Positions 1 through 64,000 are shown, numbered from the stretch's first letter. The stretch: 64,000 nucleotides of DNA from Nitrososphaerota archaeon (GCA_011605725.1 JAAOZP010000003.1:1-64000); one strand, 5' to 3'. Numbers and translations: made by a program. Notes: a model not told the origin generated them from the sequence alone.

Positions 1-19
1 AGATGTGTATAAGAGACAG
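1..19 (+). other. Tn5/Nextera mosaic-end adapter (library artefact)
   Basis: Exact match to AGATGTGTATAAGAGACAG at position 1. Confidence 0.97.
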
Positions 20-411
20 TTCTCATACTCATAGGGTATTTTCTTGTAATACTCAACTTCAAAATCCCAATTCATGCTCTTAGCGAAAGCTTCTAAAGCT
101 CTTTTGTAGGATTGATTGTTTACAGCTAAGCGGAAAACATCTCGATGAATGAAATCATAGTTCCATATGCTTGCAGCTGTCTGTTTGATTATCACTTTAA
201 AACCCCTATCTTTTGCTAGGAATTCCCAAGCATCCCTGTAGCTTATTGGAATCCAGTACCAACCCCAAGTTACGCGCCTTATTCCATTGCTCTTACTTAA
301 CCTGTGCAAATATTCCTTAGCCCTTGGATGGATTTTTCGTATAGAGCTTAAGCTAAACAAGCTTCCAGACCATTCTTTTGCCAATCTAACTTTGAACTCA
401 TCTAAGTACAT
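20..411 (-). CDS. Partial CDS (3' end off contig), AbiEi-like/wHTH type IV antitoxin-like protein
   Basis: Not in ORF track. Manual translation MYLDEFKVRLAKEWSGSLFSLSSIRKIHPRAKEYLHRLSKSNGIRRVTWGWYWIP...KQTAASIWNYDF is open to the adapter; AGGTGA SD at 415-420; the YLHRL..IRRV..GWY pattern resembles the AbiEi N-terminal wHTH. Confidence 0.6.
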
Positions 412-705
412 AAGTCACCTTCAATATAAATTTGGCACACTACTATTTAAAGCTTCTGTACTATTCCCAAAATAGGAGAAGTCAAAAATCTTTAAAACTG
501 GCTAAATTAAGCCAACGCTAACGATTCTGTCTTTTGAATTCAATCAAATTATTTCCTATAGTTAAATTTCAGCCACTCGCTTGCAATTTTTGTGGTAAAA
601 AGAGGAAGAGCTATTTCTACCCCTAATTTCAAAACTCTTTTAATTGCCATGAAATACTGCGAATATTCTGGTTGTAATGAAAAAGCTGATGGAGTTTTGG
701 TGGGA

Positions 706-1424
706 TTAAAAACTACTACTGCTTGAAGCACTTGAAGAAGGTGAAAAGGAGGCTTGTTGGAATTTAGTGGTTTTAATGCGGGCAATCTCTGTTAGCCATT
801 TCCATAGAGGTGTGAGCCTGATTTTTCTATTTTCAAGCTTAAGCTCATCCTCATAGTTCCACGTTATAATGAGTAGATCGTTACATTTTAATTCTTTGCT
901 TGCTTTAATCAGAGGATTAGTCTCCTCTTTACTAACCTCGTCTCTTCCAGAAGCGTAGGTAACTTGGATCGTTTTTTATACGAGAACCTTCTTTCACAAC
1001 GAAGTCCACTTCGTTTCCCTGAGCATTTCTCCAGTAGAATAAGTCTTCATTCGGAACGAATCCATTCTTAACCAGCTCCAAGAATACAATGTTCTCCAGG
1101 AGCCTCCCGAGGTCTTCGCGTTCAACGTAAGTGTATATCGCATTATCCACTAAGTAGAATTTAGGCATGCTCAGCTCAACCTTCCTTTTGCTCCATTCAA
1201 ACTTCTTAAGGAAGAAACCGAAGTTAACATCCTCAACGATCTTTTGAAAAGCATATAGAGTCTTCTTGCTAATTTTTACTCCCTGAGACTTTAAGGAATT
1301 GAAGACTTTATGAACGGAGAAGAGCAAAGCATCCGAGGAGATGCAAGATTTTAAGAAAAGCTCGAGTGCATATCGATTTCTAATCCCAAACCTTTCTACA
1401 ACATCTTTATAAATAACGAGATCG
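706..1424 (-). pseudogene. AAA_14/DUF4143 ATP-binding protein, 5'-truncated and frameshifted
   Basis: LDLVIYKDVVERFGIRN...KFYLVDNA...LLENIVFLEL...EVDFVVK, frameshift near 975, then IQVTYASGRDE...IITWNYEDEL...PLWKWL. Same family as 36020 and 44928. The N-terminal ATPase half is absent and the reading ends at the palindrome at 1425. Confidence 0.85.
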
Positions 1425-1434
1425 AGCGCGCGCT
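1425..1434. repeat. AGCGCGCGCT palindrome at the junction of two truncated genes
   Basis: Member of the recurrent (T)AG(CG)nCT(A) family; coding fragments break on both sides. Confidence 0.8.
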
Positions 1435-1435
1435 A

Positions 1436-1963
1436 TACTATAAGGATCGGGAGGGAGTTGGGATTCACGAAGGTATTTGGGCTTCATGCATGAGCGGCTC
1501 CTTGGGAACAGCCATGCTGTGGTGGTGGGACGTCTATGTTGAGCCGTTCAACCTGTATTATCATTACGCGGCTTTAAGAAGGTTTCTGACGGGCGTCTGC
1601 TTCAGCAGAGCAGGGTTCACGGAGCTCGACTACAGGGTGGTTGAAAACGAGAAGGTTAACGCGTCGAATACTGGTTTCGAGGTTTTCGGCCTTAGAAACG
1701 GGACTTTCGCAATGGGCTGGGTGAGGAACAAGGATTACAACTGGTTTAACGCTGTTAACAACTATACTCTTAAAACGGTTGGAGGAGTCGACGTGGAGCT
1801 TCCGGGTTTCAACGCGGGAAGCTACTTGTTCGAAGTCTGGGATGCTTACTCCGAGGAGAAAACCTGGGCTACAAGAGTGGAGTCCTCTAACGGGAGGCTT
1901 ATAGTAGAAATCCCTTCTTTTCTTAAAGACGTGTCTTTTAAAATAATCATGGTTGGAAAATAA
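1436..1963 (+). pseudogene. C-terminal fragment of a glycoside hydrolase (DUF5060/GH5-like)
   Basis: Frame is open from the palindrome: YYKDREGVGIHEGIWASCMSGSLGTAMLWWWD...Y..Y.AL..F, followed by a beta-sandwich-like tail. Catalytic N-terminal part missing. Confidence 0.65.
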
Positions 1964-2018
1964 GGTGTTCCTAGAGCGCGAAGCTTTATAACGCTCAGGT
2001 GTTTCAACTTAACACAGC

Positions 2019-2486
2019 ATGAGGCAGCTTGTCGTCTATTATTCTAGAACTGGGACCACGAGAAAGATTGCGGAAGCCGTTGCGGAGGTTTTAAAATGTG
2101 ATGTTGAGGAAATCAGGGATTTGAAGAACAGGACTGGCCTATTAGGCTGGCTGAGTTCAGGAATGGATGCGACTTTAAAAAGGCTAACCAGGATAGAGAA
2201 GCCTGTTAATCCTCCTGAGCTCTTCGACGTTACGGTTATCGGCACTCCCGTATGGAACAGCACGATGTCTACACCCGTTAGAACATACATAGTGGAGTAT
2301 AGGGATCGGTTTAAGCAAGTCGCGTTCTTCTGCACTCAATACGGTTCCAGGAGCAGCGTGTTGAAAGAAATGGAAGACCTCTGCGGCAGGAAACCGGTTG
2401 CAACGCTCATGCTGAGGAAGAGACAGGTGGAAACCGGCGAGTACATTGACGCGGTTAGACAGTTCTGCGCGCAGATAACCCGGTAG
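2019..2486 (+). CDS. Flavodoxin family protein
   Basis: VVYYSRTGTT FMN loop, IGTPVW, VAFFCT. Confidence 0.9.
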   Translation: MRQLVVYYSRTGTTRKIAEAVAEVLKCDVEEIRDLKNRTGLLGWLSSGMDATLKRLTRIEKPVNPPELFDVTVIGTPVWNSTMSTPVRTYIVEYRDRFKQVAFFCTQYGSRSSVLKEMEDLCGRKPVATLMLRKRQVETGEYIDAVRQFCAQITR

Positions 2487-2553
2487 GAAAAACTGTGGTG
2501 GGAAGAATTAAGGCTGCACTCGCCGTGTTAGCACCTGTTTCCAGGCTAATGAC

Positions 2554-3003
2554 TTATTGCCAGCCGTATTTTTCAACCCTGTATTCTTCAACCGCGTTTA
2601 TCACGCTTTCCCTCAGCCTTATGGCTTGCTGTACTACTGTAAGCGGGATCACGTATATTTTACTCGGGTCCTCCGGGTCTGCGAATGAAACTATCTCCCC
2701 GTCGGAGTCCACTATTCTGAAAGGATAAGTCCATTCTACAACGCGCGTCTCTATCAGCATGCCGAACTGGTCGTAAATATTCTCTACCCTACTATCCTTC
2801 TCCTTAACTAGGAAGCCGTGTTCAACAAATATCTGCTTCATCCTTTCAGCATCCAGCTTGCTTGAGAAAGTGATGCTGAAGCATTCGAAGGTTTCTCTAG
2901 CAACCTCTTTAATCCCCCGGGGAAGCTCCCCAACGTATCTCGCTTTCCAGCGTGGAGCCTGGAAAAGAGCCTCCAACACTTGAAGGAGCAGCATAGTCTT
3001 CAA
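2554..3003 (-). CDS. Hypothetical protein
   Basis: 149-aa ORF with plausible composition; no motif recognised. Confidence 0.6.
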   Translation of the reverse strand: MKTMLLLQVLEALFQAPRWKARYVGELPRGIKEVARETFECFSITFSSKLDAERMKQIFVEHGFLVKEKDSRVENIYDQFGMLIETRVVEWTYPFRIVDSDGEIVSFADPEDPSKIYVIPLTVVQQAIRLRESVINAVEEYRVEKYGWQ

Positions 3004-3182
3004 TAGGAGTAGGCGCTAATATCTATTTTGATGAGGGGTAAACTGGTTTCTAGATGTTTTAAGCTTTGAAAGACGATTTTTAGCATCTGTTCCCGCTCTT
3101 ACGCGTCCCTTCAAAAAAATAGAGGAGGCCGTGTGAGGAGACTATGCGCGTTTAAAAATCTAAAGCATGCTGGGTAAAACCC

Positions 3183-4670
3183 TTAGGAGAGGAGGCGAAA
3201 CCCTTTCGCAACCCGTTCCACGAGGAAAATTACTGTTTTCAAGGAGATTTTTACGAACGGGTTTGTTTTGTTGAAATACCAGTTTGAAAGATCCTTTATC
3301 CATCGGAGGTCATGCTTCAAGCAAGCCTTCATCACTTCCAACTGTTCCCCATTGGGCTTAGCCCTATACCATTCTCCATTCTTAAGAACACCCATTGGCA
3401 CGAAATACATGGGTATTATCAGGCTTCTGAAATCTTTAAGCTCCTCTATAAGCTCAAGGGTTTTAACCAGGTCGTCAGGCTTCTCGTCAGGCATTCCGAT
3501 TATTATTGTTGCAGCAGGCACGACCCTAGATTCATGCATTATTGAGAAAGCGTCCTTCACGATGCTCGGCCAGGAGCCTGCAGGGTAGGGAGCAGCCTTC
3601 GCAGGCATTATTTTCTCAGCCAGCCTGGGAGACCCTGTTTCAATCCCTACTTCAACCCCTATGTAGTCATGCTCATCCTGAAGAATTATTTCAGATAGGC
3701 GTGTTATCAAAGAATAATTTTCCTCAGCATACTTTACTGCGGAGAGACTCACGTGGCTCCATCCGACAACCTTGAAAAACTGCCTAGCCGTTTGATGCAG
3801 CCTTATCAACGGCTCAGGCCTGGGTTTAACCCCGTCAGCCCCATACAGTAGAATGTCTTCAGCGTGCAGTAGGCACCTGTCTAGTCCACAGGCCTTGTTC
3901 ACCCTAAGCTCCTTCTCAACCATTTCAAGAGGATACTGCCTCAAGGGTCTCAGGGTTACTGAGCAGAACCTGCAGCCTCTTGGACAGCCCCTCATTATTT
4001 CAACCAGCCCGTTTACAGACGCGTTTTTAATCACAGGAATCTCGTTTAGCACAGGAGTATCCTGGATACCGACGTGCACATATCGTGGAAGAGGCTTGCC
4101 TTCAAGCGCGTCCTGCACGAGTGAAACAATGATTTTCTCAGCCTCTCCCTCGACAACCGTGTCCACCCCCCATTTCTCAGCGTAATCAGGCATCCAGAGC
4201 CATTGCCATGCAGCAGGACCGCCGACGATTATCTTAAGTCCGTTTTTCTTAGCCATCCTTACCTCAGGCTTCTCCATGAATTTCCTGAAACACTTGGAGT
4301 TAACCGGCTCCCTCCCGGTTAGAACCCACCATTCGCTGCTCGGAGGCCCAAGCGCAAAATAATCGTGATGACCTATTCCAAGGACCTTAGCGTTTTTCAA
4401 GTGTTTCCCAAGATAATCCGGGTCTATTACAGCAGCCTTAATACCGGCGTCAAGCAGCGCAGCCTCTATTTTCCTAAGCCCGTAAGGAGCTTCTAAAGGC
4501 CTTCCTAAATCATCCACCCTCATCCTTGGAGCCGCTACAGCCATCCAGATTTTCTCAGGAACCATAACCGGCGGGCCGGTTGCCAGAAAGCCCAGGAACT
4601 CTTTACCGTGATGGTTAGTCATGAGGGTTCTGTCGACGGAAAGCACAACGTCGAAGCGCTCGTCAACCAT
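3183..4670 (-). CDS. B12-binding-domain radical SAM protein
   Basis: APYGLRKIEAAL, IIVGGP, GEAE, RGCPRGCRFC (CxxxCxxC), GIETGS. Confidence 0.9.
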   Translation of the reverse strand: MVDERFDVVLSVDRTLMTNHHGKEFLGFLATGPPVMVPEKIWMAVAAPRMRVDDLGRPLEAPYGLRKIEAALLDAGIKAAVIDPDYLGKHLKNAKVLGIGHHDYFALGPPSSEWWVLTGREPVNSKCFRKFMEKPEVRMAKKNGLKIIVGGPAAWQWLWMPDYAEKWGVDTVVEGEAEKIIVSLVQDALEGKPLPRYVHVGIQDTPVLNEIPVIKNASVNGLVEIMRGCPRGCRFCSVTLRPLRQYPLEMVEKELRVNKACGLDRCLLHAEDILLYGADGVKPRPEPLIRLHQTARQFFKVVGWSHVSLSAVKYAEENYSLITRLSEIILQDEHDYIGVEVGIETGSPRLAEKIMPAKAAPYPAGSWPSIVKDAFSIMHESRVVPAATIIIGMPDEKPDDLVKTLELIEELKDFRSLIIPMYFVPMGVLKNGEWYRAKPNGEQLEVMKACLKHDLRWIKDLSNWYFNKTNPFVKISLKTVIFLVERVAKGFRLLS

Positions 4671-4671
4671 C

Positions 4672-4929
4672 CTACGGCACCGTTACCTCCTCATCGTAAG
4701 CCTCTGAAACCATGTTTTCACCGTCGTAAACCACTATCGTCGCCCAAACATTCTTGTTTGAAAGAGGCCTAATCGCCTCCAGAAGTTCACCCTGCTTAAA
4801 ACCATGCATATGAATAGTTATTTGCCTGTATCTCGTAAGCAGGGGAGCAATTCTCTCTACAAGCCCACCGGGATCTTCTAAAAACCCTTCTCTCCTAACG
4901 GTAACGTGAAGCCTTCTATCAGGATTCAC
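4672..4929 (-). CDS. Hypothetical small protein
   Basis: 85 aa, abuts both neighbours (operon-like). Confidence 0.65.
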   Translation of the reverse strand: MNPDRRLHVTVRREGFLEDPGGLVERIAPLLTRYRQITIHMHGFKQGELLEAIRPLSNKNVWATIVVYDGENMVSEAYDEEVTVP

Positions 4930-5340
4930 TTAAACCACCTCCTCCAAGATCCTTTCGAAACGCTGCATCACCTTATACTTCACGTAATCCTTGATGAGCT
5001 GAGGAGCCTCCTCTTCAACAAGCCTCCTGTAAGTCGTAATGTATTTTAAAGCGATTCTCGCAGCCTCCCTTCTACTGATCCTCCTTTCCAACCGGTCTTC
5101 ATGAATCCTTTCCAAAACATTCATCACAATGCTTTCAACCATTATTATCTTCCTCTGCCTATGGTTCGGATCCCTAGATATCTTCAAAACACCTTTTCGC
5201 GAAAGATTCCGAACCTCTCTGGAAAGCACTACTCTCGAGAGTTTCCCCCTGAGTCTCTCAGCAAGCCTGTTGAAAGAGGTTCCGCCAGGATGGTTTGCAA
5301 CCTCGTCTATTATCCTTCCGTGAACGTGGGTGAAACTCAT
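4930..5340 (-). CDS. Winged-helix (MarR-like) transcriptional regulator
   Basis: SFNRLAERL..KLSRVVLSREVRNL..KGVL...RDPNHRQRKII. Confidence 0.75.
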   Translation of the reverse strand: MSFTHVHGRIIDEVANHPGGTSFNRLAERLRGKLSRVVLSREVRNLSRKGVLKISRDPNHRQRKIIMVESIVMNVLERIHEDRLERRISRREAARIALKYITTYRRLVEEEAPQLIKDYVKYKVMQRFERILEEVV

Positions 5341-5473
5341 GATTGAAAAACCAGTATGGCTTATGAACCGGTATTTAAATATATCGGTTTAGAACGATTT
5401 ATCCAGAAAATCCCGATTTAACACTCAACGGTTTCAGGAACAGCAGAAACCTACGCATAAGCTTCAGCCTGCG

Positions 5474-6922
5474 TCAACGGTTAAGCCTGACAACGTTTAC
5501 AGAATGAGGCTTCAACAGGATGCTTACCCTGCCGTCGAGCACATCAACCCCGGTCTGTTCTATTCCAACCCTATCCGGCTCCTCAAGCGTATTCCTGTCT
5601 TCAACCGATTCTCCTGCGATAAACTGTTGCAAACCGCTTTTCGGAGTAAACCCTTTAAAATCAACCTGGAGCTCAACAATATCAGTCTCGCTCCTGTTTA
5701 AAACATGTAGGAATATTGTTTCCCCGTCTTTCGAAACTGTCGCAGAAGCATCCACATACGGCACGTATCCACCGGCCTCAGTAGACATGTAATGCTCAGA
5801 ATCAACCAGCGTCCTGAGAACACTACAACCCTTATTGCCACCGTAAATCTTGAAAACAAAGTATTGCGGAGTAAGAACCATCCGGCCGTCTGAAGCAGCT
5901 ATTATGAGTGGAAGAACGTTAACAGTCTGGGCGAAACTACTTATCGGAACAATGTTGCAGAGTCTCTGAAGCGCGTTCAGAATCCCTCCTGTGAAAACAG
6001 CATCCCTAACCCGTGTAACCTGCGTTATAAGAGGCTCCTTAGCCTCAGGATACCAGACGTTCCACTCGTCAAAAGCTATTTTTATCTCCCGCTTCACACC
6101 ATGCTTTCTTCTAACCGCCTCAACAAGGCTGTAGACGTTCCTCAGCATCTGCTCAACATGTATTGGAGTAGCCACCAGCTCCCTGTACGGTTTACTCCCG
6201 GCAGCATAATAGTGGATTGAAAGATAGTCGAAGCATTTCCCAGCTTCCTTAACCATCTCCATGTTCCACTCAGGATCCTCACAGCCAACAGCCACCAGCT
6301 CTATACTCGGGTCAACCTTGCGCATCTCGTTCGCAAACTCAAGAGTCCTCCTGGCGCACTCAGAACCATCCCTGCAGAACCCTATCTGCCATTCCCCGTA
6401 AAGCTCATTACCTATTCCCCAGAGCCTTACTCTATAAGGCTCCTCGTGACCATACTTGCGTCTCAGCGAGGCATAGTGCGTAGCCCCGTTTAAATTACAG
6501 TACTCCACCCATCGAGCAGCCTCCTCGGGAGTACCGTTCCCAGCGTTGACAACTATGAATGGTTCCGCACCTATCAGCCTGCACCAATCTATGAACTCAT
6601 CCGTCCCGAAGAAATTAGGCTCTTCAGCCATCCAAGCCATGTCGAAACGCCTCGGCCTCTGGCTTAAAGGCCCCACACCATCCTCCCAATGGTAGCCGCT
6701 TGAAAAATTCCCACCCGGCCATCTTACAAGAGGAGGATTCAAATCTTTAACAGCATTTAGAACATCAAGGCGATAACCATTCTCATTAGGTATTTTAGAA
6801 TCCCTACCGACCCAAATGCCTCCGTAAATGCATTCGCCCAAGTGTTCAATAAACTGGCCGTAGCACCTCTCGCTAAGAATCCCAACCGGCGTCGTCGCAT
6901 CAATAATCACCCTGCTCTTCAA
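5474..6922 (-). CDS. abfA: Alpha-L-arabinofuranosidase, GH51
   Basis: GQFIEHLGECIYGG, RWPGGNF, FGTDEF, WGIGNE (acid/base), FDEWNVW (nucleophile), AQTVNV. Confidence 0.93.
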   Translation of the reverse strand: MKSRVIIDATTPVGILSERCYGQFIEHLGECIYGGIWVGRDSKIPNENGYRLDVLNAVKDLNPPLVRWPGGNFSSGYHWEDGVGPLSQRPRRFDMAWMAEEPNFFGTDEFIDWCRLIGAEPFIVVNAGNGTPEEAARWVEYCNLNGATHYASLRRKYGHEEPYRVRLWGIGNELYGEWQIGFCRDGSECARRTLEFANEMRKVDPSIELVAVGCEDPEWNMEMVKEAGKCFDYLSIHYYAAGSKPYRELVATPIHVEQMLRNVYSLVEAVRRKHGVKREIKIAFDEWNVWYPEAKEPLITQVTRVRDAVFTGGILNALQRLCNIVPISSFAQTVNVLPLIIAASDGRMVLTPQYFVFKIYGGNKGCSVLRTLVDSEHYMSTEAGGYVPYVDASATVSKDGETIFLHVLNRSETDIVELQVDFKGFTPKSGLQQFIAGESVEDRNTLEEPDRVGIEQTGVDVLDGRVSILLKPHSVNVVRLNR

Positions 6923-7024
6923 ACATATTCACCCTGAAGTAGAGGCTGAGCAACATTAATAAAAATATTTCAGACTGATGGAAAGAACATGGAAAAGCGA
7001 AACATGCATAGCCTATTTCCTCTT

Positions 7025-7654
7025 CTAGAAAGTTTTAGACTCGAAATATTTCTCCAACAGCTTACGGATGCCGCTTCTAGTTATTTCAGAGAAGGTTGAA
7101 GGAACTATTCCAAGCATTTTAGCAAGCTCCCTGGTGCTGACTTTCCTCGGAGTGTCGAAGTAGCCCATTTTCAAGGAAAGCCAGAGAGCATTCTCCTGCT
7201 TCTCGGTTAAAACCCCTTCCCTGTGCTCCTGCCTGGTTAAGCCTAGGACCTTAAGCTTAAAACCGAGAGACTCCAATGTCGATATTATTTGTTTAAAAAC
7301 ATCGTAGCCTGGTGCTATAAACTCGTAGACCATCCGGTACCCTTCAACATGCCTGCCTGAAATAAGGAAGGCTCCTTGGGAAAGCATTGTGTTGCAAACA
7401 CTACACCCGTCTGTTTTAAAGGAGGCAAGTACCGAGCTCTTCGAACCTTTCAAAATCTTAAGGTTCTTCAAAGAGGCCTTTTTAAGCTCGCCGGCTGGAA
7501 ATTGAACCAGGTGTCTCACAGAGCCTTCAGGCAGTCTCCTGACATCGATAAGCCTGCAATCGTTAACGCCGAGCTTAAACATGAGCTGCAAGCCCTTGCA
7601 CTGACTGTTCTCAACCTCAAGAGTCACATGGTACAGTGTTTGTTCAAGAGCCAT
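7025..7654 (-). CDS. Bacterio-opsin-activator-type (HTH_10) regulator
   Basis: C-terminal LTEKQ..AL...GYFDTPRKVSTRELAKMLGI.PST.SE..R. Confidence 0.88.
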   Translation of the reverse strand: MALEQTLYHVTLEVENSQCKGLQLMFKLGVNDCRLIDVRRLPEGSVRHLVQFPAGELKKASLKNLKILKGSKSSVLASFKTDGCSVCNTMLSQGAFLISGRHVEGYRMVYEFIAPGYDVFKQIISTLESLGFKLKVLGLTRQEHREGVLTEKQENALWLSLKMGYFDTPRKVSTRELAKMLGIVPSTFSEITRSGIRKLLEKYFESKTF

Positions 7655-7776
7655 TCAGCCCACCTTCACCAGAATAACTGTTAAAATCGTATTAAAACCT
7701 ATCTGGCGCGGGTAGAAGGTTTCCAAAGGCATTAAGTTTAATCTTTAAATACGCGCGTCGGAAACGTAGGCTGAAA

Positions 7777-8418
7777 ATGCTGAAAACCATCCTCGCAGCC
7801 CAGCAATGCTTAGAATGGATGGAGCAGCTTGCCTATCAATACGGGTATTTAGGGGTGTTTATCTTATCGTTCACAGGAGCCGTATCCATCATCATCCCCA
7901 TACCGTACACTGTCGTAATCTACCTGATGGGCTCCATCATAGATCCTTTCCTGATAGCTGTCTCAGGAGGATTAGGCTCAGCCCTGGGAGAGCTAGTAGG
8001 CTACGTTCTGGGATACTGCGGCAGGAAGCTGATAAGCCAGGAGCATAAGAGGAAGATGGATTACATGCTTAAAATATTCAGCCGTTACGGTGCTGTAACA
8101 ATATTCCTGTTTGCACTCACACCCCTGCCCGACGACCTGCTGATAATTCCGCTCGGCATAATGCGCTACAACCCAGTTAAGATCCTCATACCCTGCGTCC
8201 TGGGTAAAACCCTTATGTGCCTCATACTGGCGCTTGGAGGAAGGTTTTCAATAAGCCTGGTTAAAAGCCTTTTCGGAGGGGAGGGGGGATGGGCTGCAAC
8301 CCTAGCATCCTTCCTGCTCCTAGCTGGAATCATAATAGTGATGATGAAGATAGACTGGGAGGAAGTCTTCTTCAAATACGTGGAGAAGCGGGGGAAAGCA
8401 CAGGGTCAAAATAATTAA
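7777..8418 (+). CDS. DedA/VTT (SNARE-associated) membrane protein
   Basis: YGYLGVF...PIPY...GSALGE.VGY.LG...FALTPLPDD...GK. Confidence 0.88.
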   Translation: MLKTILAAQQCLEWMEQLAYQYGYLGVFILSFTGAVSIIIPIPYTVVIYLMGSIIDPFLIAVSGGLGSALGELVGYVLGYCGRKLISQEHKRKMDYMLKIFSRYGAVTIFLFALTPLPDDLLIIPLGIMRYNPVKILIPCVLGKTLMCLILALGGRFSISLVKSLFGGEGGWAATLASFLLLAGIIIVMMKIDWEEVFFKYVEKRGKAQGQNN

Positions 8419-8445
8419 ATAAGGGCTTGAAGCCACTAGTGTTCA

Positions 8446-9360
8446 ATGGAAAACTTTGAAAAGGAATACTGGCTTGAAGTTGAGCTGCAACACCCTAAAG
8501 GATGGGTGTTGGCGGCGGAATCCGGAGGAATATTAGACGGGTATTTCAGAGTAGACTCGAAAACAGCCGCTAAGCTTGAAGTCAAATGGGAGAAACAGGC
8601 GTCTGAGGGGAAGGCGAGGTCTAAAGTGCAGCCGATGGTTGTGATAAACAGGTTTATCGAAGACTATATGAAGCGGACTGGCGCGCGCTCTAAGATTAAG
8701 GCTGAAGTATACGAGCGTGGAAACGCGAATATCTGTGAGCATAATGCTTATTTCGCAAGATGGCGGGGAATCGGAGACGTAGCTACTCTCTCCTGGGTGT
8801 GTGAAGACGAGAACAAGGTTTTCCTCGTCAACTACTATCTGGAGCCGGGTGAGAAATGGGAGGATGTTGCAGGATGGCTGATCCCCGGGCTCGTATGCCA
8901 TACTTCGGAGAAATTCTGGAGGTACCGGCTTATCGGCGTGGAGTTTAAAATACCTAAGGGCTATGCTCTCCAAACCAGGAGGCTGCTGCTAGGCAGGCCG
9001 GTGGCCGTCTTCAAAGCAGGGGAGAAAACACTGTTGATCCACTGGTCAACCTTCGCCAGAGAAATCCTTGCCAAGTATAAGAGTCTTGTAGAATGGGCTA
9101 AGAAAGAGGCTCCGAAGGAAGTCGGCAGCGTCATGAAAGGGTTAAAGTACGACATGCTTAAGCCAGACGAGAAGACGGGGAAAATGGTTGTGGAGGAAAC
9201 TGGGAGAACATTCTTCGGCGGCAGGACGACTGTTAAAACGTTAAGAATCTGGCATGACTCAGGCTCCAACAGAATATTCTTAACAGGCTACTCAGGTCCC
9301 AGGGATAGCATGACCGACCTTGAGGAGCTTGAGAAAAGCATAGTGTTTAAGCCTGACTAG
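8446..9360 (+). CDS. Hypothetical protein (two repeated alpha/beta domains), co-transcribed with the PqqD gene
   Basis: 304-aa ORF; LEVELQHPKGW and IGVEFKIPKGY look like internal repeats; 10 bp from the next gene. Confidence 0.75.
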   Translation: MENFEKEYWLEVELQHPKGWVLAAESGGILDGYFRVDSKTAAKLEVKWEKQASEGKARSKVQPMVVINRFIEDYMKRTGARSKIKAEVYERGNANICEHNAYFARWRGIGDVATLSWVCEDENKVFLVNYYLEPGEKWEDVAGWLIPGLVCHTSEKFWRYRLIGVEFKIPKGYALQTRRLLLGRPVAVFKAGEKTLLIHWSTFAREILAKYKSLVEWAKKEAPKEVGSVMKGLKYDMLKPDEKTGKMVVEETGRTFFGGRTTVKTLRIWHDSGSNRIFLTGYSGPRDSMTDLEELEKSIVFKPD

Positions 9361-9370
9361 GTGAATAAGA

Positions 9371-9940
9371 ATGCCTCTGTTTGGAAGAAAAAAGAAGGAG
9401 CCTCCAAGGGTTTCGCCGGAGAGGCTTTACAGGAGCATACCTATCGTAAGCCCGGTGGTGAAGCATGAGGAGGATGCTGACGGCATCGTCACAATCCTTA
9501 TTCCCATTCGAACCGGCGACCCTAAGAATCCTGAAAGAACAGCGAGAATAAGGCTTGACGAAATAGGAAGCAAGGTTTGGAAGAAAATAGATGGGAAAAC
9601 ACCGCTTAACGAAATAGTCCAGTGGATGAAGCAGGAATTCATGTTGACGGAGAGAGAGGCAGAGGTCTCGCTGTCAATGTTCATGAAAAGCCTTGTCGAC
9701 AAGAAGCTTGTGGCACTCGCCCTGCCGCCGCCAAAACCAGGAACACCCGAGGTTCAGGAGGAGATTGAAAGAATAAGGTTTGAAATAGAGGAGCTTGAAA
9801 AAGCCTTTAAAAAGAAGAAGGTTGATGAGAAAACATTCAGAGAGCTTAAGGAGAAATACGAGCAGGCGATTAGAGAGCTTAAGGAGAAGGAGGCTGCTGA
9901 AACCAAGCCCCCGGATAAAACACAGGTTAAGCCAAGCTGA
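9371..9940 (+). CDS. PqqD-family (RRE-like) protein with C-terminal coiled coil
   Basis: IRLDEIGSKVWKKIDGKTPLNEIV......F.L...EAEVSL..FMKSL..K.LV; GGTGA SD. Confidence 0.8.
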   Translation: MPLFGRKKKEPPRVSPERLYRSIPIVSPVVKHEEDADGIVTILIPIRTGDPKNPERTARIRLDEIGSKVWKKIDGKTPLNEIVQWMKQEFMLTEREAEVSLSMFMKSLVDKKLVALALPPPKPGTPEVQEEIERIRFEIEELEKAFKKKKVDEKTFRELKEKYEQAIRELKEKEAAETKPPDKTQVKPS

Positions 9941-9988
9941 CGCGCTGCTTATCGAAGCGCTTATTTAGCTTTTCAACATTCCTCTACC

Positions 9989-11005
9989 GTGGTAAGAAGC
10001 CTACGACTATGGAACTTCAGAGGCGTGGAGAAGGGCGAAGTTAGGCTTGCCCCTTTCACAATTATTCTAGGCGGCAACAACTCGGGTAAGACAACTATTC
10101 TCGAAGCCCTGTTCCTCGCGCCAAATCCTTTCCGCAGAGCCCCCTATTCCGGGGTTGACGTTGCCGTCAAGATTCTTCAAGAAACACACAGGGTTTTTGA
10201 AAACACGGGCTACTTCTTCCTTTTCCACAACTATACTTCGAGCGAGGCGAGAATCAAGTGCGACAGCCACGTCATAAGCTTCCTCAGGGATGATGAAACA
10301 ATTTACGTCACTACGAACAAGAGTGACGCTGGCGAATGCTTAATGCTTAAAGGGAAGCCGGCTAATGTTTTAGGAAAACTGTCTTTCACGCTTACCAACA
10401 TAGTCTCCATGTATGTTAACGATAAGGTGACTAAGGAGGATTCTCTGCTTCTCAGCCCAAGCCTTACAAGAATGAGTTACGACTATGTGAGGATAAACTG
10501 GCCTCTCCTCGCCCACAGTAATGTTTGCAGCAGGATCGCTGAAGAACTGTCTCGACTCCCCGGTGGAAAATGCGTCGACATAACCATGGAGCCCTTCTTC
10601 AAAGGAGGAGTATCGATAAACCTCCTTCTTGAAGAAGAGAAGAGGATAAGGCTTAGCGATGCTGGAACAGGGGTTCAGAACTACGTTATAGCGAGAATTC
10701 TTTACGAGTTGAAGAAGCCGGAGATACTGCTCTGGGACGATGTGGATAATGGTCTTGACCCGGCTACGCTTTTAAGCGTTGCACGCTGGTTCTCCAGTCT
10801 CGTGGAAAAAGGCACCCAGGTAATCGTAACCACCCGGAGCCCTGAAGCCGCGAGAAGGATTGCTGAAGCCGCCGGAGGCAGGCCGACAATACTTTTAAGC
10901 ATCCTTAAGGAAGGCAAGCTTGAAACCAGAAGACTGCTGGAGACTGAGCTGGATGATGGAATACTGGAGGCGGAAAAACCGTCGAAAAGCCTGCGTGCCG
11001 CTTAG
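9989..11005 (+). CDS. ABC-type AAA_21/AAA_15 ATPase (orphan)
   Basis: NFRGV, GGNNSGKTTILEAL (Walker A), LSDAGTG signature, LLWDDVD (Walker B-like), IVTTRS. Confidence 0.8.
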   Translation: MVRSLRLWNFRGVEKGEVRLAPFTIILGGNNSGKTTILEALFLAPNPFRRAPYSGVDVAVKILQETHRVFENTGYFFLFHNYTSSEARIKCDSHVISFLRDDETIYVTTNKSDAGECLMLKGKPANVLGKLSFTLTNIVSMYVNDKVTKEDSLLLSPSLTRMSYDYVRINWPLLAHSNVCSRIAEELSRLPGGKCVDITMEPFFKGGVSINLLLEEEKRIRLSDAGTGVQNYVIARILYELKKPEILLWDDVDNGLDPATLLSVARWFSSLVEKGTQVIVTTRSPEAARRIAEAAGGRPTILLSILKEGKLETRRLLETELDDGILEAEKPSKSLRAA

Positions 11006-11230
11006 GCTTGAAACCTCACGACTTAGAATAAGTTTAGACAGGACAGGTTGCTCAAAAATGGGGGATAATTTCTTCCTGCGTTTACTCGGCGGTGAGACTC
11101 TCCACATCATTGAAAAACCATCAGCATACTCTTAAACTTAGTTTGCCAACTCCTCGGATGAAACTAGCGTGCGCTACGGGTCAACCGGTTGGTTTATTTT
11201 AGCGACACGACAGTAAGTCATGATATTTTA

Positions 11231-11286
11231 TTTCATTTTCTACACGATACTTGATACGTTTTTCCCCAGATTAAAAAACTTTAAAA
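11231..11286 (+). promoter_or_regulatory. Conserved operator plus BRE/TATA upstream of the 560-aa glycan enzyme gene
   Basis: TTTCATTTT-N6-GATACTTGATACGTTTTT...AAAAAACTTTAAAA, nearly duplicated at 14343-14400. Confidence 0.65.
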
Positions 11287-11327
11287 GTTGCTCAAAGAGG
11301 GCACTATAACTTTGATGACGAGCTCTT

Positions 11328-13010
11328 ATGAAGCGTCAAGCATTGTCCTTTTTATCACTGATGTTCCTGGCAATAATGATTTCCTATTTCGTTTACTCAT
11401 TGTGGAGGGTTGAGCATATGAAAGAGTCACAGACTTTAATAAGAAGAATCGAATTAATGCCTTCTACTCCTGAACCGTTTGTCATGAAAAACTGGAAGGA
11501 GCTTACTAAAGCATACATCCGTTTCGTCTTCAACTTCAACCTTACCGGTGAGTACTTGCCCTTAATAAGGCTAGATAAATCTGACCCGGACGCTATTTCC
11601 TTCGACCTGCCGTCTTACATCGGCGATTCTAGGATGCGTGAAGGCTCTGGAGAAGCAATTAATTGCGTAGCAGCAGTGTTGAGTGGCACGCTTATCGGTA
11701 TTAACATGAGTAACTATAATGGTTATGACTGGGTTTCAATGTGTAAAAGCTGGTTCAGTAAGGAAGACGGTATATTTCTCAATGCTAAGAGAGGGCAAAG
11801 CGGAGGGTCTTTCTGGTATGACATATATCCAAACATATTGATTTTTTCCCTAGTATACTACTATCCGGAAGCAGCGCCTTCATGGAATTCGACTCTGTAT
11901 AATGCGGCTGAAAGTTTTTACAAGGCTTCCCAAATTATTCGCACACGATACAATGATTCAGATTTTGACTTCACCGCGTTCGATTTCCGCGGAATGATAC
12001 CCGTTAATAACGGAAGATGGGTGGAACCGGATGCAGCGGCAGGAATCGCATGGCTGGAGTACATGGCTTACGTGAAATGGGGCAATCCGCGTTTTCTGGA
12101 TGCTGCGAAGTGGAACATGCAGTTCCTCCAAGAGAGGAAAATTAATCCTTTCTACGAAGTGTTGCTTCCCTTCGGAGCCTATACTGCTGCACGCATGAAT
12201 GCAGAGCTCAGAACAAACTACGATGTGCAAAAGCTTTTGAACTGGTGTTTTGACGGCGAGACCCCGATAGGCCCAAGACCCGGATGGGGTGTTATAGTCG
12301 GCAAGTGGGGTGATTACGATGTCAATGGATTAGTAGGTAGTCTTACAGACGGCGGCGGTTATGCTTTTGCAATGAATACCTTCGACATGGCTCTGCCACT
12401 GGTACCCCTAGTACGTTACAACACTAGTTTCGCCAAGGATATAGGCAAGTGGCTGCTTAATGCTGCGAACAATGCTCGATTGTTTTATCCGGATTCACTC
12501 CCGGAAAGCCATCAATCCTCCTCATCATGGAGATATAGCAACGTTGTTGCGTATGAAGGATTGCGATACATATGGAATGGGAAGAGTCCCTACGCGATGG
12601 GTGACCCCATTCTCCATGGCTGGGGCGCTACTGACCTGGGTCTTTACGGGTCTTCCCATGTGGGAGTGTTCGGCGGAATCATTAGTCTTACTGATGATGA
12701 GAAAATACTTCAAATAGACCTCCTTAAAACAGATATGTATCACGGTCCTGCTTACCCAACATACCTTTATTATAATCCTTATGATGTTGAGAAAAGTGTA
12801 AAGATAGAAGTTGGTTCTGAGCCGGTGGACATTTACTGCGCTGTTACACATAGGTTTTTAGGAAGGAGTGTAACAGGCACTGGGGTGATTACGCTTCCGC
12901 CGGACTCGGCTGCAGTGATTATACTAGTGCCGTCTGGGGGTCAGGTTGAATATTCTAACGGAAGAATGCTTGTGAACGGGATCATCGTAGACTATGAATG
13001 TGAAAGTTAA
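11328..13010 (+). CDS. Membrane-anchored putative glycan-active (alpha/alpha)-barrel enzyme, uncharacterised
   Basis: N-terminal TM helix; aromatic/acidic motifs GSFWYDIYPN, EPDAAAGIAW, NPFYEVLLP, YAFAMN, YEG; carbohydrate gene context. Confidence 0.6.
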   Translation: MKRQALSFLSLMFLAIMISYFVYSLWRVEHMKESQTLIRRIELMPSTPEPFVMKNWKELTKAYIRFVFNFNLTGEYLPLIRLDKSDPDAISFDLPSYIGDSRMREGSGEAINCVAAVLSGTLIGINMSNYNGYDWVSMCKSWFSKEDGIFLNAKRGQSGGSFWYDIYPNILIFSLVYYYPEAAPSWNSTLYNAAESFYKASQIIRTRYNDSDFDFTAFDFRGMIPVNNGRWVEPDAAAGIAWLEYMAYVKWGNPRFLDAAKWNMQFLQERKINPFYEVLLPFGAYTAARMNAELRTNYDVQKLLNWCFDGETPIGPRPGWGVIVGKWGDYDVNGLVGSLTDGGGYAFAMNTFDMALPLVPLVRYNTSFAKDIGKWLLNAANNARLFYPDSLPESHQSSSSWRYSNVVAYEGLRYIWNGKSPYAMGDPILHGWGATDLGLYGSSHVGVFGGIISLTDDEKILQIDLLKTDMYHGPAYPTYLYYNPYDVEKSVKIEVGSEPVDIYCAVTHRFLGRSVTGTGVITLPPDSAAVIILVPSGGQVEYSNGRMLVNGIIVDYECES

Positions 13011-13058
13011 AGTGCTGAAAGCTTTATATTGCTGATAAAAAGAATCATATAGCCAAGA

Positions 13059-14366
13059 TTGCCAAAACAGATCAGGTTCGACGAGAAAGATAAAGTTATT
13101 CTCTCGATCCTGTATGAAGACGCTCGCCTTAAAAACAGGCAGATCGCTTTAAAAACCAATCTTAGCCAAGCCACTGTCGCCAGAAGAATCAATAAAATGA
13201 AAAAAATGCAGATTATAAAAAGGGTTGTTCCCATAATTGATTATAAAAAAATAGGCAAGACTTCTGCATGCTTCATCCTGCTCGATTTAAAGAACTGCGA
13301 TGCCGACAGCTTGATGAAATACTTGGAAAATGCTGAGGAAGTAATATGTTTGTACCTTCTTGAAGGAGAAAAAATGCTTTTAAAAACTGTTTTTGAAAAC
13401 AGATCGGCTTTAAATAATTTTGTCGACAAGATTAAAAGGTTTTTCGGAAGCAACATCGACAGTCTTTACGAGGTCAGATCCATCCTGATTGAGGAGAAAT
13501 GTCCCTTCCAAGGCGTTTCAGAGTTGAGGGCTGAAACTCATTATGAGGATCAGTCGAAAATAACGCTAAGCAACAGTAGGATTAGGCTCACTGTAGATTT
13601 AGGCAAGGGTGGAATAATAGACGAAATAGTTCCCACGAACATGAGTAGCATAAACCTGGCTTTTCCCGAGCTTGGCCTGCTTTTCGACACTTTTATAGAA
13701 ACCCAGTTTTGGCTGGACGAGCTTCAAATAACTAAGCCCTACTACAATATAAAAAGGGATGAGAACTGGATGGAGCTAAACTTCAGAAAATCAGTTAAAG
13801 CGATTTCTGCGTTAAGAGGTTTAGAGATAACTAAGACAATTCGTTTAGAAAAAAACTTGAACGAGGCTAAGATCAAGTATTTACTGGTCAATAATGGTGG
13901 AGCTGAAAAAACATTGACGCTTTGGGTTTGCAACTATCTTGACGCCTCACTATTCTCAGAGCTGATAATCCCGTCGGCTGACGGCGTTAAAAAAATAAAG
14001 GTTGTGAACGATTCGAGCAGAGGCTTTTTCACAGTTTCGGAGAAAGAGCTGAATGAGCTGGTGGGGAAATACTGGCGGGATGAATGGGGCTTATTCGTCC
14101 ACCCCGAGAAGCCTGTAGATAGAGCTGGCTATTTCAGTAAGCTTTTAAAAATCATCCTAATGTTTCACTTCGACCCGAAGCAAGTGTGGGTTGTTAAGAG
14201 GTTTTGGGGAGAGAAATACGTTAGTCTAGAACTACTGTTCAACCCAGCCTCCATGCGGCCGGGGGAGACTGCTCAATACGAATTCAACATCCGCTTGTTA
14301 TCAAGCAGAAAAGACTATTCTGATGAGTTTCACGGTAATTTGTTTCATTTTTCCCCGGATATTTGA
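13059..14366 (+). CDS. Lrp/AsnC regulator fused to a galactose-mutarotase-like beta-sandwich domain
   Basis: DEKDKVILSILYEDAR...IA....LSQATVARRINKM....II.....IDYKKIG; C-terminal ITLSNSRIRLTVDLGKGGII...LEITKTIRL...Y.L.N...SLEL...PGE. Confidence 0.75.
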   Translation: MPKQIRFDEKDKVILSILYEDARLKNRQIALKTNLSQATVARRINKMKKMQIIKRVVPIIDYKKIGKTSACFILLDLKNCDADSLMKYLENAEEVICLYLLEGEKMLLKTVFENRSALNNFVDKIKRFFGSNIDSLYEVRSILIEEKCPFQGVSELRAETHYEDQSKITLSNSRIRLTVDLGKGGIIDEIVPTNMSSINLAFPELGLLFDTFIETQFWLDELQITKPYYNIKRDENWMELNFRKSVKAISALRGLEITKTIRLEKNLNEAKIKYLLVNNGGAEKTLTLWVCNYLDASLFSELIIPSADGVKKIKVVNDSSRGFFTVSEKELNELVGKYWRDEWGLFVHPEKPVDRAGYFSKLLKIILMFHFDPKQVWVVKRFWGEKYVSLELLFNPASMRPGETAQYEFNIRLLSSRKDYSDEFHGNLFHFSPDI

Positions 14367-14400
14367 CACATTTTTTCCTTAATTGAAAAAACTTAAAAAA
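14343..14400 (+). promoter_or_regulatory. Second copy of the operator plus BRE/TATA, upstream of the transporter operon
   Basis: TTTCATTTT-N6-GATATTTGACACATTTTT...AAAAAACTTAAAAA; overlaps the end of the regulator gene. Confidence 0.65.
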
Positions 14401-14427
14401 ACATCAAAAGTATTAACAACGGTAAAA

Positions 14428-16458
14428 ATGAGCCAGGAAGCTGGCGTACAAACGTATGAGGAAGGGGGGGCAAAAACTGTTCTAGCAAAATTCCCGTTAC
14501 GTGCCTTCATAATAGGCCTTATACTGGCAGTGATTTCGACCATGCTCTGGGTTGCGCATACTCGTGCCAACTTGACCTACAATATACCTTGGGCAGGCTT
14601 AGCTGCAGGAGGAATAGACTTCACACTGTTCATAGGATACGGTTTCGCTTCCCTAATAGTTCTACCAATCATCCTGTCTAAAATCGGCGTAAAACTTACT
14701 CCTACGGAATACGCTATCATATACATAATGGTTCTAATCGGATGGACTGGGCCTGCTCTTTTCTGGATGTGGGGCGTCCAAATATGGACTGTCTGGACAT
14801 GGAGCGGAGGAGTCGTGGCAAAAGAACTTGCATTAACCGGGAAAATACCTGCCTACTGGTATGTTTTGAACGAGAAACAGGCAGAATGGTTCTTCTCAGG
14901 CGGGCCTTTCATATTGAGCGAAATCTCTAGTCCAATACTCTTCTGGAGCGTAATGGCCATATGTGAAGGACTCATGACGTTCTTCCTAGCTCTGATCTTC
15001 AGAAGGAAATGGGTTGAAACCGAAAGCCTACCTTTCCCATTCGCCTCCTCAGCAGTAATGCTGGTAAACATGACTGAAGAAGCTCAAGACAAGCCCGGTA
15101 TTAAAATGGCGAGAGAAAGGCTACTCTGGATCGCGTTCCTAATCGCAGTGCTGGCTTACGGGTTCAACATAATACATGCTTTCATTCCAACAATACCGCG
15201 GATTCCAATAGATGAAATCGATCTGAATCCTTGGGGTGGGGGGAACATTGGAGTCAACCTGGATTTAACACCGACGTTTAAAGGCGCGATGATCGTTCTA
15301 AACTTCAATCCTCTGCTTATAGCAGCATTATTCCTCCTGCCGCTCGACATCCTGTTAACCACGTGGGTAGCAATGGTTGTGTTTCAATGGATATGGCCTG
15401 CCGTCGGGATCTCTACAGGCTTGTTCCCAGATATCTCGGCGCAAGGCGCTTGGAGCGTATGGTGGGCACTTGGAAACGAATGGTCCGGAGCAATCTGGTA
15501 TTTACTTGGATATGGCTTTATACAGGGAGTGGCAATATGGGTGATAATATCGAGTCGAAAATACTTTTCCAGCCTAATCTCCTCAGCCATCAAGGGAGAC
15601 GCTGAATCCCGCATCGGCCTCTTCGGCTTCATAGGCATAACCGTGATATGGCTACTCATCATGTTTGCGCAAGGCGCTAATCCATTGGTTATAACACTTT
15701 CAGTAGTCTATTTCCTCCTCGTCTACTTGGGAATGATGAGGTACCGTACGGAGTCTTCCCCCGCCGGCGGCGGCTTCTGGTGGTGGAACTGGACTAACGG
15801 AGTCTTCTCAAAAATAGGTAACTGGCCGATAGGATCGCCTGAAGCATATGTAACAATGAACCTAACGTCTCCAATGGGTGCAGGCCCAGGCAATATACAG
15901 TATGCACTATTATCAACAGATATTGTGCATATTTCATCACAGTTCAAGATGGATGTCAAACACCTGTGTTTAATCGTTGTCTTAACCACAGTGATCACCG
16001 TGATTTTCGGAGGCATATTCTATGCCTGGTGGGGCTACGCTGGTTTAAGAGGCCTCGGATGGCTTAACGACCAGCAAACCTTCGCGATAGACCTTGGGTA
16101 TGCGATTTATAAGAGTGGAACATCGTTCAAACTAACTGTCTGGGAGCCAACATACATTCCTTACATTGCTGGAGTCGTCTTGGCGGTGATACTCATGTGG
16201 CTTAAAGCGACTTTCGCAACAATCCCGTTCAACCCGTTAGGTTTAATAATGGGCTGCATGTACATGTGGCCATGGGTTTTCACGTCAGTGCTGATAGCTT
16301 GGCTGGCAAAGTACATAATCTTCAAAACAGGAGGAACCCCATTATACCAGAGGCTTCTCCCCGGTGCAATAGGTTTCATAGGTGGTTATTGGTTTGTGAA
16401 ACTAGTCATGTGGTTCATAGTCCGCCTCTTCATAGGATTACAGCTACCGCCCCCATAG
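14428..16458 (+). CDS. Polytopic membrane protein, DUF6785/OPT-superfamily-like transporter
   Basis: Many TM helices; LT..EYAIIY, IFRRKWVETESLPFP, PFNPLG, KYIIFKTGG..LYQR..P.AIG. Start moved to ATG 14428 because the ORF-track start (14383) lies inside the promoter. Confidence 0.75.
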   Translation: MSQEAGVQTYEEGGAKTVLAKFPLRAFIIGLILAVISTMLWVAHTRANLTYNIPWAGLAAGGIDFTLFIGYGFASLIVLPIILSKIGVKLTPTEYAIIYIMVLIGWTGPALFWMWGVQIWTVWTWSGGVVAKELALTGKIPAYWYVLNEKQAEWFFSGGPFILSEISSPILFWSVMAICEGLMTFFLALIFRRKWVETESLPFPFASSAVMLVNMTEEAQDKPGIKMARERLLWIAFLIAVLAYGFNIIHAFIPTIPRIPIDEIDLNPWGGGNIGVNLDLTPTFKGAMIVLNFNPLLIAALFLLPLDILLTTWVAMVVFQWIWPAVGISTGLFPDISAQGAWSVWWALGNEWSGAIWYLLGYGFIQGVAIWVIISSRKYFSSLISSAIKGDAESRIGLFGFIGITVIWLLIMFAQGANPLVITLSVVYFLLVYLGMMRYRTESSPAGGGFWWWNWTNGVFSKIGNWPIGSPEAYVTMNLTSPMGAGPGNIQYALLSTDIVHISSQFKMDVKHLCLIVVLTTVITVIFGGIFYAWWGYAGLRGLGWLNDQQTFAIDLGYAIYKSGTSFKLTVWEPTYIPYIAGVVLAVILMWLKATFATIPFNPLGLIMGCMYMWPWVFTSVLIAWLAKYIIFKTGGTPLYQRLLPGAIGFIGGYWFVKLVMWFIVRLFIGLQLPPP

Positions 16459-16531
16459 AAGCAAACATGTTTTTTTCAAACATCTATTCTTTTTCCGCTT
16501 TCTCCACTAAAAGGTGGTCGGCTTGAATAAG

Positions 16532-19500
16532 ATGAGAATATTACTCCTCACAATTCTTCTCATAGTGTTTTCCATGATGTTCCCCCCGGGCCCTCTAAAT
16601 CCGTCGGGATTAGGAGAGGAGAGAGAGGATAGTAGCGTTATGCACACGAGCCTCCACAGCGTCATGCAAAAAGTTGATTTAAACGCTGTGGTGAACCATG
16701 TTTCTTACCTTTCCAGTCTGGATTCACGCGTCACGGGTTATCCCGGGTATGAAAAAGCCTGTGAATATGTTTACAGCAGGTTTGTCGAATACGGTTTATC
16801 AAACGTCTCATACCACTTCTATAATGTTGCAGTTCCTATTGATTACGAGACATACGTATTTCTCCCCTCTAAAGGTGTTAAACTCAAAGCTTATGCACTT
16901 TGGCCCAACGGTATACAGGCTAGTTCAATAAATTTAACGGCGCCACTCGTCTACTGTGGGGACGGCGAGTGGAGAGATTTTGACGGAAAGAAGATAAACG
17001 GAAGCATAGTTCTTCTCGAGTTCAACAGCCGTGATAACTGGTTGAAGGCTTCTGAACTGGGAGCTAGAGCCGTTATCTTCATAGAGCCGGACGATACTTC
17101 TACCTCAGAGGCTCAGCTTAAGAAGCTTAATTATGTTCCCCTCGATTTCCCAAGGCTCTACGTGAACAAGACAGCAGCGAAAATAATCCTTGACGAGCTT
17201 AAGCTTGAAGATAGTCTCACAGTACAGGTTTTCTCAAACATGAAGTATGAAAACATACGTGCAAAGAATGTAGTTGGCTTCATAAACGGGGTTGACCCTG
17301 ATCCAGCGATACGCGAGCAAATAGTGTTGATAGTTTCTCATTTCGACTCGGCCTCAGTGGTGCCGGCGCTCTCACCTGGAGCGAGCGAGGCAATCGGAGT
17401 GGCGGCGCTTCTTGAGCTTGCAAAGTTTTTCGCCGAAAACCCTGCTCCACGCACATTAATGTTTATCGCATTTTCAGGACACGGGGAGAACCTGATGGGT
17501 GCAAGGGCTTTCATGGGGGACATCGTATGGTTCGAAAAGAATGTTTCTCTCGCATCGAAGTTTGTCAGCGTGCTGGATATAGACATAACTGCTGAAACGG
17601 ACTCCTCGGGATTCATGTTCTCCTTCATTGGAAACCAGGAGTCAAACAATTGGTATTCTGCATACTATCAAAGTTTCATCGAAAATGTTTCACAACTCTG
17701 GGTAGATCTGTATGCGAAAACATACAGGATAGAAGGATATCCTGGCATGCTTCCCGTAATGATAAGCCCGCTGAGCATCAGCTCTGAAGGAAACATCTTC
17801 GGCAGTTGCGGAATATTCTCAACCATTCAAATAACAGGCCACTCTTGGTATCGGTATAGGGGTACACCTATCGATACGCTGGATAAATATGATTTTAACA
17901 ACGTTAGGCCACAGGTGCAGGTTTTCTTTTTAAACGCTTACCTTCTTGCTAACTCTCTACCCAAAAAGCCTTTGCAACCGTTCAGCATCAGTTTCGCAAG
18001 GTTTCCACAGGGTAGCACTGTTGTGCAGGGCGGCGGATTCGGGCTTCTAGTTGGGAAAGTCGTGGAGTATGACATGGCGAAAGGGGAATACGAGCCTGTT
18101 CCAAACAGTATCGTCTTAATCAGATCTTCAACAGGCAGCGAGTTTCAAGTGACGTTTACTAACGCTGAGGGCGTTTTCATTTATCCTGGAGCACGTCCAC
18201 TAGCCCGTCAAGGCTACCCGTATTTTGTAGAAGCGTACACGATTAACAGCTCTACCAATTCAATACTGTACGCTCCAGATTACGGTAGGTATGTAGCATC
18301 CTACAGCAATTACATACAGGTTCCGATGGAGGGGTATCTGGGCACTTTAGAGCATCCGAGGCCTTTTGTTGTTTTCAAAGCGGGAAGCCTAGTACAGTAT
18401 GATGTCTTGGCCACTGAGCAACTACTGTCGACGATTAGCTTTTACTCTCGCGAATTAGGAATAACAGCTGGAACAATATCTCCAACGATATATGTAAACG
18501 ATATTGGAACGCATGCTCCGCCTGATCATTACAGCTGGATTGCGGAGAGTGCTGTCAGCATTGTTTTCGCAACCTCTTCGAAGCCTATCGAGGTAATAAT
18601 TAAAGTTGGCTCGTCACCATTAGGCATGCTGATTAACGCTACTCAAGAACATCCAGAGGGTTCAGGCATCAGGTTAAGGATTGGCGAACAGTTAAAAATC
18701 ACCCACACGCCTTTAAAACTTGCAAATGATCTTCTTCTCCTCAACACTGCCCGTTTATCCAGTGCTAACTTAAAAGGATTATACACTGGGGCTGAGGACT
18801 ATCATAGTCAGGCGTCAGCTTCCTTGGAAAACGCTAAGACCGCTCTCAACAGGAATGAATACTCGCTTTTCTATGCGGAATGTATCGAATCCTGGTCTTT
18901 AAGCAAACAGGTTTATCAACTTGTTATGGATAACATTAATTCCTCAGCAAGCACCGCTTCATTCCTATTTGCCTTCCTGATCCCATTCACACTGATCTTC
19001 GAAGGACTCTTCTTCTCCAATGTTAAAGCCTCCGCTAAGACTAGGTTTCTCAGGATAGTTGTAATCTTCGTTTCGATTCTAATGATCCTAGTGTTTTTCC
19101 ATCCGGGTTTCAGAATCGCTTCAAGCATTTACGTCTCCCTGCTCGGATTAACTATTCTAACTTTCACTCTCCCGGTAACGATAATTCTAATCTTGAACGC
19201 GGAAAGATTTCTTAGAGAAGTCAGAGTCAAGCTTATAGGAGAACACTATACTCGAGTGGGCAGGACAGCAGCCGTTTCTTTATCTTTCAACATGGGGATT
19301 TCACAGATGAGAAAGAGGACTTTAAGGACCTTCTTAGTGTTATTCTCGTTAATAGTAATAACTACGAGCACAGTCATGTTCACCTCCGTCTACCCGCTTA
19401 CGATTGTAGGTAAGTATCCGAAGACAGGGCAAGCCAACTATGCAGGCTTGTTCCTGAGAGACATAGGTTACTCCTCGCTTAACTTCTGGTTTGTTGACAG

Positions 19501-20944
19501 AATCGTGTCCGAATTCGGGGCTAACGCTAATATCTGTGCCAGAGCCGTACTATACCCGCCGAGCAGCTACATAAAAGACGGGTTTAAACTGTTTAACTCA
19601 AGCATGCATGAAACACGTGTCCTGGCTGTTTACGGTTTATCTTCAGAAGAAGGAGGAATAACCGGATGGGCTGAAAAACTAATAAACGGCTCATGGTTTC
19701 CCACAGGGTCTCTGCGTGTCGCAGTATTGCCAGACTCGTTGGCGAAAACGTTGCGAGTGAAAGTCGGGGACACGGTCTTCCTAGAAGGACTGCCTTTAAG
19801 GGTTGTAGGAATACTTAATTCCAGTGAAGCCAACCGGATTGTCGACCTGGATCAGAACCCGGCGACACCTAGGGATTTAAGAGTCATAACTGGAATAGGG
19901 TTCTTCTCCACCGGCGACCTGATTTTTGTACCGTATCAACTAGCCATAGACCTCGGGGGTAGCCTATACTCCATCGTAATCGGCTTTAGAGAAAGCAGTC
20001 AAGTGGCTGATGCTGCAGAGCGGCTGGCAAAGGAGACGCGGCTCGCTATTTACGCTGCAGAAAAAACAGGTGCGGATGGAAATATTTACTACTGTTCAAT
20101 CGCAAAGGGGATCCAGTCTTATGGTTACACTATGCTTCTACTCCCGTTAATAATATCCGGACTAGTAATATTCAACATGATTTTACGTGTTGTTTTTGAA
20201 AGGACGAGGGAAATAGGAATACTCGGGGCTGTTGGCGCATCACCGCTGCAGATAGCTGGAATGTTTCTCGGAGAAATTGTTACATACGCTATAGTTAGCG
20301 TCATCATCGGCTATGTAACCGGTATTGTTCTGCTTCAGACTTTAACAAGCATGGGTCTTTTCATCTTTGAAGGGTTCTTCCCAAACTATTCCTCAATGTT
20401 TGCAGCATTCGTTATAAGCTTGATTCTGCTTTCAGTGTTAATTCCAAGCCTATACCCTCTTTACAAGGCTTCCAGAATAGTTACGCCCTCTCTGGAAAGG
20501 AAGTGGAAGCTGCCTACAAAACCTGTCGGCGACAAATGGCTTATCCCGCTTCCCTTCGTATTCGTGAGCGAGAGTGAAGCCCACGGTATGCTAATGTTTC
20601 TGAAAGAGTATCTCAGTACGTTTACGTTGGAAGGCTTCGGCGCACCATTCGTCACTAAAAGCATAGCCTACAGGGAGGGGGAAAAGGAAAAAATCCTATC
20701 CGTCACAATGCATATCGCGCCTTTTCCAGCAGGCATTCATCAGAAAGTGGATGTCAATATAAGGTTTGACCCCAGCATTAAACGTTGGGCATCGAGTCTT
20801 CAAATCACAAGAATAGTGGGCGAGTTAAACATGTGGCAGAAGTCAAACTACATCGTTATAGATGCTTTAAGGAAGCAATTCCTCCAGTGGCGTGGCTTGC
20901 CTGAATCCGTGAAAAACAAGTATAAGGTGATGAAAAATGAGTAA
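16532..20944 (+). CDS. Giant fusion: signal peptide, PA/M28 peptidase-like domain, TM bundle, MacB/FtsX-like permease
   Basis: SRVTGYPG, GARAVIFIE (PA), SHFDS, GVAALLELA; later RKRTLRTFLVL and FERTREIGILGAVGASPLQIAGMFLGE (FtsX). Confidence 0.85.
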   Translation: MRILLLTILLIVFSMMFPPGPLNPSGLGEEREDSSVMHTSLHSVMQKVDLNAVVNHVSYLSSLDSRVTGYPGYEKACEYVYSRFVEYGLSNVSYHFYNVAVPIDYETYVFLPSKGVKLKAYALWPNGIQASSINLTAPLVYCGDGEWRDFDGKKINGSIVLLEFNSRDNWLKASELGARAVIFIEPDDTSTSEAQLKKLNYVPLDFPRLYVNKTAAKIILDELKLEDSLTVQVFSNMKYENIRAKNVVGFINGVDPDPAIREQIVLIVSHFDSASVVPALSPGASEAIGVAALLELAKFFAENPAPRTLMFIAFSGHGENLMGARAFMGDIVWFEKNVSLASKFVSVLDIDITAETDSSGFMFSFIGNQESNNWYSAYYQSFIENVSQLWVDLYAKTYRIEGYPGMLPVMISPLSISSEGNIFGSCGIFSTIQITGHSWYRYRGTPIDTLDKYDFNNVRPQVQVFFLNAYLLANSLPKKPLQPFSISFARFPQGSTVVQGGGFGLLVGKVVEYDMAKGEYEPVPNSIVLIRSSTGSEFQVTFTNAEGVFIYPGARPLARQGYPYFVEAYTINSSTNSILYAPDYGRYVASYSNYIQVPMEGYLGTLEHPRPFVVFKAGSLVQYDVLATEQLLSTISFYSRELGITAGTISPTIYVNDIGTHAPPDHYSWIAESAVSIVFATSSKPIEVIIKVGSSPLGMLINATQEHPEGSGIRLRIGEQLKITHTPLKLANDLLLLNTARLSSANLKGLYTGAEDYHSQASASLENAKTALNRNEYSLFYAECIESWSLSKQVYQLVMDNINSSASTASFLFAFLIPFTLIFEGLFFSNVKASAKTRFLRIVVIFVSILMILVFFHPGFRIASSIYVSLLGLTILTFTLPVTIILILNAERFLREVRVKLIGEHYTRVGRTAAVSLSFNMGISQMRKRTLRTFLVLFSLIVITTSTVMFTSVYPLTIVGKYPKTGQANYAGLFLRDIGYSSLNFWFVDRIVSEFGANANICARAVLYPPSSYIKDGFKLFNSSMHETRVLAVYGLSSEEGGITGWAEKLINGSWFPTGSLRVAVLPDSLAKTLRVKVGDTVFLEGLPLRVVGILNSSEANRIVDLDQNPATPRDLRVITGIGFFSTGDLIFVPYQLAIDLGGSLYSIVIGFRESSQVADAAERLAKETRLAIYAAEKTGADGNIYYCSIAKGIQSYGYTMLLLPLIISGLVIFNMILRVVFERTREIGILGAVGASPLQIAGMFLGEIVTYAIVSVIIGYVTGIVLLQTLTSMGLFIFEGFFPNYSSMFAAFVISLILLSVLIPSLYPLYKASRIVTPSLERKWKLPTKPVGDKWLIPLPFVFVSESEAHGMLMFLKEYLSTFTLEGFGAPFVTKSIAYREGEKEKILSVTMHIAPFPAGIHQKVDVNIRFDPSIKRWASSLQITRIVGELNMWQKSNYIVIDALRKQFLQWRGLPESVKNKYKVMKNE

Positions 20945-22817
20945 TAAGAAAACCACGTATGGGAAAGGGTTAACATTAAGGGTGATGCTTGTAATCCTGT
21001 ATTCCGGCGTATTCCTAATGCCGGCAGTCATATTTTCCACCCTCACGTCTGGAGTAAGTGTTGGAGGAAGTGTTAGCTTCGTAGTTGCTTTTCTCGCGAT
21101 CGAGCTTGCAGCACTCATGGGCTCGTCTTTAAGCAAGCAGGAAGTATTCATACTGTGGAGCTGCAGCGGGGTTGCTGCAACCGACGTGATCTTTCTCTCC
21201 CTGCTGCAGAACCTGTATTTCAGATCAATCTCTTCAGTAACCTGGCAGTTTAAATCCCTCGATACTTCTTTACCACTGCCTTTAGCTATTCCAGACTGGT
21301 TTGCACCCCCTCCGAACTCCCCGGTGCTCCTGCTCAGGACTTTCCTTCATCAAGACTGGTTGTTGCCGATAGCCGTAACACTAACAGGATGGATACTCTC
21401 CGGGAAAGTTATAGACTTAGCACTTGGCTTCCTATTCTTCAAAATATATTCCGACGAGGAAAAACTTCCTTTTCCAATGCAGGAAGTGACTGCTCAAATG
21501 ATTCTCACCCTTCCCGAGGAGAAATCGAGCAAGAAGAGCATGCTGACCATCACGGCTCTAATAGCGTTTGTTTACAATATCCTGCTTTACGCAATACCCT
21601 TCGTAACATCTTTTTCAATAGTTCCGATTCCTATCCCCTGGATGGATTTCAGTAATGCTTTTGAATCCTTCCTACCGGGTGCCACGTTCGGCATCGCAAC
21701 AGATCTGCTCACGTTCGCCTCAGGCTTTATAAGCCCTTTGAACGTGGTTGTCTCCATGTTCATCGGATCATTCTCATTCTTCTTTATAGGTAATTACTTT
21801 GCCACCAGATTAGGTTTGTTCGCGTGGACTCCAGGCATGAATCTAAGCATGCTTTACCAGCGTTCAATTCTCTACGTTTGGGCATATCCGAATATTGGTC
21901 TAGCTATAGCTGCAGCTTTAATACCTATAATAACTAGGCCGAAGTATCTAGTAGGCGCGTTTAAAAGCCTCTCAAGGTTTTCATCCTTATCTAGCGAGAA
22001 GGGAGAACTATCCCTGTTAACGGTTTTCCTTCTCTACCTCGGTTCCAGCATTATAATAATTTTAATCGTAATGATGCTAACAGGGTTCCCACTGTATATC
22101 GCCATACCTTTCATACTCGGATGGTCCTTCATATCGTCAATGATTTCAACTAGATCGGTTGCAGTCTCCGGGTTTCAAGTCACAGTGCCGTATGTCCGCG
22201 AGGCTTTAATCTTAGCCAGCGGATATAATCATGTCGACATCTGGTTCGCCCCCATGGGGAGCTCAGGGGGTGCAGCATGGTGGGCAAGCTGGTTTAAGCT
22301 GAGCGACCTGTTGGAAACAAACTACAAGGATATTATTAAAGGACAAATATTTGCTTCAATCGTCGCCATAGTGTTCTCCTTTATTTACGTATCCTTGTTC
22401 TGGAGCATTTCTCCAATACCGTCACCCCTATACCCTGCTGTCGACATATACTGGCCGGTTAACATTTTAATGTCAGGCCTATGGATAACAGGCGCGATAA
22501 GCACTGGGAATGCTGTTCAAACAATTATCGGCACCACACTCGTAGCCACAGCGGTTTCCTTACTCACAGAGTTTCTTAAAATACCGTTCTCACTGATAGG
22601 TTTTCTCATCGGTACTTCTTCACCTATTCCGACAAGCGTTACAGCAATTCTTGGAGCAATCTTCGGCGTAGCGCTCAGAAGGTTTAAGGGGGAAAACTGG
22701 TATAGGGAGAATAAGTCTGTTATTGGAGCAGGGCTCTTCCTCGGGTCCAGCCTAGCCATAACCATTGGTGTTGCCTCAGCAATGATATTAAAAGGCGGAT
22801 GGTCTCTTCCATATTGA
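20937..22817 (+). CDS. OPT-superfamily-like membrane transporter
   Basis: GLTLR, LSKQE, EEKLPFP, many TM helices; overlaps upstream gene by 8 bp. Confidence 0.75.
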   Translation: MSNKKTTYGKGLTLRVMLVILYSGVFLMPAVIFSTLTSGVSVGGSVSFVVAFLAIELAALMGSSLSKQEVFILWSCSGVAATDVIFLSLLQNLYFRSISSVTWQFKSLDTSLPLPLAIPDWFAPPPNSPVLLLRTFLHQDWLLPIAVTLTGWILSGKVIDLALGFLFFKIYSDEEKLPFPMQEVTAQMILTLPEEKSSKKSMLTITALIAFVYNILLYAIPFVTSFSIVPIPIPWMDFSNAFESFLPGATFGIATDLLTFASGFISPLNVVVSMFIGSFSFFFIGNYFATRLGLFAWTPGMNLSMLYQRSILYVWAYPNIGLAIAAALIPIITRPKYLVGAFKSLSRFSSLSSEKGELSLLTVFLLYLGSSIIIILIVMMLTGFPLYIAIPFILGWSFISSMISTRSVAVSGFQVTVPYVREALILASGYNHVDIWFAPMGSSGGAAWWASWFKLSDLLETNYKDIIKGQIFASIVAIVFSFIYVSLFWSISPIPSPLYPAVDIYWPVNILMSGLWITGAISTGNAVQTIIGTTLVATAVSLLTEFLKIPFSLIGFLIGTSSPIPTSVTAILGAIFGVALRRFKGENWYRENKSVIGAGLFLGSSLAITIGVASAMILKGGWSLPY

Positions 22818-22932
22818 TTTTCAGCTTTTACCGTAATTATTTTTCATCTTTTCAAGCTGAAATGAAAAAAAATGTATTCAGCTTCACAAAAAATAAAAAC
22901 GGATTTCTGCGGAAACGGGAATCGTAAGGATA

Positions 22933-23985
22933 ATGACTGTGGAAGAGAGGCTCCTTAGAAAAGCACTTGATCACCTTGAAAAACATAGAGGCATGAGGAG
23001 AAACGAGACTGATGATATTTTTGAAAGAAAAGCGCTAATTGTTTCGGAACAAGACATTTTAATGAGAAACTACCCAAGAAAGCACCCGAAGCTCGCATTC
23101 AATCCAGGCGCTCTCCTTCAAGGAGAAGTTCTGCATGTTTTCCCGCGGCTAATTTTCGACTATTACACTTACACGTCAAGCATAGGCAGGTTCTCCATAA
23201 ATGTGGAAAGCTTGATTAACGGTGGCCTCAGCCTTCCTGTTGAAACGGACATCGTGATGTGGCCGAAGCTCCTCTGGGAATTCAGGGGCTGCGAAGACCC
23301 TCGTGTTTTTAAACAAGATGGAAAAATGCTTATGCTGTACACCGGTTATGGTTATTTCTTAGAAAAGGATACGCTGAACACAAGCATCGTGCAGGCGTTT
23401 GCAGAGTTTGATAACGGTTTCTCAATAACAAGTAGAAAATACTTTAAAATAAAATCTATGAATGAGGACTATTTCATTCCGAAAAGCAACAAGGATTCCG
23501 CCTTCTTAAAAGTGAATAGTGAAGAAGCCGTTATTCTGACCCGCCCCCTGATAGGAAGCGTTGAAGTAGGCTGGAGGGCTGATGCGAATTTGAATGAAGC
23601 CGTAATGTATGAAAAAACAATGGAACCGTCTCTGCCTTTCGAGAATTGGGAGTTTAAAGTAGGCTGGTCGACAAACGCTATCCGGCTTTCCTCTAACGAG
23701 TTCTTGGTTGGTTGGCACGGCATTGTTAAAGAAGACTATTCATACAGGAATGGTTTAGCAATTCTCGACAACGATGGTCGATTACTAGCTGTAAGCAATT
23801 ACCTGCTTGCCCCAAAGGGAGTGAGTGAGGAGTATGGTGATAGGCCTCACGTGATATTTGGCAACGGGCTGGTTTCCTACAAGGAGAGCCTTATCTGGGT
23901 TGGTGGTGTCAGCGATTATGCAATAGGATTCTTCGTCACGGAGCTTGAGAGAGCCTTGGGAAAATTGAAATGGGTTAGCGGATAG
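22933..23985 (+). CDS. GH130-like glycosidase/phosphorylase (five-bladed beta-propeller)
   Basis: AFNPGA, GCEDPRV, LYTG, NKDSA, KVGW, WHG, VIF.NG, G.SD. Confidence 0.82.
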   Translation: MTVEERLLRKALDHLEKHRGMRRNETDDIFERKALIVSEQDILMRNYPRKHPKLAFNPGALLQGEVLHVFPRLIFDYYTYTSSIGRFSINVESLINGGLSLPVETDIVMWPKLLWEFRGCEDPRVFKQDGKMLMLYTGYGYFLEKDTLNTSIVQAFAEFDNGFSITSRKYFKIKSMNEDYFIPKSNKDSAFLKVNSEEAVILTRPLIGSVEVGWRADANLNEAVMYEKTMEPSLPFENWEFKVGWSTNAIRLSSNEFLVGWHGIVKEDYSYRNGLAILDNDGRLLAVSNYLLAPKGVSEEYGDRPHVIFGNGLVSYKESLIWVGGVSDYAIGFFVTELERALGKLKWVSG

Positions 23986-23998
23986 TCTACAATACGCG

Positions 23999-26359
23999 TC
24001 AGTTCAGAACAATCATGTAATACGTATCTCCATGACCCATAAATTCCTGGGTTTTTCCGTCGAATAGGCTTGTATGAACCTCTTTCACCACCTTGCCCTC
24101 CTCGTTTAATTGTAAAATTTTCAAAGGCTGTTTCCTCTCATCGAGATAAATAATTCTTGCTTTGAAGGGATAGTCCTTCGTCCCGGATACTTTGAAGACA
24201 ACCTTTCCGTTTTCTTCAGAATGAAAAACGAGAGGATACTCCGTATAAAGTATAACTTTCCCATTGTTGAAAACATTGTACAGCCCGGTTGCAATCTCTA
24301 TCGGATACCCTGCGCCATATATTTCTTGGCCTACTTGACCTGATTTCTTCCAACCGAACATGAGGTCTTCAAACGGAATATACCAGGATGGAACAAGCTC
24401 GCCGCAAGCCGTTTTTTCAGCAATCATTTCTCCCGGATATTCTGGAGGCATGGTGTATTGCGCTTTATATTTCAGAAGCTCGGCTACGAGTTTTTTAACA
24501 TGCTTTGGAAGACTTTTTTCACCATTAGTGAGATATTCAAGCATATATCTAAAAACCTTTCCCTCTTCGCATGCAGCTACGTAGGATTCCGGCATAGCCA
24601 TAGTTGAGAAAAATGTTCTAAAGTATTTCCCATAACCATATTCACACTCGAAGAATACGCTGTGCCTAATTATGTTGGCTAAGGGTATGTAACTGATTTT
24701 CAAATATTTCTCATCGTTTGTCAATTGATACAGCATTAAGGCGGCAACCGCACCCTCAGGCGTAGCAGTCATTTCATATGCATACTCGAAGCCTCTTTCC
24801 CCAATCCTCTCCACTGCTTTCTCAGCCTCCTCCAGGAACTTCCTATCGCCTGTTAACCTGTAGTACTGCAACATTAAGTATGCATAGACGCCTGTGACGT
24901 CGTATTCGTAAACAGGTTTTCCAGTACCCATAATATCGTGATACTCACCGGTTAAAATATCTACAAACTGGGGAAACACGTAGGAAACTTTTCTCCCCAG
25001 CATTGTAACAATGTTTCTACTCTTAAGAACCATTTCTCTAGCTACAGAGTTTTCCTCTGCCAAGTGACTGGTCCAGAGAATGGGGCAAACGAAATACCAT
25101 GCGTCAATTACCAGCGGCCTCTTGTTTTCTCCTAATACTAAGCTTTCAAGTATACATCCCTCCCCGTTTCCATCTACGTTGGGTTTAAAAAAGTCTTGAA
25201 GACCTTTTTCAAGCCTCTCTATCAAATCGAGCCCTCTTCCGAACTTCTTATAGTATTTCTTAAGAGGAACAAGCACGTCTAACAGGGTTATTAGCTCTGC
25301 GTTTGATGACCTGGAATCCTTTACGTATGCCCTAAGATACTGCTTACCATTAATAGTCACCCAATTTTCAGGATGAAGAAGGTTTTCAATTTCTTTCGGA
25401 ACTATTCCGGTTGCCCAGTCCACATATGTTGTTTCAGGCTTATCGATTTCATCGTATATTTCAGAGAACATCTCCAGGAAAAGCTCGCAGCATTCCACGT
25501 TATTCTCCGGTTCTACGGGAGCAAGATATAGAAAACTGTCCAGAATCGTTACTTCCACACCGGGAGGGATTTCTTCACTGATCGGAATTTTATATCCAAA
25601 CTTTAAAATGCTGTTGAAACTTTTATGGTCAAAATCGATGCGGCGAGTAGGGTAATAACTTATCCACGGATAGGATAAGTCAACAGTGTATGCAGCATCG
25701 GTCTTCGTAAGCTCGTAATACTTGTTTAAAGAGGATAGGTTTTGAAAGTAGAGAATAGTGCTTTTAACAACTTCCTCCTCGTAAAGGAAGCAAAACTGGT
25801 TATACACGTTTCTCAATCCCCAGGCAGACCTGTGGTCAACAGTTCCCCTTAAATAGTCTACCCCGCGCCCAGGGATAAGCTTGCCGCTTGAAACATCGTA
25901 AAACTTAATCTCCTGGTCAGTGGTGAGTCCCCACCCTTCTGCAGAAACCTGAGGGAAAAAGCGGTAGTAAGGGACTTTCTGCACTTCCTCTCTCCCCTTC
26001 GTTGAAAGGTCGACTTTCCAATTTATTAACCCAGGCTTATTTTTGAAAAATCTAATTCTCACGGTGAAATCAGCCCATTCATGTCTACTTTCCAGTAGAA
26101 CTATGATTTCTCTATCGTTTTCACTGACAGTTATTTCCCTTACGCGTGTAAGTATTTCTAAAGCCGCATTATCTAGCCCGAAGTTCGTAACAAGCACCTT
26201 ATTCCCAGGGTTCTTCAGGCTGTAAATGAATATGAAGCCGTTTGTTTTTTCCTTATGATATCGAACCTCGTATTCGCCGCTTATAACGGTGAAATACTCT
26301 TTCCCCCAAGAGACAGTTGAAACCTCTTTACCATCATCTTTTTTTTCTCTACATTGCAT
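23999..26359 (-). CDS. Uncharacterised six-hairpin-glycosidase-like protein
   Basis: 786 aa; YEYDVTGVYAY, Y.LTGDRKFLEEA, LYQLT.DEKYL helical-toroid repeats; SGQVGQEIYGAG. Confidence 0.6.
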   Translation of the reverse strand: MQCREKKDDGKEVSTVSWGKEYFTVISGEYEVRYHKEKTNGFIFIYSLKNPGNKVLVTNFGLDNAALEILTRVREITVSENDREIIVLLESRHEWADFTVRIRFFKNKPGLINWKVDLSTKGREEVQKVPYYRFFPQVSAEGWGLTTDQEIKFYDVSSGKLIPGRGVDYLRGTVDHRSAWGLRNVYNQFCFLYEEEVVKSTILYFQNLSSLNKYYELTKTDAAYTVDLSYPWISYYPTRRIDFDHKSFNSILKFGYKIPISEEIPPGVEVTILDSFLYLAPVEPENNVECCELFLEMFSEIYDEIDKPETTYVDWATGIVPKEIENLLHPENWVTINGKQYLRAYVKDSRSSNAELITLLDVLVPLKKYYKKFGRGLDLIERLEKGLQDFFKPNVDGNGEGCILESLVLGENKRPLVIDAWYFVCPILWTSHLAEENSVAREMVLKSRNIVTMLGRKVSYVFPQFVDILTGEYHDIMGTGKPVYEYDVTGVYAYLMLQYYRLTGDRKFLEEAEKAVERIGERGFEYAYEMTATPEGAVAALMLYQLTNDEKYLKISYIPLANIIRHSVFFECEYGYGKYFRTFFSTMAMPESYVAACEEGKVFRYMLEYLTNGEKSLPKHVKKLVAELLKYKAQYTMPPEYPGEMIAEKTACGELVPSWYIPFEDLMFGWKKSGQVGQEIYGAGYPIEIATGLYNVFNNGKVILYTEYPLVFHSEENGKVVFKVSGTKDYPFKARIIYLDERKQPLKILQLNEEGKVVKEVHTSLFDGKTQEFMGHGDTYYMIVLN

Positions 26360-26382
26360 AAAACTTCTTCTTTCCTTCTAGC

Positions 26383-26440
26383 TACTTAAGAGTTTACTTT
26401 CAGTGAAAAAAACTCTCCTTATTCACCTAGCGAGTGAAAC
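26383..26440 (-). promoter_or_regulatory. Probable third, divergent copy of the glycan-locus operator/promoter
   Basis: Minus strand TTTCA-N9-TGAATA, T-run, then AAACTCTTAAG at about the same spacing as the two other copies. Confidence 0.45.
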
Positions 26441-26573
26441 ATATTAACACTCTTCCTACTCTTCAGCTTTTAAAGCAGGCAGAACCAAGTTAGGTCTAGT
26501 CGACAATTTCTCCCTCGGCAAACAGGGTTTACGCGATTTACTTGAATCCTGGAAAGAAAACGATCGAAACATT

Positions 26574-27812
26574 TTACTTGTCTTTCTCAGCTTGAAGAGT
26601 AGGGTTTACTTTCTCACGGAGTTTTCCTCTTGATCTGGCGGCGAGGAGGCTAGCTGAAATCGTCGCGATAATCCCAGTGAGCGCACTGTAAGTAAAGGCT
26701 TGAGTTCTACCAGCGTTGTCCCATATAAACCCTACTAGCGACATGCCTGCTAGATTTGCCAGGCCTACTGTGATGTAGAATACTCCATAGGCTGTTCCCC
26801 TAAGTTCTGGAGGAGCATACTTCGGGACTAAGGCTTTTGAAACCGTTTCGTATATTCCGAAATACAGGCCGTAAAAAACAATAAGCAGAACAGTTGCGGA
26901 AAGCCCGCTTAAGTAAGCAAAGAAAAGGGAGGTTGATGAGAAAAGTAGGAAGGACGTTGCAAGAAGAGGCTCCCTCCCGATTCTGTCGGAAAGAACTCCG
27001 GCAGGATAACCTACGAGGGTGTGAAACAGGTTAATCGCCATGTAGACTAGCGGCACAAGTTCAGGAGTGATTCCCAGCTCGGTTGAACGGACAAGTATGA
27101 ATGAAAAATCGTAATACCCGGCTCCAAACACGGCTAGTGCTGCTAAAAGAATGAGGAAATCTCCCTTCACGATTTGAGACGCTCCCTTAAGGAGTTGCGA
27201 TTTCCTGGGAGGAGTCTCCACATCCACTACGAAAAGCCATAGAATGAGCAGAGCAATCACACCGGGTATGAATGAGACTATAAAGAGGAGTCTTGAACCA
27301 ATTAAGGGTAAAAGAACTGCTGCAAGCAGGGGTCCGAGAATAGCACCAAGCTGGTCGAGCGTCCTATGGAGCCCAAAAGCCCTACCGGTTACTTTCTCAT
27401 CTACAGATTGGCTGAGAAGAGCGTCACGCGGAGAAGTTCTTATCCCCTTGCCTGTTCTGTCCATAACTCTGACTGAAAAAGCCTCCGCTGGCGTTGTTGA
27501 AACCGCGAAAAGAGGTTTTGAAAGAGTTGAGAAAGCATAGCCCGTGAAAACTAAAGGCTTTCTTTTTCCAAGCCTGTCTGAAAGAAAACCGCTTACCATT
27601 CTGAAGAAATTGTTAGCAAGCTCTCCAGCACCCTCAATAAGCCCGAGAATCATCCTCGTCCCGCCTAAATCCCTAACTATAAAGACAGGCAAGTAGCCCA
27701 TGATCATTTCCGTCGAAACATCAGTAAAGAAGCTTACAAGCCCCATCGCGTAGACGTTTCTGAAACCAGGTTTCTCCGGGTCCCCGTGGAAACCTTGATT
27801 TGTTTTCTCCAC
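26574..27812 (-). CDS. MFS transporter
   Basis: GFLSDRLGKRK motif A, DRTGKGIRTSPRDAL, GRAFGLHR, second motif GVLSDRIGR. Confidence 0.93.
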   Translation of the reverse strand: MEKTNQGFHGDPEKPGFRNVYAMGLVSFFTDVSTEMIMGYLPVFIVRDLGGTRMILGLIEGAGELANNFFRMVSGFLSDRLGKRKPLVFTGYAFSTLSKPLFAVSTTPAEAFSVRVMDRTGKGIRTSPRDALLSQSVDEKVTGRAFGLHRTLDQLGAILGPLLAAVLLPLIGSRLLFIVSFIPGVIALLILWLFVVDVETPPRKSQLLKGASQIVKGDFLILLAALAVFGAGYYDFSFILVRSTELGITPELVPLVYMAINLFHTLVGYPAGVLSDRIGREPLLATSFLLFSSTSLFFAYLSGLSATVLLIVFYGLYFGIYETVSKALVPKYAPPELRGTAYGVFYITVGLANLAGMSLVGFIWDNAGRTQAFTYSALTGIIATISASLLAARSRGKLREKVNPTLQAEKDK

Positions 27813-28218
27813 GCGTATACTGCTGCTACTAATAATATTAAACCTTTACTATGAAAGTATCTAATGCTCAGAGTATTTCTTAGCGCAGCGCGCACCATCA
27901 TGCGTCAGACTGGATAGTCGATGGGAAGACTGGGCACGGGCTACATTAACTGTGCATGCTGATGTCAAATACCTGGAGGAGCCTTACAGGCCTAAGCCTG
28001 TTCGGGCTACTGACAATGGAAAACGGCTTAGTATAGTGGGTCCGCAGGCTGATAAAAGTTGGCCATACCCGTCCTGATTAGAACCGAAAACCTCTGTAAC
28101 CATAAATAATCATAAAGTTGTTTAATATCAAGCTTAAAGTATTCAATATTTATAAAATAATGCTGATAGCGAATACAAAAAGCTATATAGGAAGCCTGCA
28201 CAACTTAAAGCGATAGAG

Positions 28219-28617
28219 TTGGCGAAAAAAGAGGTTAAGATGATAACGGAGTCTGCGTTAAAGAGAGAGGTCGAGCGGCTGGAGAGGAGTCTGACACAGA
28301 TATCGGGCTATCTTAAGGAGATCCGTAGCGAACTCAAATCAACCACTAAGAACATGGGGCAGATGGTCGATGCGCAGAAGCAGATGATTGAGATACAGAA
28401 GCAGCTTATCGCGTCTATGAAAACTATGAAGGCGGCAGCGCCAGGACAAGCCAGGAAACCACGTAAACTAACTGAGATGAACATCTTCGTTAGAGACCAG
28501 ATAAGGTCTGGGAAAAGCTTTGCAGAGGCAATAAAGGCTTGGAAGGAGTATAAGGCATCGAAGGCTGCTCAGGAGAAGGCTGAAACCAAACCCGTAAGCG
28601 GGTCAGCAGAAACCTAG
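28219..28617 (+). CDS. Coiled-coil protein with C-terminal HMG-box/YABBY-like motif
   Basis: Heptad N-terminus; RKPRKLTEMNIFVRDQIRSGKSFAEAIKAWKEYK; TATATA box about 30 bp upstream. Confidence 0.7.
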   Translation: MAKKEVKMITESALKREVERLERSLTQISGYLKEIRSELKSTTKNMGQMVDAQKQMIEIQKQLIASMKTMKAAAPGQARKPRKLTEMNIFVRDQIRSGKSFAEAIKAWKEYKASKAAQEKAETKPVSGSAET

Positions 28618-28688
28618 CCCCAGCCTAAGCTGAGACAAAACAGACCGGAACGGCGTAAACGGGAACCTGAAAAATATAGGATGAATCT

Positions 28689-28700
28689 TAGCGCGCGCTA
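28689..28700. repeat. TAGCGCGCGCTA palindrome
   Basis: Perfect 12-bp palindrome between convergent genes; member of the recurrent family. Confidence 0.75.
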
Positions 28701-28774
28701 CCTCATTCCTTAGCTCGCTTTTTAAACGTCTAACAGGCTTAAGCGTCAACTGTGCCACGCTCTTTAAGAGTGAG

Positions 28775-29731
28775 TCAGACCTCCGCTGCCGCTAACAGGG
28801 TCCACCTTCCAATCTGCTCGTCTCCCTGGCGGTCAAGTGGTAGTTGAGGCTCGATGATCACCCATCTCCCCTTGGCCAATCCGAATCTCGTCAGGTCTGG
28901 GAAGCTCCAATACCTGTATCCGGGCAATTCCTCAAGATGGACAAGCACCATGTAGTGACGGGCTCCAGTCGCATTCTTGAACGATCCCACGGCTGAGTCG
29001 ATTCCAACAGCCTCGAAAAGCGAGGCGACGAGAATCGTATAATCGTCGCAGTCGCCAGACCTCAACCCCAGGGTCTCAACAGGAGCCCGGAAAACATCGT
29101 TAACCTCATACTCGTAGTGAACATACTTGCGTGTGAAGTTCAGTATTTTTCCAATCTTGACAACCGGCGGGTCGGACTCGCTTACGCCGATTATGAGAAG
29201 CACCTCGTTGATTTTACTTCTCGCAATATCATAGCTCCGCCTTCCAACGATTCTTTCAAACTCAGCCTCCACATCCGGCAAGTATGGGTTGCCAAGATCG
29301 TGCTGCGCAAGCCTCGCCGCGAAGACAACCTGATCCTTAGCCGGGTTTGCACTCTCCCTTGTACCGTCCAACCCTTTAATCAGCCTCACCGCATCATAAT
29401 ACGATTGAAGACTGTTTCCAATCCTTAAAACAGCCTCAACACCGAGTTCCCTCCTGAGAACACTGTAATTCCCCATCAGAGACATGTAGGCTGAGCTTAG
29501 GTCGGAGAAGCTTGTGTAAAGCGACTGATAATTCTCCTCCATCTTCCGGTAGGAGGATGAGAGCTCAAAATAATTAGTCAGAAAGAGAGCGAACAGAATA
29601 TTCTCCAAAACGATGAAAACAATCAAGCCTATTAGAACCAGTCTTCCAGCCTTATGCTCCGGAGGCGGCGGGGGGAATGTAAAAACAATGTTTCTACTCA
29701 TCTTTCCAACACCCCGTTTCTCAACAGTCAT
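28775..29731 (-). CDS. Membrane-anchored transglutaminase-like cysteine protease
   Basis: TM helix and coiled coil, then PVETL...SGDCDDYTILVASL, H, IIEP. Confidence 0.85.
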   Translation of the reverse strand: MTVEKRGVGKMSRNIVFTFPPPPPEHKAGRLVLIGLIVFIVLENILFALFLTNYFELSSSYRKMEENYQSLYTSFSDLSSAYMSLMGNYSVLRRELGVEAVLRIGNSLQSYYDAVRLIKGLDGTRESANPAKDQVVFAARLAQHDLGNPYLPDVEAEFERIVGRRSYDIARSKINEVLLIIGVSESDPPVVKIGKILNFTRKYVHYEYEVNDVFRAPVETLGLRSGDCDDYTILVASLFEAVGIDSAVGSFKNATGARHYMVLVHLEELPGYRYWSFPDLTRFGLAKGRWVIIEPQLPLDRQGDEQIGRWTLLAAAEV

Positions 29732-29833
29732 GCGTTAAAAAATCTTTCACACAGAACTGTGATTCCCCTCAGGCAGGAGACGCGCGTAAGCCTTTAAAAC
29801 GTGTTGGACACGTTAAAACATTACTGCCGATCC

Positions 29834-30661
29834 TTAGAAAAACATTAGAAAAACCTGTGCAGCCCATAGTGGAACAGCCACAGCAATCCAAGCAGTAATG
29901 CTCCACGACAGGATTTTCCTACCGTCTAAACCTCCCAACGGAATCATGTTGAATGCTGCAAGCCACAGGTTCACTTGGAAGCCCACGGTACCGATTAGGC
30001 CAGTCAGACCGTTTAATCCACTCAGGAAGAGGAAAAGAATAGCCCAGGCAACGTTAGACAAGGGGCCTGCTAAAGACACTAGCCCAATCCTTCTTCTTTC
30101 AGACTTCTGGGGCAATTCGTAGACACTTACACGTGGAGCCACGTATGTCGCGCCCGGGGCGGCGAAGATAAAAGACCCGGCTGTAAGCAGGGATGAGAAT
30201 AAGGCAATGGCGAGCCCCATGGGCCATAGTCTGAATTCAGACCAGTAGCCGTATCTCTGGGCAGTAAACTTGTGCGCCAACTCGTGCGACACGAACCCTG
30301 TTCCGACAACGATCAGGTAGATGACGAGAATAAGCGGCAATATTGAGCTGGGTTTGAGAACATATTTAATGGAGAAACATGTTGTTAAAACAACCCACGC
30401 GGCCAGCAGATGCGTAACCTCAGTCCAACTGGTGATTCTCGATATTCTAAGCCTCCGACTAGGCGGCGGAGGAGTCTCACTGTATATGATAGGGGTCTCG
30501 CTGCATGTTTGCCTCTGCATCCTCACCAGGTTCAGCATTCGGCAATTATGCGATTCAGGAAGCCTATGGCGGGAGCAGAAAGTACCCTTACAGTAGGAAC
30601 AGGTGAAAGGCAGAATTAGCTCCTCGCCGCAAACCTCGCACTTCACCATTTGAAACACCAC
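29834..30661 (-). CDS. AN1 zinc finger fused to M50 (site-2) metalloprotease
   Basis: CEVC...LPFTCSYCKGTFCSRHRLPESHNC; HELAH; AGPLSN; FNMIPLGGLDG. Confidence 0.9.
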   Translation of the reverse strand: MVFQMVKCEVCGEELILPFTCSYCKGTFCSRHRLPESHNCRMLNLVRMQRQTCSETPIIYSETPPPPSRRLRISRITSWTEVTHLLAAWVVLTTCFSIKYVLKPSSILPLILVIYLIVVGTGFVSHELAHKFTAQRYGYWSEFRLWPMGLAIALFSSLLTAGSFIFAAPGATYVAPRVSVYELPQKSERRRIGLVSLAGPLSNVAWAILFLFLSGLNGLTGLIGTVGFQVNLWLAAFNMIPLGGLDGRKILSWSITAWIAVAVPLWAAQVFLMFF

Positions 30662-30892
30662 CCTAATATGCTAATTCTATGCTCCCTAAGCCGTAATGCT
30701 GGAGCGCAGCTGCCGAGACAATAGGCTGTTGCCTTCACACTGTTCAAGTTCCACCAACCATGGATAAAGCAGTACTAAAAGCTTGCTGTTAACAGTAGGC
30801 GGCTTAAAAAACCGTTTAAGCAGAAGCATAGGGGTGTAGGCATACGGCGGAATATTGCTCTTTAACTATCATAAGGAATTATAAACAGGGTT

Positions 30893-31436
30893 GTGGGGAA
30901 ACAGTTTAGAAACAGGATCCTGGTTCGAATCAGGCTGGAGAAAAACAGGGTTGAGAAAAAATCAGGGAAACAAGCGTGATAATCGTGCTCCTGGGCGCCG
31001 GCGGCCGGGGGCTGAGGCAGAGGAGAATGCTGAGGGACGAGTTGGCTTCTATGGGCATGATTGCACTAATACCTGAGGACGATTTCCCGGGGAAGTAGCA
31101 CCGTCCCTGGTTGAGGAAGCGATGCTGTCCAAGGGGGATGTGGAGCTAGTGTTCATTAACGTTGAATCATGGGGAACTGTCACGGAGTTCACCCAGTTTC
31201 ACAGAAACAGGAGGATAACTCCGAAGCTGAGGGTTCTAGTTAGGCATGAGCATCATCCATTGTACGGAGGCTCCGGAAGCTACTTGACTGATGTTTATCT
31301 AACTCACCTCGCTGTCTTCGGACATGTTTACGCGATAGATGATTCGCGTAGAACCCTTTTTCCAACTGCGCGTGAAACCGTGGTTAAGCTGGCTGATAGA
31401 TACAGGTTGTGTAAAGCATTAGGTTTTATCAGATAA
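30893..31436 (+). pseudogene. Nucleoside-deoxyribosyltransferase-fold (Rossmann-like) protein with two frameshifts
   Basis: Joined reading MGKQFRNRILVRIRLEKNRVEK/IRETSVIIVLLGAGGRGLRQRRMLRDELASMGMIALIPEDDFPG/EVAPSLVEEAML...FINVESWGTVTEF; breaks in an A-run (~30960) and a G-run (~31090). Confidence 0.55.
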
Positions 31437-31473
31437 AGATTTTTATACCTGAAACAGTTAATAATGATGAGGA

Positions 31474-31794
31474 ATGAGCATTGAAGAAGTGCGACGCCGG
31501 CTCCAAGCCTATAGGGCTTTAGGTAACGGAGTAAGGCTGAACGCTTTCCTAGAGATCAGCAGGCGGCCCGGCGTTTCGTTCAACAGCCTCTCGAGAAAAA
31601 TCGGGGTTGAAAGGGGGCTGCTGGCTTATCATCTGGCTGTTTTAAAGGCCGCGGGCATAGTTAAGGTCAGCTACGAGAGGAGGAGCAGGCAGACGTCAAA
31701 ATATGAGTTGACACCTGAAGGAGAGAAGCTTGCTCAAGAACTATGCTCCGGCGGGAGGAGAACCAGTCGGCTGAAAAAGCGGGTTAATAAGTAG
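31474..31794 (+). CDS. ArsR-family HTH regulator
   Basis: RALGNGVRL...FNSL.......GLLAYHLAVLKAAGIV...YELTPEG. Confidence 0.88.
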   Translation: MSIEEVRRRLQAYRALGNGVRLNAFLEISRRPGVSFNSLSRKIGVERGLLAYHLAVLKAAGIVKVSYERRSRQTSKYELTPEGEKLAQELCSGGRRTSRLKKRVNK

Positions 31795-31966
31795 AAAAAC
31801 CTTATCCAAGTCTCACGCATCGTCATCACATCGTGTATAAGGAAATTGGTTTCCCTCTTTAAAGAACCATAGCGCCTAGTGAAACCAGTGGGTTCAACCA
31901 GAAAGCTATGTATCCAAAAAGATTAAAATAGGAATACTTTTTACATGTAAGTATGGTGAAAAAAGC

Positions 31967-32205
31967 TTGAGTTATACTATTACTGAGAAGGGTACGGTAA
32001 CAATCCCGGCTGAGGTTAAAAAAAATATGGGTTGAAAAAGGGCTCCCGTGTTAAGTTCGTGGAGACCGACGGAGGAATCCTGCTTGTCCCAGTAATCCCT
32101 TTTGAAGAGCTTTTCGGCGCGGATAAGAACGTTAAGGAAACAGTGTATCAAATGATTAAAGAGCTTCAGGAGGAAAGGAGGAGGGAAGCATCTGAAGAAG
32201 GATAG
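31967..32205 (+). pseudogene. AbrB/MazE-type antitoxin, frameshifted
   Basis: YTITEKGTVTIPAEVKK/YGLKKGSRVKFVETDGGILLVP; break in the A8 run at 32018-32025. Confidence 0.85.
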
Positions 32206-32597
32206 GCTTGTCTTCGACGTAGGCCCACTCCTCCTCTATTTCGCTGAAGATAATCGTGTCAAGGTTTTTTCGAAGAGGTCATGGCGAGTAAGGCAGAGGG
32301 CTATACGTGTGAAATCAACATTGCAGAACTCTATTGTAAAACGTGTGAGAAACTCGGTCGAGAAGCTGCTGAAGTTAGGAACGCATCCATCAGACACTCA
32401 AAATCACAATATTGCCGTTGGATGAAAGGCTTACGCACGTTGCAGGAGGCTTGAAGTGTATTCACAGGGGGAAGCTTTCTCTGGCAGACGCCTATATCTT
32501 GGCGGCTGCAAAAATGCTTGGAGGAACTCTGATAACAACAGATTCCCGGCTTGCAGAGCTTAAAACAGTACCAGCCAGATTGATTGAAATCCCTTAG
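32192..32597 (+). pseudogene. vapC: VapC/PIN toxin, two frameshifts
   Basis: LVFDVGPLLLYF/.../CEINIAELY/.../LSLADAYILAAA......LITTDS; breaks at T-run 32265-32270 and A-run ~32400. Confidence 0.85.
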
Positions 32598-32791
32598 CAT
32601 ATCGTACGCCACCTTGAGCGTTTTCAGAATCGCGTCTAAATATTCTAGCATGCCCACCAGTTTCATCTGAAGCATTGTTTAAAGGCAGCTGGAGCGCCTG
32701 CTTTTAGGAAGACAAGGCGCGTTCTGGGCAATTCTGAGAAGAGTAGGATTAAAAAGGTTGATGTGCGGGTGCTCCCAGCATTACACGCCAT

Positions 32792-33481
32792 CTAGATCTT
32801 TGAAAGAATGTTTGAATATTTCTCCATCCTCATAACTTTCCCCTCGGGCTGTATAAGCCAGGTCATCCAGCAGAGCTCTATCGGCCTGTATCCGCATGCT
32901 AATGCAACCTTCTCGGCTTCCCTGATGAACTCCATGTCTTTCTCCACGGGTTTTAAGCCGGCTTTAACCAGAATCCTGTTAACCACTCTTTTAACAATCT
33001 TATCCGGCATGACTGTGTCAATGCCTCCCATCATTCTCAAGTATTGGAAGGTTATTAAGCCAACACCTTTAATTCTCCCGACCGGGTCCCTCCTCCAGTT
33101 TTCAAGACTAGCTTTCCCAGCCCAGGTTCTAAGAGCCTCCCTATCATTATTGCTCAATGTTGAAAGATAGGAGGCAATCTTCCTAGCAACACTCCAAGAC
33201 CTTTTATTCCTCCATACTGTCCTCAGCCTCCTCACATCAGCCCCGGCAAGGTCTTTCAAACTCCTTATCTCACCGTTTTCAACAAACCTCTTGTTGAACT
33301 CCTCAACCTTAGGGACGACTGCAGTGAAATAGTTTAAGCCTATTGAGGTGAAGGCAGCGTCAACAATCATCAGGACAACACTCCCACCCCACCTCTCAGT
33401 CTTAAGACACCTGTCGCAATGCTCCTTAAGACCCGGAACACTCCGCATATAACTGTCAACCACTTCCTTCAACGAAAGCAT
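32792..33481 (-). CDS. HhH-GPD-like DNA glycosylase-family protein
   Basis: IKGVGLITFQYLRMMGGIDTVMPDKIVKR (HhH followed by Asp). Confidence 0.7.
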   Translation of the reverse strand: MLSLKEVVDSYMRSVPGLKEHCDRCLKTERWGGSVVLMIVDAAFTSIGLNYFTAVVPKVEEFNKRFVENGEIRSLKDLAGADVRRLRTVWRNKRSWSVARKIASYLSTLSNNDREALRTWAGKASLENWRRDPVGRIKGVGLITFQYLRMMGGIDTVMPDKIVKRVVNRILVKAGLKPVEKDMEFIREAEKVALACGYRPIELCWMTWLIQPEGKVMRMEKYSNILSKI

Positions 33482-33541
33482 ATTACCTCTGAGAAGGACG
33501 ATAGTTTACTTATTTTTATTTATAATCCTGAACCTTAGCGT

Positions 33542-34087
33542 ATGGCAAAATTTTTAAACGAGGGTTTAAGCTTCGACTCGATGGAAATACTTTTCGTCTG
33601 TGAAGGAAACATATTTAGGAGCACTATGGCAGAGGCTTTGTTCAACAGGATTATCGATGATGCAGGATATAGCAAGGAGATACGTGTCTCGTCCGCCGGA
33701 ACCATAGCTGTTGACGGAAGCCCTGCCTCACCCTATGCGGTTTTCGTAATGGGGAAAAGAGGGATTAGCTTGGAGAGTTTCAGGGCTAGGCGGTTAACAC
33801 CAGAGCTTGTTCAGAGGGCAGACCTAATATTGACGATGGAGGAGAAGCATAGGCGCTACGTGCTTGAGCTCGTCCCAGAGGCTGTGGGAAAGACACATAC
33901 GTTGAAAACTTTCTGCGGGCAGGAGGGCGAGATATACGACCTCAGGGGAGGAGGGTTTGAAGGGGCGGAGAAGATTGCTCAGAAGATTGAGGATTGCATC
34001 AAGGCGAGTCTTCCACGAATAATTGATAGGGTGGAAAAAGCAAAGGATGTTAACCGAATATTGAGAAAGGTCTCGTGTGTTCAGTAG
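33542..34087 (+). CDS. Low-molecular-weight protein tyrosine/arginine phosphatase
   Basis: LFVCEGNIFRSTMAE (CX5R), SAGT, ADLILTME; true start may be ATG 33581. Confidence 0.9.
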   Translation: MAKFLNEGLSFDSMEILFVCEGNIFRSTMAEALFNRIIDDAGYSKEIRVSSAGTIAVDGSPASPYAVFVMGKRGISLESFRARRLTPELVQRADLILTMEEKHRRYVLELVPEAVGKTHTLKTFCGQEGEIYDLRGGGFEGAEKIAQKIEDCIKASLPRIIDRVEKAKDVNRILRKVSCVQ

Positions 34088-34113
34088 AGCATTATCCGGA
34101 AGGATTTGATTGT

Positions 34114-34656
34114 TTAAACGGTATTTCCCTTTTCAACTTCTTCGAATTTTTTCATAGCGTATTCGACGATTTTCATCGCTTCTTTCGCGTCCTTCCACTC
34201 TTTAAACCTAACCCACTTATGCGGTTCGAGACGCTTATAGGTTTCGAAAAACTCTTGAATCTCCCTAAGCTTGTGAGGGTGAACGTCGTTAATATCCCTG
34301 TAACCGTTGAACCTTGCATCGTCGACAAGCACTGACAGGATTTTCGGGTCTTCCCCCTTCTCGTCTTCGATTATAAGTGCACCTATGACTCTAACCCTGA
34401 CTAAACATCCCACTTCAAGGGGCTCGTAGCTTAACGCCATTATGTCCAAAGGGTCTTCATCATCGAACCATGTTTGAGGAACAAAACCGTATTCAACTGG
34501 GAAAACCACGGACGAGGGTATTATGCGGTCTAGGACAAAAGTTTCCAGTTTAACGTTATACTCATACTTGTCTCTCGAGCCACTAATAACCTCGATAACC
34601 ATGTTTAAAATTTCCGGAGGCTTATCTCCACACGGAATATCCCGCCAGAGATTCAT
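34114..34656 (-). CDS. ppa: Inorganic pyrophosphatase (family I)
   Basis: KYE, LDR, YGFVPQT..DDEDPLD, DEKGEDPK, FFETYK.LE. Confidence 0.96.
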   Translation of the reverse strand: MNLWRDIPCGDKPPEILNMVIEVISGSRDKYEYNVKLETFVLDRIIPSSVVFPVEYGFVPQTWFDDEDPLDIMALSYEPLEVGCLVRVRVIGALIIEDEKGEDPKILSVLVDDARFNGYRDINDVHPHKLREIQEFFETYKRLEPHKWVRFKEWKDAKEAMKIVEYAMKKFEEVEKGNTV

Positions 34657-34794
34657 GAGTAAAGCCGTTGGTGAACTGCTGCTTAGTTATTTAAGCCTTT
34701 CAAAATTAACCACTACAGCGCGCGCTATCCTATGCTCTAATAAGCATGCTCGCTAAGCTTTTTAAACAACCAGTGCACGCTAAGCAGTAGCCAT

Positions 34795-35880
34795 TTGAAA
34801 ACTCTACTCTATAAGGAGGATTGGGAAAGGGTTTCAGAGACATACGAGGCTTGGTGGGAGGGTGAGCTAAGCAGGCCGTTAATACATTTAACGTACATAC
34901 CGCCCAATGTAGACGTTAACGATTACTATCTAACGTTAAGCTGGGCTTTCATGAGGTTTCCTCCTGAAAAGGCTTTAACAGCTATGTTCGAATGCTTCTC
35001 TAAAACATTATTCATGTGCGAAGCCTATCCGAACGTGTGGGTGAACATTGGGCCCGGCGCCCTGTCGGCTTTCCTAGGCTCTGAAGTAGATTTCAAACCT
35101 GAGTCAGGAACCTCATGGTTTAAAGGCTCATTCTCCCTAGACGAGCTTTTAAACGTCGAGCTGAACCCGGAGAATAAATGGTGGCGTTACGTAAACGAAT
35201 GCACCGAGAAGGCTTCAAAAATATGCAGGGACAAGGCGATAGTTGCCTTCACAGACCTTTTAGATGTAGCCACGAGCCTAGCCCACCTTAGGGGCGGTGC
35301 TTTAAAACTGGTTAAAGACGTTTTCCACGAGCCTTCTAAAGTCAAGATGGTTTTAAACCATCTGCATAAAATCTGGTTCAACTGCTTTGAAAAGTTCTCA
35401 AACATCATAGATACGGATTTTTACGGTTTTTCGAACTGGGCTACACTATGGAGCAGACGCAAATCATTCATACTTCAATGCGACTTCAGCGTATATCTTT
35501 CACCAAAACTATTCAGCGTATTCATACTCCCACTGGTGGAGGAGGAATGTAGATTCTTCGAAAGAAGCTTCTGGCATTTAGACGGGCCTCTTGAACTCCC
35601 GCATCTTGACAAGCTTCTAAGCTTAAGCGGGCTCAACGGTATTCAATGGATCCCTGGAGCCGGGAACCCGGATCCGGGTGAAAGCTGCTGGGTTCCGCTG
35701 TACAGGAGAATACAGGAGGCTGGGAAGCTTCTTCAAATAACCGGAATCCCAATATCTAAAATAATACCTGTTTTAAGCCAAATATCGTCTAAAGGCGTTT
35801 TCATCCAAGCTTCAACCTCAAGCCTTGAAACAGCTGAAACCCTCCTTGGAAAAATGTCTGAGAAGTACGGTTTAGCTTGA
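34795..35880 (+). CDS. Uroporphyrinogen-decarboxylase-like (URO-D/MtaA fold) protein
   Basis: NIGPG.LSAFLG, LRG, LQCDFS..LSP, WHLDGP..LPHLD.LL, IQWIPGAG. Confidence 0.8.
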   Translation: MKTLLYKEDWERVSETYEAWWEGELSRPLIHLTYIPPNVDVNDYYLTLSWAFMRFPPEKALTAMFECFSKTLFMCEAYPNVWVNIGPGALSAFLGSEVDFKPESGTSWFKGSFSLDELLNVELNPENKWWRYVNECTEKASKICRDKAIVAFTDLLDVATSLAHLRGGALKLVKDVFHEPSKVKMVLNHLHKIWFNCFEKFSNIIDTDFYGFSNWATLWSRRKSFILQCDFSVYLSPKLFSVFILPLVEEECRFFERSFWHLDGPLELPHLDKLLSLSGLNGIQWIPGAGNPDPGESCWVPLYRRIQEAGKLLQITGIPISKIIPVLSQISSKGVFIQASTSSLETAETLLGKMSEKYGLA

Positions 35881-35894
35881 AATGTAGCGCGCTA

Positions 35895-36007
35895 TTCTTC
35901 AAGGTGAAGGTTTTTCGAAAAGGCTAACATTAGACTGTGGGGGAGAATGAAACATTAGCGGATAAGGGTGGGCAAGTATAGAATACTATTTGAACCGCTT
36001 CCGATGA
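35895..36007 (+). pseudogene. RelE/StbE toxin remnant between two palindromes
   Basis: 35959-35994 translates RIRVGKYRILFE (compare WRIRVGDYRIIY at 46703); bounded by TAGCGCGCTA and AGCGCGTGCT. Confidence 0.6.
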
Positions 36008-36019
36008 AGCGCGTGCTTT

Positions 36020-37300
36020 TTATTCTCTGCGCGTAATCAACCACTTCCATAGTGGAGTGAATTTAATTTTTTCATTTTCAATTTCTAATTCATCATCATA
36101 ACCCCAAGTTATTACGAGTAAATCTTTGCATCTGAGTTCTACACAAGCCTTAAGCAACGCCCTTATCTTGCGTCTCTCGATTTCATCTCTACCATTAGCA
36201 TAAGTAACCTGGATGAGTTGTTTAATTTTTGGGCCCTCCTTCAAGACGAAATCCACCTCATTTTGTTGACGATCCTTCCAGTAAAAGATTTCAAGCAAAG
36301 GATTATCATTTATCTTCCTCATCTCTTCTATGAATACGGTGTTCTCCATCAGCCTTCCAAAATCCTCTGAAAACCGGACTACCTTTGAAATCCCCGTATC
36401 GCATATGTAAACCTTCCTTGGCCAAGATTCCCTCAGGGAGATTTTTTCCGAGTATTTTTTAACAAAGAAAACGGCCAGCGTATCCTGCAATTTTTCAACG
36501 TAATCGTAGACGGTGTTTTTACCCATTCTTATACCGTTCGACTTAAGCAGGTTTACAAGCCTATTTACGCTAAACTCGTGCGAGAAACTTTGAAGTACTT
36601 GAGAAAAAACGAACTTTGCCACTTCAACGCTTTTAAGTTCATGTCTTTCTACAAAGTCTTTAAAGAAAATCATGTCCTGATACTCCTTCAAAATCTTCTC
36701 CTTATCCTCCTTCAACACGATTTCCGGAAAGCTGCCGAATTCAAGGAATTCTCTCAACAAGTTCCTTATTTTTGCTTTCTCCAGCCCGCTTAGGACTTCC
36801 TCCAACTCAACTCCTTTGGCTTTTAGAAATTCTCTGAACGAAAAGCCGAACAAAAGATAGGTTAAAGACCTCCCCCTCAGTTGAGTAGCCACTTCCCTGC
36901 TTAAGAGCTTGGAGGAGGAACCAGTAGCAAAAATTCTATAACCCCCTCTATTCAAGAGGGTTCTTACCATGGTTTCCCATTTCTCTACCCTTTGAACCTC
37001 GTCTAGAAAGATATCCGTTGGAACCCTGCCAGTTGTTTCGGTGAAGAGGTTTATCACATCCAGCACCTCATCAAACTTAACGTCTATCAAAGCGGAGTCT
37101 TCAAAATCTAGGTAGAGACAGCTTTCCTTATTCCCCCTCATCAGCTGGTAGAAATAGAAGGTTTTACCAGCCCTCCGAGGCCCTACTATTGAAATAACTT
37201 TGTCTTTTACCGGCTTTACGGAGAGCTCTCTTTCCACTAGGGGTGGGAGATTTTTCGTGTACCAGTCTTCGATGTAGCTTCTCACCCTTGCTTCTTTCAT
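36020..37300 (-). CDS. AAA_14 + DUF4143 ATP-binding protein
   Basis: GPRRAGKT, FLDEVQ, TGSSSKLL, LRGR, GSFPE, EVDF, PLWKWL. Confidence 0.93.
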   Translation of the reverse strand: MKEARVRSYIEDWYTKNLPPLVERELSVKPVKDKVISIVGPRRAGKTFYFYQLMRGNKESCLYLDFEDSALIDVKFDEVLDVINLFTETTGRVPTDIFLDEVQRVEKWETMVRTLLNRGGYRIFATGSSSKLLSREVATQLRGRSLTYLLFGFSFREFLKAKGVELEEVLSGLEKAKIRNLLREFLEFGSFPEIVLKEDKEKILKEYQDMIFFKDFVERHELKSVEVAKFVFSQVLQSFSHEFSVNRLVNLLKSNGIRMGKNTVYDYVEKLQDTLAVFFVKKYSEKISLRESWPRKVYICDTGISKVVRFSEDFGRLMENTVFIEEMRKINDNPLLEIFYWKDRQQNEVDFVLKEGPKIKQLIQVTYANGRDEIERRKIRALLKACVELRCKDLLVITWGYDDELEIENEKIKFTPLWKWLITRRE

Positions 37301-37575
37301 AATGTAATAGTTGTTGAGACAATTGCTTATAAAATTTTCTCAGTCATAGAGAAATACGATATTAGCATCTGAAAGCCCGCAATATGGTTAAAAGGCCACT
37401 CTTAAACCAGAAATCGAATTTTGAGGAAAAGATAGGCAGAATCAGGGTAGCGCGCGATTTTCTCTTAAATCCGAGAGACATGATGTGGCAAATCGACTTA
37501 ACCGAAAAGTTCTTTTTGTTCACCTGAAACTACTTGAACAGCTTGGAGTGTCGTCGTTACTTGCTTTAGCGCGCT

Positions 37576-37765
37576 CTACGGATTATCCCTCGGAATATTG
37601 CTTCAGCAGAAGACGCATCTCAGATTACAGCCAACGCAGTCAGCCGTCGCTGTACCCCCGTACCATCTGCCTCCCTCTGAACCTGTAGTACTTCCCCACA
37701 CCCTCTTTCTCCACCATTCTTCTCGTCGCCTCAGCGAGAGCAACCTGGTCGTAACCCCTCTCCAC
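37576..37765 (-). pseudogene. N-terminal remnant of a radical SAM protein
   Basis: YDQVALAEATRRMVEKEGVGKYYRFRG/GRWYGGTATADCVGCNLRCVFC*SNIPRDNP; frameshift plus stop, ending at TAGCGCGCT (37567-37575). Confidence 0.8.
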
Positions 37766-37871
37766 AGGTAAACCTTGAGAATGGGCGCCATATAAACACC
37801 ATGCTTGCAAACCCCCTGCCGGCTTATGATGCTTATTGCAACATTCATTGTAGAAGAGTAGAAATGCTATT

Positions 37872-38291
37872 CTAAACCTTAACGCCCCACGTGTTTCTAA
37901 CCCTGTTCAGCAGCTTCTCCACAGCATCCTGGCTCCTCAGACTGTTCAAGCCTGCTCTGACGCTAACGTTAAGATCCTTGACAGGGATTTTACCTGTCTC
38001 CCACTTATCCTCGCTTAACACGAACAGTGGCTTGAACAGTATCCTGTAGGGGTATATGGCTCTTCCAACAACAGCCTCGTCGCGCCAGAGAATACTCTCC
38101 TCCATAGCTTTACCCTCGACGGATGCGAGGCCAACAATGCCGCGGACAGGGCTCGTAACGTAGAGGAAAAGCAGGTCTCCGCTAGCAACTTTTTCCCAAG
38201 TTTTCTTAAGCCTCTTGTTAACGCCCCACTTCCCTTTCTCCAGAGAAGTCTTCAGGTTGAGCGAAGACCCGGTTGCAACCCAAACATTCAT
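37872..38291 (-). CDS. Stand-alone EVE-domain protein
   Basis: N......GKWGV......W.KV..GD.LFLYVT....GIVG......LW.DE......YPYRI.F. Confidence 0.85.
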   Translation of the reverse strand: MNVWVATGSSLNLKTSLEKGKWGVNKRLKKTWEKVASGDLLFLYVTSPVRGIVGLASVEGKAMEESILWRDEAVVGRAIYPYRILFKPLFVLSEDKWETGKIPVKDLNVSVRAGLNSLRSQDAVEKLLNRVRNTWGVKV

Positions 38292-38484
38292 AAGCCTATT
38301 TACAATGCTTCCAAGATATAAAAAGCTTGAGTCTTAAGAAGCTTGTGTACACTATAAGTGCTGGCGCTATTCGAAACGGGTCCAGAATAATGGAGAAATG
38401 ATTCTTGGCATCTCGCTGGCTGAAGGGTCGTTCGGAATACTGCTAGAAATGATCATCTTCACTACAAAACCAGAAAAACATGCT

Positions 38485-39392
38485 TCAAACATTGTTTGCT
38501 ATTTCCCTTAGCTTTTCTCCAACAACTTTGAGGAAATCTTCAAAATCCCTTTGAGGAAGCTCTATTAATAGCCTTCTTTCGAAAGGGTCTTCAAGAAATC
38601 CCTCTACTATTTCCAATCCTTTTCTATTCCTCTCAAGGTTGCTTCTATACTTCCTGTAATAGAGCGATGCTCTTACTTTCTCAAGAATTTCTTTAGCTAA
38701 GTCCTCTATTTTGTAACCGTGTTTTGAGAGCATGAATAAATCATAGAAGTCTCTGAGTTTTTGAGCTCTCCTCGTCAGTATAGCTCTTACTTTTTCACAC
38801 AGGATTTCTCTTTCGTCGTAAGCCATTATTTGAAGAGGCTTATAGAAGTCTATGAATTCTTCGAAATATGCTTTTTCATCTGTTGATAATTTAGCCCCGT
38901 CCAACAAGGTTTTCACAGTGATTTTCTTTATCGGGAAAAGCAATTTCTCTATGAAGTTTACTTGAATCTTTATCAGCTCCGAGTTCTTCCAGAGCTTGAA
39001 CGTCACCATTCTACCTCCACCACCAAACTCGATGAAATTCCTGTTTTTAAGCTCGGCTTCAAACCTAAGGCCTAATTTCTCTGAAACTGTTTTCAAAAAA
39101 GAGGCGAAATCCTTTATCTCAGCTAAGAGCTTTCTCCTCAACTTTTTCTCCCCTAAACCGGCCCACATTTCCTGCTCTCTCCATGTAAAGTCTAGGTCAA
39201 CGCTAAACCTGTAGTAGCCGAAGTAACATTTAGTTAAACAGCTACCTCCCTTGAAAAGGTATTTATTGAAGAGGGGTGAGGAGCAGAAATCTTTAAGCAC
39301 TCTATGCAGTATTATGTCTGATTCTATTAAGCTCACATCCTTGATACCCGATTTTCAATTATGAATGAAACAAACTCAGATAAGCCGGGCAT
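38485..39392 (-). CDS. AbiEii nucleotidyltransferase toxin; N-terminus frameshifted (ORF 38485-39336)
   Basis: FKGGSCL.K.YF.YYRFSVDLDF, EK.RA, RDFYDL. Upstream ATG 39392 gives MPGLSEFVSFIIE, which joins SGIKDVSLIESD only with one more A in the run near 39353. Confidence 0.85.
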
Positions 39393-40005
39393 TCCTAATA
39401 ACCCTTTCAACACTCTTTGGATACAGTTTAAGATACGCTTCGATTTTCCTTCTATCCAGGTTCCTTGCATATTCGCGTATTGTTGAAATTATTTTCTCCT
39501 CCGGTAAACCACGGTATCTGAAGACATAAGTAAAGTCTAGAAGAGTCTTCTCCGCGTCGGAGAACCTAATGCCGTCTCTATCTACCACCCCTAGGCTGAG
39601 AAGCCTGCTCTTAAGCTTAAGAAACTTCACCTTTTCACCGGCTATCTCTATTTCCTTAGGCCGATAGATCTCATTATTCACCACGAAGATCGTCCTGAAA
39701 AACTCATGAGTAAGACCATTAAGCCTGAGCGCAGTGTAGAGCCCGAAGTACCAGTTAAGCCCAAGCCTGTTCAACCCTAGAGAGATAACCCTATAAGGGT
39801 CTACGGATTTCTTGAGTTTAAACTCCTCGATAGTCTTCACATAATATAGGCCTCTCAGGATCCTGATGAAATACCCATAGGATATCATGAAATTAATCGT
39901 ATTAACATGGTTCACCCGGAACCTTTTACAGTTTTTCTCCACCTCCTCTCTAGTAATAACGCTGCCTCCGAACCTCGATAAAAGGAACTTCGTTACAATT
40001 CTCAT
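39376..40005 (-). CDS. AbiEi-type type IV antitoxin
   Basis: GYFIRILRGLYYV, WYFGLYTALRLNGLTHE, SDAEKTLLDF; directly upstream of AbiEii. Confidence 0.88.
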   Translation of the reverse strand: MRIVTKFLLSRFGGSVITREEVEKNCKRFRVNHVNTINFMISYGYFIRILRGLYYVKTIEEFKLKKSVDPYRVISLGLNRLGLNWYFGLYTALRLNGLTHEFFRTIFVVNNEIYRPKEIEIAGEKVKFLKLKSRLLSLGVVDRDGIRFSDAEKTLLDFTYVFRYRGLPEEKIISTIREYARNLDRRKIEAYLKLYPKSVERVIRNARLI

Positions 40006-40297
40006 GATAGTTATTCATGTAACAACCTTTAAAAATCTTTCTGATTGTTACACAAGTCGTTAGGTCCGATGACAAAGGAAGTCTTCATCAAGCATCACAA
40101 GCTTCCCGATGCGCGCGTACGTCAGTTATATGGATTCCCCGATGAAAATTAAATATACGTATGTTATGCACCGCCCATGAAGCATAAGGCAATCGCGCGC
40201 TGTTCTCAAACCTCTTAGCTCGCGCTAAGGCACCAGGGAGAGCTGCCTTTAACCTGTCCAATAAGTTTATGAATACTTTTACTACTTCCTTAAACAG

Positions 40298-41275
40298 ATG
40301 AATAAGACGCCAGAGTATTTTCTAGTCTCCGTGTCCACTCGAGAAAACCTTGAACTGTGCGAAAAGCATGCTTTAGCCGGTTTCACAAACAGCGTCAACG
40401 GGCTCTGGACGTTCTTAGACATTGACGAGGGGGATTTCATATCTTTCCTTTACGGCGCAAGAGTGTATAACCTTTACAGGGTCTTAAGGAAAGAGGCTTT
40501 CAAGAATGCGGACAGGCTTCCCCCGTGGCCTCCTGTCACGTTCAAGATGTCGGGCAAAACCTATTACTTTCCCTTCAGGCTGCATCTTGAGCAGGAGAGG
40601 GTTTTAAACGAGCCTATGGTGAGGCCTGAATTCGCATATGTTGCTGAAAACCTGCTTTTAAGAGGAGGATATAGGAAGACGCATTTCCAGGCGGATACAG
40701 TAACCCTGTATAATGTTTCCAACATGGGTTCTCGTTTCGAAGGTGAAAACGAGCAGCTTCATCTAGGAAAGGAGGTTTTTCAGCCCAAGATCGTTTTTAG
40801 AAAAGGGAAGGAGGATTCAGAAAGGTTTCGCTTCCATGAACTTGTTTTACAGAGCTTGGTTAGAAAGAAGATTAGAGACGGGGCGCTGAGCATGATTCTG
40901 GAACACTTTGAAGTAAGCCACCCGCCCGGTGAGTTCGAGGTTCTGGGGGAAAAGGCGCTGCCAGAGGGGTTCGTAGATATTTTCATTAAAATGAAGCATC
41001 CGGAGGGAGGCAATTTATACCTTGTGATTGAAGTTAAAACAGGTGGAGCAAGCCCTCAGGAAGTGGCTCAACTCGAGTCATACATAAATGAGCTTGGAAG
41101 CGAATGTAAAGGGGGAGTCCTAGTGGCGAAAAGCTTTTCCAAGAGGACAATGGCTGATTGTAAATCTAAGAGGATTCTGCCGGTTAAATACTATTTTAAA
41201 AACTTGGATGAGGAAAAAGAGTATGCTTATGAGGAATTATTGGGTGCCTTACGGTTGGAACCGATGAACCTCTAA
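40298..41275 (+). CDS. EVE-like domain + NucS-like PD-(D/E)xK endonuclease
   Basis: N-term TRENL.LC...GD.ISFLY...W...YFPFR; C-term E..LQ...E..LPEGFVDI...VIEVK......QL.SY. Confidence 0.78.
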
Positions 41276-41331
41276 GTTCCAAAAACGTTTTAAACATCAA
41301 TCGTATAGGGGATCTTTAGGGGTGAAGGAAG

Positions 41332-41574
41332 ATGCCTGAAGTAGAATCCAGCATCATTTCCAAAATCATAAAATGCAAAGGGTATCATAAGCATGTACCG
41401 GAATACGGAGAAAGAGCTTGGATTGCTGAAGGGGAAACGGTGAATGTCATTTACTGGGATGCGGGAAACACTTGGTGCGACATAATGGACGTGGTTCCTA
41501 AAAAAGGAAGGGGACAGAAAGAGGTCGTAGAATTTTATAGAAAGCTCAGGAAGGCAGTAAGGAAATATTACTGA
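41332..41574 (+). CDS. Hypothetical protein
   Basis: 80 aa, GGTGA SD upstream. Confidence 0.65.
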   Translation: MPEVESSIISKIIKCKGYHKHVPEYGERAWIAEGETVNVIYWDAGNTWCDIMDVVPKKGRGQKEVVEFYRKLRKAVRKYY

Positions 41575-41735
41575 ACGTTGATTTCGAACTCCTGTCTTTA
41601 TTAGCACGCGCTGTAGGCGCGCGCGGCTCTTCAGGGTCTTTCTATCGGTGAGGATGCTGATTTAACCTAGCGTGCGCTCGAGAAAAGAAGTTGGATTGGT
41701 AAAACTTTAAATACTAGTAAAACTTTTCCAAAAAC

Positions 41736-41999
41736 GTGGAAGAAATAGAAGACGTTACAAAGGTTTCTTCAAAGGGTCAGGTCGTGATTCCGAAAGAGAT
41801 AAGGGAGAGGCTTGGAATTCTTCCTGGAGAAAAAATCATAGTAATGACTAGGGATGATGAAATAGTTTTGAAGAAGGCGAGAAAGCTACGCTTAGAAGAG
41901 TTATCTGAAAAAATAGTCGGCGTCGCTGAAAGAAACAAGATAGATGCGGAAAAGCTTATAGACGAGGCCATAAAATGGGCAAGATCAAAGCGGTCTTAG
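41736..41999 (+). CDS. AbrB/MazE-type antitoxin
   Basis: TKVSSKGQVVIPKEIRERLGILPGEK. Confidence 0.92.
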   Translation: MEEIEDVTKVSSKGQVVIPKEIRERLGILPGEKIIVMTRDDEIVLKKARKLRLEELSEKIVGVAERNKIDAEKLIDEAIKWARSKRS

Positions 42000-42406
42000 A
42001 CACGAACATTCTCGTATCGCTTCTGTTTAAAAAAGGTTTGGCAAAGGAATTCTCCAAGCTAATGGAGAAGGGGAGCGTTGAATTCTACTCTTCAGAAGAA
42101 ATACTGGGAGAGTTGGCCAGAGTACTGACTTACCTGAAAATCGAACAGGTGTTTAAAAAGGCGGGGATAAATAAAACAACAGCATTAGAATCCATAGTAG
42201 AAATATTAAAGATAGTGAATCCCAAAGTTAAGGTTGACGCCGTAAAAAGTGACCCGTTAGATAATAAGGTTTTAGAGTGTGCGCTCGAAGCAGGAGCAAA
42301 CTACGTAGTTAGTGGGGACAGGCATTTGCTCGAGTTGAGAAGATTCAGAAAAATAGAAATATTGACAGCAAGAGAATTTTTGGAAGAAACAAGTTCATCC
42401 TCATAG
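41975..42406 (+). CDS. vapC: PIN-domain toxin
   Basis: VLDTNILVS, E, DPLDNKVLECA, VVSGDRHLL; overlaps the antitoxin. Confidence 0.92.
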   Translation: MGKIKAVLDTNILVSLLFKKGLAKEFSKLMEKGSVEFYSSEEILGELARVLTYLKIEQVFKKAGINKTTALESIVEILKIVNPKVKVDAVKSDPLDNKVLECALEAGANYVVSGDRHLLELRRFRKIEILTAREFLEETSSSS

Positions 42407-42419
42407 AGTCGTTTCAAGA

Positions 42420-43013
42420 TCACGTGTTTAAAGCTCGCGCGCTTGAAACCAGTTTCTCAAGTTTCTTGAAATCTTCCTCCATCTTCCTCCTGATGCTTGG
42501 GAACCTCATTCCCGCAGCCGGGTGGAAAGTTGGAAAACAGGTTACTTGCCCCTTCCTCATAAGCTTCCCATGGCTTTTCGATATGGAGACTTTTTCGTTG
42601 GGAAACAATGCTTTAAGGGCAACATTTCCAAGAACCACGATTAACCTTGGCTTGATGATTTCGATTTGCTCGAGGAAAAACGGTTTGCAGGCTTCAACCT
42701 CGTCTTTCACAGGCGGCCTGTTTTTAGGCGTGTGACACTTAACTACTCCAGTTATAAAGACTTCACTCCTTTCTAGGCCTATTTGGCTCAGAAGCTTTTC
42801 AAAAAATTTCCCAGACATTCCTACGAATGGTTTTCCTTGAGCATCCTCGTTTCTCCCAGGATTCTGCCCAAGAAACATTATCTTCGCGTTAGAAGGGCCT
42901 TCTCCAGGAACAGCGTTAACCCTTATCCTCCAAAGCCTGCATCTTCTACACTCCTTTATTCTTTTTTCAAGCTTAAGCAGTTTCCTATGCTTCTCCATTC
43001 TTAATCTTCCCAA
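42420..43013 (-). CDS. udg: Uracil-DNA glycosylase, family 4
   Basis: CRRCRL, VPGEG, GQNPG..ED..G.PFVG, VKCHTPKNR.P, C, TFHPAA. Confidence 0.92.
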   Translation of the reverse strand: MGRLRMEKHRKLLKLEKRIKECRRCRLWRIRVNAVPGEGPSNAKIMFLGQNPGRNEDAQGKPFVGMSGKFFEKLLSQIGLERSEVFITGVVKCHTPKNRPPVKDEVEACKPFFLEQIEIIKPRLIVVLGNVALKALFPNEKVSISKSHGKLMRKGQVTCFPTFHPAAGMRFPSIRRKMEEDFKKLEKLVSSARALNT

Positions 43014-43208
43014 TGTTTTTCAAGCCTCCTCCGCCTCTTATTACTTTCGCATTTTTCAAGCTGAGAAGGGCTTTCACCAGCGCTGCTTCATACAAATCCT
43101 TTTTCAAATCGAAAGCGATTCATCCTCGCGCTTGCCCGTAAGCCCTGTTGGCAGGTAATCTTTTTAAATCATGCGCGTAACCAAGGGGTTTCAGCCTGAT
43201 GAGTAAGC

Positions 43209-44468
43209 ATGGATGCGAGCAGCGTGCAGCAGACCGAGCTTAAGCCTTCCCTAGGTCTGTTTGACGCCACTGCCATCAGCATTGGCGCGATTATTGGAGC
43301 AGGCATTTTCATCGTTACAGGTATTGCTGCGGGCTTAGCCGGTTCAGCCCTAGTGGTTTCAATGCTCATAGCAGCAGTAATCGCGTTGTTAACTGCTTTA
43401 AGCATAGCGGAGCTCACGGCCTGGCAACCCTTAGAGGGAAGCATCTATGAATATGCTTACCGATTAATCTCGCCGTTCGCGGGTTTTCTAGCAGGATGGA
43501 TATGGGTTTTGTCAAACACTTTTGCGGGAGCAGCTGTCTCACTGGGCTTCGCGTATTACCTTGCGGCGCTAGCTCCAGTTCTGCCTACTAATCTTATTGC
43601 AGCAATAGTCTGCCTGGGTTTCACGACGCTGAACTTCATCGGGATCCGTCAGTCAGCTTTCACCAACAATATTCTCGTCGCTGCAAAACTGCTCATACTG
43701 GTGTTCTTCATCGTAACCGGTTTCTGCTTCATAAGGGTGGAGAACTTCTCGCGGTTTGAGCCTTTTAAAGCCGGGGTACTCTATGGAGCATTCTACATTT
43801 TCTTCGCCTACGGCGGCTTCGCCAGAGTAGCCGTTGTAGCGGAGGAGGTTAGAAACGCTAGGAAAAATGTTCCAAGAGCAATACTTCTATCCCTAGTAAT
43901 ATCCACGCTGGTTTACATTCTCGTTGGAACCGTAGCCGTCGGGCTTGCAGGAGCCTCAGGTCTTTCAAGCTCGAAATCGCCGTTGACGGATGCAATAAGC
44001 GTGACAGGCAGCACGGCCGCGGTCTACATAGTTTCCGCCGGAGGGCTTGTCGCAACCGCGAGTGTCCTGCTCACATCAATCCTAGGCGTGTCTCGCATGG
44101 TTTATGCGATGGCGAGGAGAAGAGACCTGCCTCAAGCCATGAGCAAGCTGCACGCTAGATTCGGCACACCATATTACTCCATCTGGATAATTGGTGTTTT
44201 AATGACGGTTCTCGCTCTATTCATAGACCTCAGCAGGATTATCGCCATAAGCACTTTCGCACTGCTTTTCTACTATGCTCTGGCAAACATGTCTGCGTTA
44301 AGATTGAGAATTGAGAAACGGCTTTACCCCAGTGTTATCCCAGTCCTAGGCTTAGCCACCTGCCTAATCCTAATGGTTTTTATCCCGCTTGAAGCATGGA
44401 TAATGGGTTCTGCAGGGTTAGCAGCAGGCGTAGCCTTCCACTGGATGAAAAGACGCTTCTCGACATAG
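43209..44468 (+). CDS. APC-family amino acid permease
   Basis: GAIIGAGIF, FFAYGGF, AEEVRN..KNVP, SRMVYAMAR...P, F.TP. Confidence 0.93.
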   Translation: MDASSVQQTELKPSLGLFDATAISIGAIIGAGIFIVTGIAAGLAGSALVVSMLIAAVIALLTALSIAELTAWQPLEGSIYEYAYRLISPFAGFLAGWIWVLSNTFAGAAVSLGFAYYLAALAPVLPTNLIAAIVCLGFTTLNFIGIRQSAFTNNILVAAKLLILVFFIVTGFCFIRVENFSRFEPFKAGVLYGAFYIFFAYGGFARVAVVAEEVRNARKNVPRAILLSLVISTLVYILVGTVAVGLAGASGLSSSKSPLTDAISVTGSTAAVYIVSAGGLVATASVLLTSILGVSRMVYAMARRRDLPQAMSKLHARFGTPYYSIWIIGVLMTVLALFIDLSRIIAISTFALLFYYALANMSALRLRIEKRLYPSVIPVLGLATCLILMVFIPLEAWIMGSAGLAAGVAFHWMKRRFST

Positions 44469-44642
44469 TTGGGGAATGCAGTCTTTCGCCGACACTAGCC
44501 CGTATTCATCACTGCCACTATGCTTTCCCTCTCAGGTTTAAAGACCGATGAAGCTAACCCTACAATCATAGTGGGTAGGCGCGCTAAAGGTTGTTGTCAA
44601 GTGAAGAAGTGTTATCGAGGAAAAGCAGCGCGTTAGCGCGCG

Positions 44643-44738
44643 CGTTGAGACTGTAAAGCCTAGGGAGAAACTGTTAATAGTAATGAGTGAAATCATCGAG
44701 GTCATAACCTAGAAGATTCTTCAAGCGTGCGAGGTTAG
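44643..44738 (+). repeat. About 95-bp direct repeat, copy 1
   Basis: CGTTGAGACTGTAAAGCCTAGGGAGAAACTGTTAATAGTAATGAGTGAAATCATCGAGGTCATAACCTA...TTCTTCAAGCGTGCGAGGTTAG, near-identical to 46516-46609. Confidence 0.92.
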
Positions 44739-44927
44739 GGAGAACAGGGTTATCTGACCCTATGGGTTCGAGTTCGATGTTACCTGCTGCCTGCCGAAGG
44801 AAGCATGGGAGAGTGGAGGCTATGCGTGCTAGAGTTGAATAATCTGCTTCAAAGAGCGCGCTCTTTATGATTGAGAGCAAATCTCAGCATAGTCAATGAA
44901 TATTTCCATCTTTAAAACATAGTTGGA

Positions 44928-46223
44928 TCATGATTCGAGTAGCCATTTCCACAAGGGTAGGAACCTAATCCTCCTGCCATCATGCTTCTCCACTCCTTCA
45001 TAGTCCCAAGTGATCACGGTTAGGTCGCTACAGTCCAGCTCCTTAGAAGCCTTCACTAGCGCGCTTATTTCCCTCTCCTTCGTATCGAAATCCTCTATAT
45101 TGTAGCATACTTGTATTAATTGCTTAATCTTTCCACCGCTCTTTATAATGAAGTCCACCTCCTTATTATTGGAGCTGAAATAGAACAAGTTTTCGTTTGG
45201 AGTGAAACCTTTCTTCAAGAGTTCTGAGAAAACCAGGTTCTCCATAAGCCTGCTCGTGCTTTCAACTCCATTGACGATGAGCAGGCCATTATCCACCAAG
45301 TATATCTTTGGAATAGTCTGCTCCACTTCCTTATAGGACCTAGAATACTTCCTTAAAGTGCATAAAACTAACGAGTCTGAAAAATACTCAACATAGTTGT
45401 AAAGAGTGTTCTTACTAACCTTCATCCCCAAGGATTTAATATAGTTATAAAACTTATGGATTGAAAAATACGTGGACGACACTAAACTCTTAACCATTAA
45501 TCTAAGGACTCTTATGTTCTTAACCTTGAACCTCTCTATTATGTCCCTATAGATAGTAACCTCAAATATTTCCTTCAAGATCTTTTCCCTTTCATTTTCG
45601 AATAGTACTACTTCAGGATAGCTTCCCCTCATGTATTTCTGAAGGAGATTCAGAAGCATAGCTTTCTTTAAAGAGGAAAGATATTTTTCCGCTTCGAAGC
45701 CCTTTGCTCTCAAGAACTCTTTGAAGTTAAAAGGATAAATGTAGTAGGGAAGAGTCCTTCCCCTTAGACTTGTCGCGACCTCCATGGATAGAAGCTTGGA
45801 GGAAGACCCGCTGACATACACTTGAATTCTCTCGCTATCTACAACGCTGCGCACAAACCTTTCCCAATAAGGGACGTTCTGAACCTCGTCTAGGAAAAGG
45901 TAAACCTTTTGCCTCTTATTTTCGGGGTAAATCTCGTAAAAAATATTGAGCATGCTCCTTAAATCCTCTATGGTGCAGCCGATTAGCAAGTCGCTTTCAA
46001 GGTTAACGTAAAGTATTCTGCTTTTATCAATATTGTTACGCAGTAATTCCCCTATAACCTGAAACATGAAGAACGTTTTACCTGCTCTCCTCGGCCCAAT
46101 TATAGATATGGCTCTTCTTATCGGAAGATCAGCTTCAATCCTAAGGTCTCTTTTCACAAGTTTAGGTAACTCGGATTCTTGGAAATCTTTTATCATTCTT
46201 ATCCAGGTCTCTCGCGTTACCAT
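44928..46223 (-). CDS. AAA_14 + DUF4143 ATP-binding protein
   Basis: GPRRAGKT, FLDEVQ, SGSSSKLL, LRGR, GSYPE, KIYLVDNG, EVDF, PLWKWL. Confidence 0.93.
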   Translation of the reverse strand: MVTRETWIRMIKDFQESELPKLVKRDLRIEADLPIRRAISIIGPRRAGKTFFMFQVIGELLRNNIDKSRILYVNLESDLLIGCTIEDLRSMLNIFYEIYPENKRQKVYLFLDEVQNVPYWERFVRSVVDSERIQVYVSGSSSKLLSMEVATSLRGRTLPYYIYPFNFKEFLRAKGFEAEKYLSSLKKAMLLNLLQKYMRGSYPEVVLFENEREKILKEIFEVTIYRDIIERFKVKNIRVLRLMVKSLVSSTYFSIHKFYNYIKSLGMKVSKNTLYNYVEYFSDSLVLCTLRKYSRSYKEVEQTIPKIYLVDNGLLIVNGVESTSRLMENLVFSELLKKGFTPNENLFYFSSNNKEVDFIIKSGGKIKQLIQVCYNIEDFDTKEREISALVKASKELDCSDLTVITWDYEGVEKHDGRRIRFLPLWKWLLES

Positions 46224-46515
46224 CGTATCATGTATAGGGAAACTAATTTAAAAAGTTTCCCTCTTTAGAGAACCATCCCATCTATCTCGACGAATCATTC
46301 ACATATGCCGTCTGAGTGCTTTATTAAATTAAGTCCTCTGTTTTATGCGTCTTAAGAATCCGTAATTGTTGTACTTCTAGCGCGCTAGTATCCTTCTGGG
46401 AGAATTTCCTTCACCCTATCTATGTTCCAGCCGTCTCTTTTCATCAACACAAAATCACAACCCCTTGTAGCGCGCTAAGAATCTTTAGCTCAGAGCAAGA
46501 AACATAAAAAGAAGT

Positions 46516-46609
46516 CGTTGAGACTGTAAAGCCTAGGGAGAAACTGTTAATAGTAATGAGTGAAATCATCGAGGTCATAACCTAACATTCTTCAAGCGCG
46601 CGAGGTTAG
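46516..46609 (+). repeat. About 95-bp direct repeat, copy 2
   Basis: Matches 44643-44738 apart from a few differences near the 3' end. Confidence 0.92.
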
Positions 46610-46702
46610 AATTATACTCTGCTCCGCGCTCGCTACAGGCTTTCTAGTAAATACTGCTGCATTAGGATTTCTAGCTATCATGTTCTGTTTCATATTCACC
46701 AC

Positions 46703-46960
46703 TCAATAAATTTTCTTCCTGTGCCCCACATCTATTAGTATAACTTGTTTATCTTTTTCATTAATCGAGTATATTATCCTATAGTCTCCTACGCGTATTC
46801 TCCAGAGACCTGAAAGCTCGCCGCTAAGCTTAGTCCCTGCATGGGGTTTTTCCATCAGTTCTGATAGAATATCAAATACTCTTTCTTGAACGCTTTTTTC
46901 AACATTTTTAAAACTTCTCCTAAACCTATTCGTAACTATCAGCGAGTATTTAGCTTTCAA
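46703..46960 (-). CDS. relE: RelE/ParE-family toxin
   Basis: KLSGELSGLWRIRVGDYRIIYSI...VGHRKKIY. Confidence 0.93.
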   Translation of the reverse strand: MKAKYSLIVTNRFRRSFKNVEKSVQERVFDILSELMEKPHAGTKLSGELSGLWRIRVGDYRIIYSINEKDKQVILIDVGHRKKIY

Positions 46961-47183
46961 ACAGGGTTCTCCTCAATTCTTCAACGTCCTTTGCAACCAC
47001 ATAGTTTTTCTCCTCGTAATCCTTCAACCCTTCTCTAATCCTCTTCAACCCTTCTTCATCTAGGAGTTCCTCGAGAGTAGATAAGACTGAGTTTACGCCA
47101 TCCAGATGCTTTATCAAGTCTTCGAGCAGATGCCTAGGTAGAGTAATGGTTTCAACCATAATTCTGATAAAGTCAACTCCCAA
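46950..47183 (-). CDS. Putative antitoxin of RelE
   Basis: Acidic 77-aa ORF overlapping the toxin start; TLEELLDEE..KRI.EG..DY. Confidence 0.8.
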   Translation of the reverse strand: MGVDFIRIMVETITLPRHLLEDLIKHLDGVNSVLSTLEELLDEEGLKRIREGLKDYEEKNYVVAKDVEELRRTLFES

Positions 47184-47241
47184 TTTAAACCTTTACTCTC
47201 TACGCGTCAAAAGTAGAGTTGTAGTACAAGACGCTACCGCA

Positions 47242-47657
47242 TTATCGCGAAATCTTAGCGAGCGCGCGCTCTTTAAGTTTTAGCTCTCCAGACTCGTCTC
47301 TCAGATTTAGCAAATCCATGTCAAAAGTAATGATGCAACTTGCCTTAGCCTCATAGGCGACATTGAGGAACTTGTCATCATCAGGGTCTCTGCAAAGCTT
47401 AAATTCCTCTTTTGGTGCAGTCTTCAAAGCACTTCTATAGATCTTATCCAGAATAAGATAGACTCTGGAAAAATCGATTCTATCAGAAACCTTGTTGAAT
47501 TGGATGGCTTTCAAATACTCCTTAAAAAATGCTGTCTGAAAATAGCCACTATTAGTTCGCCATTAAGCACCCTGATGAGAATATCCTTCGACGCTCTGCT
47601 ATCGATGAGTCCAGCTATTAATACAGAAGTATCTAAAACTATTTTATCCTCGCCCAC
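47242..47657 (-). pseudogene. vapC: PIN-domain toxin, frameshifted and 3'-altered
   Basis: MGEDKIVLDTSVLIAGL.../SDSIFKEYLKAI...CRDPDDDKFL......IITFDMDLL; frameshift at ~47540; last codons (ERALA) are the palindrome at 47256-47270. Confidence 0.82.
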
Positions 47658-47845
47658 TTTTTAGCCTCCAGGGCCATTCTCTGCTTTTCTTCTTCAGACA
47701 GATCCTTAAACCTTCCACCCATCCTCTCTAAGATTCGAGCATAGTCAAGCTTCTCCACTATAAAAACATCGCCAACCCTTATGAAAACCAGTTCGTCCTC
47801 AGGATCGAATAATTCCTTAACCTTAGCTACAATCACCTCGGTCAA
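47639..47845 (-). CDS. AbrB-like antitoxin
   Basis: 68 aa ending EAKKWAR, like the antitoxin at 41736 (EAIKWAR); overlaps the PIN gene start. Confidence 0.75.
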   Translation of the reverse strand: MTEVIVAKVKELFDPEDELVFIRVGDVFIVEKLDYARILERMGGRFKDLSEEEKQRMALEAKKWARIK

Positions 47846-48198
47846 CTTCCCCTACCATTCTGAAGACCAATTCCCCTTATAAATCTATGGTTAAAAAGTA
47901 ATAAAGATGTTGCTGGGGAACTTAGATAGAATCCGGAAGAATGTTAGAGAAAACACGTTGAATAAACTCTTACCCAAGAATACCAAGAAATTTAGATTAC
48001 TCGCTTTCTAGGTCGAGCAGGTCCCAGTCGGGCGCACGCTAAAATCTTCAATAAAACTAAGCGCTTTAGAGGAGCAAAAAGATTGAATAATCTACTTAAA
48101 AACTGTAAACAAACCTTATTCTATAAAACCTGCATCTCCATTAGACATATTATTAGCCATCCAAAATAGGTCCACGCGCGCTATCAAGTCTTATATAT

Positions 48199-49101
48199 TT
48201 GTGTCATGAGAAAACTCGTATGTTTCAAACCATTCATAAGATGTTCCTAGGAGATTCTAGGAGCATGGATAATGTTGACGACGAGTCTGTGCATCTCATC
48301 CTAACCTCCCCGCCCTATTGGAATATTAAGAAGTATCCTGAGAACCCATGTCAGCTTGGAAACATTTCTGATTACCATCTGTTCCTGTCTGAGCTTAAGA
48401 GGGTTGTTGAAGAGTGCTTCAGGGTTCTTGTTAAAGGCGGGAGGCTGTGCATGGTTGTCGGCGACATCTGCGTGGCTAGGAAGCAGGGTCGCCACCGCGT
48501 CATACCCTTTCACTCCCACGTTACCCAGCTATGCTTGGACGCTGGTCTAGACTACTTGTCTCCAATAATCCTCTACAAGATTGCTAACGTTACCACTGAG
48601 GCTAAGCGGGAAACATATGCTCTAGGAAGATACTTGGGCCCGAACTCGATAATAAAAAACGATATTGAGTACGTGCTCATCTTCAGGAAGCCCGGCGCCT
48701 ATAGGAGGGTTAACAAGCGTCTCGCAGCTCTAAGCAGGCTTAGGAAAAACGAGTTTACAGAGTATTTCCGCCAAGTCTGGTGGGTTAACGGTTGCCGCGT
48801 AAGCAGCCACCCGGCTCCGTTTTCACTAGAGCTAGCCAAAAGGCTGGTCAGAATGTTCTCCTATGTTGGAGACACTGTTTTAGACCCGTTCCTAGGCTCC
48901 GGGACAACCAGTCTGGCAGCCATCTGTACGCTTAGAAACTCGATAGGGTATGAGGTTGAGCCCTCATACGTCAAGTCGGCTAGGGATAGGGTTAGAAGAA
49001 TGCTGGCGAGGAACAATATTCCGCACGCCATGGTTAATGAGGAGTATCCTGAGTCGGGGATAGTCTTCAAGGTTAATGGGGTTCCGCTCAGGCCAGGCTA
49101 A
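48199..49101 (+). CDS. Site-specific DNA methyltransferase, beta class (N4-C/N6-A)
   Basis: LTSPPYW (motif IV) precedes HPAPF and VLDPFLGSGTT (motif I); start may be ATG 48220. Confidence 0.93.
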   Translation: MCHEKTRMFQTIHKMFLGDSRSMDNVDDESVHLILTSPPYWNIKKYPENPCQLGNISDYHLFLSELKRVVEECFRVLVKGGRLCMVVGDICVARKQGRHRVIPFHSHVTQLCLDAGLDYLSPIILYKIANVTTEAKRETYALGRYLGPNSIIKNDIEYVLIFRKPGAYRRVNKRLAALSRLRKNEFTEYFRQVWWVNGCRVSSHPAPFSLELAKRLVRMFSYVGDTVLDPFLGSGTTSLAAICTLRNSIGYEVEPSYVKSARDRVRRMLARNNIPHAMVNEEYPESGIVFKVNGVPLRPG

Positions 49102-49140
49102 TCCAGTTTTCAAATTTAATTCAACCTAATATTTTTTAAT

Positions 49141-50688
49141 GTGAAAACGCTTAATACTGGTGTGAACGGTGAGGAGGATAAGGTTAAGTTATTGGAGAGC
49201 AGGCTGGGGGAGCTTGAGCTCGTCGGCTTAACTGGAAGCACAACCAAGGTTACAGAGGCCCCGCTGATCCTCCTGGAGAACATGGAGACAAGGGTTAGGG
49301 AGGAGGACATAGTGCTCATAGTCAACCGAAGCTCCTCCGATTATATTCTTGCTGTTTGCAGGAGCGGCATGGGTATTAACGAGAACCTGAGGGTCGGGGG
49401 ATACAGCCCGGGAATAGCCTACGTGCGCTCGAAAGGCCAGCCGCCGTCAACAGCCAAGGAGTCCTACCATTTCACACTATCCTTCATAGGATTGCTCACG
49501 AGCAGGGGTGTGAAGACTAACAACATAATTGTTGCACCAGGCTCGAAAGTATATCTTTTCAAGAAGGAGGCGTTGGAGATGAACCCGTTAACGTTCCTAG
49601 AACCTAAGGAGCATGTTGAAGGCGGGTACCTGGCGAATTCCGAGGGAAACTGGCTGATACCATTCGACAAGAAGTATATTCCTTACCATATTGGTGTCTT
49701 CGGAGCCACCGGCTCTGGGAAATCGATGCTTGCAAGGTATCTCTTAATCCCGCTTCTCACGCAGGCTGGCTACGGAGTGCTGGTTTTCGACTGGGAGGGC
49801 GTTGACTATTCACCGTTTTTCAAAAACAATACCCTATCTATCTGCGATTTCAAAATGGATGTTAATATGGCGGTGGAGTTCCTCATGAGAAACACTGATC
49901 ACTTTGGCTACGGAGACGAGAACAAACCCGTTCCCTCAGCAGTTGTAAAAGTAATGTCGAGAAAGCTGAACGACAAGACTTGGTGGGACGAGGTTCCAAA
50001 AACCCTGAACAGCGGTGAAGAGCTGCGTGAGAAACTGAGGGAGGATGCTTTAAGCGAGCTGCGTGAAAGAAGCGGCTGGGAGAGTTACGGCCCCTCTTGG
50101 GAGCTTAAACTCAACTATGGTCTCGACCGGGTTTCGAAGGAAAACTGGGAGCTGCTCTACAGGTCTAGCAAAGGAGTCTCCATCGAGGAGTTCAGGTTTC
50201 CAAGCCCAGGGGAGCTTATCGTAATAGATATGAGCGAGGTGAGTGGAGAGAGGAAGCTGTCTTTCTTCTCAGAGCTCTGCAGCAGGCTGATATCAATGAT
50301 GCAGGAGAGAGGCGTGAAGCTTAACCTGGCGGTGGTGATAGATGAGGCGCCGCAGTACTGTCCATCCGAGCCCAAGGGATTGCAGGGGAAGACGACGGAG
50401 CAGTTGAAAGACCTGTGCGCCCTAGGCAGGAAGCGAAACATGTGCGTAGTGCTCCTCTCCCAGGGAATGGCTGGTGAAATAGGGATTAACGCTGCCGTCA
50501 GGAGGAATCTTAACACGCTCTTCATAGGGCAGATTCATCCTTTGGATATTGAGGAGGCTGGGAAGAGGCTGATGCCCTACGGCGTTAGGCCTGAGGAACT
50601 GCTCTTCCTCGAGCCCGGGAAATTCTATCTCACGGGCAAGATGAACCCTTCGCCAACACCCCTGCTGATATCGTTCAAAATAGAATAG
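49141..50688 (+). CDS. herA: HerA/FtsK-like ATPase (DUF87)
   Basis: N-terminal barrel-like region, HIGVFGATGSGKS, VFDWEG, VIDEAPQY, GRK, LSQ. Confidence 0.85.
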   Translation: MKTLNTGVNGEEDKVKLLESRLGELELVGLTGSTTKVTEAPLILLENMETRVREEDIVLIVNRSSSDYILAVCRSGMGINENLRVGGYSPGIAYVRSKGQPPSTAKESYHFTLSFIGLLTSRGVKTNNIIVAPGSKVYLFKKEALEMNPLTFLEPKEHVEGGYLANSEGNWLIPFDKKYIPYHIGVFGATGSGKSMLARYLLIPLLTQAGYGVLVFDWEGVDYSPFFKNNTLSICDFKMDVNMAVEFLMRNTDHFGYGDENKPVPSAVVKVMSRKLNDKTWWDEVPKTLNSGEELREKLREDALSELRERSGWESYGPSWELKLNYGLDRVSKENWELLYRSSKGVSIEEFRFPSPGELIVIDMSEVSGERKLSFFSELCSRLISMMQERGVKLNLAVVIDEAPQYCPSEPKGLQGKTTEQLKDLCALGRKRNMCVVLLSQGMAGEIGINAAVRRNLNTLFIGQIHPLDIEEAGKRLMPYGVRPEELLFLEPGKFYLTGKMNPSPTPLLISFKIE

Positions 50689-50698
50689 GTGTTTAGGA

Positions 50699-51889
50699 AT
50701 GTCTTCAGAGGAGAACCCGCTTCTCACTCTTCCAAGACCCATAGTGGACGCGCTTTTCTCAAGCGCTGAGAAAGAGGCTGGGAACGTGAAGGAAAGAATC
50801 CTAATGCTTGAGAAGATGGCTAGAAAGGTTTCAGAAGGCTTCAGGTTTAACAGGATTGCTGGAAGCAGAAAAGGCTGTATTGCTGTTGCAGACGGCTCCA
50901 TGTCTGTCGCGCCCAGCAACCGTATAGGCTCGCTGTTCGCAATATACTCGGCTGGATACATGGTTTTCGACGACGGTAGGCTTATGGATGAGAACTATTA
51001 CGCCGGATCCCTAAGCTGGCCCTACGGGGGAGCCAGAGATTTCAAGACGCTGCTCAAGCTCCTGATGGCTTACGCTGAGAGGAAAGCCGCGTTAGAAGCC
51101 TACTGGAAGCATAATCCTGACCTAATCCTGCTGGACGGCCCGTTCTTCTTCTTCAGGGGATACTGCAGGTATATTCATGCTGTCCAGGTTGAAACGCCTG
51201 AGCTTAAAACAGGCCTAGACCTCGTAAGGGAGGTTAGGGACAAGACCCTGACGCTGATGGAGACGGGTAGAGCAGTATGCGTAATAAGGCGGAGCGGCAT
51301 CAGAGCTGTAGACGGCTGGCTGATCTACAATCAGGGCGAGGAAGCCTGCCTGAGGATTAACGATAAGCATCTTCTCACAATGGTCATGCCGCCGATGACA
51401 ACATGGTCGTACAGGGACCTATGCGAGGACCCGCTTCTATACGCTACCTTCTACCGGTTCTACAGGAGGTGGAGGCAAGCCGGAAGGAGGCCTGAAGAAC
51501 TTGACAAGGAGAAAATCCTTTCACAGTGCCTGGAGGACTGGAGGAGAAAGTTCCTGAGCGATTTAGACATTGAGTTTGAAAAAGTGCCGAGGTTAGAGAG
51601 GCATTACGTAAGGTATACGGGTGCGGCGCCGCCTTTCGAGATAGAGACACTAGCAAACATGAAGCCGGAGGGCTTCGCCGAGTACTTCGTCGAATTCCAC
51701 AATCCCGCTACCGGGCTCCCGTACCCGATAGACATGGTTGACGAGGCTGTTACACTGCCCAGGGGCTCGACAACAGCCTTCACCGAGGAGGTTGAGGCAA
51801 GGCTCATCAAAGACCAGGACATAGAGAATAAGACGGCAATATCAGACTACTTCACGGTCCTAAACCCACAGAAGAAAGAATACATATAG
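50699..51889 (+). CDS. nurA: NurA-family nuclease
   Basis: AVADGS, M..AE..AA, LILLDGP, GLPYPIDMVDE.V; follows HerA. Confidence 0.85.
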   Translation: MSSEENPLLTLPRPIVDALFSSAEKEAGNVKERILMLEKMARKVSEGFRFNRIAGSRKGCIAVADGSMSVAPSNRIGSLFAIYSAGYMVFDDGRLMDENYYAGSLSWPYGGARDFKTLLKLLMAYAERKAALEAYWKHNPDLILLDGPFFFFRGYCRYIHAVQVETPELKTGLDLVREVRDKTLTLMETGRAVCVIRRSGIRAVDGWLIYNQGEEACLRINDKHLLTMVMPPMTTWSYRDLCEDPLLYATFYRFYRRWRQAGRRPEELDKEKILSQCLEDWRRKFLSDLDIEFEKVPRLERHYVRYTGAAPPFEIETLANMKPEGFAEYFVEFHNPATGLPYPIDMVDEAVTLPRGSTTAFTEEVEARLIKDQDIENKTAISDYFTVLNPQKKEYI

Positions 51890-52043
51890 CGTGCCATTAT
51901 GCGCTACCACTTCGAGAATCCAGCGCTACGTGTGAGCTGAAGATTTCTAACATGCGCTTTCAGAAAAAAAGTTAAATAGATTGCTTACTACATTTTCACC
52001 GGTTAAACTATTAAAGTGACAATTGAAAGAGGGGTGAGTTCGC

Positions 52044-52718
52044 ATGAGATATGCGGAACTAGTTAAGGGCATTATAAATTTTGAGAGTTCTTTCTGGTTC
52101 GGTGAATATGTATATTTTAAGGCTCTTGAAAATCTAGAGAACGTTAGGGCTGACTTAAGTAAGTTAGAAACAAAGGAGCATGTAGAAAGAATAATTAAGA
52201 TGTTTCTCATTCAATGGGGTAGAATGGGAAGAACTGTGGATAGGAGAGATTTAAATTGGGAACAACTTACTAAACAATTACGTAGCTCTAAAGAAGCTTT
52301 CCAAAAACTACAGGGTAAAAGTATACTAGATATTAATCTTGACGATGAGGAAGTAAGAGATGCTATTAAAAGAACTTATGAGGCAGCAAGCATTAAATAC
52401 ATTGGGGCAACTGCAATCTCAAAGATTTTACATCTGCTAAATCCTGAAATCTACGTAATGTGGGATGAAGATATTAGGATGAAATATAAGGTTGCAAAAA
52501 GTGTGAAAGGTTATCTAGATTTTCTAAAGCAAATGAAGGTGGAAGTAAAAGAGGCATTAGGAGAAGGGGTTAAAGAGAAAGGATGTAGCGAAAAGGAAAT
52601 CGTGGAAGAAATTTGTAGAGAGCTTCCAAGTAAAAAGCTTGGCCAAGAATATAGTAGAAAAACTTTGGCTAAACTTATTGATGAATACAACTGGTGGTTG
52701 GTCCATTACGGATTTTGA
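52044..52718 (+). CDS. HhH-like N-glycosylase-related protein
   Basis: FL.QWG.M, IGATAISKILHLLNPE.YVMWD, TLAKLIDEYNW; GGTGA SD; AT-rich. Confidence 0.6.
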   Translation: MRYAELVKGIINFESSFWFGEYVYFKALENLENVRADLSKLETKEHVERIIKMFLIQWGRMGRTVDRRDLNWEQLTKQLRSSKEAFQKLQGKSILDINLDDEEVRDAIKRTYEAASIKYIGATAISKILHLLNPEIYVMWDEDIRMKYKVAKSVKGYLDFLKQMKVEVKEALGEGVKEKGCSEKEIVEEICRELPSKKLGQEYSRKTLAKLIDEYNWWLVHYGF

Positions 52719-52825
52719 TAAATTATCGATTCATGTTAAGGAGACGGTGAAGAATGGAGTCTAAAAGCAAGTAACGATAACAGTGCTTTTAAAATAATTT
52801 TAAGATGCAGTCGTTTTCGTGTTTT

Positions 52826-53755
52826 CTAGGTTCCTACTGCTAATTTTTCTTGGCCTCCGCTAAGCCTCCGTATAATGTTCTCTAAGTCCTCGGGCTTGAT
52901 GGCTTCAATCTTCTCCTTTGTTTCTTCAATGGCGGAAACCCAGCGTTGAGAACCACTAGTCTTCCTAACAGCTACTATCATATAATAGTAGAATCTATAG
53001 GGTGATTTTACCTTAATAGGTATCGTAACCTCTCTATGCTCTCTGATCTTCTCTAAGTAAAGCTCGAATAGAGCATCTTCATTCTCGCATGCTTTCCACT
53101 CATCTGTTCCAAAGAAACGTTGCAGCGTTTCTATTTCCGCAGAAGTCTTATTTTCTTTTAGAGCACTTCTAGAAACCCCGGTAGATTGATAGTTTATAAT
53201 AAGATCCCCGGTAAGATTGAAGAGATGTTGCAGAGTTTCCCACTCTATTTCTAATCCCTCAGGATCTACAAAAGCAAGAAAATGAACGGAGCCAGCTTCT
53301 AAACGAGCTTTAGTCATGGCTTTAAATTCTGGGCCGTTGACATCTTCTTTCCTCACTTTTGCATTCGGAAGTAAATGTCTTAATGCTTCTGCATATTTTT
53401 CTTTCTTCTCAAACAGAATCAGCTCGTCGAATTTCTTCCTTGGAACCCGGTCTGTGATGAGAGGCGAGCCAAACACGATGAGATTGTTCAAATCGCTTAT
53501 TCTATCTAAGCCTGGCCCAGCGAAAAGGTCGATATAATACGCCTTATCAAAATGGGCTTTAATTATGGCCGTATATATGTCGGCGTAATATGCTAGAATG
53601 GCGAGCTTTAAAATAGCCCAGCTTTTACATGAATAAGCCTCCTTAGTTTTTTGAAATAATTGACTGGCCTCCTGACTCTGACCCCTTAAGGTTTCTATTC
53701 TGCGAACCCACCATTCGGAAGGTGTAATTTTTCTTCTCCGACCAGACGGATTCAT
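52826..53755 (-). CDS. tcmP: Three-Cys-motif partner protein (SAM-dependent methyltransferase fold)
   Basis: W..LKL.IL.YY, YIDLFAGPG, GSPL, E, DVN, FVDPEG....W.TL, DL.I. Confidence 0.85.
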   Translation of the reverse strand: MNPSGRRRKITPSEWWVRRIETLRGQSQEASQLFQKTKEAYSCKSWAILKLAILAYYADIYTAIIKAHFDKAYYIDLFAGPGLDRISDLNNLIVFGSPLITDRVPRKKFDELILFEKKEKYAEALRHLLPNAKVRKEDVNGPEFKAMTKARLEAGSVHFLAFVDPEGLEIEWETLQHLFNLTGDLIINYQSTGVSRSALKENKTSAEIETLQRFFGTDEWKACENEDALFELYLEKIREHREVTIPIKVKSPYRFYYYMIVAVRKTSGSQRWVSAIEETKEKIEAIKPEDLENIIRRLSGGQEKLAVGT

Positions 53756-53761
53756 TTGGAT

Positions 53762-54871
53762 TCACTTAGAGTAGCAATTACAAGTGCCTCGCCTATATGG
53801 GATGCCTAGTTTTTCAAGCATCGATACCGTCTCCTTACAAATACTTACTTTATCATCACCGTAGCCAAAAGCAGAGAGCTTATCCAGCATATACTCATAT
53901 ATCCTTCTCCTTAGTTCAGACGGTAATTTCTTTCCCCAACCAGTATCTTCTTTAAAGAACTTAGCCCAGCCCATATCTACCCCTGCTTTTTTAGCGTAGT
54001 ATATTGTTTTCTTTAACCCCCTTGGCGTCCCAAGTATTATCTTAGCAGGTTCCACCTCAGACATGATTCTGTATAAAATATCTTCATAATGCGTTTCCCA
54101 GTCTTCTATAGGGAATATTGGGTCGATCCTTATCCTCACCTCATACCCTGTTTCGTAAACCATTTTCGCAGCCTGTATCCTTTGTTCCGGCGGAGCTGCT
54201 TTTTTCTCCCAGATTTTTGCAACCTCTACGGCGTTAATACTCCAAGCGCATACAACCTGTTTCTTAACATGATCAGGCTTATTTAGCAAAAATTTAATAC
54301 TGTTTGCCCCCGCTTTACTTAGCAGAACGATCCTGTGCTTATGCTGCTCTCCAAACTTGTCAACTATTTCACTCATTAAGGGAGGGTTCATCAGGGAATC
54401 AGATAATTCGCCGCTGTTGAATAAAGCAGGCTTGCCACCGTTAAAATGAGGATCGTTAAATGCCTCGTCCAACGCATTGAATACGTAATGTAGTTTCACG
54501 TAGCTGGGTTTCATGTTCCCTTTCTTTGTTCCTCTCAAATAGCAATAAGAGCAATCGAAAGGACAGCCGAAAGCCCATCTCAACTCCCAGAAGGGGCCGC
54601 ATGCTATGTCTGGAGGAGTTTTCGCGAATAATTTCACTATGCCTTGACCGTATTCGGTTCGAAACGGCTTACGAACAGGCTCTTTCACTACGGCTTCAGG
54701 ATGAGTGATCGACGCAATAATCTTCGGGGGGAAGAAATCAGGAATCCTCCTGCTCGACTTAGCGATTATTTCCGCCTCTTTCTTCCTTATTGTTCGCCAA
54801 GCCTTTAAAGCTGCTTCTCTATGTTTCTCCTTCTCTGTAAGCATCTTCCCCCTTCCTTTACTGTCTGCCAC
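53762..54871 (-). CDS. Spore-photoproduct-lyase-like radical SAM protein
   Basis: GCPFDCSYCYL, FNSGELSDSL, LLSK, WSIN, E...P..RI.AA, RIDPI; 6 bp from tcmP. Confidence 0.85.
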   Translation of the reverse strand: MADSKGRGKMLTEKEKHREAALKAWRTIRKKEAEIIAKSSRRIPDFFPPKIIASITHPEAVVKEPVRKPFRTEYGQGIVKLFAKTPPDIACGPFWELRWAFGCPFDCSYCYLRGTKKGNMKPSYVKLHYVFNALDEAFNDPHFNGGKPALFNSGELSDSLMNPPLMSEIVDKFGEQHKHRIVLLSKAGANSIKFLLNKPDHVKKQVVCAWSINAVEVAKIWEKKAAPPEQRIQAAKMVYETGYEVRIRIDPIFPIEDWETHYEDILYRIMSEVEPAKIILGTPRGLKKTIYYAKKAGVDMGWAKFFKEDTGWGKKLPSELRRRIYEYMLDKLSAFGYGDDKVSICKETVSMLEKLGIPYRRGTCNCYSK

Positions 54872-54956
54872 TGTCCTTATAAGAACCTACACGGGAAGTT
54901 TTTAATCTTTGATTTTTCATTGGAACTTTTAAATAGCATGAGTTGGTGACTTATGT

Positions 54957-55946
54957 GTGGCTGAACTAGTTGAAAAGAGGGAATCGCCAGAAAAATCCTT
55001 ATCCATCGGGATATACGTGGGTTTCAAGGCTGTTAAGACAGGCAACTTATGTTATGATACCCGGGTTTTCGCTCCTCCTGAAGTAAGGGTGGATAGCTAT
55101 AGAATATCGTATCCGCTCATTAAACCGTCGAAGCTGACATCAAAAAGCCGTGGAGGCGTCGGTAAGGAGCTGTCGAACGGCTGGGCTTTGAACTTCGCAG
55201 TAGGCTGCACCCATGGATGCATCTTCTGTTACGTCGACTCGATTCATAAGAGATTTGGAAGACACAGGTATGGGGCGGAGGTGGATGAGAAATGGGGGAA
55301 CTATTTTCTGATTCCGAATAATATTGAGGAGGCGGTTGAAAAAACTCCTTGGCACAGGTGGAGGAACCGAGAGGTTCTTTTAAGCTCCACGCATGACCCC
55401 TATCTTCCTCAATTAGCGCCTGTTACGAGAAGAATTCTGGAAAGAGCACTGCCTGCTGGAGTGAAATTCTGCATTCAAACAAGGTCTCCGCTAGTAATGA
55501 AGGACTTCGACTTGTTAGCGAAATATGCGAAAAGCATAAGACTACAGGTGTCGATAGCTACGATGAACGAGGATTTCTCCAGACTGATTGAGCCCAGAGT
55601 ATCTCCTCCGATGGCTAGGCTAAGCGTGATAAGAAATGCTAAGGAAGTTGGATTAGAAACCGGAGTCATTTTAGCGCCGATATTCCCACCGACAAGAATG
55701 AGGCCAAATGTAGGAGAGGACCTGGATGAAATCATGAGGCAACTCGCCTTGATAAAACCAGACCACATATACGGCGAATCCCTGCATATAAGAGGAGGAA
55801 ACATAAGGCTCATAAAACAAATCCTTGGAGAAGATTTCAACGATTTAAAGCCATTCGAATCTGAAATAAGGCGCTTGTTCAAATCAAAACTAAAGGAGTA
55901 CGGTTTGAAGGGAACATGGTGGCTAGAACACAGATATTTCAAATAG
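54957..55946 (+). CDS. Radical SAM protein (SPL/Rv2578c-like)
   Basis: LNFAVGCTHGCIFCY, SSTHDPY, TRRILE, QTRSPLV..D, SIAT, EPRVSPP..RL, APIFP. Confidence 0.88.
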   Translation: MAELVEKRESPEKSLSIGIYVGFKAVKTGNLCYDTRVFAPPEVRVDSYRISYPLIKPSKLTSKSRGGVGKELSNGWALNFAVGCTHGCIFCYVDSIHKRFGRHRYGAEVDEKWGNYFLIPNNIEEAVEKTPWHRWRNREVLLSSTHDPYLPQLAPVTRRILERALPAGVKFCIQTRSPLVMKDFDLLAKYAKSIRLQVSIATMNEDFSRLIEPRVSPPMARLSVIRNAKEVGLETGVILAPIFPPTRMRPNVGEDLDEIMRQLALIKPDHIYGESLHIRGGNIRLIKQILGEDFNDLKPFESEIRRLFKSKLKEYGLKGTWWLEHRYFK

Positions 55947-56142
55947 TTAACAGCTAGATCTCCTTTGTTTCTGGATTTTTCCTCAAATTCAAAAAGTACA
56001 ATAATGATAAATTAACTTAACCGGGAAATGAGTTCTTCTCTAGGTGTAGCGTGTGCTCTGAGGATGGTTATTGCATGCAACTCATTATTGTGCAGAGATA
56101 TTAACGAATTCTGACACTAATTCCTCTATAACATTCGGCGCG

Positions 56143-56595
56143 CTAGTGTAGTCCTAGCTTACTTTCAAAGCTCCTAAATTCCTTCTTTTTCTCATAAAGA
56201 GCGTTAATCTCTTCCAAAGTTATTATTTTAAGCTCATCAATTATTTCTTGAATCACTCCAGAAGCAATGTTATAAGCAACACTAGTTTGATCTCTTGTTG
56301 TTTCTAAAATTGGTTTTGCATTCCACATATCCCTGGCATGCTTAAGTTTTGTTAAAGCTTCTTCAAGGTTCCCGCGAATATGCACTTCAAAGACAATGTA
56401 AGGATCTGCTCTTTGAAGCCTTTTCCATGCAACGTCAATCTTGTAGCCATCAAGCTCTATTTCTTTTATGCTAATCTTTTCTTGAAGTAACCCTATCTGG
56501 TGAATTAAGTCTTTAACTGTTTCATGATCCAGTTCCGTTTTATATGGTATCTTTTTATTCCTTGCTTCATAATTCTCTTCAATTCTCTTGAACAT
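56143..56595 (-). CDS. PD-(D/E)xK nuclease domain, probably 5'-truncated
   Basis: H..VK..I..IG...E......IDVAW......VFEVH..GN...AL.KL; palindromes at both ends (56138-56145, 56599-56611). Confidence 0.7.
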   Translation of the reverse strand: MFKRIEENYEARNKKIPYKTELDHETVKDLIHQIGLLQEKISIKEIELDGYKIDVAWKRLQRADPYIVFEVHIRGNLEEALTKLKHARDMWNAKPILETTRDQTSVAYNIASGVIQEIIDELKIITLEEINALYEKKKEFRSFESKLGLH

Positions 56596-56667
56596 TTCAG
56601 CGCGCGCGCTACTCCGTTGCTTTAAATAAATGGCTACTTAAAATATTTAAATGTCGGCTAAAGATAT

Positions 56668-58404
56668 ATGAGTATTATGAGCATCCAAGATCAATTGGGT
56701 GAACCCGAGAGTAAGTCTTTTAACATCAGGAAAATTCTGAACCTTATTAATGAACATGAGTGGAGCCTTTATTTACCTTCTTTTCAAAGATCTTTTCTTT
56801 GGGATGAAGAAGATATTAAAAAGTTTCTTGAATCAATGCTAAACGGGTATCCTGCTGGATCTATTCTTTTATGGCATCCTAGCAACAAAGGTATTGATCC
56901 ATTTGCCAGAAAGTTTATAGATACTCGTCCAGAGCCTGATCACTCTGAAGTTTATTATATTCTGGACGGTCAACAAAGATTAACGGCACTCATGCTTCTC
57001 GCAAATGGCTGGAAGCTGGAAAGAGGCAGAAAAACAATTTCAAGATCTCCGATATCCTACAATCCATCTAAGCAAGGAGGAGAACTTATTAAAGGAATGA
57101 AAAGAGGAATCGATCTCTCTAGAGGGATTAAAGACCGATTAGGTGATGTTAAGGAAAGTCTCAGGCTAAAAAGGGAACTAGGGAGTAATTATAATGATTT
57201 CATACGCGCGATAGATAAAATTCTTAATTACGAAATGCCTATTTATGTTGTTAAAACTTTTAACGAAACACCAAATATTCTTGGGAAAATGGCAAATATC
57301 TTTATAATGGTTAATAGAGCTGGACAGAGAATTACCAACGTAGAATTACTCTTATCTTATGCTGCTGGAGTTTTTGATCAAGAAATCGTTAATAATCTAA
57401 GAAATTATTATGATGAGATTCAAGAAAAATATGGTGAAGAAATCAGTATACAACCTTTCCTAAGATTTGCATTTTCTACTCCTCTAGTTGGGCTTAAGCA
57501 ACAGGACATAGAAAATGTAGAAAGATTCAAGGCTTCTGTGAATAAAATAAAAGGGCAATTAACTCTTGATCGTAAAAAGATGTTGAATGAGAAGATTCAA
57601 AATGCATCTAAGTCGTTTGGCATAGCCTTAGACCTCGTTTTAGAGATTTTCGGGAAGGCAGCCATCGAGCTCTTACCATCGCACATATCGTTAATTCCCA
57701 TAGCTTGCTATCTTCATATAAATGACATAAGTAGCGTAAAGGAGCTTAATGAAAATGAGAAAGCATTGATTAAAAAATGGCTTTTGTTGGTGAATTTTAA
57801 TGGATATTATTCGACAAGACCCTCTGTTAAGCTTCAGAAAGATATTGAGACTTTAGATCAATCTGGAAGATTTCCATTTCGAGAGTTTCTTGAAAACATT
57901 AAAGGAAATAAGCCCTCGGCAATCCGGATATCCAAGGATAGCATTGTGGAAGGCTGTAACAAAGACATTCTAAGGAAGCCGAATCTCTCGTATCTTTTCC
58001 TACTTTATGTAGCACTAGTAGATAATGAGGCAAACGATTTGACTGGAAGATTAATAAGGAATCTTAATTTTGAAGAACTTGCTAGGCATCATATATTTCC
58101 AAGAGATAAACTCAAAAAAGAATTCAATATTCCGGAGGAGATATCTGAAGAAGATTATCCTATAAAGGGCATAAATGGGCTCGGAAATATCACTTTAGTA
58201 CATACAGATGCAAATAGCGAAATATCTGACGAAGAACCGAAAGAGTATTTTAATAGGTATCGGCGCGAAGACCTTACTAAGCATTTTATTCCCATTAATG
58301 ACGATAAGCTATGGGATCTTAAAAAGTTTGATGATTTTGTTGAAAAAAGAATAGAGAAGATTTATGACTTCCTTAAAGAACGATATCAGGACATAATTGA
58401 ATAA
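56668..58404 (+). CDS. gmrSD: GmrSD-family (DUF262 + DUF1524/HNH) modification-dependent endonuclease
   Basis: LPSFQRSFLW, GYPAGSILLW, LDGQQRLT, F..VN..G; C-term HHIFP, N.LGN.TL....N. Confidence 0.9.
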   Translation: MSIMSIQDQLGEPESKSFNIRKILNLINEHEWSLYLPSFQRSFLWDEEDIKKFLESMLNGYPAGSILLWHPSNKGIDPFARKFIDTRPEPDHSEVYYILDGQQRLTALMLLANGWKLERGRKTISRSPISYNPSKQGGELIKGMKRGIDLSRGIKDRLGDVKESLRLKRELGSNYNDFIRAIDKILNYEMPIYVVKTFNETPNILGKMANIFIMVNRAGQRITNVELLLSYAAGVFDQEIVNNLRNYYDEIQEKYGEEISIQPFLRFAFSTPLVGLKQQDIENVERFKASVNKIKGQLTLDRKKMLNEKIQNASKSFGIALDLVLEIFGKAAIELLPSHISLIPIACYLHINDISSVKELNENEKALIKKWLLLVNFNGYYSTRPSVKLQKDIETLDQSGRFPFREFLENIKGNKPSAIRISKDSIVEGCNKDILRKPNLSYLFLLYVALVDNEANDLTGRLIRNLNFEELARHHIFPRDKLKKEFNIPEEISEEDYPIKGINGLGNITLVHTDANSEISDEEPKEYFNRYRREDLTKHFIPINDDKLWDLKKFDDFVEKRIEKIYDFLKERYQDIIE

Positions 58405-58456
58405 TAGATTATTACATACTGGCTAAGGCTATATGGCTCTTTCGCGCGCCAACGTA

Positions 58457-58936
58457 CTATTCGCGATGTTCAGTAGGGGGTGTGGCTCCACCAATAACGC
58501 ATAGGGCGTTGATCACCCTTAACCCACTGGTTTCCTTGCTGACTAACCCTAGAAACTTGCTCGTCCAGAACCATACTTCCTCAGGCGTGCACGACATTAG
58601 GTATCTCATGGTTTTCTCCGCCGTTTCATCCGTCTCGGCGTAAGCTAATGTTGCTGTCGCTAAACCTATTCTATACGCGTCCACCATGGCCTCCATGCTC
58701 TTCGGTGGAAAGTCTATGCGGAAACCTGTACGTGTCCTTCTGCTCCCATATTTAGCCACCAGCTCTTTTATATGAGGGCGAATCATTATTACGCGGCTGC
58801 CCTTCAATGAACCGATGATGAAGCTTGGACGCCTGAGCTCGTGTGGTAGGGCCAGCTCCCTTGATTTCGGCCAAGCCTCTACAGACACCTTTTCATTTTT
58901 TCCCTTCGAATATTTCAACACGTATTTGTAGGTCAA
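58457..58936 (-). CDS. Small accessory protein of the DUF499 system (DUF3780-like position)
   Basis: 2 bp downstream of DUF499; RIGL......PEEVWFW.SK pattern. Confidence 0.65.
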   Translation of the reverse strand: MTYKYVLKYSKGKNEKVSVEAWPKSRELALPHELRRPSFIIGSLKGSRVIMIRPHIKELVAKYGSRRTRTGFRIDFPPKSMEAMVDAYRIGLATATLAYAETDETAEKTMRYLMSCTPEEVWFWTSKFLGLVSKETSGLRVINALCVIGGATPPTEHRE

Positions 58937-58938
58937 GC

Positions 58939-61887
58939 CTATGCACCTACATTTGCCTCGAGGCCTGCCACTATATCCTTACCAAGGCTTCTAAGCACCC
59001 CTGCAGCATCCTCTGGCTTAACCGGCTCACCCCATTTAAGCTCAAGCCGCACCTGTAGCGAATCTATTCCCTTAAGCCTCCAGAGGAGATCCAGCATGCT
59101 CTTACCCTCCTCTTTCTGCAAATCCTCCTTATTAATTTCGAAAGAGATCGTGTAACTAGGAGACCTAGGCCTAGTAATCGACCCCGATAACCTTATGTTG
59201 CAATTTCTCTCCGGGCCTAGGCGGGTGAGAAGGTTTTTAATCTCAAGAAGCTGTCCAGCATCATTAGAGGAAATCTTTAAAATCACACTATTAACTTTAG
59301 TAAAACGGTCCCGAATAGCTCTCTTCTCTATGTCGTTCGCCAAAGTTTCAACAGAGGATTCTGCAAGCACTATTAAGGTTGGACGCACCTTTTCCTCGGT
59401 GGGTTCAATTCCCCTCTTTTCCCCAGTATCTTTAGACACCTTTTCTTTTCCTCGGAGAAGCTTGTCGGCTTCTTCTGGCGTTAGTAACTCGGTGCGCTCA
59501 TCCATTAAAATAGACTTCGGAGGATTATCCTTAGTATATATCATGTCTCCACACTTCAGAACCCATACCCCGTTTTCAACACCTCTTCTAACAGTTTCCA
59601 GAAACTTATCCTTAGACGACGAAATTATCATACCGGGTTTCCTGTAGAATTGCTCAAACAGCATCCTTATGCTTACGCTTTCTGCCCCCGCTGGCCAAAC
59701 ATTGGAGAACACGTATACAGGGTCAAGAGGCTCGTCCTTTACCCTGCCAAGCACGTTAACCAGTATATGCTTAAGCATATCGTAGCCACTGGCACCGGAA
59801 GCATAGCCGCTTCCATCTCTTACAGGTATTACTTTAACTCCCTCCGCATCATAATATACGAAGTTAGAAAAGGCTCCTCTGATGTAGTCGTGAAGATTCT
59901 TTTCCTGTCTTGCCAAATACTCTTCAACATCGTTTTTTCTATCCTCACTTATACCATACTTCTTTAGGTCTCCCTTCACCATCCTCGCCGCCACTACCTT
60001 CCTAGCCACTTGCTTCATGGGTTCAATCCTGTCTTGAGCAGCAACCAGCAGAAACGTGGAGTTGGTGAACATCCTTGCATGTTGACCATGATCATCCCTA
60101 TGTTCTAGAAACCTTCTAACTCGCTCTGGAACAGTTCTGTCTGATATTACGTATTCATTGGGGTTAAGTATTGCGACTTGAATTACGGGCTCGTCGTCAA
60201 AGACTTTGCTTGGAGATGATGGGAAGAGCTCTACATCTATCCAGTCGGGCGATGAAGGAGTTCGTTTGAAAAGCTCATTCCGCAGCTTCTCCTTGATAAC
60301 CTCTAGAGTTTCGCTCTCAGTTATGTCCCTCGACAGAAGGTCGATAACCCTTATTGGCGTCGGCTCTCTAACGAAGACAAATCTCTCGCCTTGCCTGTCG
60401 ACAAAATGGAAGTTTTCTGAAAGATAATCCAGCACGATGTCACGTACCCTCATAAAGTGTTCCCTCCTGGCCGGCGTGACTAGTAGCGAAACCAGAAGCT
60501 CCGACCTAATGCCTTTATCCCCCTCCTTTCCAGCAGTTAAGCTATAAAGGTAAATCGTATTACAAGCTCTCCTAACGAGCGGTACTCCCCAGTTTTCCTT
60601 AGCCTGCTCATCCAGTTTTTCAGCAACAGCAGTACCGTCACCCTTCCAAACATCGGCTTCCACAGCATTTCTGAGCTTCTGCTCTCCGATATGCGTGGAT
60701 AATTCGGCAAGCACATCTCGGTCAGCTAGGTCCACATGGAAAGGATGGATTAAGGTAGCGTCTTCCTCTTTTTCCGACCACATCTTGCGAACAACCTTAA
60801 CGAGGAGCCGTAAAGCCCCCCTTGTTCTCTGAAACCTGTCGAGGGTAGCAACCCTCTCGTACAGGACTCTTATTAGATGAGGGTGAAAAGGATAATAATC
60901 CCTTATCATATCTCTGTAAGACTTGCTCTTAAACTCGTCTGGAACCGTTAGACTCTGGTAGAGCTCGTGATAAGCATCAGCCACATCCTCCGCCACCTTA
61001 CTGTTAATCTTCTTAAACAGGCGTCTCTTCAAAATGTGGACGGCATCCTCCTCTTCTATCGGGACTAAGACAAGTTCTTTTCTCGCTACATGGGCCCTCG
61101 TCTCAGCCATCGCATTCCTAACAGCATCTGAAACCGCTTGCCTAGCCTTCTCAGCCTCAGACCTGTAAACGTCCTCAGCAATCGCCATCACTAGGACAGC
61201 GTCATCCTTCTCGGACACGGCTAGCACAAGCCTCTGAATCCACATTATAGTCTTATCAAGCATATCCTTCTCGAGGGCTACGAGCTTCAAGTAGGACGGC
61301 AACTCGTCGAGAAGAATCAGGACAGGTCCTCCCTCAAGAACCTTCTTAATGTCGTCGATACCGGGGACCTTTGCTTCCCGGTCAATACCAGCATAGTCAT
61401 CATATTTGCCCAACTGCCAGAAGAGGTCGCCCCATATCGTTCTGATTCTGGTGCCGTCCCTAGTTATGCCATCACTCTTATAGTCCTCACCACTGATAGT
61501 CACAACCTTCACGTTCCGAGGAAACCTTAGGTTCCCCAAGAATTCCGAAACCTCGCTTCTGCCACTGTATTTGGCTGCATAATAGAGAGTGGCAAGAGTA
61601 TGAGTCTTACCGCCGCCGAAGCCAACGTCGAGGACGATAACCGGGTTTACACCCTTCTTAGTGCCCGACAGCCTCCCGGCTACACTCTCCAATATCAGCC
61701 TCATGTTGCTAGTTAAGTGCGTCGCGGATAGAAATGAAACAGGGTTATCGTAAGGTGGCTTAGCAGTTCCTGAGACAATCGTGGAGAGCCTGAGAGCCAG
61801 GTCGGCATCTGTTAACGAGCCTGATAAAACCTCTTCCCTGGGAATACAAGCCTCCTCATCCCAGACCCGGGGAACATGTTCCGACAT
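58939..61887 (-). CDS. DUF499 AAA+ ATPase
   Basis: PREEVL.G, F...T..T, FGGGKTHTL, LILLDEL, ILKRRLF, YPFHP, FQRTRGALRLL. Confidence 0.92.
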   Translation of the reverse strand: MSEHVPRVWDEEACIPREEVLSGSLTDADLALRLSTIVSGTAKPPYDNPVSFLSATHLTSNMRLILESVAGRLSGTKKGVNPVIVLDVGFGGGKTHTLATLYYAAKYSGRSEVSEFLGNLRFPRNVKVVTISGEDYKSDGITRDGTRIRTIWGDLFWQLGKYDDYAGIDREAKVPGIDDIKKVLEGGPVLILLDELPSYLKLVALEKDMLDKTIMWIQRLVLAVSEKDDAVLVMAIAEDVYRSEAEKARQAVSDAVRNAMAETRAHVARKELVLVPIEEEDAVHILKRRLFKKINSKVAEDVADAYHELYQSLTVPDEFKSKSYRDMIRDYYPFHPHLIRVLYERVATLDRFQRTRGALRLLVKVVRKMWSEKEEDATLIHPFHVDLADRDVLAELSTHIGEQKLRNAVEADVWKGDGTAVAEKLDEQAKENWGVPLVRRACNTIYLYSLTAGKEGDKGIRSELLVSLLVTPARREHFMRVRDIVLDYLSENFHFVDRQGERFVFVREPTPIRVIDLLSRDITESETLEVIKEKLRNELFKRTPSSPDWIDVELFPSSPSKVFDDEPVIQVAILNPNEYVISDRTVPERVRRFLEHRDDHGQHARMFTNSTFLLVAAQDRIEPMKQVARKVVAARMVKGDLKKYGISEDRKNDVEEYLARQEKNLHDYIRGAFSNFVYYDAEGVKVIPVRDGSGYASGASGYDMLKHILVNVLGRVKDEPLDPVYVFSNVWPAGAESVSIRMLFEQFYRKPGMIISSSKDKFLETVRRGVENGVWVLKCGDMIYTKDNPPKSILMDERTELLTPEEADKLLRGKEKVSKDTGEKRGIEPTEEKVRPTLIVLAESSVETLANDIEKRAIRDRFTKVNSVILKISSNDAGQLLEIKNLLTRLGPERNCNIRLSGSITRPRSPSYTISFEINKEDLQKEEGKSMLDLLWRLKGIDSLQVRLELKWGEPVKPEDAAGVLRSLGKDIVAGLEANVGA

Positions 61888-61910
61888 ACGATAATAAGAA
61901 CCCAGGCAAG

Positions 61911-61922
61911 CTATTTAAATAG
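61911..61922. promoter_or_regulatory. Palindromic TATA element between divergent DUF499 and DUF1156 genes
   Basis: CTATTTAAATAG is a perfect palindrome centred about 30 bp from ATG 61887 (-) and ATG 61948 (+). Confidence 0.65.
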
Positions 61923-61938
61923 TTAGCCTCAGTACATT

Positions 61939-64000
61939 ATGCTGAAAATGCCGGAGAAAATCGGCGCACCGGCTGAAAGAAGGGTTCTGATAGACGACTG
62001 GTTCCCAGCCGGAGAGGCTAGCGTCGAAAGCGTGAGAGAGAGGAGTGTAGGTCAGAATCCGCCAATAAACAGAATGCATGTCTGGTTTGCACGCCGACCG
62101 TTAGTTGCATCCAGGGCCGCGGTCCTAGCCTCCATCCTCCCGCCTGATACGACGAGAGAGTCTTTCCTGAGGCTTCTAGGAATCCCGCCGGATAAGGATG
62201 TTGTCGGGGCAAGCGAACAGCTGGAGAGGGCGAAGGCTATGGGAACAAGGCTTGAGCAAAATCCGCTCAGCTGGCCCCGGGCCTTCAAATACACTCCTAC
62301 TAGGCAACAGCTGGCTGAGCTTAAACAGAGCATCTCAAAGTTTTGGGGCAAGAGTGAAGTAACTGTCTTAGACCCAATGGCGGGCGGAGGCAGCATACCC
62401 TACGAGGCTCTTCGCCTAGGTCTGAACGTTGTGGCGATGGACCTGAATCCCGTGGCATTCCTATGCCTAAAGACGACGCTAGAATACCCTACGAGGTTCA
62501 GGGGCAAGCTCATACCTGCTGTTAGAGATTTTTGCGAGAAAATACATGAAAAAGCAAAACTAGAATTGGAAAAATACTTTCCAAAAGGAAAGTCAGAGAA
62601 CGTATATGCCTACCTCTGGGCAAGAACCATAAAGTGTCCTTCATGCGGCCTGGTAATTCCGCTCTCTCCCAACTGGTGGATTGTCAGGCAGGGTGACAAG
62701 AACGATAAGGCCGTAAAGCTAACCGTCAGTAACTCTTCAAATACCTGTTCCTTCGAAATAGTTGAAAACCCGCGCAAGCATGGAATTAATCCGGACGAGG
62801 GAACTGACATCGGTAAGGCTGCGAGGTGCCCGAGGTGCAAGACGACCATCAGCTCAACCGAGGTCAAGAGACAGGCTCAAGAGGGCTCCATGGGTCATCA
62901 GCTCTACGCAGTATCAACAAAGACTTTTTTGAATTTCAAGGAAGTCGAATGGGTCTTCAGGCCTCCTACTCCAGGGGAGATCGAGGCGGTTAGGGAAGCA
63001 GAGGAAAGGCTGAGGGAGAAACTGCCAGACTGGGAATCAAAAGGCCTTGTTCCCGTGGAAGTTATACCTGAAGGGCTAAAGACAAGAGAACCACTGAATT
63101 TCGGTCTACGCCGATGGTGCGACCTCTTTAATCCTCGCCAACTCCTTACGCACCTGACCTATCTTGAGAAGTTCCTTGAGGCCAAGAAGGAGCTCTTGGA
63201 GAAGGCTACAAACGAGGAAGAAAGAGAATTTGCAAAGGCCGTAGTAACATACGGTGCTCTAGTCTTTGATACTAGTGTTGACTATAATTCGGTTCTTACT
63301 AGGTGGGGACCCACAAGACAGGGTATACGGGGTTCAATGGCTGTCCAGGCATTTCCGTTCAAGACGAGCTACGCTGAGTGGAATCAGCTGGTTCCTAAGG
63401 GTGGTTACGAGTGGGCCTTGGAGAAGGTGCTTGATGCCCTTGAGGAGATCGTGAAGCTTCTCCCCGAAGAGGCTGGCGATGTTAAGGTCTTCTGCGGGGA
63501 CGCTGCTTCCATCCCGCTGCCTGATGGGAGTGTGGACTGCATTGTCGTTGACCCTCCCTACTACGAGAACGTTATGTATGGCGAGGTCAGCGACTTCTTC
63601 TACGTGTGGTTGAAGAGGCTCGTCGGGGATCTTTACCCTGAGGAGTTTTCAGGCGAGCTGTCGAACAAGGAGGATGAGGCTGTTGCCAACCCGGCGATGT
63701 TCAGAGGCATGGGGGGAAGAGCGAAGAGGTTAGCGAGCCAGCATTACGAGTCGAAGATGGAGGCCTGCTTCAGAGAGATGAGGAGGGTTCTCAGGGATGA
63801 TGGGGTTATGGTTGTGATGTTCACGCATAGGAAGGCGGAGGCCTGGGCCAGCTTGGCAACGGCTTTGATGAACGCAGGCTTCACGTTCAGGGCCTCCTGG
63901 CCGGTTGCAACCGAGCCCGGCCAGAAGTTCGGCAAGGCGGAGAAGGGCGTTCTCAGGATCACCGTTCTCCTGAGGTGTCAGAAGCGCGCCGCCGAGAAGA
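61939..64000 (+). CDS. DUF1156 adenine-specific DNA methyltransferase with Zn ribbon (partial, runs off window)
   Basis: Not in ORF track. RVLIDDWFP...SVESVRER...HVWFARRPLVASRAAVLAS, VLDPMAGGGSIPYEA, CPSC..CPRC, VDPPYYENVMYGEVSDFFYVW. Start at 61939 or 61948. Confidence 0.93.
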   Translation, partial: MLKMPEKIGAPAERRVLIDDWFPAGEASVESVRERSVGQNPPINRMHVWFARRPLVASRAAVLASILPPDTTRESFLRLLGIPPDKDVVGASEQLERAKAMGTRLEQNPLSWPRAFKYTPTRQQLAELKQSISKFWGKSEVTVLDPMAGGGSIPYEALRLGLNVVAMDLNPVAFLCLKTTLEYPTRFRGKLIPAVRDFCEKIHEKAKLELEKYFPKGKSENVYAYLWARTIKCPSCGLVIPLSPNWWIVRQGDKNDKAVKLTVSNSSNTCSFEIVENPRKHGINPDEGTDIGKAARCPRCKTTISSTEVKRQAQEGSMGHQLYAVSTKTFLNFKEVEWVFRPPTPGEIEAVREAEERLREKLPDWESKGLVPVEVIPEGLKTREPLNFGLRRWCDLFNPRQLLTHLTYLEKFLEAKKELLEKATNEEEREFAKAVVTYGALVFDTSVDYNSVLTRWGPTRQGIRGSMAVQAFPFKTSYAEWNQLVPKGGYEWALEKVLDALEEIVKLLPEEAGDVKVFCGDAASIPLPDGSVDCIVVDPPYYENVMYGEVSDFFYVWLKRLVGDLYPEEFSGELSNKEDEAVANPAMFRGMGGRAKRLASQHYESKMEACFREMRRVLRDDGVMVVMFTHRKAEAWASLATALMNAGFTFRASWPVATEPGQKFGKAEKGVLRITVLLRCQKRAAEK

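Follow-up and report, generated by a model that had tools for sequence, protein, structure and literature searches.

An alternating GC palindrome with the look of a DNA-joining scar in a clade of hot-spring archaea

Palindrome copies and their neighbours in the window

The window, that is, the whole 64,000-nucleotide stretch of DNA that was analysed (GCA_011605725.1, JAAOZP010000003.1:1-64000), comes from a Nitrososphaerota archaeon of the Brockarchaeota, a lineage of hot-spring archaea. It carries a module of about 15.6 kb (10985-26596) with a run-free interior and no DNA match in other genomes of the genus, and a region with AbiEii, PIN and GmrSD genes, in which a short palindrome built on an alternating GC run recurs, mostly between genes. 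The copies and the features associated with them are listed below; strain loci (L), the closest species (G002) and metagenome contigs (runs X1, X4, X12) serve for comparison.

1424..1435, near-canonical copy; an AAA_14/DUF4143 fragment (minus strand) ends at 1423, with about 220 N-terminal residues missing
8680..8690, run in the interior of an intact gene, probably there by chance or as part of the coding sequence
11165..11176, one-transition copy, about 180 bp within the left edge of the module 10985-26596
27881..27895, decayed copy common to G002, where it is still A(GC)4T; G002 homology stops at 27899
28689..28700, perfect 12-mer, precisely between two blocks of homology, where G002 has 5.3 kb instead
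34716..34727, near-canonical copy, 21 bp from the block start at 34748; in G002 a degenerate run lies right on the breakpoint
35885..35894, TA(GC)3TA copy; strain L011 has about 830 bp extra directly beside the run
37448..37458, copy common to G002, where a 14-bp direct repeat containing the run encloses 177 additional bp
37567..37578, joint between a radical-SAM stump and unrelated DNA
38436..39323, minus strand, AbiEii toxin gene segment of 888 bp, lost in contigs of X1, X4 and X12
41602..41614, old degenerate copy, common to G002 and strain L011
41616..41626, fresh perfect run; its junction is peculiar to this genome, L011 and G002 having a common run-less arrangement
41668..41679, one-transition copy common to G002; homology to G002 contig C15 begins exactly there
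42432..42444, degenerate copy at the block start 42438
44576..44586, degenerate copy in the spacer 3' of a permease gene; at the block end matching 44460, G002 carries a copy of its own
44634..44646, TA(GC)4 copy, directly 5' of a repeat of about 90 bp that is also found at 46532-46609
44851..44866, perfect 16-bp palindrome; a variant joint from 44853 to 42921 (X4, X12) begins at its edge
45057..45066, run inside an intact AAA_14 gene; paralog homology runs on at both sides
46377..46388, TA(GC)3TA copy at the end of a gene fragment homologous to a C9 protein
46468..46478, TA(GC)3TA copy at the end of a gene fragment; it passes the truncated-homology test
47256..47271, copy within the 3' tail of a PIN gene
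48030..48041, degenerate copy missing from the original prediction; homology to strain contig L017 begins exactly there
48174..48183, half-canonical copy upstream of the gene at 48199
56599..56611, A(GC)5TA copy in a spacer whose flanking genes diverge, GmrSD being one of the two

The original prediction, made from the window alone, had described the palindrome as a variable-length mark of module boundaries and gene breakpoints. The sequence it gave is present at all 26 of 26 positions named, although some copies are strongly degenerate (e.g. 51887 and 56047), and its two examples inside intact genes, taken there as chance hits, do lie in such genes (8680..8690 and 45057..45066). The unequal density that it noted is also real, since of 30 alternating runs of at least 6 nt in the window 24 fall at 26.4-58.5 kb and none at 11.3-26.4 kb.

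Form, abundance and placement

The palindrome has the form TA(GC)3-5TA. Alignment of the flanks showed that conservation ends 2 nt out on either side, with T and A as the preferred flanking letters, and the rest of the flanks looks random. Exact copies of AG(CG)2-6CT number 169 genome-wide, the (GC)4 form being the most frequent (88). The proposed comparison of intergenic and coding copies gave 115 of the 169 (68%) in intergenic DNA, which by crude ORF-based gene calls makes up 11% of the genome, as against 12% for the control AGCGCT in the same genome-wide count. In the window AGCGCGCT occurs in 6 copies where 0.81 are expected, and AGCGCT, the form with n=1, shows no enrichment (8 versus 15.7 expected). 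The A...T phase is fixed: there are 28 copies in this phase and 1 in the reversed control. In intergenic runs the A flank and the T flank vary independently (odds ratio 0.83), as do the outer T and the outer A. Copies are often paired, with 40-120 bp between the members.

Copies favour neither promoter nor terminator sides and keep no constant distance from genes; all four types of spacer are occupied in proportion to their length, and no Rfam family matches in the window. Copies near tRNA genes are isolated cases.

Variants with one mismatch comprise 16 transitions over 4 types and 7 transversions over 8 types, and degenerate copies are common to this genome (G000) and G002, the same changes included. 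This pattern points to older copies that decay by transitions and are inherited across species.

Runs at the boundaries of homology blocks and truncated genes

When G000 was compared with G002, 23 of the 97 ends of homology blocks had a (GC)3-or-longer run no more than 5 bp away, while control positions shifted by 40-400 bp gave 0-5. In 160 kb of G002 there are 28 canonical copies, of which 7 lie at block edges, 19 in unaligned DNA and 2 inside the aligned 54%. Among small indels within collinear alignments the motif is almost never present. Some segments occupy different loci in the two species. The expectation that breaks of synteny and module boundaries fall on the motif is borne out for this pair of species.

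Truncated genes provide similar evidence on the scale of the genome. The point where homology to a paralog is truncated abuts 29 runs (at most 6 nt away), compared with 4-11 at shifted positions, and comparison with the paralogs shows that the genes are cut at arbitrary points. Within the window, gene cuts had been proposed at several copies. The left side of 1425 is such a cut, paralog homology of the AAA_14/DUF4143 gene stopping at 1423 with the first 220 or so residues absent, and so is 37567, where the radical-SAM gene is a stump in this genome and intact (254 aa) in strain locus L011. At 47256 a cut was not confirmed, the C-terminal end of the PIN domain being complete.

New, reused and run-free joints

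Joints were further compared in strain contigs and in four hot-spring metagenomes, where a run was found standing in place of lost DNA; outgroups, few in number, polarise two of these joints as new fillers, and for three metagenome joints the polarity comes from Logan contigs with flanks of 41-68 nt and a depth of 3.6-18. The alternative junctions that the original prediction suggested looking for do exist as population variants, with the run replacing deleted DNA.

At four joints the letters are missing from both parental flanks. At 28690 the window has A(GC)4T where G002 carries 5.3 kb, among it a truncated radA2 and the gene of an accessory primase discussed below, with no run at either junction. 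At 37567..37578 strain L016 has 26 bp extra, made up of a second full run and 18 bp that match G002 sequence adjoining the G002 copy; here the run stands between the radical-SAM stump and the G002-like 18 bp, and the intact L011 gene is run-free at that point. In X1, X4 and X12 the 888-bp AbiEii segment is replaced by six letters of alternating CG, and neither flank of the segment has a run in this genome; 125 bp of it (38436-38560) are conserved in G002, so that the AbiEii-less variant is a derived deletion plus filler. The joint of 30590 to 33889 in X4 carries (GC)5T. The fresh run at 41616, opposed to the run-less arrangement common to L011 and G002, was noted above.

Other joints reuse copies or lack them. 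In X1 a 4.2-kb deletion (37449 to 41619) joins the copies 37448-37458 and 41616-41626 through 7 shared letters. The joint of 44853 to 42921 in X4 and X12 has a non-GC filler of 12 nt, strain L013 carries a 960-bp two-ORF cassette whose alternative allele has a non-GC filler of 4 nt, and G002 has a clean AbiEii-less allele with no run. Several joints adjoin a pre-existing run, and the runs may therefore also attract breaks.

Distribution in the genus and candidate agents

Relatedness was judged from the rpoB region, the 14-23 kb locus having no match in any genome of the genus. All genomes of the genus that bear the motif group together in a single clade with a support of 100/100, and the trait is confined to this clade; related genomes are not independent observations, so that the pattern amounts to a single event. 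The 12-mer is absent from 8 genomes of the genus. The motif is also found in single-contig genomes, G105 among them.

Searches for an agent gave mainly negative results. Among 17 genomes of the genus, none yielded Ku (PF02735) or Y1 transposase (PF01797), PolX was not found in the genus, and the distribution of the Prim-Pol family PF09250 among its genomes does not match that of the motif. In the motif-bearing genomes no reverse transcriptase was found and no protein matches the C5 methylase family (PF00145), N4 and N6 methylases being present there. PolY and TnpB occur in motif-rich and motif-less genomes alike, and PolB and ATP-dependent ligase have near-equal copy numbers across genomes. 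The original prediction saw no recombinase in the window, which the ORFs scanned do not contradict, the sole tyrosine recombinase found in this genome being on another contig. A recombinase distributed together with the motif, which it also proposed, did not emerge from the comparison, since G016 has 35 copies and no tyrosine recombinase was found in it, and G010 has five recombinases and one copy. No multi-copy element with matching ends was found among paralog families or at contig ends.

The remaining lead is the candidate AEP2 (G000:C7:378918-379793), a PriS-like protein of about 260-290 aa whose gene follows those of a second RadA and a Y-family polymerase. It scores above the cut-off for PF01896, the top Foldseek matches are archaeal PriS, and in 20 homologs the residues D124/D126, H180/H182, D232 and a CxxC motif are invariant. 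[quoted passage not shown] In the three genomes richest in copies (35, 28 and 26) the gene is intact; in genomes with 9-14 copies it is intact, broken or in pieces; and it was not found in the 8 genomes of the genus without the 12-mer, nor in G010 (1 copy), a close sister of G006 (9 copies). Among five other lineages that carry homologs, four have (GC)4-or-longer runs in their contigs, where 0.03-0.09 are expected. In G002 the gene lies within the very 5.3 kb that the window replaces by a palindrome. AEP2 nevertheless tracks motif abundance imperfectly: no AEP2 gene was found in G009, which has 16 copies of the 10-mer, and in the motif-bearing G105, G285 and G389 only canonical PriS was found. 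The gene may be mere island cargo. Two other proteins were considered and set aside as AEP2, a 237-aa ORF at G389:C56, which is canonical PriS cut by the contig end, and a 259-aa small AEP in G093 with an identity of only 28%. A metallo-beta-lactamase near AEP2 homologs in two lineages is not a conserved neighbour.

Origin of the palindrome

The palindrome looks like the written scar of an undescribed route for rejoining DNA ends. The comparisons show that copies stand at joints, that some are new there, that they decay and that they are limited to one clade. The reading that we consider probable, if only just, is a joining scar, in which a self-complementary A(GC)nT filler lies between two ends and existing copies also serve as microhomology for later deletions. 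End joining after deletion, insertion or cassette replacement would often lay down such a filler, an alternating GC run, typically (GC)4, usually with one A cap for each 3'-growing side, giving N-A(GC)nT-N. Each 3' end would be extended independently by A plus GC repeats; such tails are complementary in any register and so would pair stably at hot-spring temperature, and the paired joint would then be filled and sealed. The scar would afterwards be functionless, decaying from C to T and inherited neutrally, and its use as microhomology for deletions between copies would lead to the pile-up of copies in fast-turnover defence and toxin-antitoxin islands. For this tailing-and-annealing chemistry the best candidate enzyme would be the PriS-like primase-polymerase AEP2, encoded beside the second RadA and the Y-family polymerase. 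That a dedicated accessory end-joining module with AEP2 writes the palindrome is a doubtful proposal; it would do so by A(GC)n tailing of broken ends or with a self-complementary A(GC)nT oligonucleotide, a universal sticky end for any two ends at high temperature that would drive gene capture and cassette shuffling. Against a joining scar stand the run-free joints (the fillers of L013 and 44853, the clean allele of G002) and the several joints that adjoin a run already there.

The last point leads to the alternative of a fragile site or microhomology hot spot, in which runs arise first, by other means such as slippage or chance, and then cause breaks or supply homology for deletions. This is unlikely, although the motif-to-motif deletion with 7 shared letters, the 830-bp indel directly beside a run common to both alleles, new joints 5 and 18 bp from older copies and the pairing of copies at 40-120 bp all agree with it. 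Full runs stand between sequences that are run-free in the outgroup or intact allele, the n=1 form is not enriched, and the fixed phase of 28 versus 1 reversed is unexpected from slippage alone; since in several polarised variants the run is absent from both parental flanks, a fragile site would be only part of the story. The original prediction had left open whether the palindrome is a recombination site or a joining scar. The scar is favoured by boundaries on the motif, by runs replacing deleted DNA and by new runs polarised by outgroups; the recombination site did not hold up, there being no extended site, the flanks being independent and tyrosine recombinases not tracking the motif. In its most specific form, the core site of an integron-like cassette system at which a recombinase cuts and rejoins, it is quite improbable. 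Cassettes of one or two genes bounded by copies, such as the two-ORF piece in L013, the deletion between two copies and the segments at differing loci in G000 and G002 would suit it, but the conserved stretch is just 8-12 bp with independently varying flanks, runs arise between sequences lacking a prior site, genes are cut at arbitrary points, and the counts of tyrosine recombinases (none found in G016, five in G010) and of Y1 transposase (0/17 genomes) offer no enzyme that follows the motif. The same prediction had suggested that variable length might reflect the opening of hairpins or slippage. Hairpin opening does not fit, because its P-nucleotides would mirror each flank and the filler is one fixed GC sequence; slippage may be an added source of length variation.

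An excision footprint from a cut-and-paste transposon or miniature element that targets TA, with the outermost inverted-repeat bases left between duplicated TA, would account for a palindromic, intergenic word with TA-preferring flanks on both sides. It is very improbable, as neither the genome nor the contig ends yielded a multi-copy element or any element with matching termini, simple presence/absence indels of 8-12 bp are nearly absent from collinear alignments, and copies join unrelated DNA. We give equally little credence to a functional cis element that selection maintains in islands, for instance a terminator, an insulator or the target of a regulator or nucleoid protein: the placement is strongly intergenic and the symmetry recalls dimer-binding sites, but copies are indifferent to spacer type and to the distance from starts and stops, canonical ones are almost missing from conserved syntenic spacers, copies decay with no restoration and arise together with rearrangements, and the window has no Rfam family. 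Chimeric joins from assembly or library preparation are barely conceivable; a Nextera adapter does stand at the start of the window and of two other contigs, yet the junctions reappear in assemblies made independently from several samples and years, the motif is present in G105 and other single-contig genomes, and copies are shared across species together with their mutations.

A joining scar of this kind would touch on two open fields, the rejoining of DNA in archaea that lack Ku and the fast gain and loss of genes in defence islands. Joints signed with a constant word would let past rearrangements be read from genomes and metagenomes, and self-complementary GC tails would suggest a chemistry of joining ends that suits high temperature. 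If the primase lead is true, it names a directly testable enzyme that might serve for joining DNA in vitro.

Comparison with known systems

No description of this palindrome in archaea was found in a literature search. The closest parallel is the terminal transfer by PriSL of Saccharolobus islandicus in microhomology-mediated end joining (PMC12019639), an activity likewise reported for AgaPP, a PrimPol of a mobile element (PMC11724360). As in these systems, joining is independent of Ku, small insertions and deletions mark the joints, and an AEP enzyme that extends 3' ends and pairs short complementary stretches has a candidate counterpart in AEP2, with its predicted PriS fold and catalytic motifs. 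Known fillers are, however, short and have no fixed sequence, while the one considered here is a single defined palindrome of alternating GC. Template-free synthesis of repetitive, palindromic DNA is known from thermophilic polymerases (PMC13061963).

The filler DNA of NHEJ, V(D)J recombination and polymerase theta similarly consists of a variable number of letters found in neither parent. P-nucleotides, however, are mirror images of the flank, N-nucleotides are random in sequence and templated fillers are copied from DNA close by, and none of them is a genome-wide constant word; Ku and PolX, moreover, were not found in this genus, and canonical Ku/LigD NHEJ is set aside with Ku in 0/17 genomes.

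Among dispersed palindromes, HIP1 of cyanobacteria is likewise short, GC-rich, lineage-specific, over-represented and present at deletion borders, but it is far more abundant and lies largely within genes. An iterated palindrome of the HIP1 type does not agree with 115 of 169 copies (68%) in the 11% of DNA that is intergenic, nor with merely 2 of 28 in conserved aligned DNA. REP sequences are dispersed intergenic palindromes too; these are imperfect hairpins of 20-40 nt with a GTAG head and a Y1 transposase (RAYT), whereas the copies here are perfect over 8-14 nt, have no hairpin head and are conserved within TA(GC)3-5TA only, and Y1_Tnp (PF01797) is found in 0/17 genomes.

The GC clusters of yeast mitochondrial DNA are also GC-rich palindromic insertions in spacers, with short flanks containing A and T, and are tied to rearrangement and polymorphism. 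They are 30-50 bp long, fall into sequence families and seem to move as units, unlike the much shorter word described here, which accompanies deletions and replacements.

Form and placement of the palindrome

The source genome was assembled from a metagenome (2.23 Mb, 20 contigs, 46% G+C); the window corresponds to C5:1-64000, and the sequencing runs that contain the window stretch are hot-spring and sediment metagenomes. Re-reading of the coordinates showed the palindrome to be present, in the form given, at every position listed in the original prediction. The window contains 6 copies of AGCGCGCT versus 0.81 expected, while AGCGCT, the shortest form of the palindrome, is not enriched there. 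In the whole genome AG(CG)2-6CT occurs 169 times, the most frequent form being A(GC)4T with 88 copies. The expected intergenic placement was borne out, since 115 of the 169 copies fall in spacers, which make up 11% of the genome when intergenic DNA is taken as the remainder after crude ORF calls; for the control AGCGCT the intergenic fraction is 12%. Within the window 30 alternating runs were counted, 24 of them between 26.4 and 58.5 kb and none between 11.3 and 26.4 kb, as had been noticed.

The consensus is TA(GC)3-5TA, with no conservation in the outer flanks. The copies are distributed across convergent, divergent and tandem spacers according to spacer length, and their distance to gene starts or stops has no constant value, so the palindrome is not an element of promoters or of terminators.

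A tRNA-Thr-like gene (G000:C10:30821-30974, in the source genome) carries a 74-nt predicted intron and also AGCGCGCT in the anticodon-stem/variable region; this run may have been accommodated as a second intron, but the ARAGORN model is poor. A CRISPR-like array, its units recurring about every 65 bp, lies at the right end of contig C11 and the left end of C15. Its 27-nt repeat, which has no relation to the palindrome, accounts for the genome's most over-represented 8-mers.

Boundaries between species

The genome of the closest species, G002, is 83-95% identical to the source genome across shared DNA, and 160 kb of it was aligned against the entire source genome. Synteny breaks proved to fall on the motif: 23 of 97 homology-block ends lie no more than 5 bp from a run, scored strictly as (GC)3 or longer in either genome, versus 0-5 at control positions shifted by 40-400 bp. 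Among the 28 canonical copies in the 160 kb of G002, 7 are at block edges, 19 in unaligned DNA and 2, both of the short form, in the aligned part, which comprises 54%. The motif is almost absent from small indels within collinear alignments. The clearest boundary is at 28689-28700, where a 12-mer stands exactly between two homology blocks that are separated by 5.3 kb in G002; neither G002 junction of this locus has a run.

A stretch of about 15.6 kb (~10985-26596) is unmatched in the G002 alignment and contains no GC run, and none of 16 other genomes in the genus contains DNA matching its 14-23 kb portion. It is a module specific to the source genome, with the following contents:

10985-26596: DUF6785/DUF6784, OPT transporter, GH130 and a 786-aa unknown protein
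10985-26596, also: 1476-aa M28 peptidase-MacB/FtsX fusion

Gene breakpoints

Genes had been proposed to be cut at the palindrome, and two of the cases hold. At 1425, homology to AAA_14/DUF4143 ATPase paralogs reaches 1423, with the first ~220 residues missing; at 37567, a stump of 41 codons is what remains of a radical-SAM gene whose intact form is present in strain L011. The cut at 47256 could not be confirmed. The PIN_3 gene at 47245-47658 is a single frame of 137 codons in strain L017 and is interrupted in the window, where the longest ORF has 90 codons. Genome-wide, 29 runs abut broken-off paralog homology (ends with at least 30 residues missing), versus 4-11 at shifted positions.

Two copies of a ~90-bp repeat (44645-44738 and 46532-46609), each adjoining a GC run, bracket an AAA_14 ATPase gene (44928-46223). 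The region 56668-64000 is a defence cluster encoding a GmrSD-type restriction enzyme, a 982-aa DUF499 ATPase and a DUF1156 DNA methylase.

Joints between strains

Contigs of other strains, together with Logan contigs of four runs mapped to 27501-47500, reveal such events at ~99% identity. Three metagenome runs (X1, X4 and X12) have six alternating CG letters instead of 888 bp carrying an AbiEii gene. In the source genome this segment has no run on either flank, and part of it (38436-38560) is conserved in G002, so the variant lacking AbiEii is a derived deletion with new filler. The AbiEi/AbiEii pair (38485-40005) is polymorphic: AbiEii has 283 aa here, 227 aa in strain L016, and 302 aa, overlapping AbiEi, in three other strains; in G002 it is missing without filler.

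At the radical-SAM joint, the order in L016 is stump, full run, 18 bp, run and neighbour. These 18 bp are identical to the G002 sequence beside its own copy, from which it follows that a full run was inserted between the stump and this end and that the source genome lost 26 bp afterwards. At 41616 a fresh perfect run occupies a junction of the source genome, the other arrangement being common to L011 and G002. A joint in X4 (30590 to 33889) has (GC)5T between the ends, and one in X1 fuses the copies at 37449 and 41619 via 7 shared letters. Some strain joints adjoin a run found in both alleles, and a few have non-GC fillers.

The first 19 nt of the window are the Nextera mosaic-end adapter, also found at the starts of contigs C7 and C13 and the end of C14; at window 1-19 it is residual library sequence and not genomic.

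Age and distribution of the copies

Transitions predominate among one-mismatch variants, and degenerate copies are common to the source genome and G002, identical changes included. Copies, once made, thus behave as neutral DNA. The A flank and the T flank of the runs are statistically independent, which fits separate processing of two ends better than insertion of one fixed unit.

Among 401 genomes of the phylum, at least 4 copies of the exact 12-mer were found only in seven genomes of the genus (35, 28, 26, 14, 11, 9 and 4 copies) and in four scattered genomes. On the rpoB-region tree a single clade, supported at 100/100, unites all motif-bearing genomes of the genus, and the motif is absent from the sister G003 and from the other clade.

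Search for the enzyme

Across the genomes of the genus there was no match to Ku, reverse transcriptase or Y1 transposase, and none above cut-off to PolX. A C5 methylase and a PF09250 Prim-Pol were rejected since they occur only in genomes off the motif pattern; the genus does have tyrosine recombinase, PolY and TnpB, yet their distribution is unlike that of the motif. A second PF01896 match led to a gene row of the source genome at C7:376.6-380.8 kb:

C7:376600-380800 (L044 4639-8752): Y-family polymerase, second full-length RadA, AEP2 (compact accessory PriS-like primase-polymerase, 292 aa), HEPN, MNT

A divergent TFB gene adjoins this row, and the housekeeping RadA is on C11.

As the candidate enzyme behind the palindrome, AEP2 is a lead, and rather an unlikely one. 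It retains the DxD, SGxxGFHxH, third Asp and CxxC knuckle, and its fold is like that of archaeal PriS and similar to NHEJ polymerase domains too. The three genomes of the genus richest in copies have an intact gene, those with 9-14 copies either an intact or a decayed one, and none was found in G010 or in the eight genomes that lack the 12-mer; every carrier genome has extra AEP2 fragments. Four of five homologs from other lineages (43-50% identity) are on contigs with runs of (GC)4 or longer. At G000:C12:18240-18860 the 3' stump of a tRNA, with CCA as its end, directly adjoins A(GC)4T (18264), and next come a radA2 copy starting mid-gene and then AEP2 fragments; this is a patchwork joint involving the candidate module itself. 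However, AEP2 was not found in G009, a genome of the genus with 16 copies of the 10-mer, and three motif-bearing genomes (G105, G285 and G389) have canonical PriS only.

Relation to known systems

The original prediction offered two readings, a recombination site or the joining scar of an undescribed process; the latter was supported and the former was not. We lean towards regarding the palindrome as a joining scar, a reading that would involve a joining mechanism and a responsible enzyme, both of which we infer.

The palindrome fails a tested defining feature of HIP1, of REP/RAYT, of integron sites and of transposon footprints, and a literature search found no description of this palindrome in archaea. 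Among described processes the closest is microhomology-mediated end joining in which an archaeal primase performs terminal transfer (PMC12019639), also described for a mobile-element PrimPol (PMC11724360), and template-free synthesis of repetitive, palindromic DNA is known for thermophilic polymerases (PMC13061963). Unlike the palindrome described here, however, neither this joining nor template-free synthesis leaves a constant word at the joints.

Follow-up and report, generated by a model that had tools for sequence, protein, structure and literature searches.

In the genome of an uncultured Nitrososphaerota archaeon, a very large membrane protein is encoded between two polytopic proteins, next to a gene for a glycan-processing enzyme, and the question raised by this arrangement is what such an assembly carries, in which direction, and with what source of energy. 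The window, by which we mean the whole stretch of DNA analysed (64,000 nucleotides; GCA_011605725.1, JAAOZP010000003.1:1-64000), has been the subject of a preliminary description that proposed a new class of glycan or glycopeptide importer. The uptake of glycan products by archaea and by several uncultured bacterial phyla is poorly known beyond the binding-protein ABC importers, and the module discussed here is multiplied in genomes rich in glycoside hydrolase (GH) genes. It would form the membrane core of an undescribed multi-part system, and our literature search found no paper on the three-protein module. The reading that we favour, tentatively and at slightly less than even chances, is an ATP-assisted system for the capture and uptake of oligosaccharides or glycoconjugates; we infer import, the class of substrate, the use of ATP and the formation of a complex by the three proteins.

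The locus and its three-gene cassette

The genes of the cassette and its surroundings are listed in Table 1. The start of the OPT-like gene overlaps the stop of the giant gene by 8 bases, and the regulator gene, whose product carries about 300 additional residues at its C-terminal end, stops 16 bases upstream of the cassette. The DUF6785/DUF6784 gene has an alternative ATG at 14428, which is the start used in the preliminary description. That account placed two OPT-like polytopic proteins with a common E.LPFP motif on either side of the giant and a regulator in the locus, and both were recovered, the former as open reading frames sharing the motif (BLASTP E 3e-5) and the latter as a helix-turn-helix protein. 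Its statement that the locus has neither an ABC ATPase nor a solute-binding protein also stands: tblastn found no ABC nucleotide-binding domain on the whole 90,875-base contig (E <= 1e-3), and no solute-binding protein was seen among the nine neighbouring ORFs scanned in the window. The three carbohydrate-enzyme-like genes that it counted are reduced to one identified by a family model, the GH130 gene, as the 786-aa protein gives weak leads only and the 560-aa protein none.

Table 1. Features of the cassette, its flanking genes and the candidate motor (positions are those of the window unless a contig is named)
Feature	Position	Strand	Basis or remark
Single-pass 560-aa protein	11328..13010	+	matches no known family
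Lrp/AsnC-type regulator, 435 aa	13059..14366	+	helix-turn-helix family match
DUF6785/DUF6784 polytopic protein, 691 aa	14383..16458	+	Pfam 93.5 + 47 bits
ESLPFP motif, residues 214-219 of the DUF6785/DUF6784 protein	15022..15039	+	BLASTP, alignment columns
Giant protein, 1476 aa	16514..20944	+	PA/M28-like/MacB_PCD/FtsX by Pfam
PA + M28-like head, giant residues 40-345	16631..17548	+	alignment to 2ek8, 6hc6
Variable outer region, giant residues 346-800	17549..18913	+	no family match
MacB periplasmic-core-type ectodomain 2, giant residues 961-1204	19394..20125	+	Pfam MacB_PCD, Foldseek
FtsX TM6-8, giant residues 1205-1324	20126..20485	+	Pfam FtsX 55.9 bits; LolF, MacB matches
C-terminal domain, giant residues 1325-1476	20486..20944	+	alignment, AF2 model
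OPT-like polytopic protein, 626 aa	20937..22817	+	Pfam OPT 30.0 bits
EKLPFP motif, residues 175-180 of the OPT-like protein	21459..21476	+	BLASTP, alignment columns
GH130 beta-mannoside phosphorylase-type enzyme, directly downstream of cassette	22933..23985	+	Pfam 231 bits
Soluble 786-aa protein	23999..26359	-	weak (alpha/alpha)6-glycosidase-type leads (GH127/GH76-type)
Small ectodomain-less FtsX + MacB/LolD-type ATPase operon	C10:57025-58462		candidate motor
MacB/LolD-type ATPase within the C10 operon	C10:57728-58462
Orphan ATPase	C11:54087-54869

The three genes are syntenic in 19 of the 22 loci examined, with the giant standing alone in the other three, and these loci span Thermoproteota, Promethearchaeota (Asgard archaea), Desulfovibrio and other bacteria, so that comparison of gene order and sequence supports the three as a conserved unit. 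The 2.23-Mb source genome holds five paralogous trios. More widely, one search returned over 150 homologues of the giant, the DUF6785 family has 551 representative clusters, and of 401 genomes sampled from the phylum 68 have the giant.

A pair of OPT-superfamily paralogues

Profile comparison aligns the two polytopic families from end to end (hhalign probability 99.96, E 5e-39, 593 columns), and on this evidence the DUF6785/DUF6784 protein and the OPT-like protein are paralogues in the OPT superfamily. The assignment of the third protein to OPT itself is weak, its Pfam score lying above a gathering cut-off of 25.8 bits, and 19 of the 41 members of its family match the same model (best E 1e-17); in the DUF6785 family only two of 43 members do so, and the protein encoded in the window is not one of them. 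The E.LPFP motif is the most conserved spot in both families. Among the 43 DUF6785-family sequences E214 and L216 are nearly invariant and P219 is invariant, as are F179 and P180 among the 41 OPT-like sequences, and the extended form LPFP.A resembles what we take to be the L.FPSG.A motif of OPT/YSL proteins. Hydropathy plots of the pair give 12-13 strong segments and further weak ones (at least 13 hydrophobic segments in the DUF6785/DUF6784 protein) against an OPT expectation of about 16 helices, and sequence searches from the two proteins reached no solved OPT-type structure.

Architecture of the giant protein

The giant matches the Pfam families PA, Peptidase_M28 (47.8 bits), MacB_PCD (35.8 bits) and FtsX, and its membrane part was first described as a single MacB/FtsX permease behind a peptidase-like region. 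These domains are present, but the chain holds two FtsX-type units, with about eight membrane helices between them, and an additional C-terminal domain. Unit 1 is formed by a signal-anchor TM1, a 790-aa ectodomain and TM2-4, and unit 2 by TM5, the MacB_PCD ectodomain and TM6-8, after which the C-terminal domain ends the chain. By Pfam and by AF2/Foldseek comparison the giant has the arrangement that defines type VII ABC systems, a four-helix FtsX unit with an extracytoplasmic domain between its first and second helices. Residues 800-1476, as modelled by AF2 (pLDDT 84.9), resemble MacB, LolCDE, HrtB and YbbP; in Foldseek searches this model matched MacB 5gko (E 2.9e-11) and LolE 9rlc (E 8.9e-10), and ectodomain 2 matched 3ftj (TM 0.61 by target, rmsd 3.0). 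In the same model a predicted helix at residues 917-934 precedes TM5 at the position of a MacB-type coupling helix, whereas unit 1 probably has no cytoplasmic coupling helix, as just 8 residues precede its TM1. The C-terminal domain, 150 residues with a beta-alpha-beta4-alpha2 order and seven residues invariant in 49 sequences, is modelled well (pLDDT 92.9) with middling PDB matches, and all its occurrences in the Atlas lie behind FtsX domains; it is conserved, specific to this family and probably cytoplasmic. As one element of the favoured reading, and with the same reserve, we take the giant to be a type VII (MacB/FtsX-class) ABC membrane component with two FtsX-type units in one chain.

The fold of the outer head is kept, as seen from the M28 score and from phmmer matches to 2ek8 (E 1.7e-15) and nicalin (E 1.4e-4), but the five metal ligands and catalytic Glu that define an M28 metallopeptidase are not all found in the family (53 members aligned to 2ek8 and 6hc6). 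The catalytic Glu-Glu pair is missing family-wide: 46 of 53 members have His in place of the catalytic Glu, and the second position, that of the zinc-ligand Glu, is occupied by Trp, Tyr, Gly or Phe. The last, fifth-ligand His has become Glu in 44 of 53. The HxD motif is partly retained, with H276 in 32 members (Tyr in 17) and D278 invariant; the bridging Asp position is Glu or Asp, and D357 is kept in 46. Judged by these residues the head is no longer a canonical aminopeptidase, and it may have another metal site or activity. It is the best-conserved part of the giant, with about 40% identity among the paralogues against 19-23% in residues 346-800.

A candidate motor encoded elsewhere

The preliminary description left it open whether an ATPase is supplied in trans or not needed. 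Specific candidates in the same genome back the first option, namely an operon for a small FtsX protein and a MacB/LolD-type ATPase and, on another contig, an orphan ATPase; since both are at hand, a system that needs no ATPase becomes the less likely option, and the genome most likely encodes an ATP motor at a separate site. The ATPase of the operon is 65-68% identical to ATPases linked to cassettes in Desulfovibrio (L011), where the gene shares an operon with the cassette, and in Promethearchaeota (L005), where it lies beside it. Between domains of life this candidate ATPase shows 60-69% identity. The same small FtsX-ABC-ABC operon is found 3 kb from the cassette in L047, a complete genome of 1.58 Mb, and orthologues of the module are thus linked to the cassette in three distant lineages. 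Across the 401 genomes a strong orthologue of the small FtsX is present in 61 of the 68 that have the giant and in 14 of the 333 that do not. Docking of the ATPase was also predicted and gave weak support, with a score of 0.44 (best control 0.01), at least 85% of contacts agreeing between runs and a partner pLDDT of at least 78. Of 80 solved complexes 58 attain this mark, as do 2 of 110 mismatched pairs, but scores of 0.60 or below belong to only 7 of those 80 complexes and to both mismatches that passed, and as similar complexes are already solved the pass may reflect likeness only.

The glycan neighbourhood

A GH or CBM gene is immediately adjacent at four of the five cassettes of the source genome, these neighbours being GH130 (contig C5), GHL10 (C3), GH38 with Asparaginase_2 (C13), and a GH42-like gene with GH3 and CBM4_9 (C7). 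At foreign loci, GH genes occur within 10 kb in 8 of 18 cases, and none was found within that distance at L001, L011, L045, L046, L049-L052 and L054, or for one record without DNA. The genes at foreign loci include GHL10 with TrmB, GH29, GH127/GH65, two GH38, two GH57, GHL10 and GH130. The association with carbohydrate-active enzymes expected of homologous operons is seen at most home cassettes and absent from about half of the foreign loci. The source genome is GH-rich overall: four families alone account for at least 18 genes, and no more than five of these lie near cassettes. The families were picked from the cassette neighbours, four of the five near-cassette genes having prompted the choice. 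Given this richness and the foreign loci that have no such genes, the enrichment rests mainly on immediate adjacency. Around the Promethearchaeota cassette GH130 recurs together with homologues of both uncharacterised neighbours in the window, a 51%-identical homologue of the 560-aa protein adjoining GH130 and a weak homologue of the 786-aa protein lying directly upstream of the cassette. The sugar regulator TrmB and sugar-type MFS genes are also among the cassette neighbours. MalK-type ATPase genes, two in number, accompany the cassette at a single bacterial locus (L004).

Proposed function and rival explanations

Under the favoured reading, glycoside hydrolases would trim a polymer outside the cell, the outer arm of the giant would capture the trimmed product, and ATP-driven movement transmitted through the FtsX helices would pass it to the paralogous OPT-superfamily permeases, which would form the path across the membrane and carry it in. 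The small FtsX and its ATPase, probably with the orphan ATPase, would serve all five cassettes in trans, and the cassettes would differ in the glycan to which they are adapted, the one in the window, with its GH130, perhaps serving sugars of the beta-mannoside or N-glycan-core type. There is a precedent for a peptide-transporter family serving glycans, as hyperthermophilic archaea and Thermotoga take up oligosaccharides through ABC transporters of the Opp/Dpp 'peptide' class. Against this reading count the foreign loci without a nearby GH gene and the overall GH richness of the source genome, the weak OPT assignment, the three loci at which the giant stands alone and the probable lack of a coupling helix in unit 1. 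Furthermore, to our knowledge the characterised type VII ABC systems all export, extract or transmit force and none imports, and a head that is more conserved than the rest of its ectodomain is unlike a specificity-determining receptor. The more specific proposal, that a type VII MacB-type engine of giant, small FtsX and two ATPases drives capture and feeds an OPT-fold permease pair as a new class of nutrient importer, we regard as rather unlikely.

A peptide- or glycopeptide-scavenging system, to which the default annotations point, we consider improbable though worth weighing. Oligopeptides or N-glycosylated peptides, such as those of S-layer glycoproteins, would then enter through the OPT-type permeases, while the PA/M28-like head would hold on to the end of the peptide or cleave it in some non-canonical way. 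OPT (PF03169) is an importer family for oligopeptides and metal chelates. The head can be aligned with the PA-domain aminopeptidases 2ek8 and 6hc6, and its high conservation fits a site that recognises something shared by every substrate, for instance a peptide terminus. Asparaginase_2, a family that includes glycosylasparaginase, and a GH38 alpha-mannosidase flank the C13 cassette, and the GH130, GH20/84 and GH29 neighbours are all N-glycan-type enzymes. In a study of Fervidibacter sacchari, peptidases of the M28 family and a transporter of the OPT superfamily are listed among the detected proteins and interpreted as evidence of peptide catabolism (PMC11535203); the study does not establish that they belong to the families described here. 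The head, however, has lost the Glu-Glu pair and the fifth-ligand His family-wide, no peptidase gene was seen beside any of the 22 cassettes whereas GH genes are frequent, and neighbours such as GH57, GH127, GH65, GH3 and CBM4_9 suggest plant or microbial polysaccharides rather than glycopeptides.

A somewhat smaller probability falls to an envelope machine that acts outward in the manner of MacB, LolCDE or FtsEX. Its giant would spend ATP on expelling, extracting or activating a target outside the membrane, which might be a lipid-linked glycan, a component of the surface layer or hydrolases that the cell secretes, and the OPT-like proteins would be flippases or channels. The solved relatives of the FtsX part (MacB, LolCDE, HrtBA, YtrEF, BceAB, YbbAP) all act outward or transmit force, but the OPT members known so far are importers. 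The C-terminal domain weakly resembles lipid-binding START/helix-grip folds (Z up to 8.4), a level that the tool calls common for unmatched models. Glycosyltransferase and surface-layer-type neighbours do occur, namely GT2 (L053), GT92 (L011), a faint SlpA_C (L004) and DegT (L049), yet catabolic GH genes, sugar regulators (TrmB) and sugar-type MFS genes are far commoner than biosynthetic ones, and five diverged paralogues per small genome suit a diversity of nutritional substrates better than a housekeeping role in the envelope. Least probable of all, in our view, is an ATP-independent module of proton-driven OPT-type permeases, with the giant as a tethered receptor or scaffold that has lost its link to an FtsX ATPase and the small FtsX-ATPase operon as a separate, merely co-occurring system. 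Here and at most loci the ATPase is absent in cis, and duplicated FtsX permeases with no neighbouring ATPase are a recognised pattern, to which the weak match to TIGR03434 (NCBIfam), presumably the Acidobacterial duplicated orphan permease (ADOP), would correspond; the probable lack of a coupling helix in unit 1 points the same way, and the family-specific C-terminal domain could replace a nucleotide-binding domain. Against this, the FtsX-ATPase unit is part of the cassette operon in Desulfovibrio and adjoins the cassette in two archaeal lineages, the small FtsX tracks the giant across the 401 genomes, the ATPase is strongly conserved across domains of life, and unit 2 keeps its modelled helix at the MacB-type coupling position.

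If the module is an uptake system, it would add a new architecture of a mechanotransmission ABC engine and OPT-fold carriers with one motor shared among several cassettes, and a marker for glycan loci in archaea. Should the less likely proposal of a new importer class hold as well, no type VII ABC system would have been known in uptake before it, and the module, with its shared motor and substrate-specific cassettes, would be a counterpart of polysaccharide utilisation loci (PULs) in archaea, Latescibacterota, Armatimonadota and Planctomycetota. With a trans-encoded candidate motor named, reconstitution becomes possible. Automatic annotation labels the module 'M28 peptidase', 'antimicrobial peptide permease' and 'oligopeptide transporter', so metabolic reconstructions may count it as peptide catabolism.

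Comparison with known systems

The module resembles the type VII or 'mechanotransmission' ABC systems (MacB, LolCDE, FtsEX, HrtBA, BceAB, YtrEF, YbbAP) in its four-helix FtsX unit with an ectodomain between TM1 and TM2, its MacB-type periplasmic core, its modelled helix before TM5 and the MacB/LolD sequence type of its candidate ATPases, and it shares with YbbP, BceB and ADOP the presence of two units in one chain. It differs from them in the 790-aa first ectodomain with a PA/M28-like head and the family-specific C-terminal domain of the giant, in its obligate genomic pairing with two OPT-superfamily permeases, in having its ATPase and an extra ectodomain-less FtsX mostly encoded elsewhere, and in its expansion to five copies per genome adjoining GH genes. 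With OPT/Yellow-Stripe-like proteins (TC 2.A.67, PF03169) it has in common polytopic proteins of about 630-690 residues and, in the third protein, a weak Pfam match above threshold; unlike these, its members are very remote (30 bits) and always a diverged-paralogue pair beside an FtsX-type giant, whereas canonical OPTs act alone on proton-motive force. The PA insert and M28 fold of the head are those of PA-domain M28 aminopeptidases (Aneurinibacillus 2ek8, Bacillus YwaD 6hc6), and with its catalytic residues replaced the head resembles the non-catalytic, receptor-type relatives nicalin, nicastrin and transferrin receptor, from all of which it differs by its fusion to an ABC-type membrane unit.

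The preliminary description had called the locus functionally like a PUL, and the organisation of transporter, GH genes and regulator bears this out as an analogy only, as no SusC/SusD or TonB-dependent transporter of a Sus-like PUL was found among the cassette neighbours scanned. Nor did the cassette and the genes scanned around it in the window show a CUT1/CUT2/Opp importer set (solute-binding protein, BPD_transp_1, MalK/OppD ATPase). What the module shares with the PULs of Bacteroidota and with the Opp-class sugar importers of archaea and Thermotoga is the co-location of transporter, GH genes and regulator, and the multiplication within a genome into diverged copies that differ in their accompanying GH families.

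Organisation of the locus

The cassette, comprising a DUF6785 protein, a giant protein and an OPT-like protein, lies in a run of six ORFs identified by ORF calling, all on the forward strand with short gaps between them and spanning 11328-23985; the giant and OPT-like genes overlap by 8 bases. The E.LPFP motif that the preliminary description had attributed to the two polytopic proteins occurs in both, where it marks the most strongly conserved position of each family, and the absence of an ABC ATPase extends beyond the locus, with no nucleotide-binding domain of this type detectable across the whole 90.9-kb contig. Given this layout, the motif and the lack of an ABC domain on the contig, the arrangement had been observed correctly, and of the three carbohydrate-enzyme-like neighbours claimed only one is recovered by a family model, as a GH130 enzyme.

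Features of the window locus and segments of the giant protein (nucleotide positions, or residues where stated)
Feature	Location	Strand	Remarks
AAA_15/AAA_21 ATPase, 338 aa	9989-11005		OLD/AbiEii-like
560-aa single-pass protein	11328-13010	+	no known family
Lrp/AsnC-type regulator, 435 aa	13059-14366	+	
DUF6785+DUF6784 protein, 691 aa	14383-16458	+	
Giant, 1476 aa	16514-20944	+	matches to PA, Peptidase_M28, MacB_PCD, FtsX
OPT-like protein, 626 aa	20937-22817	+	OPT match weak, yet above threshold
GH130 enzyme	22933-23985	+	
786-aa soluble protein	23999-26359	-	converges on + strand ORFs
MFS transporter	26574-27812	-	converges on + strand ORFs
Giant, TM1	residues 9-27		
Giant, first ectodomain	residues 28-815		
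Giant, TM2-4			after first ectodomain
Giant, cytoplasmic loop	helix at residues 917-934		after TM2-4; helix modelled in place of MacB coupling helix
Giant, TM5			between cytoplasmic loop and second ectodomain
Giant, second ectodomain	residues 961-1204		MacB-type
Giant, TM6-8			after MacB-type ectodomain
Giant, C-terminal domain	residues 1325-1476		

The Lrp/AsnC-type regulator exceeds the usual length by about 280 residues, its extra C-terminal part has no family match and its stop codon lies 16 bases upstream of the cassette; it could act as the locus's sugar sensor. The AAA_15/AAA_21 ATPase, encoded a short way upstream of the locus, was weighed as a candidate for the missing motor and set aside: it has no Pfam ABC_tran match, transporter ATPase models match it weakly and all far under cut-off, and it is not conserved near other cassettes. 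It looks more like a defence-type ATPase.

Architecture of the cassette proteins

The layout of the giant was derived from its hydropathy together with an AlphaFold2 model covering residues 800-1476 (pLDDT 84.9), which Foldseek groups with MacB, LolCDE, HrtB, YtrF, BceB and YbbP; the first of its FtsX-type units is without a coupling helix. The PA/M28-like head can be aligned to the PA-domain aminopeptidases 2ek8 and 6hc6, and across 53 family sequences the general-base Glu has become His in 46, a zinc-ligand Glu has become Trp, Tyr, Gly or Phe and the last His has become Glu, with D278 invariant and D357 retained in 46. These changes remodel the site instead of merely abolishing it, so that some other metal site is possible. 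No part of the giant is better conserved than this head: the five paralogues of the window's own genome share about 40% identity across it, and only 19-23% across residues 346-800 and the second ectodomain.

The C-terminal domain of the giant, which we infer to be cytoplasmic from topology and the positive-inside rule, contains seven invariant residues (49 sequences) and is confidently modelled (pLDDT 92.9) with a beta-alpha-beta4-alpha2 fold that resembles START/helix-grip-type folds only to a middling degree. No Foldseek match reached E <= 0.001, the domain profile reached no PDB entry and an Atlas feature search gave no usable match. The fold was not assigned to a family, as the best VIA-align Z of 8.4 (StART-like, METTL16 VCR, Bet v 1-like) is a level common for unmatched models. 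In the ESM Atlas the domain occurs only behind FtsX domains.

Profile-profile comparison of DUF6785 (43 relatives) with the family of the third gene (41) gave a probability of 99.96 and an E of 5e-39 over 593 columns, so the two polytopic proteins are full-length paralogues. Pfam OPT is matched by 19/41 members of the OPT-like family and 2/43 of the DUF6785 family, so both are remote members of the OPT superfamily; neither protein reached a PDB entry, by phmmer with a single sequence or by family profile.

Distribution and paralogy

Full-length relatives of the giant number more than 150, with members in Thermoproteota, Bathyarchaeia, Asgard archaea, Micrarchaeia, Latescibacterota, Armatimonadota and others, and DUF6785 is represented by 551 representative clusters (E <= 0.001). 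The three cassette genes are adjacent in 19 of 22 inspected loci, the giant standing alone in the remaining three (L006, L046 and L054). A search for longer homologues, in itself weak evidence, turned up no protein in which the giant is fused to an OPT-like partner. Five complete cassettes occur in the window's own genome (2.23 Mb, 93% complete), on the window's contig (C5) and on contigs C7, C13, C2 and C3. On contig C1, a 1070-aa FtsX-type relative of the giant (E 2.4e-16) and two GHL10 genes lie 2.4 kb apart (C1:55349-56944 and C1:59346-62092); this relative could represent a pared-down sixth copy of the system.

Association with glycan-active enzymes

Glycoside hydrolase (GH) genes are frequent beside cassettes, and the association is not universal, since ten other foreign loci have no GH gene within 10 kb.

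Genes beside cassettes in the window's own genome and at foreign loci
Cassette	Neighbours
Own, C5	GH130, immediate neighbour
Own, C3	GHL10, immediate neighbour
Own, C13 (L008)	Asparaginase_2 upstream (L008:5319-6236) and GH38 alpha-mannosidase downstream (14933-17365), immediate neighbours; ceramidase-like gene (17287-18735)
Own, C7	GH42-like gene then GH3, plus CBM4_9 protein, immediate neighbours
Own, C2	DUF5107-TPR protein, immediate neighbour
Foreign, L002	GHL10/GHL6 and TrmB sugar regulator
Foreign, L004	GH29
Foreign, L005	GH130 and homologues of the 560-aa and 786-aa proteins
Foreign, L006	GH127 and GH65
Foreign, L044	two GH38
Foreign, L047	two GH57
Foreign, L048	GHL10
Foreign, L053	GH130

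A whole-genome count of four GH families reveals that the window's own genome is GH-rich. This count was rejected as a test of enrichment, with 5/18 genes near cassettes, or 1/14 once the index genes are removed, because the families had been chosen from known cassette neighbours and the test is therefore not unbiased. The stronger argument for a glycan link is immediate adjacency at four of the five own cassettes together with the conserved locus L005, from a Promethearchaeota genome. Here the 560-aa protein has a 51%-identical homologue (L005:21506-23074(-)) adjoining the GH130 gene and near the cassette, and directly upstream of the cassette is a gene for a weak homologue of the 786-aa protein (L005:5152-6384(-); 24% over 425 residues). 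The whole locus, consisting of the cassette, the 560-aa protein, a 786-aa-like protein and GH130, is thus common to one Thermoproteota and one Promethearchaeota genome and seems to have been conserved, or transferred, across archaeal phyla, and the 560-aa and 786-aa proteins are candidates for undescribed glycan-active enzymes.

The neighbours of the C13 cassette include Asparaginase_2, the family to which glycosylasparaginase belongs, and as a set would suit N-glycan or glycopeptide breakdown. Two unrelated genomes have URO-D-like genes next to a cassette (L048:3830-4924 and L053:10182-11648), and two others have P-type cation ATPases there (L050:1012-3678 and L051:13104-15812).

A candidate motor encoded in trans

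In a Desulfovibrio MAG the operon order is small FtsX, ABC ATPase, giant, DUF6785 and OPT-like, and in a Promethearchaeota MAG small FtsX, ABC and ABC genes lie two genes upstream of the cassette. The complete 1,580,347-base genome from the window's phylum (L047) carries a small FtsX-ABC-ABC operon 3 kb from its cassette, with a 189-aa ORF and a GH57 gene in between; on this single contig (G046:C1:998000-1017999) the operon, two GH57 genes and the cassette all fall within 17 kb. The window's own genome has a two-gene operon on contig C10, encoding a small FtsX (231 aa, four TM helices, no ectodomain) and a 244-aa ATPase with 65-68% identity to the cassette-linked ATPases of the other lineages, and an orphan ATPase of the same type on contig C11. 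A small tree places the C10 ATPase, with support of 0.82, together with the gene coming next after small FtsX in the other three lineages.

Of 401 genomes sampled from the phylum, 68 have a strong giant match, and 61 of these also carry a small-FtsX orthologue scoring E <= 1e-28, against 14 of the 333 without such a giant match; as the genomes include relatives and so are not independent of one another, this is a pattern and not a statistic. In G071, a cassette-less congener, apparent stops in the match to small FtsX were not used as a case of co-loss; a 222-aa frame is open there, which suggests that the stops sit at the edge of the match. Six genomes of the sample (G080, G205, G271, G325, G359 and G379) encode a protein of 942-964 aa related to the membrane half of the giant (E 1e-21 to 1e-24), with small-FtsX matches of E 1e-26 to 1e-29 in four (G080, G205, G271 and G379) and weaker ones in G325 and G359; these proteins may represent a shortened system that lacks the large head.

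Docking prediction gives weak support to the C10 ATPase binding the membrane half of the giant (residues 800-1476), with a score of 0.44 against 0.01 for the best control, agreement between runs in at least 85% of contacts and a partner pLDDT of at least 78. The mark used is reached by 58/80 solved complexes and 2/110 mismatched pairs, a score of 0.60 or lower being given by only seven of those 80 and by both mismatches that passed, and complexes of this kind have been solved, so a pass may reflect likeness only.

Proposed function and alternatives

Starting from the observed homologies, topology, synteny, paralogy, neighbours and altered M28 site, and from the linkage and co-occurrence of the ATPase module, the reading we favour, at somewhat short of an even chance, is a multi-part, ATP-assisted system for the capture and uptake of oligosaccharides or glycoconjugates. 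Complex formation, energy source, transport direction and substrate are each predicted: the giant would act as outer receptor and force transmitter, the OPT-type pair would form the route across the membrane and a single motor would be shared by all cassette copies, with the window's cassette handling sugars of the beta-mannoside or N-glycan-core type. A scavenger of peptides or glycopeptides would also fit the conserved peptidase-like head and the N-glycan-type neighbours, but we consider it unlikely because the catalytic residues are lost and no peptidase genes lie beside the cassettes.

The type VII systems characterised so far all act outward, and the cassette might accordingly encode an outward-acting envelope machine; catabolic neighbourhoods and paralogue expansion speak against this and make it rather improbable. 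Least probable of all is an ATP-independent carrier pair with the giant as a scaffold, as an ATPase module is both linked to the cassette and co-occurs with it.

Comparison with known systems

Within the literature collection searched there is no paper on the module, on DUF6785 or on DUF6784, and nothing relevant on FtsX/M28/OPT with GH in archaea or on archaeal PULs. In one study of a cultured member of the Armatimonadota, M28-family peptidases and an OPT superfamily oligopeptide transporter are among the detected proteins and are interpreted as peptide catabolism (PMC11535203). The parts of the cassette come from known superfamilies (type VII ABC, OPT and M28), but their combination matches no described system; that it forms a categorically new type of importer is doubtful. 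It differs from described systems in that two OPT-fold paralogues obligately accompany a duplicated FtsX giant, in the family-specific C-terminal domain of the giant, in a small FtsX-ATPase module that is usually encoded in trans, and in the expansion of cassettes beside GH genes.

Follow-up and report, generated by a model that had tools for sequence, protein, structure and literature searches.

TcmP, the three-Cys-motif partner protein, forms a large family (13,504 cluster representatives at 50% identity), and we know of no modified nucleoside for any TcmP module. The closest described system is the pair of TcmP and DUF5131 (PF07505, 'phage Gp37/Gp68'), represented in PADLOC by PDC-M41 with a short TcmP and PDC-M30 with a long TcmP, both of which are candidate systems (PMC12988326). 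DUF5131 and spore photoproduct lyase (SPL) belong to the same radical-SAM megacluster 5 (PMC9477430). The locus described here resembles the TcmP-DUF5131 pair in that a TcmP of the same family lies tightly beside a Cys-motif Fe-S enzyme of the same megacluster, and in its mobile and patchy occurrence in prophages and islands. In contrast to that pair, TcmP has two partners here, a seven-Cys radical SAM protein of the SPL fold (rS1) and a COG1533-type radical SAM protein (rS2), and no DUF5131. The cluster motif also differs, being CX6CX2C in the DUF5131 protein of Gordonia and the canonical CX3CX2C in both rS1 and rS2.

To our knowledge, only two radical SAM enzymes act on DNA, namely SPL and gp53 of Pseudomonas phage M6. 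The latter is an SPL-like radical SAM isomerase in thymidine hypermodification, an anti-restriction pathway of the virus (PMC8989533). Its motif, CTVGCAFC, resembles the CTHGCIFC of rS2, a likeness at the level of the motif, whereas the partners of gp53 (a 5-hmdU kinase, aGPT-Pplase and a PLP enzyme) are all absent here, and no TcmP takes part in the gp53 pathway. The bacterial COG1533 proteins, such as PA0069, Rv2578c and the radical SAM protein of mobile pair B, are uncharacterised and are annotated as 'DNA repair photolyase'.

Layout of the locus

The window, that is, the whole stretch of 64,000 nucleotides from a Nitrososphaerota archaeon that was analysed, carries the three genes within an archaeal defence island. 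All three open reading frames (ORFs) were found at 52826-55946, where the sequence-only reading had placed them:

52826..53755, minus strand: tcmP, 309 aa, an RlmJ-fold partner protein bearing SAM motifs, of the short PDC-M41A type
53762..54871, minus strand: rS1, 369 aa, an SPL-fold radical SAM protein with a basic N-terminal helix and seven invariant Cys
54872..54956, no strand: divergent intergenic region with two TATA-like boxes, as read from the sequence
54957..55946, plus strand: rS2, 329 aa, a COG1533-type radical SAM protein with the motif CTHGCIFC

The surroundings also match the earlier description of a trio lying between nucleases and methyltransferases (MTases), with an N6_N4 MTase, HerA and NurA in the upstream flank and GmrSD, DUF499 and a DUF1156 MTase in the downstream flank. 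After rS2, the window has an AT-rich block with a 150-aa ORF (56143-56595), for which profile searches, including those of PADLOC, returned no family match, and GmrSD follows.

The rS1 gene lies upstream of tcmP, and the coupling of the two genes by 6 bp was confirmed (TGA ATCCAA ATG). The divergent gap of 85 bp proposed for rS1 and rS2 holds if rS1 starts at the GTG at 54871. The true start is, however, probably the ATG at 54844, which is preceded by the SD-like GGAAGGGGGAAG, and in that case the gap would be 112 bp. Direct reading of the intergenic region (54872-54956) gave one TATA-like box on the rS1-tcmP side (TTATAA at 54877-54882) and another (TTTTAAATA at 54927-54935) centred 26 nt ahead of the rS2 start; these would be the promoters of rS1-tcmP and rS2, respectively. 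The head-to-head order of rS1 and rS2 is also seen in the loci L025, L063-L068, and L070, and when the regions between rS1 and rS2 were aligned for eight trio loci, no convincingly conserved operator emerged.

TcmP and the two radical SAM proteins

The tcmP product scored 89.2 bits against the whole-protein model TIGR04474 (cut-off 53; 89.8 bits in the genome search), which identifies it as a three-Cys-motif partner protein, and it gave no Pfam match. Against PADLOC, it matched PDC-M41A at 4e-19. A Cys-motif partner is adjacent at 6 nt, and its family is not the DUF5131 of PDC-M41: neither rS1 nor rS2 matched M41B/PF07505, and the best match in the genome (22 bits, against a cut-off of 28.9) lies on another contig.

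For the AF2 model of TcmP (pLDDT 89.5), all of the top 11 Foldseek PDB matches were E. coli RlmJ, the 23S rRNA m6A2030 methyltransferase (DUF519/YhiR; E about 1e-7, TM 0.45-0.5). Common to the two proteins are YxDxhAGxG, GSPLIA, and an Asp-Pro that follows beta4, with the profile alignment covering motif I and GSPLIA, whereas their identity is only about 16%. Among 23 TcmP homologues, conservation extends to D76, G80 and G82 of motif I, G96-S97, the acidic position that ends beta2 (E116), and, beyond beta4, D164-P165, and TcmP thus presents the motif I, the GSP motif, and the acidic residue ending beta2 of a class I MTase fold. In motif IV, D164-P165 is invariant or nearly so and Gly occupies the fourth position (DPEG here, DPFG in the long forms). 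Compared with (D/N)P(P/S)(Y/F), this DPxG motif lacks the aromatic residue that would stack on the target base, which is also a difference from RlmJ. Methyl transfer by TcmP is therefore uncertain, as its motif IV has no counterpart to the aromatic of (D/N)PP(Y/F). Conserved residues and the predicted model identify TcmP as an RlmJ-fold protein that retains putative SAM-binding and motif-IV-like residues. RlmJ is, however, a stand-alone housekeeping enzyme, whereas TcmP is an accessory gene product tied to radical SAM genes. The long TcmPs have a wHTH domain, and a search for fused TcmP forms of >542 aa, begun from P0001, found none, which is weak evidence.

For rS1, the SPL model PF20903 gave 49.5 bits (cut-off 27), the cluster motif CPFDCSYC is the canonical CX3CX2C, and Foldseek placed SPL (4FHC) first at 5.5e-12 with TM 0.55-0.59, the next fold reaching 6e-6. 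Thus, rS1 combines the CX3CX2C motif with an SPL-like fold, and SplB (PDB 4FHC, TIGR04070) is its best match in both structure and sequence. Both Tyr of the SPL radical relay are retained (CSYCYL, compared to CHYCYL in SPL). Invariant in the 47 members of the rS1 family are the CX3CX2C motif, C91, C345, C364, C366, E155, and D158. Glu155 aligns with the catalytic H-donor Cys140 of the G. thermodenitrificans SPL (wild-type 4fhc), and is invariant in all 47 members.

In addition to Glu in place of Cys140, rS1 differs from SplB in its four extra invariant Cys, which may hold a second Fe-S cluster, and in its basic N-terminal helix. The basic N-terminal segment AALKAWRTIRKK, to which the sequence-only reading had drawn attention, is real and conserved, with A20, A24, W25, and I28 invariant in 18 homologues. 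Further differences are that rS1 is archaeal and has TcmP as its neighbour in nearly all loci. Against the SPL equivalog model TIGR04070, rS1 scored 62.8 bits where the cut-off is 400. The change of Cys140 to Glu, this score, and the archaeal host rule out rS1 as a true SPL, and the view that it is SPL-like but no spore photoproduct lyase is upheld. Among its more distant fold matches are viperin-like enzymes (E about 3e-4), and RlmN is among the weaker ones. A complex prediction for rS1 and TcmP scored 0.00 and carries no weight for or against their pairing.

For rS2, PF04055 gave 68.8 bits (gathering cut-off 29.5), and the CTHGCIFC motif is present. Its best NCBIfam matches are of the COG1533 type, namely PA0069 (90 bits against a cut-off of 360), radical SAM mobile pair B (85.5 against 410), and Rv2578c (80 against 430). 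These bacterial models thus have cut-offs of 360-430 bits, compared to 80-90 bits for rS2, and scores so far below the family cut-offs rule out rS2 as a member of the PA0069 or Rv2578c families. Instead, rS2 falls in an archaeal/viral clade whose members are typically convergent with TcmP, and it shares 55% identity with ORF301 of Acidianus two-tailed virus (ATV). The second, divergent radical SAM gene is therefore as had been described, whereas the label 'SPL-like' fits rS2 only loosely, its type being COG1533. Weak cross-matches were seen between rS2 and DUF5131 profiles.

Recurrence and mobility of the gene set

The association of these genes recurs in dozens of independent loci, far beyond chance. 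TcmP adjoins rS1 homologues in nearly all loci that have a flank (~45, in a sample that includes 31 genome loci, 6 assembly loci, and 3 viral loci), and it directly adjoins rS2 homologues in 45 of 55 distinct metagenome loci as well as in the genomes G076, G236, G087, and G222. In a sample of 301 genomes of the phylum, TcmP was found in 20, with a neighbour of the rS1 type in 6, DUF5131 in 7 (8 pairs, as G250 has two), and of the rS2 type in 4. TcmP therefore pairs interchangeably with DUF5131, with rS2 of the COG1533 type, and with the seven-Cys rS1 of the SPL fold. The sequence-only reading had taken TcmP to be odd here for lacking DUF5131, which is misleading, as both the rS1 and rS2 types are common TcmP partners. 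Nor are rS1 and rS2 oddities outside DUF5131, to which they are related by the megacluster 5 that SPL and DUF5131 share (PMC9477430) and by the weak profile cross-matches of rS2. In the TcmP tree, which is a quick tree only, the partner types are interleaved and cluster no better than shuffled labels; the tree gives a mere hint of partner swapping.

In rS1-long loci, in which rS1 has the basic N-terminal helix, a second megacluster-5 radical SAM gene is adjacent in 22 of 23, being an rS1 paralogue in 12, DUF5131 in 7, and rS2 in 3. Since rS1-long is nearly always so accompanied, TcmP with two radical SAM genes is a recurrent architecture, of which the window locus is the rS1+rS2 version. Further rS1+rS2+TcmP trios, in differing gene orders, were found in L023, L063-L066, and L070; L067 duplicates the rS2 of L066, and L068 is an rS1/rS2 pair at a contig end.

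The trio moves together as a 3.1-kb cassette. Between the window and L025, from a congeneric genome, only 52831-55952 matches (93.8% over 3126 nt), and the flanks are unrelated. When repeats bounding the cassette were sought, the sole candidate was an exact direct repeat of 14 nt (52912 and 55959), about as expected by chance in 12 kb. The module is patchy, occurring in 2 of 26 genomes of the class and in 11 of the 301 genomes of the phylum sample. Neighbourhood conservation had been set as a test of the sequence-only reading, and the three-gene set proved both recurrent and mobile.

Related modules are carried by viruses. An HK97-capsid archaeal virus contig (CheckV 89% complete) has one beside two N6_N4 DNA MTases, temperate phages of Gordonia have TcmP and DUF5131 in the lysogeny region beside the immunity repressor, and ATV carries the rS2 homologue ORF301 without TcmP. 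In seven loci, ParB_N/HTH genes precede short rS1 and TcmP.

The trio might instead consist of two independent pairs, rS1 with TcmP and rS2 with another TcmP, that came to be juxtaposed and of which the second TcmP was lost here, in which case it would be no three-enzyme pathway. This explanation concerns the architecture only and fits any function. In L025, L063, and L064, which are 91-96% relatives, a second TcmP, present as two ORFs, is convergent with rS2, and the trio may therefore derive from two adjacent pairs. The second TcmP is missing in the window, where the AT-rich block begins; profile and tblastn searches for a remnant downstream of rS2 (55947-56700) detected no similarity. Pairs of rS2 and TcmP are solitary in most loci, and two TcmPs accompany two radical SAM genes in L009 and L031. 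Conversely, the second radical SAM gene of the rS1-long loci mostly comes with a single TcmP, and L065-L067, L070, and L023 have rS1, rS2, and one TcmP, on either side. In addition, the window TcmP groups with rS2-partnered TcmPs (SH-aLRT 95, in the quick tree), and the trio has stayed together with 94% DNA identity, in contrast to the decaying second TcmP. We consider two juxtaposed pairs a tentative and somewhat unlikely explanation.

Function of the module

DNA base modification in virus-host conflict would be the most likely function of the trio. To the reading of the trio as one mobile module of a large uncharacterised class, in which TcmP and radical SAM enzymes of the SPL/DUF5131 branch would modify DNA, we assign a probability of about 0.45. 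A DNA substrate is plausible, because DNA is the substrate of both characterised relatives, SPL and phage M6 gp53 (PMC8989533), and because of the ParB_N/HTH partners, the wHTH domain on long TcmPs, and the virus copies beside DNA methyltransferases. Of the proposal of radical chemistry on a DNA base rather than spore photoproduct repair, the exclusion of SPL identity has thus stood, whereas the DNA substrate is plausible only.

In this proposed mechanism, the module would act on DNA, which TcmP would bind, presenting a flipped-out base that it may also methylate. The 5'-deoxyadenosyl radical of the radical SAM enzymes would take a hydrogen from the base or its substituent, and a modification would be installed or remodelled, the remodelling being envisaged as that by phage M6 gp53 on thymine derivatives. 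Within this island, the role of such a mark would lie in virus-host conflict, where it would label self DNA or shield it from restriction.

Several observations count against this reading. The nearest solved fold of TcmP, RlmJ, works on rRNA rather than DNA. No nuclease accompanies the module with any consistency, and a restriction-like logic is therefore not evident. Some loci, e.g. L003, lie among metabolic rather than defence genes, and the second, split TcmP beside rS2 in L025, L063, and L064 also speaks against a single module. The radical SAM enzymes can work alone, because the rS2 homologue of ATV and rS1-like genes in three genomes occur without a detected TcmP.

A more specific version, in which archaea and their viruses would use radical SAM chemistry and three enzymes to hypermodify DNA, with TcmP followed by rS1 and the second radical SAM enzyme in sequence, is doubtful. 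TcmP would select the base and methylate or present it, after which two radical SAM enzymes would act sequentially, the seven-Cys rS1 and one further enzyme (rS2, DUF5131, or a short rS1). The product would be a C- or S-linked base modification, new to DNA, that would mark self DNA or coat it against restriction.

The main rival, and a serious one, is DNA-damage processing, in which a lesion would be reversed or processed by radical chemistry, with TcmP as a lesion-recognising base-flipper, in an accessory cassette that mobile elements and viruses would disseminate. No other solved structure comes nearly as close to rS1 as SPL does, and the Tyr pair of the SPL radical relay is retained. COG1533 SplB-like radical SAM genes are under SOS control in several bacteria (PMC8565304), and Rv2578c shows a LexA peak in ChIP and is induced in a RecA-dependent manner (PMC3381160), which suggests damage processing and thereby also weighs against DNA modification as the function here. 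Prophage and mobile-element genes are, however, also typically SOS-controlled. Repair genes are often virus-borne. Against a repair role, the module is sparse (11 of 301 genomes) and has been found in a defence island, next to DNA MTases of a virus, and in the immunity region of a prophage. Furthermore, the H-donor Cys140 of SPL is an invariant Glu in rS1, the host is not a spore former, and TcmP has an intact SAM-dependent methyltransferase site without an obvious role in repair. Damage processing is therefore unlikely in our estimate, though it deserves serious consideration.

Modification of rRNA or tRNA, for instance as a mobile ribosome-protecting mark like that of Cfr or Erm, is improbable. 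The closest solved fold of TcmP is a 23S rRNA m6A methyltransferase, many radical SAM enzymes act on RNA, with RlmN among the weaker fold matches of rS1, and resistance-type rRNA modifiers are likewise mobile and patchy. Conversely, the nearest characterised relatives of the radical SAM enzymes, SPL and M6 gp53, use DNA; the ParB_N/HTH and wHTH partners and the virus DNA MTase neighbours also indicate DNA, and none of about 130 loci showed a connection with ribosomal or tRNA genes.

Production or alteration of a small molecule or protein instead of a nucleic-acid polymer, e.g. of an antiviral nucleotide as by viperin, is very improbable: the module lies within a defence island with no linked nuclease partner, and there are known radical SAM defence enzymes whose substrates are free nucleotides, but the viperin similarity of rS1 is remote (E about 3e-4, compared to 5e-12 for SPL), DNA-binding partners recur, and carriage by viruses and prophages better suits self-modification.

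Overall, DNA base modification in virus-host conflict remains the preferred reading of the trio. What is new is that both the rS1 and rS2 types are regular TcmP partners, and that the form with TcmP plus two radical SAM enzymes recurs in archaea and their viruses. The survey explains the common ground of PDC-M41/PDC-M30 and the archaeal rS1/rS2 loci, which current defence finders miss because PADLOC has no model for rS1 or rS2. As a gene set of 3.1 kb, the trio would offer a compact entry to a new DNA base chemistry or to a new radical repair reaction.

The three genes and their surroundings

A sequence-only reading had proposed a three-gene set, tcmP with two spore photoproduct lyase (SPL)-like radical SAM genes, at 52826-55946 of the window, and three ORFs are present there:

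52826-53755, minus strand: tcmP, 309 aa; TIGR04474 at 89.2 bits (cut-off 53), PADLOC PDC-M41A at 4e-19
53762-54871, minus strand: rS1, 369 aa; PF20903 (SPL) at 49.5 bits (cut-off 27), motif CPFDCSYC
54957-55946, plus strand, divergent from rS1: rS2; PF04055 at 68.8 bits, motif CTHGCIFC

As had been noted, rS1 lies 6 nt upstream of tcmP on the same strand. Its start is likelier to be the ATG at 54844, which is preceded by GGAAGGGGGAAG and has a TTATAA box 35 nt away, than the GTG at 54871. A Pfam search of the window TcmP gave no match. The description of both radical SAM enzymes as SPL-like holds for rS1, whereas the best NCBIfam matches of rS2 are COG1533-type families (PA0069, Rv2578c and 'mobile pair B'), all far under their cut-offs; the two proteins share a remote likeness (21% identity, 194 residues).

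The trio is flanked on its upstream side by ParE and PIN toxins, an N6_N4 methyltransferase (MTase), HerA and NurA, and on its downstream side by GmrSD, DUF499 and a DUF1156 MTase. The surroundings, nucleases and MTases as proposed, are a defence island. The ORFs bordering the cassette, 52044-52718 (plus, 224 aa) and 56143-56595 (minus, 150 aa), had no Pfam, NCBIfam or PADLOC match, and the block at 56-58 kb, containing the 150-aa ORF and GmrSD, has 36% GC against 44-52% around it. In the 2.2-Mb archaeal source assembly (93% complete), profile searches detected a single TcmP and a single SPL-family gene, and nothing above cut-off for DUF5131 (PF07505).

Partner families of TcmP

Homologues of rS1 number in the hundreds in archaea (53-60% identity). 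When ORFs at loci from genomes (31), assemblies (6) and viruses (3) were searched with custom-built profiles, TcmP directly adjoined the rS1 homologue in practically all loci having flanking sequence, mostly in a convergent and otherwise in a co-directional orientation. For rS2, 80 metagenome loci were sampled, of which 55 were distinct and had 1 kb of flank or more; TcmP lay within 400 bp in 45 of the 55 (32 convergent, 10 co-directional, 3 upstream). In addition, TcmP is present in 20 genomes of the 301-genome phylum sample, where its neighbour is of the rS1 type in 6, DUF5131 in 7 (8 pairs, two in genome G250) and of the rS2 type in 4. TcmP therefore has three alternative partner families, rS1, DUF5131 and rS2, and DUF5131, previously taken as the usual partner, is one of them. 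These families are related, as judged from the weak cross-hits between the rS2 and DUF5131 custom profiles and from RadicalSAM.org, where SPL shares megacluster 5 with DUF5131 (PMC9477430).

The TcmP-partner pairing has already been named as a kind, though it is uncharacterised: PADLOC holds two candidates for TcmP with DUF5131 (PDC-M41 and PDC-M30), and the PDC candidates come from a guilt-by-embedding screen, most being unvalidated (PMC12988326). A literature search for TcmP function found no paper; the only two mentions were in a table of genes and an inventory of prophages. Three interchangeable partner families are new relative to the findable literature.

The basic N-terminal segment noted on rS1 proved to be a 37-residue basic helix, with A20, A24, W25 and I28 invariant in the long forms; short forms are without it. 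A second radical SAM gene of the same branch adjoins long rS1 in 22 of 23 non-redundant loci (short rS1 paralogue in 12, DUF5131 in 7, rS2 in 3) and is near-obligate there, which is likewise new. The set of rS1, rS2 and TcmP, whose conservation was at stake, recurs in L023 and, in the rS2-based sample, in L063-L066 and L070, with TcmP on either side; L067 duplicates the rS2 of L066, and L068 is an rS1/rS2 pair at a contig end.

Short rS1 otherwise pairs with TcmP alone, with a ParB_N/HTH gene often before the pair and, after it, a gene whose product (240-300 aa) weakly matches DUF483 and a Zn-ribbon. This four-gene variant was seen in L027-L031, L036 and L049 (e.g. L028:7024-9841), and the 240-300-aa family also comes after DUF5131 in L021, L022 and L037. 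One Nitrososphaerales MAG (CBDAOC01) carries three module copies (L009, L010 and L034); in L034, an rS1 homologue without an intact ORF (tblastn, 43% identity) adjoins intact TcmP and DUF5131.

Mobility, origin and viral copies

Compared with L025, which comes from a congeneric genome, the window aligns at 52831-55952 alone (93.8% over 3126 nt), between flanks that bear no relation to each other. The three genes travel together, and the module is accessory: 11 of the 301 genomes in the phylum sample have it, as do 2 of 26 in the class. Beyond the cassette, the two loci have just one stretch in common (57 nt, window 51832-51888, 91% identity); it belongs to the NurA gene (3' end) in the window and is intergenic in L025, ~1 kb from the cassette in both genomes. 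The vicinity of the L025 cassette, also a defence-type context, encodes an EVE-domain protein and a Cas4/PD-(D/E)XK nuclease (L025:2532-2864, L025:4342-5103); EVE domains are readers of modified bases.

A second TcmP, absent from the window, lies convergent beside rS2 and is split into two ORFs at L025:5436-6339, L063:7063-8071 and L064:7065-7968. The break is at the same place in these assemblies, 91-96% identical to the window, and marks a pseudogene that has become fixed or else a site of recoding. Since these three loci have the split gene and the window has none, the trio may instead be descended from two back-to-back TcmP-radical SAM pairs.

Viral copies of the module were also found, again new relative to the findable literature. 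A 32-kb IMG/VR contig (L055, CheckV 89% complete) encodes short rS1, long rS1 and TcmP, together with an HK97-type capsid, a cement protein and two N6_N4 DNA methyltransferases; in this archaeal virus, the module lies a few kb from the two MTase genes, between them and the capsid/cement genes (L055:1273-15100). In Gordonia temperate phages, TcmP directly follows the immunity repressor and is convergent with a DUF5131 gene (CX6CX2C), the pair sitting between integrase and repressor. ORF301 of Acidianus two-tailed virus ('radical SAM protein'; L059, NC_007409.1, 5031-5936) is 55% identical to rS2, and no TcmP was found in this virus, suggesting that the rS2 type can work without TcmP.

Protein features and proposed function

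For TcmP, the 11 best PDB matches of the structure model (pLDDT 89.5) are all E. coli RlmJ, the 23S rRNA m6A2030 methyltransferase. The family profile also retrieves RlmJ by sequence, with the YxDxfAGxG and GSPLIA motifs aligned. The residues conserved across 23 TcmPs (D76, G80 and G82 of motif I, G96-S97, the acidic beta2 end (E116), and D164-P165 after beta4) fit a working SAM site; methyl transfer is not assured, because the aromatic residue normally found in motif IV is missing (DPxG). Long TcmPs carry an extra 'GMT-like' wHTH domain. The N-terminal part of a 502-aa relative (P0358) resembles a Pol-beta nucleotidyltransferase (DNA_pol_B_thumb, 27.4 bits), which further hints at nucleic acid as the substrate of the family.

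For rS1, the closest structure is SPL, ahead of others by six orders of magnitude. SPL repairs spore photoproduct. However, its hydrogen donor Cys140 aligns with Glu155 of rS1, and Glu155, D158 and the extra cysteines C91, C345, C364 and C366 are invariant in 47 of 47 distinct family members. The Glu155 substitution and the four added cysteines rule out that rS1 is SPL, and the loss of the catalytic Cys140 bears out the suggestion that rS1 is not a spore photoproduct repair enzyme. The extra cysteines may form a second metal or Fe-S site, and the seven-Cys signature of the family is likewise new relative to the findable literature.

Gene architecture, folds, conserved motifs and mobility are direct observations on the module; its substrate and chemistry are inferred. 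Among relatives of these radical SAM enzymes, two have been characterised, SPL and phage M6 gp53, and both act on thymine derivatives in DNA (PMC8989533). Because of these relatives, the ParB/HTH and wHTH partners, the viral DNA-MTase neighbours and the island context, we tentatively favor a DNA base-modifying module (probability about 0.45), in which TcmP would bind DNA, present a flipped base and perhaps methylate it, and the radical SAM enzymes would perform hydrogen-abstraction chemistry on the presented base. The main rival, DNA-damage processing, for which the SOS regulation of bacterial COG1533 genes (PMC8565304) and of Rv2578c (PMC3381160) speaks, is less likely; RNA modification is improbable, and small-molecule chemistry slightly more so. 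The chemistry of the module is promising and directly testable.
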